DNA of 25,614 bases, from positions 1 to 25,614 of the forward strand of contig JBAXKC010000035.1 of NCBI GenBank assembly GCA_037137535.1, read 5' to 3'. Each line of letters starts with the position of its first letter. Positions within the stretch are counted from its first letter, which is position 1. Source of the stretch: a bacterium. GTDB taxonomy: Bacteria; Cyanobacteriota; Vampirovibrionia; Gastranaerophilales; JBAXKC01. The notes beneath the pieces are model-generated. The model made no database searches, had not been told where the DNA came from, and saw only the letters and a program-made list of their open reading frames with translations. The translations under genes and the position numbers were made by a program. Shown here piece by piece: positions 1 to 25,614 of the stretch.

Positions 1-53
1 TACATAGGAGTCACTAAGTTTTAAATAGGGGGATTTTTTGGGGGCATGTCAGT
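1..53 (-). mobile_element. Terminal fragment of a repeated element, probably an IS3-family IS end (reads TGACATGCCCCCAAAAAATCCCCC... outward from base 51)
   Basis: 1-53 is the exact reverse complement of 25560-25612. It begins 5'-TG followed by ACATGCCCCC, like the TGACCTGCCCC ends of IS3-family (IS407-group) elements. Its TGA is the stop of the tail fibre ORF. No transposase lies inside the window. Confidence 0.7.
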
Positions 54-1356
54 TTCCTCCTGCCCCTATTCGGACTCGTCCTGAAAGATTGGGTAATCTG
101 ATTAAAGAATGCTCGGCGTTTCCCCATTGATAAAGTTTAGTTTGAGTAATTCCAAATTCATCAATATCATTACTTGCAACGATTTTATTTTTAAAATCAA
201 CATATTCTACAGCCGAAATTAATTGTCCTTGTGCAAAAACTGCACCCATAGGAGGTGTTGATAAGCCCCAATCAAAGATAGAGCCAATCGACGGACAGTT
301 GTAAATATCTCTGCCGATGTATTGAGGCTCAGATATATCAAGACTAAAGTAATTATTATTAGTTTTTAAAACCGCTTGAGCTATGTCGTAAGCAGGTTTT
401 ACCTTTGTAACTTTACCTGCAACAGTATTTGATAAAAAGTAATACTCGCCTGATACAAGAGCATTTCCTGCTGAATCAGTGATAATATCAAAATCACCTA
501 TTACATAGGCATCAAAAGTATTATTATCAACTTTAACCGCAAAATGAGTTGCAGTTGTTGATGGAGCGGTTGCAATTGCTTTTTTCCAAAAATTAGAATC
601 GCAATAAATAAAATCTTTATCAAAACCATGATTATTTTGAATTATTCGCCTTTTTTGCTTCCCTGTAATATCTTCCCAGCCTGTATTTCCAGTTGCTGTG
701 CTTTTCATATAAAGGTTTTTATTTGCTGTATCTTCATACAATTGCCCGATAATAGTTGATGTTACAACATTTTCAGGAGAACCGGAGCCTTTTAAAATTA
801 AGTTATTCCATTTATCTTTTTCAATATCGGTTACAAACCTGTGAGTTGTATCTTGTGTAATCATTGGCGCAGGATGAGTTTCAGGGTGGGTATATTTATA
901 TAATTCTATTTGTTCATTAACAAAATTTTGTGATGCCATTGAAATATTTGGGTCTATGGAAATATTAAAAACAGTAGAGTTTGAAACAACAAGATATTCT
1001 TTAATATACAGGTCAATTAAAGCTCCTGTTTGCGGATTAATTTTATCAATAAATGGATATTTTTTAACTGCAATCATAGTTCCTGTATTATCAAAAATCC
1101 CCATTTCCCTTATTTGATAGCCATAATCAGAGGCAGGAAGAAAGGATTCAAGAACTAATTTATTTTCTGAATCAATGCTTTTACTGCTGATATTTATTCT
1201 TTTAACTTCGTGAACTAAGGCTGTTTGATTAGCTGAGGGCTGATAAGAAGCATCGCCGAAAGCTATTTGAGAAATGTTTATTTGCGTGCCAAGAGCAATG
1301 GCTTGAGCTATTTTAGCTTGCCCTGCTGTTGTTAAAATTAAAGTATAATCAGACAT
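49..1356 (-). pseudogene. Tail fibre protein (P2 gpH/DUF3751-like N-terminus), C-terminally truncated by the repeat
   Basis: N-terminus has LTTAGQAKIA...IREMGIFD, typical of baseplate-anchoring fibre domains. It ends in a tail-collar-like motif (PSIGSIFDW...RLPNLSGRVRIGAG) immediately before a stop supplied by the repeat. Probable start is ATG 1356 (GGAG upstream, overlapping the gpI end) rather than 1404. Confidence 0.8.
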
Positions 1357-1876
1357 AAATGGGTTCTCCACTGATACATAAGGCGATAATACTGCATCCG
1401 CCAATTATTGGTGTGTTAGTTATTACAGGTAAATCAAGTTCTAAGTTTTCAAGAACGGATCTTACATTTTTATACTCATCTACATAATTTGAAATTTTTT
1501 CGCTTAAATTTTCTTGATATGTTTGGCTAAGGGAGGTTAGTTTTAATTTAAAATGAAAAGCTCTTCCTCCGTATTCAAACCATTCTTTAAGTTCTACGTT
1601 AAAGCCGAGTGATTCAAGAGCAGTTATAACGCTCTTTTTAGTGCCTTTGTATTTATGATTTTTTATGGCATTTTTAATAAGATTTCTTTTTTCATAATCG
1701 GTTGTAACCATATTCCACCCTTCATTTCCTAAGATATGAAACTGGTCGGCAAGATGGATAAGAGCTGATTGTTCTGTGTTATCAACTAAATAAACAAGCA
1801 AGGGAGTTAAATCAATTGAGCCTATTTTGTCTATTAGTGCCATTATTGGGGAATTATTAATTGGGGAATCAAACAT
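1349..1876 (-). CDS. Phage tail/baseplate protein I (P2 gpI-like)
   Basis: HKYKGT...ALE, EWFEYGG and KNVRS motifs; lies between baseplate J and the fibre. Confidence 0.85.
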   Translation of the reverse strand: MFDSPINNSPIMALIDKIGSIDLTPLLVYLVDNTEQSALIHLADQFHILGNEGWNMVTTDYEKRNLIKNAIKNHKYKGTKKSVITALESLGFNVELKEWFEYGGRAFHFKLKLTSLSQTYQENLSEKISNYVDEYKNVRSVLENLELDLPVITNTPIIGGCSIIALCISGEPIYV

Positions 1877-3104
1877 TTATCACCACCGATGTGCAGTTTG
1901 CCCATTCATAAGGAGCCAATGCTTTATAGCTTGGGGAAATAAGATTTGCGTTATACACTCCGTTTACGGATAAAATTAGAGAAGAGATTTTAGCAGGCAC
2001 AATATCCTGAGCAAGTTTTGATTTTAGCGTTTGGACATAATTATTTAGTATTGAATTAATTTCAGCTTTTACAATAATAGAATCAGCCCAGGAAAAGAGC
2101 GTTACTTCAGCGTTTATACCGTAACTAACTTCTTGTGGAGATTTAATTATTACGTTATCGGTTAGCGGTCTTTTTGTTTCATCATTTAGTGCTGATTTAA
2201 CCATATCGAGAATTGCAGGAGTCGGATTTCTTGCAAGCGGATAAATCTCAACTGTCCCGGCTGGGGGAATAGTTACTTCGATATTTGAAACATTTTCACT
2301 AAAGGCAAGGGTTGCTTTTCCGTTTATGTAATCAATAGAGCCTGATGATATTTTTGCTCCGGTGAAAGTGTTGTTTTTATCTGCGGTGACTGAGTAACTA
2401 ACGCCATTTACTTTATAGCTTACAGTTGCAGGTAATTGCGGTGAAATAACGGCAACATCAATGATATCTTGATGAGCTGATTTTGTTAAAAACTCATAAG
2501 CTCCTTTACTTCCAGCGTTTGAATATTTTTCGGGAGCTTGTTTTATTCTTAATCTGTAAGTATCGTCGTCTTCTTCATCAGCCCCACCTGCTGTTATAAC
2601 TGTATTTTCAAGCTTTACTCCATCAGTTTCTGAGTTTAATGACAGATAACCATTTCCGATTATTCCTGCTTCTAAACATTCTGCAGATACTTCATCCGAA
2701 AACAAAGAGCCTGATTTAATTACAAGATTTTCAAGTAAACTAAATCCTGTTTTGCCGTCTATTACTGTACCAGCAGGTATTTCAATATCATAATCTTTAG
2801 TTTCAGTTATTGAAGCTTTAATTTTTGTTTTGGCTTTTTGGGCTTTAAGCCTTTCTACTCCAACGAGTTCACCCAAATAATCAAGCATAGGAAATGTAGC
2901 AAAATTAACAAGATTTTGTTTAGCTGCTTCTTGAATACCGATGCGGAGCAGGTTTTCTCTGTAAACTCCTACGTCAATAATAATTCGCTCTACTTGAGCA
3001 GGGTAAAGAGTTTTCCCTGTTTTTTCTTCGTAAAGAGCAATCCACTCTTGAGTAATTTTGTTTGCATCTCTGTCTATAAAGTTTGGTTCAGGCAGGTTAT
3101 TCAT
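1869..3104 (-). CDS. Baseplate wedge protein J (P2 gpJ / Mu gp47-like)
   Basis: LDYLG...GVER, GGADEEDDDTYRLRI, SNAGSKGAYEF and RPLTDNV motifs; synteny. Confidence 0.9.
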   Translation of the reverse strand: MNNLPEPNFIDRDANKITQEWIALYEEKTGKTLYPAQVERIIIDVGVYRENLLRIGIQEAAKQNLVNFATFPMLDYLGELVGVERLKAQKAKTKIKASITETKDYDIEIPAGTVIDGKTGFSLLENLVIKSGSLFSDEVSAECLEAGIIGNGYLSLNSETDGVKLENTVITAGGADEEDDDTYRLRIKQAPEKYSNAGSKGAYEFLTKSAHQDIIDVAVISPQLPATVSYKVNGVSYSVTADKNNTFTGAKISSGSIDYINGKATLAFSENVSNIEVTIPPAGTVEIYPLARNPTPAILDMVKSALNDETKRPLTDNVIIKSPQEVSYGINAEVTLFSWADSIIVKAEINSILNNYVQTLKSKLAQDIVPAKISSLILSVNGVYNANLISPSYKALAPYEWANCTSVVINV

Positions 3105-3460
3105 AAAATCAGCTCCAATTTCCCTGAAATATCTGTATTTTTGATTTTTCTTCCGATGTTAATTTTTACCTGTGAATTAATAATTTCTGCTGTAACAGAA
3201 GTTATTTCTACTCTTGGCTCCCATAATGCAATTGAATCAATAACTTCTCTGATGATATTAGGAACTGCTTCATTAACCGGAGAGTCTATATATTGCCAAA
3301 TATAAGAGCCAAATTCGGGGCGATGTGGGACTGAGCCTTTTTTAGTTGAGAGAATTATTAATATGCATTGGTCAATATCGTCTATTCCTTCAACTACAGA
3401 GGCTGTTTCATTGAGTTTTAACTGCCAATCGACAGATTTTATTTCATTTATGGTAGTCAT
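3101..3460 (-). CDS. Baseplate protein W / gp25 family
   Basis: ILSTKKGSVPHRPEFGS and WEPRVEI are hallmark GPW_gp25 motifs. Confidence 0.9.
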   Translation of the reverse strand: MTTINEIKSVDWQLKLNETASVVEGIDDIDQCILIILSTKKGSVPHRPEFGSYIWQYIDSPVNEAVPNIIREVIDSIALWEPRVEITSVTAEIINSQVKINIGRKIKNTDISGKLELIL

Positions 3461-4005
3461 TATTCCATAGCCTGATTAGGTTTTAAGGTTACTGAATTAG
3501 TTTCATTATGAGTATGCTTGTTAAACGTCCCTCTAATTTGTTGCATACTTCCTGTGTGGTCGATTATTTCGCCTTCAGATAAAACGCCTGCGGAGTTAAA
3601 AAACGTTCCTGTGTGGTTAATAATTCCTTGTATATTAATATTTGGACAAATGATGTTCAAGACGTGTTCAAGCCTGTCATACTCAAGTTCTGTAGAGTCA
3701 TTAAATTTTATTTTAAATTTATCTTTAGAAATAACGGGGCAGGTGTCTTGCTCTGAGTAAATAGCACCGAGTATTACGCCGTCTTCCAAGTTCTCATCCA
3801 TAAGGCAGGCAACGTGTTCGCCGATATCAGGTAGAAAATAGAATTTATCTTTGTAGGTTTTAGCTTGCAAAACAGGAAGCCAAAAGGATGGAATTCCGTC
3901 TGCATCTTGAAATTTAACAATTGCCGCCGCTTTTTTTTCATCAATTTCAGTTACTATGCCAAACTTGAGTTGGCTAGCCGGCAGTTTAGAGCCATTTTTT
4001 AACAT
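3460..4005 (-). CDS. Baseplate central spike V (P2 gpV / Mu gp45-like)
   Basis: OB-fold-like start (GIVTEID, WLPV, PDIGEHV, GVILGAIYS) and C-terminal HTH metal-binding HxH tip motif. Confidence 0.9.
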   Translation of the reverse strand: MLKNGSKLPASQLKFGIVTEIDEKKAAAIVKFQDADGIPSFWLPVLQAKTYKDKFYFLPDIGEHVACLMDENLEDGVILGAIYSEQDTCPVISKDKFKIKFNDSTELEYDRLEHVLNIICPNINIQGIINHTGTFFNSAGVLSEGEIIDHTGSMQQIRGTFNKHTHNETNSVTLKPNQAME

Positions 4006-4955
4006 TTTTCTATCTCCAATTCCGTTTTGTATCCTGACATCCTGTCTATTGCGTGTTTAGAGCTTTTTATGTGATATTTTCCGCTCAGATGATAAAGTCC
4101 TTTGAGTTCAATGTTTAAGCCTGCAACAAGGTATGGAGTTCCTATAATTGTGATTGTTCCTTCAACGGGAGCATTTTTATTCATAGCTGCCTGAGCTTTA
4201 AGCTTTGCCTGTTGTGAGTTTTCACATCTTGAATTTATTTTAATAGCGTCAGCTTTTACGCTGTTGCCTTTAACCGTAGAAGATACAATCTTTTTGCGTT
4301 TAGGGTCGTGGTAAACGACTTCGCAGGCTGAGTATTGCGATTTATCTTTTATTGAGTAGGATATTAAATCCTGTTTATTAATAATTACTGTTGAAATGGC
4401 ACTTTTAAGTTTGGCTGTTTCATAGAAAGTAAGTTTATTATCAGAGATTTTAAAAATATATCCGTATTCTTCAGCTAAGTTTTTAAGAAAATCCAGATCA
4501 CGTTTTTTATGCTGAGTAATTCTCTCTATTTTTATATCCTGAATACTGCCGACAAGCGTTAGTTTGTGTTTATCGGCTATTTCTTGGGCTATTTGTTTTA
4601 GCGTTTTATTAGAGTAAGCTGCGGAATTTGTTTGCCTAAGAGCTTTTTTAATATTAGCTGCAAGAGCTTTTATGGTTATTGTGTCAGGTGGGGCGTGGAA
4701 TTCCAATTCATCAATTTCAAAACTTCCGCAGTTTAAAAGCTTTTCACCTATATATCCTATATTAAGCTTTAGCGTATCCCCTTTACTTGGATACCATTGA
4801 CTTTTCCAGAGATTATCTTTATCTTCGACTTGAATTTCTATTTCATCACTTTGCCCATGTTCAAAGTCGGTATAAGAAACTGAAATGATATTTGGCGAAA
4901 TATTGGCGGTGATGTCCTTGTTTTCATATTCAATTTTAAAAATCGGTGTCAGCAT
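3999..4955 (-). CDS. Baseplate hub / late control protein D (P2 gpD-like)
   Basis: DFEHGQSDEIEI, GSFEIDELE, TQHKKRDLDFL and GKYHIKSSKH motifs; synteny. Confidence 0.85.
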   Translation of the reverse strand: MLTPIFKIEYENKDITANISPNIISVSYTDFEHGQSDEIEIQVEDKDNLWKSQWYPSKGDTLKLNIGYIGEKLLNCGSFEIDELEFHAPPDTITIKALAANIKKALRQTNSAAYSNKTLKQIAQEIADKHKLTLVGSIQDIKIERITQHKKRDLDFLKNLAEEYGYIFKISDNKLTFYETAKLKSAISTVIINKQDLISYSIKDKSQYSACEVVYHDPKRKKIVSSTVKGNSVKADAIKINSRCENSQQAKLKAQAAMNKNAPVEGTITIIGTPYLVAGLNIELKGLYHLSGKYHIKSSKHAIDRMSGYKTELEIEKC

Positions 4956-5167
4956 TAATTTCTCCAGGGCGGCAAAATAAACTCTATTTCTTCTTTATCT
5001 TCTAAAATAGGGATTTGAAGATTTATTCCTGCAGGTAGCGTTGGTGCTATTGAAATATCGGGATTTGCTTTAATAATTGGCTCATAGAGAGTTGCATCGG
5101 CGTAGAACTCGTAGGCTATTAAATCCCAGCGGTCACCGTCTTTAGTGATGTATTCATAAAATTCCAT
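4955..5167 (-). CDS. Tail protein X (P2 gpX, LysM-like)
   Basis: YITKDGDRWDLIAYEFY...IIKANP and C-terminal LPPW. Confidence 0.9.
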   Translation of the reverse strand: MEFYEYITKDGDRWDLIAYEFYADATLYEPIIKANPDISIAPTLPAGINLQIPILEDKEEIEFILPPWRN

Positions 5168-5643
5168 TATTGCCTCACTATTTGTTTTGGGGTTTTAGCG
5201 GCTTTATTACTACTTTTAACTGCTTGTTTTTTCTTAACGGTTTGTTTTTTTGTTTTCTTTTTTATTTGTAAATTATTCCATTCTTTCAGCCTGACTTGAG
5301 TTTCGATTGAAATTAAATTGCCAAGATTGTCCGATTGTTGAGTTGTTGAAGAGAGTTCAATAATTACAAATTTACCGATATATTTGCCGTTGCCTAATAT
5401 GAAAGGATATTCTTGGTGAGTAGAAGCTAAATCTTTGAGTTTTTTTAGTTCTGCTTCCGGGTAACAAAAAGAGGAGTGGAAATTTAATTTAATATTTATT
5501 TCATCAAGCTCATCGCCTATGAATTGGAGCTTTGGCTTAGATTCTATCGTCTGATGCTCGGCGAAGGTGTATCTTTTGCTCTCATCAAGGGCGTTAAAAT
5601 ATGTTATTAGATTAAATTGAATAGTTCCTAATTGTGCAAACAT
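5167..5643 (-). CDS. Tail tube initiator (P2 gpU-like)
   Basis: MFAQLG.IQF, FAEH, KPKLQFIG, LGNGKYIGKFVI; follows the tape measure gene. Confidence 0.85.
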   Translation of the reverse strand: MFAQLGTIQFNLITYFNALDESKRYTFAEHQTIESKPKLQFIGDELDEINIKLNFHSSFCYPEAELKKLKDLASTHQEYPFILGNGKYIGKFVIIELSSTTQQSDNLGNLISIETQVRLKEWNNLQIKKKTKKQTVKKKQAVKSSNKAAKTPKQIVRQ

Positions 5644-5655
5644 CTTTTAAATTCC

Positions 5656-8196
5656 TTAATATGCAAGTCTTGCCTGTTTTTGCTGTGAGTTTTTAATGAT
5701 TTTTTCTATTTCACCTTTATGCTGGTGTAACATTTTGGCAAAATCTTCTTTGGCTGTTGGGCTTGCATTGTTTATAGAGATATTCGGGTTGTAATGAATT
5801 GCAATACTTCCGCCATTATTATTACCGTTCATAGATATTTTTTTAGGCTTAAAGTTAAGAGCTTTATTCATCGCAGTATTTAATGGAGCTGGTTTTAGGG
5901 TTGCGGCAATAGTTTCAATGAGTTTGACCTTGTGCAAATCTTTAAGCGGACCGATTTTAGCAGGGGAATGGGGGAGATGGTCTCTGATAAGTTGAGCGTG
6001 TTTGCCGATTGCTTTTTGGGTTTGCCCTGTTTTTGAAAGCATCCCGAAAGACAGAAAATCAGCGATTTTAGCACCAAGTTGAAACATTTTTTTAATTAAA
6101 TCAGTAACTTTTAGAATTATTTGAGCAAGAACTTTGCCAAACTTTACTCCCATCTTTTCAGCTGCACCGCCTGTATCGTTTACGGGTTGAAGGAGTTTTT
6201 TGAACCATTCCCATATTGCTTTTAACGGTGTAAGAACAGGCGATAGGGCTTTAGCTAAAGAATTAAACGCTGGTTTTAGTGGAGCGAGTCCTTCTTTTAG
6301 TCCTTTAAAGACACCTTTAAAAAATCCTGTAATCGGCTTCCAGTATTTGTAAATGAGGAATGCAGCTGCTGCTATGGCTATTGCTATCCAGCCTATGGGA
6401 GAAGTCAGAAGAGTAAGCGAAAAAGCTCTGACAGCTGTTATTGCACTTTTTATTCCTGTTAAGAAATTAGATTTTAAAGCATTGCCGATATTTTTTAGTC
6501 CAGACACCGTCAGAAAATTTGTTCTAAAATTTAGCAATTGAGTTTTAGCCAGTTCCTTCATCGCTGTTGTTGATTGAATTATTGAGTTTTTGAAATTTGT
6601 AGGAAAAGCTTTGACGTTATTAACGATATAGCTTTTCATCCTGCTATCTGCCTGCTTTATATCAATCCCAAGATTAGTCCAGAGGTTTGAATACCTTCTC
6701 ATATATGGCATAGCACCGCCAAACGTCTGGTCTGGGTTTTTAAGAAATGAAGCCGTCCAATTAAATTTCATCATTTTAGCTAAATTTATTGCGTTTGAAT
6801 TTAATATTGGAGATAAAGTTCTTGCTAAACTTAGAAATTTTCCATAGCCTGCCGATAAATTAGAAAACATCAAACAAGCTCCGCCTACAACTAGGCTAAG
6901 AGTGCCGAAAACAACTAAACCGGCACTTAATGCCAATGTGGTTAAGGCTATATTCTTTGCTAAGAGGGGGTGTTTATCTACAAATTTGCCTATATTCTCT
7001 GACATTGTATTAAAATATGTCGCAAATGCTTTGAGTTCAGGGGAGATAGTGCTACCAAACTTTGCAAAAGTATTTTCAAGAGTTCCTGTTGCCGCTTCCC
7101 ACAAGTTTTTAAAAGTTGCTGTTATTTCATTTAAACGCTTTTGTAGACTTGCCTGTTTTTCTAATGTTTGCTGAGCTTTTTGGTATCCTTTGAGTCCTTG
7201 CGATGCCATTTCTGATATGGCGGTAGCTGATTCGTCGCCGAATAGTTTTTTAATTGTGTTTAATTTGTCTTGAGAATTAAGTTTATTGAGTTTTTCAACC
7301 TGTTTTATCATATTTTCAAGACCGAGGAATTTACCGTTTTTAAAAAATTCAAGATGAATACCGGTTGCTTTTAACTGTTCATTTACTTCTTTCATTTTTT
7401 TAGTTTCAAGTTTATCGTCAAGACTTGGGATATTCAGCATTATTCCTCTAAGAGAAGTTCCAAGCTGTTCGCCTTTAATCCCTGCTTGAGATAAAGCACC
7501 TGAGAGAGCCAGAACAGATTTACTTTGATTGTATCCTGATATGCCGAGCTGTTTAAATATCGGTCCTACGTATTTTAGGGTGTAGGCAAACTCTTCCGGG
7601 GCAAGACCAAAGCCGAATTTTGCTCTTTGAATTTGGTCAATAAATTTTACAAAATCTTTTTCGGCTATGCCTAGGCTTTTAGAAAATGTTGCCGTAATAT
7701 CTGCTACGCCTTCGGGTGAAACGTTTCCAAGTAGGACTCTTAGAAAAGCAGAACCTTCAAGACCGCCGTTTGCTATTGTTTTACTTGCGATACCGAGTTC
7801 TTTTAGTCTTGCTGCCATTATTGTAAAATCTCTTGTTGTACCGGGGAGTTTCATTCCCAGTTTTTCAGTTTGCACATTTATTTTTTGAAATTGCGAATCA
7901 ATGCCTGAACTTGTCATAAAAGCTACTTTCATTCTTGTTTGGGCATCTTCAAGATCAGCGAAAGCTTCAATAGGTTTTTGCATAGCTAACCCGAGAGCAA
8001 CACCGGCTACTGTCATTCCTGCACCTGCGGAGAGAAAACCCTGCCCTATATTTTTAGCAGCTTCTGATGTTTCTTTGATTTTCTTTTGCAGGCTATCAAA
8101 TTCTTCATTTGATGTATTAACGGCATCTTTAATTACTCTCGACATTTTATCAAAGGCGATGAGGGTTAAAGATACTTTCATCATTGTGTCTAGCAT
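5656..8196 (-). CDS. Tail tape measure protein
   Basis: 846 aa, Ala/Gly/Lys-rich helical sequence; TP901-type core (AGIKGEQLGTSLR, LFGDES); hydrophobic segments; C-terminal LPHSPAKIGPL. Confidence 0.92.
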   Translation of the reverse strand: MLDTMMKVSLTLIAFDKMSRVIKDAVNTSNEEFDSLQKKIKETSEAAKNIGQGFLSAGAGMTVAGVALGLAMQKPIEAFADLEDAQTRMKVAFMTSSGIDSQFQKINVQTEKLGMKLPGTTRDFTIMAARLKELGIASKTIANGGLEGSAFLRVLLGNVSPEGVADITATFSKSLGIAEKDFVKFIDQIQRAKFGFGLAPEEFAYTLKYVGPIFKQLGISGYNQSKSVLALSGALSQAGIKGEQLGTSLRGIMLNIPSLDDKLETKKMKEVNEQLKATGIHLEFFKNGKFLGLENMIKQVEKLNKLNSQDKLNTIKKLFGDESATAISEMASQGLKGYQKAQQTLEKQASLQKRLNEITATFKNLWEAATGTLENTFAKFGSTISPELKAFATYFNTMSENIGKFVDKHPLLAKNIALTTLALSAGLVVFGTLSLVVGGACLMFSNLSAGYGKFLSLARTLSPILNSNAINLAKMMKFNWTASFLKNPDQTFGGAMPYMRRYSNLWTNLGIDIKQADSRMKSYIVNNVKAFPTNFKNSIIQSTTAMKELAKTQLLNFRTNFLTVSGLKNIGNALKSNFLTGIKSAITAVRAFSLTLLTSPIGWIAIAIAAAAFLIYKYWKPITGFFKGVFKGLKEGLAPLKPAFNSLAKALSPVLTPLKAIWEWFKKLLQPVNDTGGAAEKMGVKFGKVLAQIILKVTDLIKKMFQLGAKIADFLSFGMLSKTGQTQKAIGKHAQLIRDHLPHSPAKIGPLKDLHKVKLIETIAATLKPAPLNTAMNKALNFKPKKISMNGNNNGGSIAIHYNPNISINNASPTAKEDFAKMLHQHKGEIEKIIKNSQQKQARLAY

Positions 8197-8336
8197 ATTT
8201 CTTCCTTTGATTTAATTGCTTCTTTTACCCAGAATTCTAGTTCAGGCAGATTCATTTCTTTAATTTCACTCAATTGCCAGCCTGTTGTTTTACAAAGGTG
8301 GATTATGCACTCGGCTGTAATGATTGGAACTTTCCC
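8190..8336 (-). CDS. -1 frameshift extension of the tail assembly chaperone (gpGT / P2 E+E'-type)
   Basis: G GGA AAG slippery site at 8330-8336 opens the -1 frame ...VPIITAECIIHLCKTTGWQLSEIKEMNLPELEFWVKEAIKSKEEIC*, which stops at 8190-8192, overlapping the tape measure start. Not in the supplied ORF track. Confidence 0.8.
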   Translation of the reverse strand, partial: GKVPIITAECIIHLCKTTGWQLSEIKEMNLPELEFWVKEAIKSKEEIC

Positions 8337-8563
8337 GAAACTTCTTTTTGAAGAGCTAAAACATCTTCAAGAGGCATTTCAAGCAAGTCCTCATAAATTA
8401 ATGTTTCTCCGTTAATTTGTGCAAGTTCTGCAATAAGGGCAAAGATTATTTCATCAGAAGTTTTGGCTTTTCTTTGAGCGTTTAATAGGTCAAGACCTTT
8501 GCCTTTTCTTAAAGTAACGGGTGTTCCGCTTGGCAGGATTAGTTCTTTTGATTGTTCTAACAT
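8303..8563 (-). CDS. Tail assembly chaperone (P2 gpE / Mu gp41-like)
   Basis: 86 aa acidic protein directly upstream of the tape measure gene, with EDLLEMPLED motif, GGAG RBS and a terminal slippery site. Confidence 0.8.
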   Translation of the reverse strand: MLEQSKELILPSGTPVTLRKGKGLDLLNAQRKAKTSDEIIFALIAELAQINGETLIYEDLLEMPLEDVLALQKEVSGKFQSLQPSA

Positions 8564-8612
8564 TTTATTGTTCTCCAGTTGAATTTTGTCGTAAATATGC
8601 TACGCTTTAATT

Positions 8613-8936
8613 ATGAATAGAAAAATTATTAAATATTATGAAACTCCTGAAGGTAAGCAGCCATTTGTAGTTTGGTTAAATTCTATTAAAGATTTAAGTT
8701 TTAAAAGAAGAATACTTTTAAGATTAAACAGATTAACTGATGGTAACTTTGGAGACTGTAAATCATTAGGTAATGGATTATATGAATTCAGACTTGATTT
8801 TGGTTCCGGTTATCGAATTTATTACACAGAAGAAGATAAAGTTATCATTATTTTATTTTCTGGCGGTGATAAATCCACTCAAGTGAGAGATATTGCTAAA
8901 GCTAAAAGTTATTTAAAAGAATACAGAGGTGATTAA
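8613..8936 (+). CDS. Type II TA toxin, RelE/ParE superfamily (HI1419-like addiction module killer)
   Basis: YYETPEGKQPF..WL, GNFGDCKSLGNGLYEFRLDFGSGYRIYY and GGDKSTQ.RDI.KAK match this family; toxin-first gene order. Confidence 0.9.
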   Translation: MNRKIIKYYETPEGKQPFVVWLNSIKDLSFKRRILLRLNRLTDGNFGDCKSLGNGLYEFRLDFGSGYRIYYTEEDKVIIILFSGGDKSTQVRDIAKAKSYLKEYRGD

Positions 8937-9261
8937 TATGAAAAAAAGTGATAAATTTCAAACATTTGATAATTTTATGCTTGAATATCTTAAAGACCCT
9001 GAAGAGTCAACAGCCTATTTGGATGCGGCAATTGAAGAGTATGAAATTGACGGTGATACAAGAGCTTTAATGATTGCGATACAAAGAGTTGCTGAAGTTA
9101 AAGGCGGAATAACAGAGCTGGCAAGAAAGACTAATTTAAACAGACAAAATTTATATAGAATTTTTTCTAATCAAGTAAGTCCACGCTTTGATACTCTTTC
9201 AAGAATACTTAGGGCTTTAGGTTATACCGTTTCTTTTAAAAAGCTTGCTAATGTTTCATAA
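8929..9261 (+). CDS. Type II TA antitoxin, Cro/C1 HTH (HI1420-like addiction module antidote)
   Basis: AYLDAA..., KGGITELARKTNLNRQNLYRIFS...PRFDTL..IL.ALG; overlaps the toxin stop. Confidence 0.9.
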   Translation: MINMKKSDKFQTFDNFMLEYLKDPEESTAYLDAAIEEYEIDGDTRALMIAIQRVAEVKGGITELARKTNLNRQNLYRIFSNQVSPRFDTLSRILRALGYTVSFKKLANVS

Positions 9262-9264
9262 TAT

Positions 9265-9786
9265 TTAAGCTCCAATATTAGCCCTATAAACAGCTAAAAC
9301 ATCAACCCCATCCACTTTATAAATATTTTCTAAAACATCTATTTCAAATATTTCTTCACCGCCGACAATAAGTTTTGCGTAATTTACGCTCATTGTTGTT
9401 TCATATTCTGCGTTATCCTGTGGTTTAAAAGTGCCGAGGGGGAATTCTTTAAATGTTCCTGAGATGTAGGCAATTGCAGGAACTTCTGCTAATCTTCCCA
9501 TACTGTTGTATGTTTCTAAACTTGCTCTTGCTTGAATTTGCACAGATTTAAAAGGATTAGCGGCTTTTTTAAGAACTTCTGTGTAAAGTGAGTTCCATTT
9601 AATTTTAGATTCTAGCTTGTCTATTCCTGCGAAGAACTCCGCAGAGCCTACCATTCCAAGGGCTTTATGTTCTGCCATCTTGTGCTTTATTTGAGGGAGC
9701 TGGATTTCTTCTGCCCTGCCGAGAAGATTATTCCCGTCCATATAGATATTGGCGTTTGTAAGCCTATTTATTTTAATTTTGCTCAT
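9265..9786 (-). CDS. Major tail tube protein (P2 gpFII-like)
   Basis: NANIYMDG...LGRAEEIQLP, EIFEIDVLENIYKVDGVDVLA..R..IG. Confidence 0.9.
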   Translation of the reverse strand: MSKIKINRLTNANIYMDGNNLLGRAEEIQLPQIKHKMAEHKALGMVGSAEFFAGIDKLESKIKWNSLYTEVLKKAANPFKSVQIQARASLETYNSMGRLAEVPAIAYISGTFKEFPLGTFKPQDNAEYETTMSVNYAKLIVGGEEIFEIDVLENIYKVDGVDVLAVYRANIGA

Positions 9787-9983
9787 TTATTTACCTCAGA
9801 AACTTTTCTTTTTTTTAAAAGTTTACATTTTTGAATTTCAATTTCTTCGTAGTGCATAATGACAAGTTCATTTCTTAGTGCTTCTATCAAAGGACAATCG
9901 GTGTTATTCAGGCATTCAAAGCATACGTCGTCATTATCAGCGTAAACGTCGATACCGCCTTTTTTATTAACTTTTACTTTCAT
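9783..9983 (-). CDS. Small Cys-rich hypothetical protein (CxxC-x5-C...C)
   Basis: 66 aa ORF joined by ATGA overlaps to both the sheath and tube genes. Confidence 0.65.
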   Translation of the reverse strand: MKVKVNKKGGIDVYADNDDVCFECLNNTDCPLIEALRNELVIMHYEEIEIQKCKLLKKRKVSEVNK

Positions 9984-11206
9984 TTCCCTAGGTTCCTTAA
10001 TAGTTCAATATTAATAAAGCTTTCAAAAGTTATGCGTTCAGCCGGAGTTGGAGGCATATACTCTATATCGAACAATAGATGCCCCTCAGCGGTCGACGTG
10101 GGAGGGTTTTTGTCGGGGTTGAATTTGCATTTACCGTCTATTAATGCCCCTCTGCCAATAAGAGAGCGAATAAAGGCGTTTACTGATTCGCAAATAGAGT
10201 CTATTAGGCCGTTATCAATGGGAAAGTCTATAAATTGAAGCATAGAATATTCAACACTTTCATGAAGAATATCAGCAGTTCTTCGTATATTAATAAAGTT
10301 TGTCGGGTGAGTAGAAGCAGGATAAGCTGAACTTCTATTGCCCCAAGTCCTGAAACCGCTGCCAAAGGAGTTGAAAATACTTAAAATACCTGCTTCGTTA
10401 AGAAGATTAACTTCACTGTTCGGGTCATTAATCATTGAAGTCAATTGTCTTTCAACTCCTATAATTCCTTTAATCTCGGTATTACTAGGTGACCAGTGAT
10501 AACCCTTTTCAATATCTTTAGCTGCTATAACGCCTGCTAATCTTTGAGAATAGGGTTCCAGCTTAACCGAATCAGTTACAGTATCGTAAACTTTGAGTTG
10601 CGGATAACAAAAAATAAGTCTATCTGAACTAAAATTAAAGTTTATTGTTCCATCAGGTCCTCTTCCTGTGATGGCATTTTGAACGGTTGTACCGACAGGA
10701 GCATCAACTAAACCTATTGCCCTGATATTTCCTGCTATTGCGTTTATTTCAGCAGCGATAGCTTTATCTTCACAATATTTTGGGACAATTAGTGTTTTTG
10801 GAAAGAAGCCAAATATTGAATAGCTGTCTTTAAGAGCTTGTAAGCCTGTTCTTTTACCTTGTTCGTTAACTCCGCCGATGATATCAGAGAGTTTAACATC
10901 TGATATAGTTGGGTGAATATCAGGGTTAAAGACATTTATTACAATTATTATTCCTGCTCCCTGATCAAAGATGGCATTAAGAGCTGAGGGAATGGTAAAT
11001 CCGCTTGTTGGTTGCCCGAAGTATTTAGCGGCATCTTTTTCATTTGTAATTAAAACGGGTTGATTAACTGTTTTAAATTCTGTTTCGATTGTATCAACGG
11101 GAGCTGTTCCTACTAAACCAATTACAGCAGTTTTAACGGTTCTAATAGGTCTTGCCCCTTTTGTAATTTCTATTGTTTCAACTCCGTGCAAGAAATTTGC
11201 AGGCAT
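9980..11206 (-). CDS. Contractile tail sheath protein (P2 gpFI-like)
   Basis: FLHGVE, TAVIGLVGTA, WSPSN, GFRTWGNR, FINIRRT and PPTPAERITF motifs. Confidence 0.95.
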   Translation of the reverse strand: MPANFLHGVETIEITKGARPIRTVKTAVIGLVGTAPVDTIETEFKTVNQPVLITNEKDAAKYFGQPTSGFTIPSALNAIFDQGAGIIIVINVFNPDIHPTISDVKLSDIIGGVNEQGKRTGLQALKDSYSIFGFFPKTLIVPKYCEDKAIAAEINAIAGNIRAIGLVDAPVGTTVQNAITGRGPDGTINFNFSSDRLIFCYPQLKVYDTVTDSVKLEPYSQRLAGVIAAKDIEKGYHWSPSNTEIKGIIGVERQLTSMINDPNSEVNLLNEAGILSIFNSFGSGFRTWGNRSSAYPASTHPTNFINIRRTADILHESVEYSMLQFIDFPIDNGLIDSICESVNAFIRSLIGRGALIDGKCKFNPDKNPPTSTAEGHLLFDIEYMPPTPAERITFESFINIELLRNLGK

Positions 11207-11209
11207 TTT

Positions 11210-11626
11210 TTAATCATCCTCATATTCTAAAACTGTTGTTGTGGTGGCAAAATTTATTGAATACTGCCAAATACCGTTGTCTTCACCGATAAATTCTTCT
11301 TTTAGCGGAAGAAGTTTTGAGCAGTTTTCGGGAATAAAGCCTGTTAAAACCTGCCTTGTTTTATCAAGGTAATAATATGCTCCTTCATAGCTTCTTAGGT
11401 TTTTCATTACAACAGTTATGCTAAATTCAAGCTTTTTCTCTTGTAAAATGCAGCCTATGCTTTTAGATTCGGAGTAGTTTGCTCCTTGATAATGAACAAG
11501 AATAGCTCCTTTGGGGTGAATGAGCTTAAAGTCGGCAGGTTTTTCAGGGAAACCCTCAATTTTCAGGTCATTGATTTTTATTTTCAGAAGCTCAATAATT
11601 TGGGTTTCAACATTTTTAATATTCAT
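11210..11626 (-). CDS. Tail completion/terminator protein (Gp37 family)
   Basis: HPKGAILVHYQG motif; lies between the gp36-like gene and the sheath. Confidence 0.7.
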   Translation of the reverse strand: MNIKNVETQIIELLKIKINDLKIEGFPEKPADFKLIHPKGAILVHYQGANYSESKSIGCILQEKKLEFSITVVMKNLRSYEGAYYYLDKTRQVLTGFIPENCSKLLPLKEEFIGEDNGIWQYSINFATTTTVLEYEDD

Positions 11627-12047
11627 TTAAACGCACTTTAGAAAAGCTTCTGTCAGAACGGTCTTTATTTGTTCTAAATATTGCTGATTCGCTGATATTA
11701 GCTTTTAGCTCAATACCAAGAGCAATAATTCCTTTTTGAATTTGCTCAAGCATTTTTATGGAGTTTTTATACTTTTCGTTTATGGCATCAGGTGTATCAG
11801 TTTGAAATCTTCTTGAATAAAGCCTAAAAACAGATAAATCAACGGCAATAATTTTAATTACACCTGGAACAAGGGTTAAAGGTAAAATGTATCTGCCTCT
11901 TAAATATCCGTCAATAAGTGTTTCGGAATAAATTATTGCTTCATCGACAATAACAGTATCTGTTTCACCTGTTTGATTATCGTCTGTGAGCTGGATTAAG
12001 GTATCTTTTGATATTTGTTTTTGAATATCAGCTAAAGTGCAGTACAT
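11616..12047 (-). CDS. Head-tail adaptor, Mu gp36/DUF1320-like
   Basis: MYCT..D, LIQLTDD, IDGYLRGRY.LPL, Y...IKMLE.I.KG motifs. Confidence 0.88.
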   Translation of the reverse strand: MYCTLADIQKQISKDTLIQLTDDNQTGETDTVIVDEAIIYSETLIDGYLRGRYILPLTLVPGVIKIIAVDLSVFRLYSRRFQTDTPDAINEKYKNSIKMLEQIQKGIIALGIELKANISESAIFRTNKDRSDRSFSKVRLNEY

Positions 12048-12382
12048 TATATTCCTCTTACCAGTCGTATAATCTCTCCTGCTTCGGCATTATCAAGGGA
12101 ATAGCCGTTTGCTTCTCCAGTTGTAAAAGCAATAGCGTAGCCGTTTAAGTCTGATGCAACTTTAGCCCCTTGAATTATTGTGCCTGCGGTTCTGACTAAA
12201 ACAATACCATTTAGAATAACGGGAGCGAATTGTCCTGCTTCGATTTCAACTTCCGAAACGCCGAGAGCTTTAGCTCCTTCTATGCAGTAATTTCCGTCAA
12301 AGCCTATAAATCTGTGTTTGTCGATATTTGCAGGAGCCTTTATTGAATCTGTCAAAAGAGGTTTATACAGTTTTTCCATCAT
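12047..12382 (-). CDS. Capsid cement/decoration protein (DUF2190-like)
   Basis: Small Gly/Ala-rich beta protein (ALGVS, G.KVASD..G.A, A.AGEII) downstream of the capsid gene. Confidence 0.7.
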   Translation of the reverse strand: MMEKLYKPLLTDSIKAPANIDKHRFIGFDGNYCIEGAKALGVSEVEIEAGQFAPVILNGIVLVRTAGTIIQGAKVASDLNGYAIAFTTGEANGYSLDNAEAGEIIRLVRGI

Positions 12383-12611
12383 TACCTCCTTCAGCAGGTG
12401 TTTCAGTATTTTGAACTATATTTTCAGTATTTGCAGAAGTTTCTTTAGCCGTTTTCACCGCTTTTTTGGCTTCCTGTTTTTGTTCAATTATCGGCACAAG
12501 ATAATCTGCAAGCTTTGCTGCTTCATTTTCCGTAAGCTCAATAATGTCTCCTTCTTTGAATAACGTCTTATTATGCAGAATATCAGTACCTTTTACTGTA
12601 AATTTAGGCAT
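12363..12611 (-). CDS. Hypothetical virion-associated protein (Mu gp35-like position)
   Basis: ILHNKTLFKEGDIIELTENEA N-terminus plus low-complexity tail; coupled to the capsid gene. Confidence 0.6.
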   Translation of the reverse strand: MPKFTVKGTDILHNKTLFKEGDIIELTENEAAKLADYLVPIIEQKQEAKKAVKTAKETSANTENIVQNTETPAEGGNDGKTV

Positions 12612-13525
12612 TAGTTAGTTCCTCCTATTAAAAATCCTGCTTCAGGTCCAACCATAAATGGTGTGTAAATGTCTGTTGCTCTTATGTATTTGAGTTTATT
12701 GCCTTCTTTTCTGTATTCGTCGACGTTAAGAGCATTTTTCTTTTTAACTGTATAGGCAAAAGCAGGGTCATATTCTGTTCTTGAAGATAGGGTTGAGGTG
12801 TAGGCTAGAATTATGTTATCACTCCACACTTTAACGAAATTGCCGTTTTCATCTACAAAGACAGATTTTCCTATGACAATATTAGGTATTTCGAAGATTT
12901 CTTTAAGAAAATTTAAAGTGACCAATTTATTCTGAGTATCACTTATCAAACCTTTAATTTGTTTGTGTCTTTTTAATCTTTTCCAGCAATCGTGTCCTAT
13001 TACCATCGTGTTTGGGTCTTGTGCTATTTTACTTGCGATAGCATCTTTAGCATCTTCAATTACGTTGTATGGTTCTGATAAATCACTGGTGAATTTAGAC
13101 GTCCCCGATAACAATATTTTATTCCCGGAAGCGTAATTGTCGGGATTCTGTACTAAATCGGCACATTGCTTTTCGTGCTTAAGTCTTAAACCTTCTGTTA
13201 CTACATTTGTTGCGTGGAGTTGAAGTTTTACTTTTTTAGATTCTTCTTCTTCCCTGTAATCGATGGGGTAGGCTAAATCATGTTCTGTTAAGGTTGCACT
13301 CTTTTTGTTAAAGCCTTTAGGACTCATAACGTTTGAGTTTGCTCTTATGGCTCTTTCTGTGTTATAGACTTGAAAAGCTTCTTTGTTAAATTCAAAGATA
13401 TCAATCTTTTCTGTTTCTGATTCTATTGTAGGAAAGAGAGCGTCAGCTATAAAAGCGTTATTGCTGTAACCTCTTGCTACTTCAGATAAATACGCATTTA
13501 TCCGTAAATCTTCTAATCTGCCCAT
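12611..13525 (-). CDS. Major capsid protein (HK97 fold, capsid-E-like)
   Basis: 304 aa, LSEVARGY...FIADALFP, PNTMVIG; directly follows the protease/scaffold gene; AGGAG RBS. Confidence 0.85.
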   Translation of the reverse strand: MGRLEDLRINAYLSEVARGYSNNAFIADALFPTIESETEKIDIFEFNKEAFQVYNTERAIRANSNVMSPKGFNKKSATLTEHDLAYPIDYREEEESKKVKLQLHATNVVTEGLRLKHEKQCADLVQNPDNYASGNKILLSGTSKFTSDLSEPYNVIEDAKDAIASKIAQDPNTMVIGHDCWKRLKRHKQIKGLISDTQNKLVTLNFLKEIFEIPNIVIGKSVFVDENGNFVKVWSDNIILAYTSTLSSRTEYDPAFAYTVKKKNALNVDEYRKEGNKLKYIRATDIYTPFMVGPEAGFLIGGTN

Positions 13526-13533
13526 GGTCGCTC

Positions 13534-14463
13534 CTATTTATATATCTTCAATAAAGCATCTTTAAACGGTATGTTTTCTTTATCTGCAAGTGTTTTTGCT
13601 TCTTTGTAGATGGCAAGACTTTCTTCGCTTGCATTTGCAAATGAAATAACCTCGTCATCAGTTTTCACTTGCTTGTTTTTTGTAGCTATTTCATTAAATT
13701 CAACTTGTTTTGGAAGAGATTTAATAAATTCTTTAAAGGCTGTAATTTTATCTGTTCCTTTAAGGTTTTCAAGAACGTTTAAAACGGTGTCTTTTTGAGT
13801 CGGGGTAATAACTCCGCTTGATATTTGGGTATCTACAAAGAGATTAAACTCGTCTTTGCGGATTTGTTCTTTTAGCGTAAAAAGCTCTGTTTCAGCGTAA
13901 ATTCTTGCAGTTTTTTCATCTTGAAATTTAGAAATACTCTCGCTTAAAACTGTAATACTTTGCTGAAGCGAAGCGACAAGGGTTTTATCGGTGTTTTTTT
14001 CGCTGAAGATATTAAACTGTTGTTTTAAATCATCGAGCTGAGCTTGAACATTAGCTGTTTCAGCGTTTTCAAAGATATAGGTATCAGATTCGCCTTCTTT
14101 AAATTGAACAGAGGACATTCCTTTAACTTGAGGTATAGCTGCTCCAAGGAATGATACGGCTTTTAAGTAAGGCTTTTTCCCTTCAAGATTTCTGTATATT
14201 TCAACTGAGATTTTTTTGTATTTGCCGTTTTTTACAAAATCTTTCAGTTCTTCGGATACATCTTTAAATTGAGCCGTCAGCTTGCCGTTTTCAGCTTTTA
14301 ATTCAGATACCCAGCCGTAAGCAGGACCGCTTTGCTCATGGTCTAGCGTAATTGGTGATTCACAAAAAGTCGGGTCATAGTTATCAGCTAGGATTTCAAT
14401 ATCTTTTTCCGTAAAACTTCCTTGAGGATATGAGCCGGCTTTGAAGATTTCAAAGTGTTTCAT
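13534..14463 (-). CDS. Prohead protease/scaffold (Mu gpI-like)
   Basis: EIFKAG, PITLDH, PAYGWV, YKKISVE, VSFLGA..P.VKGM protease domain followed by a coiled-coil scaffold region. Confidence 0.85.
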   Translation of the reverse strand: MKHFEIFKAGSYPQGSFTEKDIEILADNYDPTFCESPITLDHEQSGPAYGWVSELKAENGKLTAQFKDVSEELKDFVKNGKYKKISVEIYRNLEGKKPYLKAVSFLGAAIPQVKGMSSVQFKEGESDTYIFENAETANVQAQLDDLKQQFNIFSEKNTDKTLVASLQQSITVLSESISKFQDEKTARIYAETELFTLKEQIRKDEFNLFVDTQISSGVITPTQKDTVLNVLENLKGTDKITAFKEFIKSLPKQVEFNEIATKNKQVKTDDEVISFANASEESLAIYKEAKTLADKENIPFKDALLKIYK

Positions 14464-14464
14464 T

Positions 14465-14644
14465 CTAAATTCCTATCGGTTGTTTTGTAATAGTTCTTAA
14501 TGCTGCGTTAATAACTGTAATTCCTATGGCTTGAGTAGCAGGGTCAATAATGAAGCCTGTTTGAGATTGAACAACTATTGCCATGGCTGATACAGCATTT
14601 ACCCAGAAGGTTTTTGATTGTAAAAAGGATTTTTTCTCTGCCAT
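14465..14644 (-). CDS. Holin-like small membrane protein (59 aa; missed by the ORF track)
   Basis: Own translation: MAEKKSFLQSKTFWVNAVSAMAIVVQSQTGFIIDPATQAIGITVINAALRTITKQPIGI*. Two hydrophobic segments, SKTFW and LR.IT motifs common in small phage holins, AAGGAG RBS, stop 1 nt before the protease ATG. Confidence 0.75.
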   Translation of the reverse strand: MAEKKSFLQSKTFWVNAVSAMAIVVQSQTGFIIDPATQAIGITVINAALRTITKQPIGI

Positions 14645-14691
14645 TTTATTTCTCTCCTTGCAAAAAAATTAAACACGTTGCGATAAAAGGC

Positions 14692-14791
14692 AGTATAGGA
14701 GTTTTTTTATTACGATTTCAACGCTGTTAATATACGCCGTTAATGGAGTATATTAACGGCGTTGAAATGAAGCATTCAGATGTGTCATCTT
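14692..14791. promoter_or_regulatory. Symmetric bidirectional promoter/operator region
   Basis: 21-bp inverted arms (14715-14735 and 14748-14768, one mismatch). Each outer end holds an outward TTGAAA; 18 nt downstream lie TATACT (- strand, 14692-14697) and CATCTT (+ strand, 14786-14791). Confidence 0.65.
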
Positions 14792-14820
14792 TAAAAAATA
14801 TACGAAGGAAAAATAATTTT

Positions 14821-15078
14821 ATGACTGAAACCGCTTTATTAATCGAACTTGTGAAAAATATCGGATTTCCTGCCGTAATTTTTGCAATCTGGTACATCTA
14901 CCACAAAGCACAGGTTAAAACTTTTCAAGATGTGCTTAACAACAACTTTAAAGTTTTAAAAGACCTTCTTGAAACAAATCAATATCATGCGGCACTGCTA
15001 TCAAGAATAGAGCTGAAAATCGACTCTAATTTATGGTGTCCGATATTAAAAAAAGGTTTGAAAAACAATGAGGAGTAA
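14821..15078 (+). CDS. Single-TM membrane protein with coiled-coil tail (holin/YvrJ-like)
   Basis: NIGFPAVIFAIWYIYH hydrophobic helix. Probable start is ATG 14821 (GAAGGA upstream), since the listed 14743 start lies inside the regulatory repeat. Confidence 0.6.
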   Translation: MTETALLIELVKNIGFPAVIFAIWYIYHKAQVKTFQDVLNNNFKVLKDLLETNQYHAALLSRIELKIDSNLWCPILKKGLKNNEE

Positions 15079-15081
15079 TTG

Positions 15082-15327
15082 GTGAATATTGAAAGAATGC
15101 AGCACAAAGGGCAATTAGCTGAATGCAGAAAGAAGTTTAAAACTCTTGATACAGAAGCATCAGGCCTCATCATTCTTGTTCGTTCCTTTTTAAATCCTTA
15201 CGAGGAAGACGTTACAAAACTTGATGTTGAAAAAGCTTTCCATTCTATGAGCAGATTGCGTGATGTTATTAATGAAATGAAATTACTTGGCACAAAAATT
15301 CAGAAAATGGAGGAGGATCTTGACTAA
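15082..15327 (+). CDS. Hypothetical coiled-coil phage protein
   Basis: GAGGAG RBS, probable GTG start, coupled to its neighbours upstream of the terminase genes. Confidence 0.6.
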   Translation: MNIERMQHKGQLAECRKKFKTLDTEASGLIILVRSFLNPYEEDVTKLDVEKAFHSMSRLRDVINEMKLLGTKIQKMEEDLD

Positions 15328-15742
15328 AAAGCATTTGCACTACAACGAAGCCGAAAGATGTTTTGTGTATGAGCAAATGACTATTGAAGAAATAGCTTCA
15401 AGGCTTAAGCTTGGTGAAAGGACTGTCAGGTACTGGAAAGATGAAAATGGCTGGGATGATAAAAAGAAAAAATACATACAGTCAAAAATAGCTTTTCACG
15501 AAGAACTTTATGAATTTGCAAAAAAACTTATGCGTTCCATTAATCAAGACCTTGAGAACGGAGAAAAAGTAGACCCCGGCAGAATGTATGCATTTACAAG
15601 AATGCTTCCTCTAATTACAAAAATCAAAGAGTACGAAGATGTAGCGGTTAAAAAAGAGAAAATTCAAGAACCTAAAGGCTTAACGGAAGATGTAATAAAA
15701 CTAATAGAAAAAGAAGTTTTAGGAATGAATAGCGAGGAGTAA
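15320..15742 (+). CDS. Putative terminase small subunit (N-terminal HTH, DUF1804-like)
   Basis: TIEEIASRLKLGERTVRYWKDENGWD HTH; directly upstream of TerL; TTG start at 15320 after GGAGGAGG. Confidence 0.7.
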   Translation: MTKKHLHYNEAERCFVYEQMTIEEIASRLKLGERTVRYWKDENGWDDKKKKYIQSKIAFHEELYEFAKKLMRSINQDLENGEKVDPGRMYAFTRMLPLITKIKEYEDVAVKKEKIQEPKGLTEDVIKLIEKEVLGMNSEE

Positions 15743-17088
15743 TGCAGCTTAACAAGTATTTCTTACCCTATCAACAAAGATGGCTGAACGATAACAGCAA
15801 AGTTAAAATATGGGAGAAGTCCAGAAGAATTGGTGCTACTTACGTTCAGTCCTATGAAGATGTGAGAGATTGCGTAGCTAAAAAGGTTCCTGCTGTTTGG
15901 TTTTCCTCCGCCGATGAGTCTGCTGCTAAAGAATATATTTTGTATTGTGAAAAATGGGTAAAGCTTTTTAATATTGCGGCAAAGCCTTTAGGTAATGTTG
16001 TTATTGATTCTGAAAAAGATATTAAAGCCTTTGTTATTGAATTTTCAAACGGTACAAAGATTCATGCATTATCTTCTAATCCTAAAGGTTTTAGGTCTAA
16101 AGGCGGAAAAGTAATTCTGGATGAGTTTGCACACCATTTAAGCCAGGATGAACTTTGGACAGCAGCAAGACCTTGCGTTACCTGGGGTTTCCCTTTAAGA
16201 ATTTTATCTACCCACAACGGACAAAATTGCAGGTTTTACAAATTTATTGAAGAAGTAAACAAAGGCAATTCCAAATGGAGCTTGCATACTACACCTATTC
16301 AATTAGCGGTAACAGAGGGTTTAGCCGATAAAATCTACGGTAGAGTAACTACAGATGAAGAAAAAGAAGCTTGGATTCAAGAACAGAGGGAAGATTGCTT
16401 TGACGAATATACCTGGAGGCAGGAATATTGCTGCGAAGCTATTGATGAAGCAAGCTCTTTTCTAACCTATGAGCTGATAAACTCTTGCGAAGCCGATGAT
16501 TTGTATAAAATTTTATCAGAAGTAAAAGGCGACTTATTTGTCGGAATGGACATCGGCAGAAAAAAAGACCTTTCTGTCATTTGGGTTTTAGAGCTTTTAG
16601 GAAAAGTTAAATACACCCGAATGATAAAAGAAATGGAAAAAACTCCTTTTCATATCCAGCAGGAAGTTTTAGCAAATATTTTAAAGCACAAGACTTTAAG
16701 GCGTTGCTGCATAGATGCTACAGGACTTGGAATGCAACTGGCAGAAACAGCTCAAAGACAATTCGGCAAATACAGAGTTGAGGCTATAACCTTTACCAAC
16801 AAAGTAAAAGAAGAACTTGCGTATAATCTTAGAACTAATTTTGAGGATAAAACTGTATATATCCCGGCTGAACATCAAATCAGAGAAGATTTGCATTCTG
16901 TAAGGCGAGTAACATCATCCTCCGGTAATATTCGATTTGACGTAGAAAAGTCAGAAGCATCAGGTCACGCTGACAGGTTTTGGGCTCTTGGTTTAGCACT
17001 TCACTCCGCCGAATCAAATATCGGACCAATAAATATTATTACAAGGCGAAGAAGAGAATCTTACGAAATTACAAAAAATTACCTCTAA
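15742..17088 (+). CDS. Terminase large subunit (Mu gp28-like)
   Basis: LPYQQRW, KSRRIGAT (Walker A), VILDEFA (Walker B), GMDIGRKKD, IDATGLG and HADRFWAL nuclease motifs. Confidence 0.95.
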   Translation: MQLNKYFLPYQQRWLNDNSKVKIWEKSRRIGATYVQSYEDVRDCVAKKVPAVWFSSADESAAKEYILYCEKWVKLFNIAAKPLGNVVIDSEKDIKAFVIEFSNGTKIHALSSNPKGFRSKGGKVILDEFAHHLSQDELWTAARPCVTWGFPLRILSTHNGQNCRFYKFIEEVNKGNSKWSLHTTPIQLAVTEGLADKIYGRVTTDEEKEAWIQEQREDCFDEYTWRQEYCCEAIDEASSFLTYELINSCEADDLYKILSEVKGDLFVGMDIGRKKDLSVIWVLELLGKVKYTRMIKEMEKTPFHIQQEVLANILKHKTLRRCCIDATGLGMQLAETAQRQFGKYRVEAITFTNKVKEELAYNLRTNFEDKTVYIPAEHQIREDLHSVRRVTSSSGNIRFDVEKSEASGHADRFWALGLALHSAESNIGPINIITRRRRESYEITKNYL

Positions 17089-17210
17089 GCTCTTTTAAGC
17101 ACACTATTTTAGTTTTTGCATACTAAGACAGCCCACCTTGTATAAACATCCCATAGCGAAGAATTTAAATAGAATTTAAACGGTATTTTAATACATCCAA
17201 AGGATAAATA

Positions 17211-18635
17211 ATGTCAGATAAAAATTTATCAGAAGAAATAGCCACAAGAAAACGCTCATACAATTTCTATAATATTGGAATGATGCTCCCTGATCCTGAT
17301 TCTGTTTTAAAAAAGCAGGGCAAAGATATCAGGATATATAAAGAGCTGTTATGTGACCCGCACGTTTGGGCTTGCGTTCAATCAAGAAAAGCAGGCGTTT
17401 TATCCTTAGAGTGGGAAATAAATAGAGGCAAAGATAAAACAGAACAATCACAGTTTATTGAAAACTTCTTTAAATCAATAGACCTTTATTCTGTCATATC
17501 AGAGATTTTAAACTCAACTCTGTTTGGCTTTCAGCCCCTTGAAATATTATGGCAACAATCGGGCAATATGATTTTACCTGCCGAAATAAAGGCAAAACCG
17601 CCTGAGTGGTTTTGTTTTGATGATGATAATAAATTAAAACTGCGAACTAAAGAAAATTACTACGGTGAAGATTTGCCTGACAAGAAGTTTCTTTGCCCTC
17701 AGTACAATCCGAGTTATGAAAACCCATACGGAGAGCGAACTTTATCAAGAGTATTCTGGCCTGTTTCTTTTAAAAAGGGCGGAGTAAGATTTTGGACAAT
17801 ATTTACAGAAAAATACGGAATGCCTTTTTTAGTAGGCAAACACCCGAGAGGTTCAACTGCTGAAGAATCAGGAAATTTAGCTGATATGCTTGATGCGATG
17901 GTGGTAGACGCTATTGCGGTGATACCTGATGATAGTTCTATTGAAATACTTGAAGGAGCAAAAGGCTCTTCTGCTGATGTTTTTGAAAAACTTATAGACA
18001 AAATGAATGCTGAAATATCAAAAGCAGTTCTCGGGCAGACTTTAACCACCGAACTTGGCAGCAAAGGCAGTTTCGCTGCTTCTAAAACTCATATGGATGT
18101 TAGAAAAGAGATTATAACGGGAGATAAAAAGCTTGTTGAAAAAACTTTAAATCAGCTCATTCATTGGATTTATTCGCTAAATTACAGCGAAAAAGATATT
18201 CCTCTTTTTGAAATGTATGAAGATGAAGACGTTGATTTAACCTTATCTCAAAGAGATAAAATCCTCAGTGACACAGGCGTTAAATTCACAAAAGCATATC
18301 TAATGAAGGCTTACGGGTTTGATGAAGAAGATATTGAAATATCGGGAGTTTTAACAGAACCCCAAAAAAAGACTAATTTTAAACAATTTTCTCAAGAAAA
18401 AAGTGAATTTCCTGATCAGCAGGCAATAGATAATTTTTCTTATTCTGATAAAGAACTGCAAAAACAGGCAGAGAGTATTTTAGCTCCTGTTATTAAAAAA
18501 ATTAAAGATGGTAATTCTTATGAAGAGATATATGCTCAGCTTTCAGAGCAGGGATTGAATACGGAAGAGATTGAAGCACAGCTGCAAAAAGCCCTCTTTA
18601 TATCTGAAATATGGGGGCGACTAAATTGTGAGTGA
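17211..18635 (+). CDS. Portal protein (Mu gp29/DUF935-like)
   Basis: DPHV...QSRK, NPYG, FTEKYGMP..VGK, EISKAVLGQTLTT, GSFAASKTH motifs. Confidence 0.93.
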   Translation: MSDKNLSEEIATRKRSYNFYNIGMMLPDPDSVLKKQGKDIRIYKELLCDPHVWACVQSRKAGVLSLEWEINRGKDKTEQSQFIENFFKSIDLYSVISEILNSTLFGFQPLEILWQQSGNMILPAEIKAKPPEWFCFDDDNKLKLRTKENYYGEDLPDKKFLCPQYNPSYENPYGERTLSRVFWPVSFKKGGVRFWTIFTEKYGMPFLVGKHPRGSTAEESGNLADMLDAMVVDAIAVIPDDSSIEILEGAKGSSADVFEKLIDKMNAEISKAVLGQTLTTELGSKGSFAASKTHMDVRKEIITGDKKLVEKTLNQLIHWIYSLNYSEKDIPLFEMYEDEDVDLTLSQRDKILSDTGVKFTKAYLMKAYGFDEEDIEISGVLTEPQKKTNFKQFSQEKSEFPDQQAIDNFSYSDKELQKQAESILAPVIKKIKDGNSYEEIYAQLSEQGLNTEEIEAQLQKALFISEIWGRLNCE

Positions 18636-19554
18636 AAAGATTATGAATAAAGTTTTATGCGGAGACAGTTTAAATGTTTTAAAAACTCTGCCTTCTCAAA
18701 GTGTTGATTGCACAGTTACATCTCCGCCATATTGGGCTCTTAGAGATTATGGAACAAATCCTGTTGTTTGGGACGGAAAAGAAGATTGCAGTCATTTATG
18801 GGATAAAAAGAATTTTTGTACTCTCTGTGGAGCCTGGAAAGGTGAATTAGGACTTGAAAAAGACTTTAATCTGTATATTAAGCACCTTTGCGATGTTTTT
18901 GAAGAAGTAAAAAGGGTTCTTAAAGATACAGGAACTCTATGGGTAAACATAGGAGATACTTATTCTTCAAAAAAGCTTCTGTTATTGCCTTTTAGATTTG
19001 CAATAGAAATGGTAAGCAGAGGTTGGACTGTTAGAAACGTAATAATATGGCAAAAACCCAATTGCACCCCGACAAGTGCTAAAGACAGGTTTACCGTAGA
19101 TTTTGAATACTTCTTTTTCTTCACTAAAACAAAAGATTACTATTTTGAACAACAAATCGAGCCGTTTAAAGAGTCCACCATTAAAAGATGTAAAGGCGGC
19201 TGTAATGAGAATAAAGGCTCTTTTTATAAAGGATTAAGTAAAGAAAACTTTGAAAAAATACAGCAGAAAATATTAAGCGGTAAATTAAAAGGCAAAAATA
19301 AAAGAGCAGTATGGAATATTGCTACATCAAACTTTGGCGGTGCTCATTTTGCAGTTTATCCTCCAAAACTTATTGAAACGCCAATATCGGCAGGTTGCCC
19401 CGAAGGTGGAATAGTCCTTGACCCTTTTATGGGAAGCGGAACAACTGGAGTAGTCGCTAAAAGCCTAAACAGAAACTGGCTTGGTATTGAGCTTAATCAG
19501 GAATTTGCAAATATGGCTGAGGATAGAATAAATGGACTTAAAATATCTCATTAA
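18628..19554 (+). CDS. Orphan amino-methyltransferase, beta class (N4-C/N6-A)
   Basis: N-terminal TSPPY catalytic motif, C-terminal VLDPFMGSGTT SAM-binding motif, HFAVYP. Confidence 0.92.
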   Translation: MSEKIMNKVLCGDSLNVLKTLPSQSVDCTVTSPPYWALRDYGTNPVVWDGKEDCSHLWDKKNFCTLCGAWKGELGLEKDFNLYIKHLCDVFEEVKRVLKDTGTLWVNIGDTYSSKKLLLLPFRFAIEMVSRGWTVRNVIIWQKPNCTPTSAKDRFTVDFEYFFFFTKTKDYYFEQQIEPFKESTIKRCKGGCNENKGSFYKGLSKENFEKIQQKILSGKLKGKNKRAVWNIATSNFGGAHFAVYPPKLIETPISAGCPEGGIVLDPFMGSGTTGVVAKSLNRNWLGIELNQEFANMAEDRINGLKISH

Positions 19555-20335
19555 CTTACCGCCCGAAAAAGCAATAAAATTTCTTAAAAACAAAGGTTAT
19601 GAATTTTCTTGGGACTGGGAAGATACTTGGCAATCGGCTCATCAGAAGGCTTTTACAGTAGCGAAAGTTATGAAACAAGACATCCTATCTGATATCAGAG
19701 AAGCAGTAGAATCTGCAATGGAAAATGGTTTAACACTTGAACAGTTTAAAAAAGAGCTTGAACCAAAGCTAAAAGACAAAGGCTGGTGGGGCATTGTTTC
19801 AGGAAAACCCGAAGACGTTAGAGCAGAGCTTTTAAAAAGAAATCTTATTCAAAAAGCTGATTTAATCCCAGGCGGAGATGAAGTTATAACAGTTCAGCTT
19901 GGCTCTCCTTGGAGATTAAAGACAATTTACAGAACTAATATTCAAACCTCATATATGGCAGGGCGGTATAAAGAACAAATAGAAAATGTTGAAAACAGAC
20001 CCTACTGGCAATATGTGGCGGTTATGGATAAAAAAACAAGACCTGCTCATTCAATGTTAAACGGAAGAATATTTAGATTTGATGACCCTTTCTGGGATAG
20101 TTTTTACCCACCAAACGGCTGGGGGTGTAGGTGCAGAGTCAGGGCATTATCTGAAGATAATGTAAAAGAACGTAAATTAGGTGTTGATAGTTCACAATTA
20201 TCAGAGGAATTAAGATTAGTTTCAAAGAAAACAGGAGAATTAAGACCTGTAGCCGTTTACACAGACCCGTTAACAGAACACAAAATATCCCCTGATGTCG
20301 GGTGGAGCTATAACCCGGGTAAAGAGAATAAATAA
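19532..20335 (+). CDS. Head morphogenesis protein MuF (Mu gp30 / SPP1 gp7 family), short form
   Basis: AFTVAKV, RLKTIYRTN, YWQYVAVMDKKTRPAH, PPNGWGCRC, W.YNPG motifs; no C-terminal toxin extension. Confidence 0.92.
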   Translation: MDLKYLINLPPEKAIKFLKNKGYEFSWDWEDTWQSAHQKAFTVAKVMKQDILSDIREAVESAMENGLTLEQFKKELEPKLKDKGWWGIVSGKPEDVRAELLKRNLIQKADLIPGGDEVITVQLGSPWRLKTIYRTNIQTSYMAGRYKEQIENVENRPYWQYVAVMDKKTRPAHSMLNGRIFRFDDPFWDSFYPPNGWGCRCRVRALSEDNVKERKLGVDSSQLSEELRLVSKKTGELRPVAVYTDPLTEHKISPDVGWSYNPGKENK

Positions 20336-20351
20336 TATAGGAGAGAAATAT

Positions 20352-21167
20352 ATGGCAGTTGATAAAAAATCGTTATTAAATTGGGTCGGAGGAAAAAGAC
20401 TTTTAAGAAAAACCATAGAACCGTTAATCCCTACTGATATCCTTTCATATATAGAGCCTTTCGGCGGCGGTGCGTGGATTTTGTTCTATAAAGAGAAATG
20501 GGCGGATTTAGAAATCTATAATGACCTTGACGGGAGGCTTGTAAACTTATTTAGAATTGTAAAATATCATCCTGAAGCGTTAAAGGAGGAATTAAGATAT
20601 CTTTTAGGCTCTCGAGAAATGTTTATGCAGTTTTTAAAGATGGAACCTATAACCGATATTCAAAAAGCAGTAAAATTCTTCTTCCTTATAACCAGATCTT
20701 TCGGAGGCAGAGGCGAGAGTTTCGGTACTGTTAAAAAATCAGCCGGCGGAGCTTGTAAAAGCCATGCCAATACGCTTTTAAAAATTGATGCGATTTATAA
20801 AAGGCTTGATAAGGTTATGGTTGAAAACAGAGATTTTGAAAAGTTAATAACGCAGTATGACCACGAGGGAGCGTTCTTTTACTGCGACCCTCCATATACT
20901 TTCGGCTGCGGATATGAAACAACGTCAACCAAAGACTTTGACCACGAAAGACTCAGAGATTTATTGAAAAACATCAAAGGCAGATTCTTGCTTTCTTATG
21001 ACGATTCAGAAAAAGTCAGAGAACTTTATGCAGGGTATGAGATGATTGCAGTAGAAAGACAAAATGGCATAAACAATAAAAGTCCTAAGAACAAAATGTT
21101 CAAAGAACTTATTATTGCAAATTATCCGATTGTGGAGATTTTTAACGGTGATAGAAATAAAGGTTGA
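20352..21167 (+). CDS. Orphan Dam-like N6-adenine methyltransferase (D12 class, alpha)
   Basis: WVGGK, YIEPFGGGA, YNDLD and YCDPPY motifs; start ATG 20352 after AGGAG. Confidence 0.92.
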   Translation: MAVDKKSLLNWVGGKRLLRKTIEPLIPTDILSYIEPFGGGAWILFYKEKWADLEIYNDLDGRLVNLFRIVKYHPEALKEELRYLLGSREMFMQFLKMEPITDIQKAVKFFFLITRSFGGRGESFGTVKKSAGGACKSHANTLLKIDAIYKRLDKVMVENRDFEKLITQYDHEGAFFYCDPPYTFGCGYETTSTKDFDHERLRDLLKNIKGRFLLSYDDSEKVRELYAGYEMIAVERQNGINNKSPKNKMFKELIIANYPIVEIFNGDRNKG

Positions 21168-21582
21168 GGATAAGGAACTGCAAAAACTTTTAAATAAGCT
21201 GGCGGAAAAGTCTCAAAATCTCCGCCCGCTTATGAAAAATATTGCAGGAATTATGCAGGATTCTGTTGAAGAAAACTTTGAAAAAGAGGGACAAAAATGG
21301 ACACCTCTCTCTGAATCTACAATCAAACAGCGAAAGAAAAAAGGCTATTGGCCCGGCAGGATTTTACAAAGACGAGGTGAGCTTGCTGCTTCTATTACAA
21401 GTAAATATGACGAAAATTCTGCCGTAGTCGGTACGAATAAAGTTTATGCGGCTATTCATCAATTCGGTGGTGATGCAGGCAGGGGCAAGAAGGTTAAGAT
21501 TCTTGCTAGACCTTACTTAAAGCTGGGAGAAAAGGAAAGTGTCGAGATTATAAAGGGGATTCAAAATTATCTTCAGGACTAA
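21148..21582 (+). CDS. Virion morphogenesis protein (Mu gpG / P2 gpS-like)
   Basis: WTPLS..T, IL...G.L..SI, VGTNKVYAAIHQFGG and ARPYL motifs; probable GTG start at 21148. Confidence 0.9.
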   Translation: MIEIKVEDKELQKLLNKLAEKSQNLRPLMKNIAGIMQDSVEENFEKEGQKWTPLSESTIKQRKKKGYWPGRILQRRGELAASITSKYDENSAVVGTNKVYAAIHQFGGDAGRGKKVKILARPYLKLGEKESVEIIKGIQNYLQD

Positions 21583-21701
21583 TTTTCCTAATTTATAGAA
21601 TTTTTTTGTATTAAAATAATAGAGTAATTAACTTGCTACACTTTTCTTTAGCATTTACAAAGACAATATTTCAGCTATTCACATATTAGGTGTTTTAAAA
21701 A

Positions 21702-22361
21702 ATGTTAGAAAAAAAAGAATTTCATTTTGTTGAAAATCCTTTTGCTCTCGAAAAGAGCGAAAATGCAGAACTCATTGAGGAATTAAAGAATTCACTAAAA
21801 GAAAACATAATACACCATAAATATGTAGTGGACATTTATACAGGGATGCCTGAACATAATAATTATCTAAATAAAAAATATAAAATTAATAAAGAAAATG
21901 CTGAAAACGCCCTTAAAAATCAAGATTATTTCCGTTACATTGATTCACATGAGCTACCCTATAAATTAGCCCCTTTGTGTGCAGTTTTTGAAAAAGCAGA
22001 CGTAGACGATAAAATAAAAGCTGAATTATTAACATACACTTGGGTTTTAGTTGAAAATCCAAGCGTAAATATGAAACATTGGATAAAACTTTTTAAATAT
22101 TTTGCAGAAAAAAATGAATTGCTTATGACAGAGCAAGAACTTGAATTTTTCAATAACCTTTCTGAAGAAATAACTGTTTATCGTGGTGCTGATTCTATTG
22201 AAGGGATTAGCTGGACATTATGCAAAGAAAAAGCCGAATGGTTTGCTAAAAGATATAATAAAAATGGTAAGATTTTTGCAAAAACAGTTAAAAAAAATGA
22301 CTGTTTATGTTATCTAAATGACAGAAAAGAAGAAGAAATAATTTATTTTGATAAAGTTTAG
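21702..22361 (+). CDS. Hypothetical protein with putative C-terminal ADP-ribosyltransferase-like (R-S-E) domain
   Basis: ITVYRG...GISWTL...AEWFA...RKEEEII; AT-rich, with its own intergenic region. Confidence 0.5.
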   Translation: MLEKKEFHFVENPFALEKSENAELIEELKNSLKENIIHHKYVVDIYTGMPEHNNYLNKKYKINKENAENALKNQDYFRYIDSHELPYKLAPLCAVFEKADVDDKIKAELLTYTWVLVENPSVNMKHWIKLFKYFAEKNELLMTEQELEFFNNLSEEITVYRGADSIEGISWTLCKEKAEWFAKRYNKNGKIFAKTVKKNDCLCYLNDRKEEEIIYFDKV

Positions 22362-22584
22362 AAATTGTTTCATTTTATTTTTTTATCTTGTCTTTAATCT
22401 GCTGATAAATATTTCTTCCTTGATTCTCTAGCTTAACAGCCATTAAAAATAAATAAGTAGCATTGCTTTTTTTCCTATATATCCAGCATGTGTATAATTG
22501 CTAAAAAGGGTAAAATTATATCTTAATTAACAGTTCAGTTTAAGATAGCCGGGATCGATTGTTATGAGTGGAGAATATTCTGAT

Positions 22585-24099
22585 CTAATTTTTTCTAGAC
22601 TGGATTAAAGATTTAAAATGCTCATAAGCTTCTTGGACCGGATGAGCCCATACATTTTGCTGTTCTTGTCTGAATAATTTAATACTATTATACCAGGGGC
22701 TAATTTTAAGGTCATAAGTCCAACGCCAACTATGTATATATGATAAAAGAATCCAAGCTGGTTTTCCTAAAGCACCTGCTAAATGTGGAACGCTTGTATC
22801 AATACTAATTAGAAGGTCAAGATTTTCTATAGCTGCCGCAGTATCACTAAAATCATTAAAGGTATAGCCAAGATCAATTATGTTAATATCATCAGGTAAA
22901 TTATTCAAATCATCAACTCCATCACCTTTTTGCAACGAATAAACTTGAACATTAGCTAATTTGCAAAAAGGGTAAAAATAGGAAAGATCATTGAGGGATC
23001 TATATTTATCATTAACTTCTTTATTTCTACAATTCCATACTATGCCTAATTTAAAATCAGTGTTATCAAAATACTTATTTTTGTAATATGTTACTTTTTC
23101 AGGTTTAGCTTTTAAGTAATTATCTTTATAGGGGATATTATCTATAGTTGTTTTTAATCTATGAGGTAAGCTCATAACAGATATAAGTGTGTCACATTCA
23201 ATATTCTCATCATCTAAAGAATGATCAAGTATCTCTGCTTTCAAATTACTATCTTTAAATAATTTTTCAAGTGAAGAATAGTCACGATGCAATTTAAGTA
23301 TAACTTTTGCACCAAGTTTAGAAAGTACAGGTACGTATCGGATAAAATTAATAATATCTCCTAACCCTTGTTCACAGTAAACACAAATAGTTTTGCCTAT
23401 AAGTGAAGAACCATCCCAGATAGGTTTTGAAATATTAGGAAGTCTATTTTTTATAGATATATTTTTTAAAAATCTATATTCATAATGATCCCAGGCTTTA
23501 TTATATTGTTTATTTAAAAAATATAAATTTGCTAAATTAACATATGCTTCCCAATACTCTGGTTCTAATGTAATAGCTTTTTTATAGTACCATTCAGCTT
23601 CTACAACTCTTTTTTGTGCCATATAAGCATAACCTAAATTATGGTAAATTATTGCTTTATCAGGCTCTAAGTCTAATGCTTTAAATTGATATTCAATTGC
23701 TTCATCACAATTTATTTCACTAATAATAGCTCCGGCATTGTAGTATATTTCAGCATTATTTAAACCCAGTTCTAATGCTCTTTTATAATGAATAGCTGAT
23801 TCCTCAAAATCTCCCTTTACACTTAAAATATATGCTAAGTCAGCATGTATTTTAGGTAGATTGGGCTGTAATTGCAAAACTTTTTCATAATTCTTTTTTG
23901 CAAATATAAATAGATTTTTATCATTAGTATTTTGAATATACATATTTCCATATATTAAAGCTAAGCCTAGATAAATTGGTGCATAATTAGAATCTTGACT
24001 TAGTGCTTCTCTATAACAACTAATTGCTTTATCAATATTACCAGCAATATAATAGTCATAAGCTTTACTTATTGTTTCTTCAACTGAGTTAGAACGCAT
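22585..24099 (-). CDS. TPR-repeat protein with C-terminal GT-B (GT9/heptosyltransferase-like) glycosyltransferase domain
   Basis: Several TPRs, then EQGLGDIINF, YSLQKG, FSDTAA.I.NLDL.ISIDTSVPHLAGALGKP, WRW, SPWY; probable start ATG 24099 after GGGAGG. Confidence 0.88.
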   Translation of the reverse strand: MRSNSVEETISKAYDYYIAGNIDKAISCYREALSQDSNYAPIYLGLALIYGNMYIQNTNDKNLFIFAKKNYEKVLQLQPNLPKIHADLAYILSVKGDFEESAIHYKRALELGLNNAEIYYNAGAIISEINCDEAIEYQFKALDLEPDKAIIYHNLGYAYMAQKRVVEAEWYYKKAITLEPEYWEAYVNLANLYFLNKQYNKAWDHYEYRFLKNISIKNRLPNISKPIWDGSSLIGKTICVYCEQGLGDIINFIRYVPVLSKLGAKVILKLHRDYSSLEKLFKDSNLKAEILDHSLDDENIECDTLISVMSLPHRLKTTIDNIPYKDNYLKAKPEKVTYYKNKYFDNTDFKLGIVWNCRNKEVNDKYRSLNDLSYFYPFCKLANVQVYSLQKGDGVDDLNNLPDDINIIDLGYTFNDFSDTAAAIENLDLLISIDTSVPHLAGALGKPAWILLSYIHSWRWTYDLKISPWYNSIKLFRQEQQNVWAHPVQEAYEHFKSLIQSRKN

Positions 24100-24295
24100 A
24101 TTTAAATTACCTCCCACTTTATAATAACTCAACATGATATATAAAGTAATTTGAAAATTCCGAGTCATGAAATGGACTTTTCAGAGATAAAGACTGGACA
24201 GGTGTCATTTTATTATTATTCCATTGATATCGATTATTGATGTAATTAAACACATAATCTTTCGATTAGCATGAGTAAAATAACTAGCAGAATCT

Positions 24296-25561
24296 CTAAC
24301 TTATAACTAATGGAGTTTTTGTTTTGTCTTTTTTTAATAATTCATGATTTTCAATAAGATATTGAATAGCAGTTTTGAAGTTTTTGTCTTGTCCTGAAAA
24401 GAATAAAGCTTCATTTAAGTTTAAGGTATTAAATTTTTCATTTAATTGATTTCTAAAAAATTCATCATTAATAAGTTTTAGGGTAATATTAACATATTCA
24501 TCTTTATTTGTGGCGATTAATTCTTGCAAATTGAATTCTCTCAGCAATTGAGAAGCTGCTCTACTAAAAAATCTGTCACCTTCAAAAGCAACAAAAGGTT
24601 TTCTTAAATAGATTGTATCTACCATGCTATTATAGCCACCATAAGGATATGAATCCAAAGTTATATCAGCTTCTTCAAAAATTGTCATGTATTCCTGATA
24701 TCTTTTATTTATAATTATTTCTACATTTTCAGAACCTAATATAGAATTTATTTTTTTCAAAAAAGGAAGATAATTATTGTGCCTTAATAATCCACCACTA
24801 CCAGGAAAAATTCTAAAAAGAAGTTTTTTTTCTGATTTATCAATTATTTCTTTTAAATAATTAATTAAATTATCGTTAATTTTTTTTATTCCCCAAGGGC
24901 AGTTTATTATAAATTCAGATCGTGTTTTCTTAATATTTTGAATTTGATAATTAGGGTAAATAGAATGCTGACCTAATCCCGGAATAAGAACAAGTCTTTC
25001 AAAATAGTTCAAATCTGCTTTATCTATTAATTCAACATCTGCTCCTCCTATCCAGTAATCGATTTCAGCTCCATAAGTGCTAGAAGGATGACCGTAACCA
25101 GCTGCTTGAATTGGGGCTATTCTAAGATTTGCAAGATAAATACTTTCAAGATCCATACCTATATCAGTAAAATAAGCAAATTGAAAATCATTTTCCTGTA
25201 TTTGACTTATATCAGGATTTTTCTCTGAAAAATTTATATATTTTATTTCTTTAAATAAAGAACTGTCTGAATGCAAAGAATTTACACCAAAAGTGATAAG
25301 AGTTAAGTCATAATCATCTTTTAATGACTCAATAAAGCTAAAACAACTTTTACAAACGGCTGTTATTCGATTCCATCTTCCGCTAATTATTGCTATTTTC
25401 TTTTTATTTGGAGTGTTTTTTATTTTTATATCTTTGAGTTGTTCTTGAACAAGGCGATTTATTTTATTTTTTATTTTTATATCATTGTGTAATCCCATAT
25501 AGGTACAAGAATAATAGGCTTCATTAAAAGTATTAGAAACTAATTCTAAATTTTCATTCAC
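24296..25561 (-). pseudogene. HMW1C/OGT-like (GT41) protein glycosyltransferase, 5'-truncated by the repeat
   Basis: RIAPIQAAGYGHPSST and LDSYPYGGYNS motifs. The listed ATG (25565-25567) lies inside the terminal repeat, so the native N-terminus is missing. Confidence 0.7.
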
Positions 25562-25614
25562 TGACATGCCCCCAAAAAATCCCCCTATTTAAAACTTAGT
25601 GACTCCTATGTAAA
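25560..25614 (+). mobile_element. Second copy of the same probable IS3-family end, inverted relative to the first
   Basis: 25560-25612 is the reverse complement of 1-53; the element would start at TG 25562. Confidence 0.7.

Follow-up and report, generated by a model that had tools for sequence, protein, structure and literature searches.

Gene content of the window

The stretch of DNA analysed here (the window, positions 1-25614, 25,614 nucleotides) is one whole contig, C35, of genome G000. From 49 to 21582 it encodes a complete head, neck and contractile-tail gene set of the Mu/BcepMu type in two divergent blocks, as described in an earlier note on this DNA; they run from a 176-bp region on the minus strand (49-14463) and on the plus strand (14743-21582). 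All packaging, capsid, neck and contractile-tail genes named there were recovered with strong family matches, and family profiles likewise gave no transposase, integrase or prophage repressor among the window genes, the sole HTH protein being the HigB/HigA-like antidote. The features are as follows.

1-51: IS terminal repeat (multicopy IS) at the contig end; breaks the fibre-coding DNA
49-1404, minus: tail fibre, N-terminal part, 451 aa (PF12571, E 4.5e-32; phrog_1780, E 7e-42)
1349-1876, minus: gpI, P2-type (Pfam Tail_P2_I)
1869-3104, minus: gpJ, P2-type (Pfam Baseplate_J)
3101-3460, minus: gpW, P2-type (Pfam GPW_gp25)
3460-4005, minus: gpV, P2-type (Pfam Phage_base_V)
3999-4955, minus: gpD, P2-type (Pfam Phage_GPD)
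4955-5167, minus: gpX, P2-type (Pfam Phage_tail_X)
5167-5643, minus: gpU, P2-type (Pfam Phage_P2_GpU)
5656-8196, minus: tape measure protein
8303-8563, minus: tail assembly chaperone
8613-8936, plus: HigB-like toxin
8929-9261, plus: HTH antidote
9265-9786, minus: tail tube
9783-9983, minus: small ORF between tube and sheath
9980-11206, minus: tail sheath
11210-11626, minus: Gp37 (Mu)
11616-12047, minus: Mu Gp36
12047-12382, minus: cement protein
12363-12611, minus: 82-aa ORF
12611-13525, minus: major capsid protein
13534-14463, minus: Mu I-type protease/scaffold
14465-14644, minus: 59-aa ORF (from the ORF listing), opens the leftward late block
14645-14820: divergent late control region, 176 bp, with a palindrome at 14715-14768
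14821 or 14743 to 15078, plus: first small conserved ORF
15079-15327, plus: second small conserved ORF
15287-15742, plus: TerS-like DNA-binding protein
15742-17088, plus: terminase large subunit, TerL (Terminase_6N, Terminase_6C)
17211-18635, plus: Mu-type portal (PF06074, E 3e-104)
18628-19554, plus: N6/N4 DNA methylase
19532-20335, plus: Mu F
20295-21167, plus: Dam-type methylase
21115-21582, plus: Mu G virion morphogenesis protein
21702-22361, plus: accessory ORF, 219 aa, function not assigned (phrog_4776, E 9e-36)
22585-24168, minus: TPR protein (TPR families)
24296-25567, minus: GT41-type glycosyltransferase (PF13844); listed start codon inside the IS end
25562-25614: IS terminus, second copy, inverted, at the right end of contig C35

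Further profile matches were obtained by region: phrog_28 (E 1.5e-83), PF10145 and PF10109 for tape measure and chaperone; PF04985 (E 4e-53) and phrog_23 (E 2e-113) for tube and sheath; PF09646, PF07030 and PF09956 for the neck/head-completion region (11210-12611); phrog_1005 (E 9e-100), phrog_976 (E 8e-60) and PF10123 for capsid and protease; phrog_23321, phrog_23145, phrog_756 and PF10668 for the small ORFs and TerS; and PF01555, PF04233, PF02086 and PF05069 for the methylase/F/Dam/G region (18628-21582). The gpI-to-gpU baseplate and tail genes also matched PHROG tail families, and their order was identical in relatives. The toxin/antidote pair (phrog_3445, PF05973, PF21716, HTH_3) is an accessory insertion within the tail operon and had no counterpart between the tube and chaperone genes of two related prophages. 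The DNA of the 59-aa ORF was kept in two related prophages, and its product, judged by eye, looks like a small membrane protein.

The similarity to relatives breaks off either with the stop codon of G (21582) or no more than about 25 nt further on, and the 219-aa ORF that follows (21702-22361) was without a Pfam match and present in G000 only, among the 61 genomes searched. Because of this break and the restriction of the ORF to G000, the conserved phage part is best placed as ending near 21.6 kb rather than at 22361, the limit given in the earlier note, whose outline held for the phage genes up to 21582; the ORF itself may be prophage cargo or flank. The right arm is more AT-rich, as had been observed before: GC content falls from 0.32-0.38 to 0.26-0.30 past about 21.5 kb and is 0.26-0.30 over the TPR and glycosyltransferase genes (22585-25567), which may be either host flank or cargo.

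Both ends of the contig carry an IS terminus of ~51 nt that is common to 15 contig ends in G000. A second, similar terminus was found at 14 other contig ends, among them the right end of contig C33, and both termini carry the same tip, TGAC(A/C)TGCCCCC. The stop codon of the fibre ORF (49-51) lies inside the IS end, with the reading frame open up to the IS boundary. The left side of the window, already recognised as cut off, is cut by an IS sitting in fibre-coding DNA, and the short-read assembly was broken at this IS copy. G000 is rich in IS copies that could have rearranged the genome.

The early module on contig C33

The right end of C33 is an IS terminus complementary to that at the ends of C35. 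This contig encodes an S24 repressor, a ner-like protein, MuA, MuB, GemA, Mor, HU, an M15 endolysin, a fibre-assembly protein and the C-part of a fibre, whose reading frame extends without a stop to the IS. MuA (661 aa) contains PF02914 and PF09039 (Mu I-gamma HTH), and the next gene encodes a MuB-like ATPase (291 aa; phrog_296, E 2.5e-80). Since TerL and PF02914 each gave just one match in the whole genome of G000, each prophage half is unique in it. The apparent lack of early genes results from the assembly, and the gene set of C33, together with the same order in uninterrupted relatives, bears out the proposal of a transposable phage with its early module on the far side of the fibre gene.

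We infer that the left end of C35 and the right end of C33 flank one and the same IS copy. A 4-nt target duplication, of the kind that pairs four other IS flanks, was absent between these two ends, and their fibre frames gave no in-phase join, so that an IS-mediated deletion, a rearrangement or non-adjacency is possible. The fibre region of the prophages in genome G016 consists of three ORFs rather than one, and the two fibre pieces of G000 therefore do not necessarily represent a single gene. Possibly G000 is a metagenome bin, with 2% contamination, so that the placement of C35 and C33 in one genome rests on binning. With its broken fibre, the G000 copy would presumably be unable to form infectious particles. 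In run X1, contigs over the late block had a depth of 27.5-32.8, equal to that of a single-copy flank piece, with no sign of induction.

Up to the end of G, the prophage would measure ~35 kb, with the early part and the fibre C-part on C33 and the remainder in the window. In the proposed order, host tRNA-Ser and tRNA-Arg genes would be followed by the left end (TGTAATTTATC...) and then, rightward, by genes for a TnsB-like transposase (666 aa), a TniB-like ATPase (235 aa) and an integrase-derived protein (289 aa) without the catalytic end. The S24 repressor gene (leftward) and the ner-like gene, MuA, MuB, GemA, Mor and HU (rightward) would come next, followed leftward by small ORFs, endolysin, fibre-assembly, fibre, baseplate, tape measure, tube, sheath, neck, capsid and protease, and finally, rightward, by small ORFs, TerS, TerL, portal, methylase, F, Dam and G.

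Related prophages and the divergent control region

Of 61 genomes of the order, 17 (counting G000) contain TerL relatives, and five of these have them at 2 to 4 places. G016 contains two uninterrupted prophages with the order repressor / ner, MuA, MuB, GemA, Mor / lysis, fibre ... protease / TerS, TerL, portal, F, Dam, G, and their proteins are 36-92% identical to the G000 counterparts. In relatives, MuA, MuB and repressor genes are contiguous with the late block, at many different loci. The element is a mobile transposable prophage, because intact relatives share this gene order and often occur in several copies per genome. The checks proposed earlier for a host-controlled particle, a fixed chromosomal locus and the absence of linked MuA/MuB, thus gave the opposite result. 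Of the findings that had been expected of an ordinary transposable prophage, MuA/MuB and a repressor flanking the block at variable loci were observed, whereas TG...CA ends were not, a TGT-type left end being the only one found. Relatives of ~7.7 kb also occur, in which both transposases and a TerS-like protein are kept and the virion genes are absent.

The palindrome at 14715-14768 has 27-nt arms that are 89% complementary, with zero spacer, and the control region around it (14645-14820) contains 7 promoter-like sites versus 2.0 expected. Inverted repeats were present at all seven protease/TerS junctions of relatives examined (without a shuffle control), and the control region, called symmetric in the earlier note, is palindromic in G000 and relatives alike. 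Among 11 TerL loci in all, 7 extend far enough to reach the junction, and because the protease gene lies opposite in strand to the terminase block in all 7, the divergent late layout is an evolved, conserved architecture and not an accident, as the earlier note had argued. Alignment with relatives indicates that the first plus-strand ORF probably starts at 14821. Mor may drive both divergent late operons from the palindromic region.

Left end and adjacency to tRNA genes

Of 41 informative related loci, 40 encode a further transposase/AAA+ ATPase pair, TnsB/TniB-like, upstream of MuA. In G000, the 666-aa transposase matched Mu-transpos_C (55.9 bits) and, under the cut-off of 32.6, rve (28.5 bits); the 235-aa ATPase matched AAA_22 and TniB above their cut-offs (TniB 33.1 bits, cut-off 22.4). 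By these profiles, the pair can be classed as a TnsB-type transposase with a TnsC/TniB-type ATPase. Pfam searches of the left-module ORFs of G000 and two related loci (L106, L083) gave no TnsA and no TniQ/TnsD. The third gene of the module encodes either an integrase derivative or an unnamed protein of 221-232 aa. The G000 protein aligns with positions 3-152 of the 290 of XerD and ends before the part with HxxR and Tyr; its homologues in loci L033 and L034 (176 and 185 aa) end with the N-terminal DNA-binding domain, and most relatives have the unrelated-looking 221-232-aa protein in its place.

For 28 of the 42 loci (chance expectation 0.65% per locus), the first transposase gene is preceded, within 1 kb, by the end of a tRNA or tmRNA gene on the same strand, with 15 different kinds represented, and in 7 further loci such a gene lies at 1.4-2.7 kb. 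All 36 tRNA/tmRNA genes found share the strand of the transposase gene. The left end begins 38-77 nt past the tRNA (7 loci with both positions exact), and copies about 95% identical are located behind different tRNAs. The left end begins with TGT and contains a ~22-nt site in direct repeats, with 4 direct sites per 342-bp unit; inverted copies of these sites were found in neither C35 nor C33. Neither a right end nor a target-site duplication was found, nor was an att-type direct repeat between the two flanks. Integration is not near-random as in Mu; prophage positions follow tRNA genes.

Comparison with known phages and transposons

The portal was 44% identical to that of BcepMu/phiE255 (Burkholderia, Bcepmuvirus), the best match among 50,697 phage records; at the DNA level, the window matched no phage record. 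Because this closest known portal is only 44% identical, the term new Mu-like lineage, offered in the earlier note, is fair. Shared with BcepMu are TerS, TerL, Mu portal, F, G, I protease, capsid, DUF2190/cement, Gp36 and Gp37 in head and neck; sheath, tube, chaperone, tape measure, P2 U/X/D/V/W/J/I and fibre in the tail; and Mor, GemA, HU, a transposase and an ATPase in the early part. The late genes of BcepMu all run in one direction, whereas here the TerS-to-G block is inverted relative to the protease-to-fibre block, and the BcepMu annotation lists a single transposase and a single transposition ATPase where the G000 lineage has two pairs.

In phage Mu, the repressor gene reads leftward and is followed by ner, A and B, which read rightward; the late genes are co-directional and integration is almost random. 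The G000 prophage has the same repressor, ner, A, B arrangement, and further likenesses are the MuA-type DDE transposase with Mu I-gamma HTH, the MuB-type ATPase, the ner-like gene, GemA and Mor, and the head genes portal/F/G/I/Gp36. It differs from Mu in its divergent late operons, its S24 (LexA-like) repressor, the extra transposase/ATPase pair ahead of the repressor gene and the position of the prophages behind tRNA genes.

The left module resembles Tn7-like elements, which home to fixed sites, in the succession of an rve plus Mu-transpos_C transposase, a small AAA+ ATPase and a third DNA-binding protein; in its insertion close downstream of a conserved gene and in one orientation only, the transposition genes adjoining that gene; and in several ~22-nt direct repeats in the gene-proximal end, which begins TGT. 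CAST I-B2/I-D home behind tRNA genes. According to PMC10293859, a CAST I-D homes 30-33 nt behind one, and the selector of Tn6022 is TnsF, an integrase-derived protein without catalytic centre. The G000 integrase-derived protein recalls TnsF in lacking the catalytic centre but differs in having no zinc-finger region. Further differences from Tn7-like elements are the lack of TnsA and TniQ/TnsD among the ORFs scanned, the use of many tRNAs and tmRNA instead of one gene as targets, a far end and 5-bp duplication that were not found here, and the nature of the element, a complete tailed phage also carrying MuA and MuB.

Discussion

The window very probably represents the late half, with the virion genes, of a single Mu-like transposable myovirus prophage whose structural module is of the BcepMu type. 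Gene transfer agents (GTAs) are siphovirus-like, occupy one conserved locus and are inherited vertically. The window alone, with head and tail genes and without neighbouring replication or integration genes, is reminiscent of a GTA of the RcGTA type, and the GTA-like, domesticated and helper-dependent readings raised by the earlier note were built on this lack of transposase, integrase and prophage repressor; none of the three is supported. A host-controlled particle island that is fixed in place, vertically inherited and devoid of its own transposition and regulatory genes would also suit the single-copy depth of the late block in run X1. Such an island is nonetheless extremely improbable: the tail is contractile, G000 contains the early module on a contig with the rest of the fibre region, relatives have that module contiguous with the late block, and the element has a scattered distribution (17 of 61 genomes), is multicopy in five genomes and is seated behind 15 different tRNA/tmRNA kinds.

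That C35 (late) and C33 (early) are two separate, non-adjacent defective remnants, each cut by a different IS copy, would agree with the IS flanks lacking a matching target duplication or in-phase join and with the many IS copies able to rearrange the genome. We consider it very unlikely, since each half is unique in G000, the halves are complementary exactly at the fibre region, they end in opposite termini of the same IS and together they give the order of intact relatives; even if moved apart by inversion or deletion, both would still derive from one prophage. There is slightly less to be said for the view that the tRNA adjacency goes back to a conventional tyrosine integrase using a tRNA att site and not to a transposition module. 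It could draw on the tyrosine-recombinase-like gene after the ATPase gene in G000 and on a putative integrase-like ORF after G in some relatives, read from the visible translation start. It is made very unlikely by the missing HxxR and Tyr part of the G000 protein, the short homologues in L033 and L034, the unrelated-looking protein in most relatives, the near-identical copies behind different tRNAs, the start of the element past and not within the tRNA, and the lack of an att-type repeat between the flanks.

Within the preferred reading of a Mu-like transposable prophage, we suggest tentatively, and with rather more doubt than confidence, that the lineage fused a Tn7/Tn552-like homing module with MuA/MuB. 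The module would consist of the TnsB-like transposase, the TniB/TnsC-like ATPase and the DNA-binding third protein at the left end, the last being, in G000 and two relatives, a putative TnsF-like integrase stripped of its catalytic part. It would set the prophage in one orientation about 40-75 nt behind any free tRNA/tmRNA gene, and may read a feature common to these genes, e.g., T-arm-coding DNA, while the MuA/MuB pair would perform replicative transposition during lytic growth. If this fused-transposition reading is true, the virion-less relatives of ~7.7 kb would be satellites of these phages.

Gene content of the window and its break at the fibre gene

The window is, with high probability, the late half of a Mu-like prophage whose early half was parted from it by an insertion sequence (IS) and a contig break. 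Scans with PHROGs and Pfam covered all 33 open reading frames (ORFs) that have at least 60 aa and are not nested in larger genes, and the following features were assigned, in the listed order within each block:

49–14463, − strand: fibre N-terminal part; P2-type gpI, J, W, V, D, X and U; tape measure; chaperone; tube; small ORF; sheath; Gp37; Mu Gp36; cement protein; 82-aa ORF; capsid; Mu I-type protease
8613–9261, + strand (opposite to the tail operon): HigB/HigA-like toxin/HTH antidote pair, between the tube and chaperone genes
From 14743, + strand: two small ORFs; TerS-like protein; TerL; Mu portal (E-value 3e-104)
After the portal gene to 21582, + strand: N6/N4-type DNA methyltransferase (18628–19554); Mu F; Dam-type DNA methyltransferase (20295–21167); Mu G

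The scan agrees with the full virion gene set described in the earlier note and with its statement that early genes are missing from the window, as none were among the ORFs scanned. The HigB/HigA-like pair has no counterpart at that position in two related prophages. Of the two methyltransferases within the head-gene block, the Dam type is kept in relatives (76–84% identity); the N6/N4 type has no counterpart in the copies of two related genomes, G016 and G015, where other DNA fills the gap between portal and F. Megablast of 22.4 kb of the window against phage records gave no DNA match, and the ORF at 21702–22361 was found in this genome (G000) only, among 61 genomes searched.

The G000 assembly comprises 81 contigs (2.95 Mb, 31% GC), of which the window is one complete contig (C35). 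One and the same sequence opens (51 bases) and, inverted, closes (53 bases) this contig, and it was found at 15 contig ends altogether; a second, similar terminus was found at 14 further contig ends, and the tip TGAC(A/C)TGCCCCC is common to both. The two terminus types are the two ends of one multicopy IS, whose body is absent from the assembly. G000 is a very IS-rich genome, with 117 of its 162 contig ends in repeat families (biggest groups of 36, 21, 15, and 14 ends). The fibre ORF (49–1404, − strand) runs into the IS, from which its stop codon is derived. The left side is thus indeed cut off, as had been noticed before, because an IS within fibre-coding DNA could not be crossed by the assembler. 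The translated left flank of another contig, C39, reads like the C-terminus of another transposase, interrupted by the same IS.

The early half and its relation to the window

A genome search for PF02914 (Mu A-type core) gave a single match in G000, on contig C33, and Mu-transpos_C gave two, on C33 and on a further contig, C70. The right 9 kb of C33 carry the following genes:

− strand: S24 repressor
+ strand, after the repressor: 62-aa ner-like ORF; MuA (661 aa); MuB-like ATPase (291 aa); GemA; 88-aa ORF; Mor; HU
− strand, after HU: four small ORFs; M15 endolysin; fibre-assembly gene; fibre C-terminal part

The frame of the fibre C-terminal part is open right up to an IS terminus at the contig end, and this terminus is of the type complementary to that at base 1 of the window. 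Since TerL and PF02914 occur once each in G000, each half can belong only to the other. Two unbroken copies in G016 have the gene order of C33 joined to C35, gene for gene: repressor; ner, MuA, MuB, GemA, and Mor; small ORFs, endolysin, and fibre through to capsid and protease; and then small ORFs, TerS, TerL, portal, F, Dam, and G.

These findings bear on two readings offered in the earlier note. An island without mobility genes, possibly a gene transfer agent-like particle, describes C35 taken by itself, and dissolves once C33 is considered; the gene transfer agent-like reading was rejected on account of the MuA/MuB and repressor half on C33 and the same order, unbroken, in G016. The other reading, a transposable phage with its early module past the fibre gene, is borne out by the repressor-to-fibre stretch of C33.

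The join itself is not a clean one. Four IS-flank pairs elsewhere in G000 have matching 4-nt duplications (context A-NNNN-T); the 4-nt flanks at the left of C35 and the right of C33 match neither each other nor any other IS flank. In addition, the fibre frames of C35 and C33 are out of phase at the meeting point, and the fibre region of G016 consists of three consecutive ORFs, which points to a possible loss or rearrangement of fibre DNA at the IS. In both cases the fibre region is disrupted and this copy is probably unable to make infectious particles.

Contigs of four public sequencing runs span 5615–22737 unbroken at a phage-like depth; in one of the runs (X1) the depth is 27.5–32.8, like that of a single-copy flank piece. 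Across the four runs, which exist as contigs only, no junctions at a prophage end were found, which leaves activity neither shown nor excluded. Over the TPR/GT41 region of the window (22997–25540), X1 has extra contigs with many differences and a higher summed depth (to ~218), which suggests paralogues or other strains for these genes.

Conservation of the divergent late operons

Of 61 genomes from the same order, 17 (counting G000) have TerL relatives, with full-length matches at 50–85% identity; five genomes have them at 2 to 4 places each. The protease gene lies on the opposite strand in all seven TerL loci that reach the junction (the other four of the 11 end too early). The closest among 50,697 phage records were BcepMu/phiE255 (portal 44% identity), which have the same late gene set as the window but in one direction, whereas the window lineage has two divergent blocks. 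By these comparisons the divergent layout is a conserved lineage trait and not an accident of the G000 copy; the earlier view of an evolved architecture rather than an accidental inversion is thereby upheld.

A second arrangement of the same modules, with the chaperone and tape-measure genes and not the portal gene after TerL, was seen at three of the 11 TerL loci and in G015. Another arrangement was seen on a viral contig (L120:1545–9789), where a transposase of the 666-aa type described below is directly followed by TerS, TerL, portal, F, Dam, and G, the element standing behind a tmRNA gene. The phage lineage is widespread: 80 loci with MuA were recovered, and the record titles of most of them name Gastranaerophilales or Melainabacteria.

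The 176 bp between a 59-aa ORF (14465–14644, − strand) and the probable start of the first + strand ORF (14821) contain a palindrome with 27-nt arms and seven promoter-like sites versus 2.0 expected. An inverted repeat of at least 10 nt is present in seven of seven related junctions examined (counted without a shuffle control), with arms of 20–38 nt in four of them, and outer arms of the TTTCAA...TTGAAA type recur in several. The element encodes its own Mor, which, by analogy with Mu, would act at this divergent control region.

A second transposition module

Between the left border of the prophage and the repressor gene, G000 encodes a further transposase of 666 aa (Mu-transpos_C; phrog_310, E-value 2e-93; rve match below the cut-off), followed by a 235-aa ATPase passing the TniB model and a 289-aa integrase-like protein. 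The informative set comprised those 41 of the 80 MuA loci that extend 4.5 kb or more upstream; the transposase/ATPase pair is present on the MuA strand in 40 of these, the exception being L054. The identity of this transposase tracks that of MuA (76–77% versus 82% for MuA in G016, ~50% versus ~53% elsewhere). Both transposases are full length in 14 sampled copies, with invariant acidic residues (e.g., D274, D341, and E396 in the 666-aa type) whose DDE-like spacing suggests that they form the catalytic triad. NCBIfam has no name for either transposase pair.

The 289-aa third protein of G000 stops before the HxxR and Tyr part of a recombinase. Its homologues at two other loci (L033, 176 aa; L034, 185 aa) are reduced to a winged-helix-like stretch at the N-terminus plus the N-terminal DNA-binding domain of an integrase, and most other copies have in third place a 221–232-aa protein without a name but with a similar N-terminus. 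At L034:500–7500, two modules of transposase, ATPase, and third gene stand back to back and no tRNA gene was found; this may represent a second insertion mode, beside a resident copy.

Insertion behind tRNA genes

ARAGORN was run on 44 sources, corresponding to 42 distinct loci after one duplicate and C70 were set aside; the value for L109 is a manual correction. Of the 42 loci, 36 have a tRNA or tmRNA gene on the same strand as the transposase gene, its end lying less than 1 kb upstream of the transposase gene in 28, 1.4–2.7 kb in seven, and 5.6 kb in one. One of the six loci without such a gene is on a contig that begins in an apparent tRNA 3′ half. Where both positions are exact, the element starts 38–77 nt past the tRNA. 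For G000, with 38 genes, a locus would have such a neighbour by chance in 0.65% of cases. Fifteen kinds of target are used (14 anticodons and tmRNA), and copies ~95% alike stand behind different tRNAs. These loci are related to one another, and there is some overlap with the genomes counted in the TerL survey; their kinship notwithstanding, 15 targets mean many independent insertions.

Tn7-like elements, as described in print, combine a TnsB transposase, a TnsC ATPase, and a selector, and go in a single orientation into the DNA shortly after a conserved gene; a CAST I-D homes 30–33 nt behind a tRNA-Leu gene via TnsD, and the TnsF protein used by Tn6022 has a tyrosine-recombinase domain that is inactivated (PMC10293859). 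The left module of the prophage resembles Tn7-like homing on every testable point, but no TnsA and no TniQ/TnsD were found among its scanned ORFs. It was not assigned to the Tn7 family because these proteins are missing and the far end was not found.

Ends of the prophage

The left border is sharp. The two G016 copies become alike 448 bp upstream of the 666-aa-type transposase gene, and copies in other genomes 350–450 bp upstream of it or at a ~265-bp segment; six related copies start with the identical sequence TGTAATTTA. The G000 border lies at C33:12911 (TGTAATTTATCTGG...), in a left end that is duplicated (C33:12879–13566; L005:879–1566). Here a unit of 342 bp holding four direct ~22-nt sites occurs as a tandem pair, and a degenerate third copy of the last 23 nt of the end stands ahead of the pair, at C33:12879. 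Further on, at C33:13720–14157, is a 145-aa ORF with no family assigned.

On the right side, similarity ends at the G stop codon with different genes beyond (six and six more related copies), and in the G016 pair 505 bp past this codon, within shared sequence. No inverted left end or ~22-nt site was found near G, in C35, in C33, or in the G016 copies with up to 4–6 mismatches, nor with one mismatch in the 10-nt core. Matches of 5-mers were too frequent to inform on a target duplication, and no match was seen at the smaller, ~7.7-kb relatives described below. No att-type direct repeats were found between the tRNA flank and the post-G region. Neither the right end nor a target duplication was located by these comparisons. 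The right end may lie past a variable cargo region, possibly past C35 itself, and the TPR and GT41 genes are either flank or cargo.

Further copies of the left-end sequence or site were found on C70 only (L006:1–4762). This contig carries another 666-aa-type transposase gene, cut by the contig start, and ~1.3 kb from it a TGT-type end with one + strand site (3117–3175); an inverted site at ~3072–3093 lies just ahead, as if two elements abut. The other end of C70 is an IS terminus complementary to that at the right end of the window. A join there would make the motif at 3117 an inverted right end and the element ~41 kb long. The 4-nt flanks do not match, however, and the C70 ORF entering the IS is unrelated to the TPR protein (on the C35 side the IS cuts the GT41 gene), and the join was treated as a lead only.

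Smaller relatives of ~7.7 kb

Relatives of ~7.7 kb were found at L083:5811–~13500 and at L084, L087, L081, L078, L080, and L110, with the left end TGTAATTTA. They have genes for a transposase (673 aa), an ATPase (242 aa), a protein of 221 aa, a MuA-like protein (664 aa), and a TerS-like HTH protein (137 aa), as well as four small ORFs, and are without MuB and virion genes. Copies ~95% alike stand behind different tRNA genes in different genomes. These elements may be satellites of the full phage; in one genome where a ~7.7-kb element was compared with the full phage, no ends common to the two were found. Their similarity ends near L083:13500, which is probably the edge of a variable cargo region and not the end of the element, because three copies with different tRNAs share DNA beyond it. 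No empty site for the L083 right flank was found in four other genomes. Beside the element, L083:14285–19851 encodes a defence-like trio (DEAD/Lhr-like helicase, BrxC/D-type ATPase, TerB-domain protein), which is at least partly common to the three copies and may be cargo.

Implications

The lineage is one of transposable phages, marked by the conserved divergent late operons, the Tn7-like second module, and the insertion behind tRNA genes. For scans of fragmented genomes, the window is a caution, as an “island” free of mobility genes was a prophage half severed by an IS and by assembly. The hits of a full-text literature search included no report of a Mu-like phage targeting tRNA genes or carrying two transposase pairs, and none connected Melainabacteria with Mu-like prophages. 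In this lineage, genes for Mu-type replication are joined by a second transposase/ATPase pair, which is Tn7-like, and the element stands behind many different tRNA genes. If this second pair does the homing, the lineage would be, as far as these hits go, the first transposable phage known to select a safe site. It would also naturally connect Mu with targeting of the Tn7 type, and be a case of protein-guided recognition of tRNA genes as a class.

Follow-up and report, generated by a model that had tools for sequence, protein, structure and literature searches.

The window, that is the whole stretch of 25,614 nucleotides analysed (contig C35 in its entirety), holds the late genes of a transposable prophage of the Mu-like type, the early region of which lies on contig C33 of the same assembly. 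PHROGs and Pfam annotate the window as a myovirus late region, with two operons running apart from an intergenic element at 14692–14791. The leftward operon begins with a 59-aa open reading frame, which has a good ribosome-binding site and no family match and is missing at this position in the relatives examined by reading. It continues with the head maturation protease, the major head protein, connector proteins, sheath, tape measure, baseplate and fibres, down to base 49. The rightward operon begins with a conserved protein of 85 residues with a hydrophobic N-terminus, followed by an 82-aa reading frame, a TerS-like helix-turn-helix (HTH) protein, TerL, the portal, a methyltransferase and a MuF-like minor head protein (phrog_220); it ends with a second methyltransferase and a neck protein at about 21582. 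Host-like TPR and glycosyltransferase genes are found from 22585 on. The first genes of the two operons and the parts of the element between them are as follows.

13534–14463, minus strand: head maturation protease (phrog_976, E 7.7e-60).
14465–14644, minus strand: 59-aa reading frame, first gene of the leftward operon.
14692–14697, minus strand: predicted leftward -10, TATACT (AGTATA on the plus strand), from a promoter scan and from reading.
14715–14768, strand-neutral: inverted repeat with 21-nt arms, 1 mismatch and a 12-nt spacer.
14716–14721, minus strand: predicted leftward -35, TTGAAA, with an 18-nt spacer to the -10.
14721–14731, plus strand: putative operator unit A, ACGCTGTTAAT, which abuts the leftward -35.
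14734–14744, plus strand: putative operator unit B, ACGCCGTTAAT, central, the perfect 11-nt inverted partner of unit C.
14752–14762, minus strand: putative operator unit C, ACGCCGTTAAT, which abuts the rightward -35.
14762–14767, plus strand: predicted rightward -35, TTGAAA, from sequence reading.
14783–14791, plus strand: predicted rightward extended -10, TG-n-CATCTT, 18 nt past the -35, identified by eye.
14821–15078, plus strand: 85-aa conserved protein, first gene of the rightward operon (phrog_23321, E 1.5e-42).

Contig C33 carries an S24/HTH repressor, MuA, MuB, GemA, a small reading frame, a Mor-family gene, HU, an M15 endolysin and tail-fibre genes. The Pfam families found there include DDE_2 and HTH_Tnp_Mu_2 (MuA-type), AAA_22 (MuB-type) and GemA. 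The fibre genes run off the end of this contig and continue in the fibre gene with which the window opens. These early genes, together with the continuity of the fibre genes, therefore place both contigs in one Mu-like transposable prophage; the proteins of a related viral contig likewise match both the window and C33. The two divergent late operons would jointly cover all structural, packaging and lysis genes. The host of this prophage belongs to the same order as the assemblies that hold related phages, which are mostly titled Gastranaerophilales or Melainabacteria.

The inverted repeat consists of a left arm, ATTTCAACGCTGTTAATATAC (14715–14735), and a right arm, GTATATTAACGGCGTTGAAAT (14748–14768), as obtained by sequence reading, and the sole mismatch between the arms is a T/C at 14725. 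A repeat finder reported the same inverted repeat with 27-nt arms and 89% complementarity, and also the perfect inverted pair formed by units B and C. The motif ACGCYGTTAAT occurs three times, in direct orientation with a 13-nt period in units A and B and inverted in unit C. The gap between the two -35 hexamers is 40 nt and accommodates three units of about 13 nt, each with a copy of the motif; the outer units A and C touch the -35 hexamers or overlap them by one base. These outer units are mirrored (9/10 positions match in the mirror comparison), and each predicted promoter thus has the same unit directly upstream of its own -35. The leftward TTGAAA-N18-TATACT was the top promoter-like site of a consensus scan in 14300–15200, with 10/12 consensus positions. 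The rightward promoter, with TG at 14783–14784 and CATCTT at 14786–14791, is missing from the list of that scan because CATCTT is a weak -10. In the same interval, Rfam returned just two rows, both sub-threshold and at chance level.

The inverted repeat, the three motif copies and both outward-facing TTGAAA-N18-(-10) combinations had been reported in a first-pass annotation of this DNA; all were recovered at the positions given there, and far beyond what chance would produce. Exactly one inverted repeat with at least 20/21 matches and a spacer of up to 20 nt is present in the window, and none of 100 first-order Markov simulations reached 20 matches (the maximum was 18). Allowing up to one mismatch, the 11-mer was found 5 times in the window against 0.83 expected, and 0/100 shuffles reached 5. 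The annotation had also proposed a scan of the host genome. The whole assembly (2.9 Mb) holds 7 exact copies of the motif, including the 3 described here, and a reversed control pattern gave 7 as well, therefore no other motif sites occur above the chance level. When one mismatch was tolerated, hits no more than 60 nt apart were seen at just one other place in the genome, a weak pair on contig C1. The 11-mer was absent from the repressor and early-promoter region of C33, even at 2 mismatches. For 6 elements, the words of each phage's own operator were no commoner elsewhere in the contig of that phage than in shuffled controls. Overall, there is one operator per phage, and the prophage has no further copy of the motif. 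Exact-pattern scans for the operator of the window gave no match in viral contigs or metagenome contigs, with the limit that diverged copies would escape such scans. DNA and protein searches of a phage collection with the region and the 85-aa protein gave nothing, and a search of the window's own taxonomic family returned this genome alone.

The regulator of the element was presumed in the first-pass annotation to be encoded outside the window, and a fitting candidate of the Mor/C family is indeed present at the end of the early operon on C33. The gene (22626–22901 of that contig) is single-copy in the early region and encodes 91 residues. The protein matched Pfam PF08765 with 39.4 bits (cut-off 24.9; E 6.7e-10), and a profile of five homologues searched against the PDB matched the Mu activator C (9l0x) with E 3.8e-4 and Mor (1rr7) with E 0.67. 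A single-sequence search of the PDB with the 91-aa protein found neither Mor nor C. An AlphaFold model computed with 25 homologues had a mean pLDDT of 86 and consisted of helices throughout, with a helix-turn-helix at the C-terminus; the first six PDB hits of this model were chains of Mu C and Mor, all weak (best E 0.012, TM about 0.4). We accept the protein as a Mor/C-family member because of the sequence evidence, with which the predicted fold is consistent. HU was considered as a family-wide partner of Mor and rejected, as it adjoins Mor in the prophage of the window only; it was absent within 2.5 kb of Mor in 27 relatives, and absent anywhere in 4 viral contigs. Mor diverges fast, with 31–56% identity among five phages versus 70–75% for TerL, sheath and major head protein. 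No relative of the window's Mor above 43% identity was found in 401 genomes of the class. Within these searches, the operator of the window is unmatched elsewhere and its Mor is without a close relative, thus the uniqueness agrees on both sides.

Conservation of the element was assessed at 100 related loci, of which 20 were viral (found with the 85-aa protein) and 80 genomic (kept from 91 found with the alignment of this protein). Most of them come from assemblies whose titles name Gastranaerophilales, Melainabacteria or Cyanobacteriota, and a few from bins labelled otherwise. The loci were scanned for the layout [-10]-17..19-[TTGAAA-like]-interior-[TTGAAA-like]-17..19-[-10], and 85 of the 100 passed; 13 were missed and 2 gave dubious hits. 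A stricter earlier scan (exact TTCAA/TTGAA ends or tighter -10 criteria) missed 29/100 relatives. By eye, the layout was present with a degenerate left -35 at seven loci (L070, L080, L081, L100, L102, L103 and L114) and was not seen at four (L026, L028, L053 and L106); two loci (L075 and L095) have a different upstream sequence, and one (L107) is cut by the contig end. One further locus, L111, was ambiguous by eye. For the window itself, the rightward choice of the layout scan was TTTAAA-N18-TAATTT, which ends 1 nt before the start codon. This candidate was set aside by hand, and TTGAAA-N18-CATCTT was preferred because its position agrees with that in the relatives.

The operator statistics were computed over 86 operators, namely the 85 relatives that passed and the window. 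The spacer is 18 nt on the left side in 83/86 and on the right side in 73/86, and the -35 is exactly TTGAAA in 70/86 (left) and 69/86 (right). The left -10 is TATACT, TATAGT or TAGACT at the same spacing in 82/86 operators, the window included. The right -10 is more varied (TAAACT, TAGACT, TATTCT, TATCTT and others), and the CATCTT of the window aligns with the TATCTT of relatives. The interiors vary from phage to phage, with 61 distinct sequences among the 86 operators. Fixed outer hexamers and fixed spacing around a variable interior therefore indicate two core promoters that flank a shared operator, and we regard it as very probable that the element is a divergent pair of late promoters sharing one operator.

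The distinct interiors fall into length classes of 36–40 nt (18 operators), 49–52 nt (13), 59–65 nt (28), 73 nt (1) and 85 nt (1). The best period of these lengths is 12–12.5 nt, with a circular concentration of 0.72–0.73. A sub-family with identical flanks (L087, L017, L115 and L091) has interiors of 49, 61, 73 and 85 nt, respectively. Direct recurrence of 4-mers within interiors peaks at a lag of 12 (37.9 per thousand versus 0–10 at most other lags), with a further peak at lags of 23–26. The length classes and the internal 12-nt repeat fit a series of 3 to 7 units, of which the window would have 3. The 10 nt beside each -35 are mirrored within a phage (mean 6.3/10, versus 3.7 between phages), and the mirror match is at least 8/10 in 24/61 operators versus 3% of cross-phage pairs. 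In some relatives, for example L099, L048, L078 and L054, both -35 hexamers are directly adjoined by dyads of 12–16 bp, with centres at -43 or -43.5 relative to assumed transcription starts. Strong dyads (at least 6/8 pairs) at -43/-43.5 were found at about 14% of the 122 promoter sides, again relative to predicted starts, and a second mode lies at -49 to -50. In the window, only the TTAA core is symmetric around -43.5 of the predicted starts; the only strong dyad there, formed by units B and C, has its centre at about -50 of the rightward promoter, and no such dyad is present on the leftward side. The interiors of L017, L115 and L091 consist mostly of direct 12-nt repeats, which are not obviously explained by a symmetric dimer.

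The relation between operator and candidate activator was evaluated by pairing each operator with the Mor-family gene 17–24 kb away (about 19 kb in the prophage of the window). The search of 45 assemblies yielded 32 phages, and thus 496 phage pairs for comparison. In 28 phages operator and Mor were paired on the same contig, counting the window, whose Mor is on the adjoining C33. The other 4 of the 32, among them the informative L096, have Mor and operator on separate contigs, and these were paired only because both are single-copy in each assembly. Genomes with several copies of Mor or of the 85-aa protein on different contigs were never paired. Six loci were dropped before the count: L109 (stops in Mor), L051 and L070 (partial Mor), L082 (protease fragment too short), and L071 and L092 (GemA or MuB outside the fetched stretch).

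The Spearman correlation of operator identity with Mor identity was 0.74. The corresponding values were 0.64 for GemA, 0.59 for the protease, 0.57 for MuB, 0.52 for both the 85-aa and the 82-aa protein, and 0.51 for the TerS-like protein. The partial correlation of operator and Mor given any other of these proteins was 0.48–0.62, and that of operator and any other protein given Mor was -0.07 to 0.09. All 21 pairs with an operator identity of at least 0.8 had a Mor identity of at least 0.81. In all 323 pairs with an operator identity below 0.6, Mor identity was at most 0.68, and in these same pairs the flanking proteins reached up to 0.86–0.99 (0.99 for the 85-aa protein, 0.93 for the protease). 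These pairs are not independent because the phages are related, and few independent swaps underlie the pattern.

Individual comparisons illustrate the pattern. L120 compared with L074, L016 and L124 has an operator identity of 0.98–1.0 and a Mor identity of 0.92–0.94, yet GemA is only 0.67–0.68 and the TerS-like protein 0.66 identical. The TerS-like HTH protein, which the first-pass annotation had put forward as a possible binder, was rejected on this ground, since phages with the same operator have TerS-like proteins that are just 66% identical. Conversely, L096 (paired on the basis of single copies) has late genes near-identical to those of L101 and L093, and both its operator and its Mor are different. 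The reading frame between GemA and Mor gave a partial correlation of -0.13 and was only 34% identical in some pairs with the same operator. A Ner-like HTH protein of 72 residues was 40% identical between L120 and L074, and an early protein of 225 residues was 40% identical between L101 and L093, both discordant with the operator. In total 11 proteins were compared (GemA, MuB, the frame between GemA and Mor, the 72-aa Ner-like HTH protein, the 225-aa protein, an AAA protein, the second transposase, the 85-aa protein, the 82-aa protein, the TerS-like protein and the protease). Each had at least one clear discordance with the operator, and Mor had none. A measure based on 6-mer similarity was less clean, with operator–Mor at 0.71 and operator–GemA at 0.72, and partial correlations of 0.30 and 0.33, respectively. 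Overall, operator similarity appears to track Mor better than it tracks the flanking genes or the neighbours of Mor, with GemA equal to Mor by the 6-mer measure.

That a single regulator switches packaging and structural genes on together was proposed at the outset, and the proposal gains comparative support from the conserved layout (85/100 loci) and from the co-variation with Mor. The comparisons suggest that the Mor-family protein of C33 probably binds the shared operator and activates both late operons together. The same data bear on the possibility that some other DNA-binding protein of the phage, such as the S24/HTH repressor of C33 or a small early protein that escaped recognition, reads the units and that Mor co-varies as a neighbour in the same module. 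GemA adjoins Mor and does as well by 6-mers, which speaks for this possibility. In addition, relatives have no S24 repressor between the second transposase module and MuA, so that the content of the early region differs among phages. However, every protein that was compared broke with the operator at least once and Mor never did, and the repressor and early-promoter region of C33 is devoid of the 11-mer at up to 2 mismatches. We therefore consider a binder other than Mor unlikely.

The promoters could also be intrinsically active, with the units serving as a repressor operator that keeps late transcription silent during lysogeny. Both the -35 TTGAAA and, on the leftward side, the -10 TATACT come near to consensus, which differs from the activator-dependent promoters of Mu (PMC2582627), and the units abut or overlap the -35 hexamers. 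With a near-consensus -35, basal activity is possible and the repeats could serve repression. On the other hand, the 18-nt spacer that is kept on both sides is non-optimal and typical of activator-dependent promoters (PMC2582627); the units are located upstream of the -35 rather than over the spacer, the -10 or the start; and the protein that co-varies with them is from an activator family. Repression as the role of the units is accordingly judged quite improbable.

A further explanation, that the promoters are real and the repeats lack a regulatory protein partner, being duplication remnants or UP-element-like DNA, is in keeping with the many interiors that are A+T-rich with central T tracts. 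The 12-nt periodicity, the quantised lengths, the mirrored outer units and a phage specificity that tracks a distant regulator would be unexpected of neutral DNA, and make this explanation very improbable.

That the palindrome acts through its DNA structure, as a cruciform, or as a pac or recombination site was listed as an alternative in the first-pass annotation. This reading, taken to include recombination linked to inversion of the surrounding segment, has the slightest probability of all: each strand of the inverted repeat does fold into a hairpin of -21.6 kcal/mol (z = -9.07), but the median mirror identity of whole interiors is 0.67 and the 0.85 of the window is reached by only 2/61 distinct operators, so that full palindromy is not a trait of the family, which argues against the cruciform as a function. 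Mu-type phages, moreover, start packaging at the genome end rather than at a pac site inside it. The element is part of a segment, reaching from the head-closure gene to TerL, that does occur in opposite orientations in different relatives, but the end points of the inversion are about 5.4 kb and 2.3 kb from the element and no convincing inverted repeat joining the two was found; a pac or recombination site finds no support. Contigs from four DNA runs were compared with the window: an independent assembly of the likely source run covers 8000–18000 in one contig with no differences and no alternative joint, an observation that by itself is silent on inversion and on expression, and the contigs from the remaining three runs did not reach the operator. 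A look-up of RNA runs containing this DNA listed none.

In the preferred reading, that of a Mor-family activator acting on a shared operator, the promoters would be two core promoters of the sigma-70 type pointing apart, each composed of TTGAAA, an 18-nt spacer and a -10. After induction, the activator would bind the three operator units and, by analogy with Mor and C of Mu, recruit or stabilise the RNA polymerase of the host simultaneously at the two promoters. Leftward, the transcript, with a predicted start near 14685 (minus strand), would carry the head, tail, fibre and lysis genes, and the rightward transcript, with a predicted start near 14798 (plus strand), the packaging, portal and head-completion genes. 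The sequence features, their conservation, the Mor-family gene of the prophage and its co-variation with the operator are observed; the transcription starts, the binding of Mor, the activator dependence of the promoters, the oligomeric state of Mor and the role of the central unit are inferred. More tentatively, each unit of about 12 nt may dock one DNA-binding domain of a Mor oligomer, in a complex that spans the gap, touches both polymerases and fires both promoters, while the number (3–7) and the sequence of the units evolve with the activator. This more specific model is possible, though we consider it less likely than not.

Activation of late genes by a Mor-type protein is a general principle already known for Mu-like phages. 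A literature search on Mu-like phages and Melainabacteria found no paper on gene control in such phages, and among the matches listed there was no divergent Mor-type late promoter arrangement in Mu-like phages. To the extent of that search, the modular two-way layout is undescribed, and the comparisons point to many co-diversified pairs of activator and operator in a little-studied host lineage. If the reading is true, the whole late programme would be run from one two-way switch, versus the cascade and dispersed promoters of Mu. The family would then represent a natural experiment in which activator and DNA-site specificity change jointly, with a fixed core promoter, 61 distinct operators and matching Mor variants, and the steps of about 12 nt in the number of units could inform how Mor/C oligomers sit on DNA. 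Were the array reading also true, nature would provide dozens of activator/operator pairs, orthogonal to one another, that share an unchanging core-promoter scaffold. The data also offer an initial view of how genes are controlled in phages of Melainabacteria, the non-photosynthetic relatives of cyanobacteria.

Adjacent sites for one phage regulator, lying between or upstream of promoters, are likewise found in other phages. In the OR region of lambda, three cI operators between PRM and PR repress one promoter and activate the other, and the bound protein activates one promoter by touching sigma region 4. The Ogr-dependent late promoters of P2 have single dyads near -55. These regulators belong to protein families other than Mor/C, and the likeness is one of analogy only.

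The closest comparison is with Mu itself. The site recognised by Mor and C of Mu is an imperfect dyad of 16 bp that adjoins the -35 region and has its centre at -43.5 (PMC4390567, PMC2582627). On promoter DNA the two activators are reported to be tetramers whose contacts are with the alpha C-terminal domain, with sigma region 4 and with the flap-tip helix of beta (10.1101/2025.05.02.651988). The late promoters of Mu have a -10 and are missing a typical -35, and Pmom has a -35/-10 spacing of 19 nt (PMC2582627). The present system resembles Mu in being that of a transposable phage with a Mor/C-family activator at the end of the early region, with predicted promoters of the sigma-70 type, a putative activator site immediately before the -35 or in contact with it, and a non-optimal -35/-10 spacing (18 nt here). 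It differs from Mu in five respects. There is one Mor-family gene here, whereas Mu has a two-step cascade of Mor and then C; one shared two-way operator is predicted here versus five separate one-way promoters in Mu; and the -35 hexamers are conserved, near-consensus TTGAAA, unlike those of the Mu promoters. The operators fit 3 to 7 units of about 12 nt, in contrast to the single 16-bp imperfect dyad of each Mu promoter, and the units of the window appear, relative to the predicted starts, to be asymmetric rather than dyads of the Mu type.

The window was compared with three related phage genomes or contigs, G003 (loci L034 and L035), G001 (L036 and L037) and G020, over the segment that spans head closure to TerL and includes the two-way promoter (the predicted divergent late-promoter pair with its shared operator).

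9265–17088: inverted segment, head-closure gene, two-way promoter, TerL

Its orientation relative to the flanking modules is reversed between the window and these three relatives. The window has the portal gene after TerL, and the tail chaperone and tape measure genes after head closure; in G001, G003 and G020 the tail chaperone and tape measure genes come after TerL, and the portal gene after head closure. The order seen in the window was also found in G006 (in two copies), G007, G011 and G030. Segment order was further scored by the relative strand of Mor (the predicted Mor/C-family activator) and the gene for the 85-aa protein, first of the rightward operon, wherever both lie on one contig; 5 such pairs have the window's order and 21 the other. 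A search of the end points at 9265 and 17088 for a joining inverted repeat yielded no convincing candidate.

The two genes next to the promoter are:

14465–14644, minus strand: 59-aa ORF, downstream of the leftward promoter and upstream of the protease gene
14821–15078: gene for the 85-aa protein

The 85-aa protein is the most conserved of all proteins compared (mean identity of 80% over 32 phages). It and its homologues have a hydrophobic N-terminus and an invariant motif, LKDLLETNQ.H; a comparison with Pfam gave no family, and a holin-like role is a guess only. The 59-aa ORF has a strong ribosome-binding site; unlike in the window, in the relatives inspected the protease gene directly follows the leftward promoter.

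In 45 of 60 distinct relatives (raw count; loci L061, L067, L109 and L093 are examples of the relatives considered), a stable hairpin and, after it, a T-rich tract separate the rightward −10 from the first gene, mostly 21–50 nt upstream of the start codon. This element resembles a terminator or attenuator in the leader. The window's rightward leader (14792–14820), only ~23 nt long, has no such hairpin or T-tract.

Both late operons of the window hold further genes:

8613–9261, plus strand: toxin-antitoxin-like cassette of two genes (a Gp49/HigB-like protein and an HTH 'antidote' protein)
18628–19554: DNA methyltransferase gene
20295–21167: DNA methyltransferase gene

The cassette is placed within the tail operon, on the opposite strand, and is flanked by perfect 16-nt inverted repeats (8629–8644 and 9253–9268). 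The methyltransferase genes lie within the portal/MuF/neck operon.

The early region of the same prophage is on contig C33 of the same assembly:

C33, 14296–17873: second transposase-like region (in relatives, early-region loci L161–L165, and 566–3884 of G004)
C33, 22987–23262: HU-family gene, immediately downstream of Mor

Among 27 relatives, no HU gene was found up to 2.5 kb from Mor, and 4 viral contigs searched over their whole length yielded none. The second transposase-like gene of this phage family lies upstream of MuA and MuB; its product, ~660 aa, has Mu-transposase C-terminal and rve domains. In this region the window's prophage also has an integrase-like ORF as well as an S24 repressor. 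Further copies are present on the small contigs C70 and C81 of its assembly. Since the gene is paired with its own TniB-like AAA protein, besides MuA and MuB, each element has two transposase/ATPase pairs.
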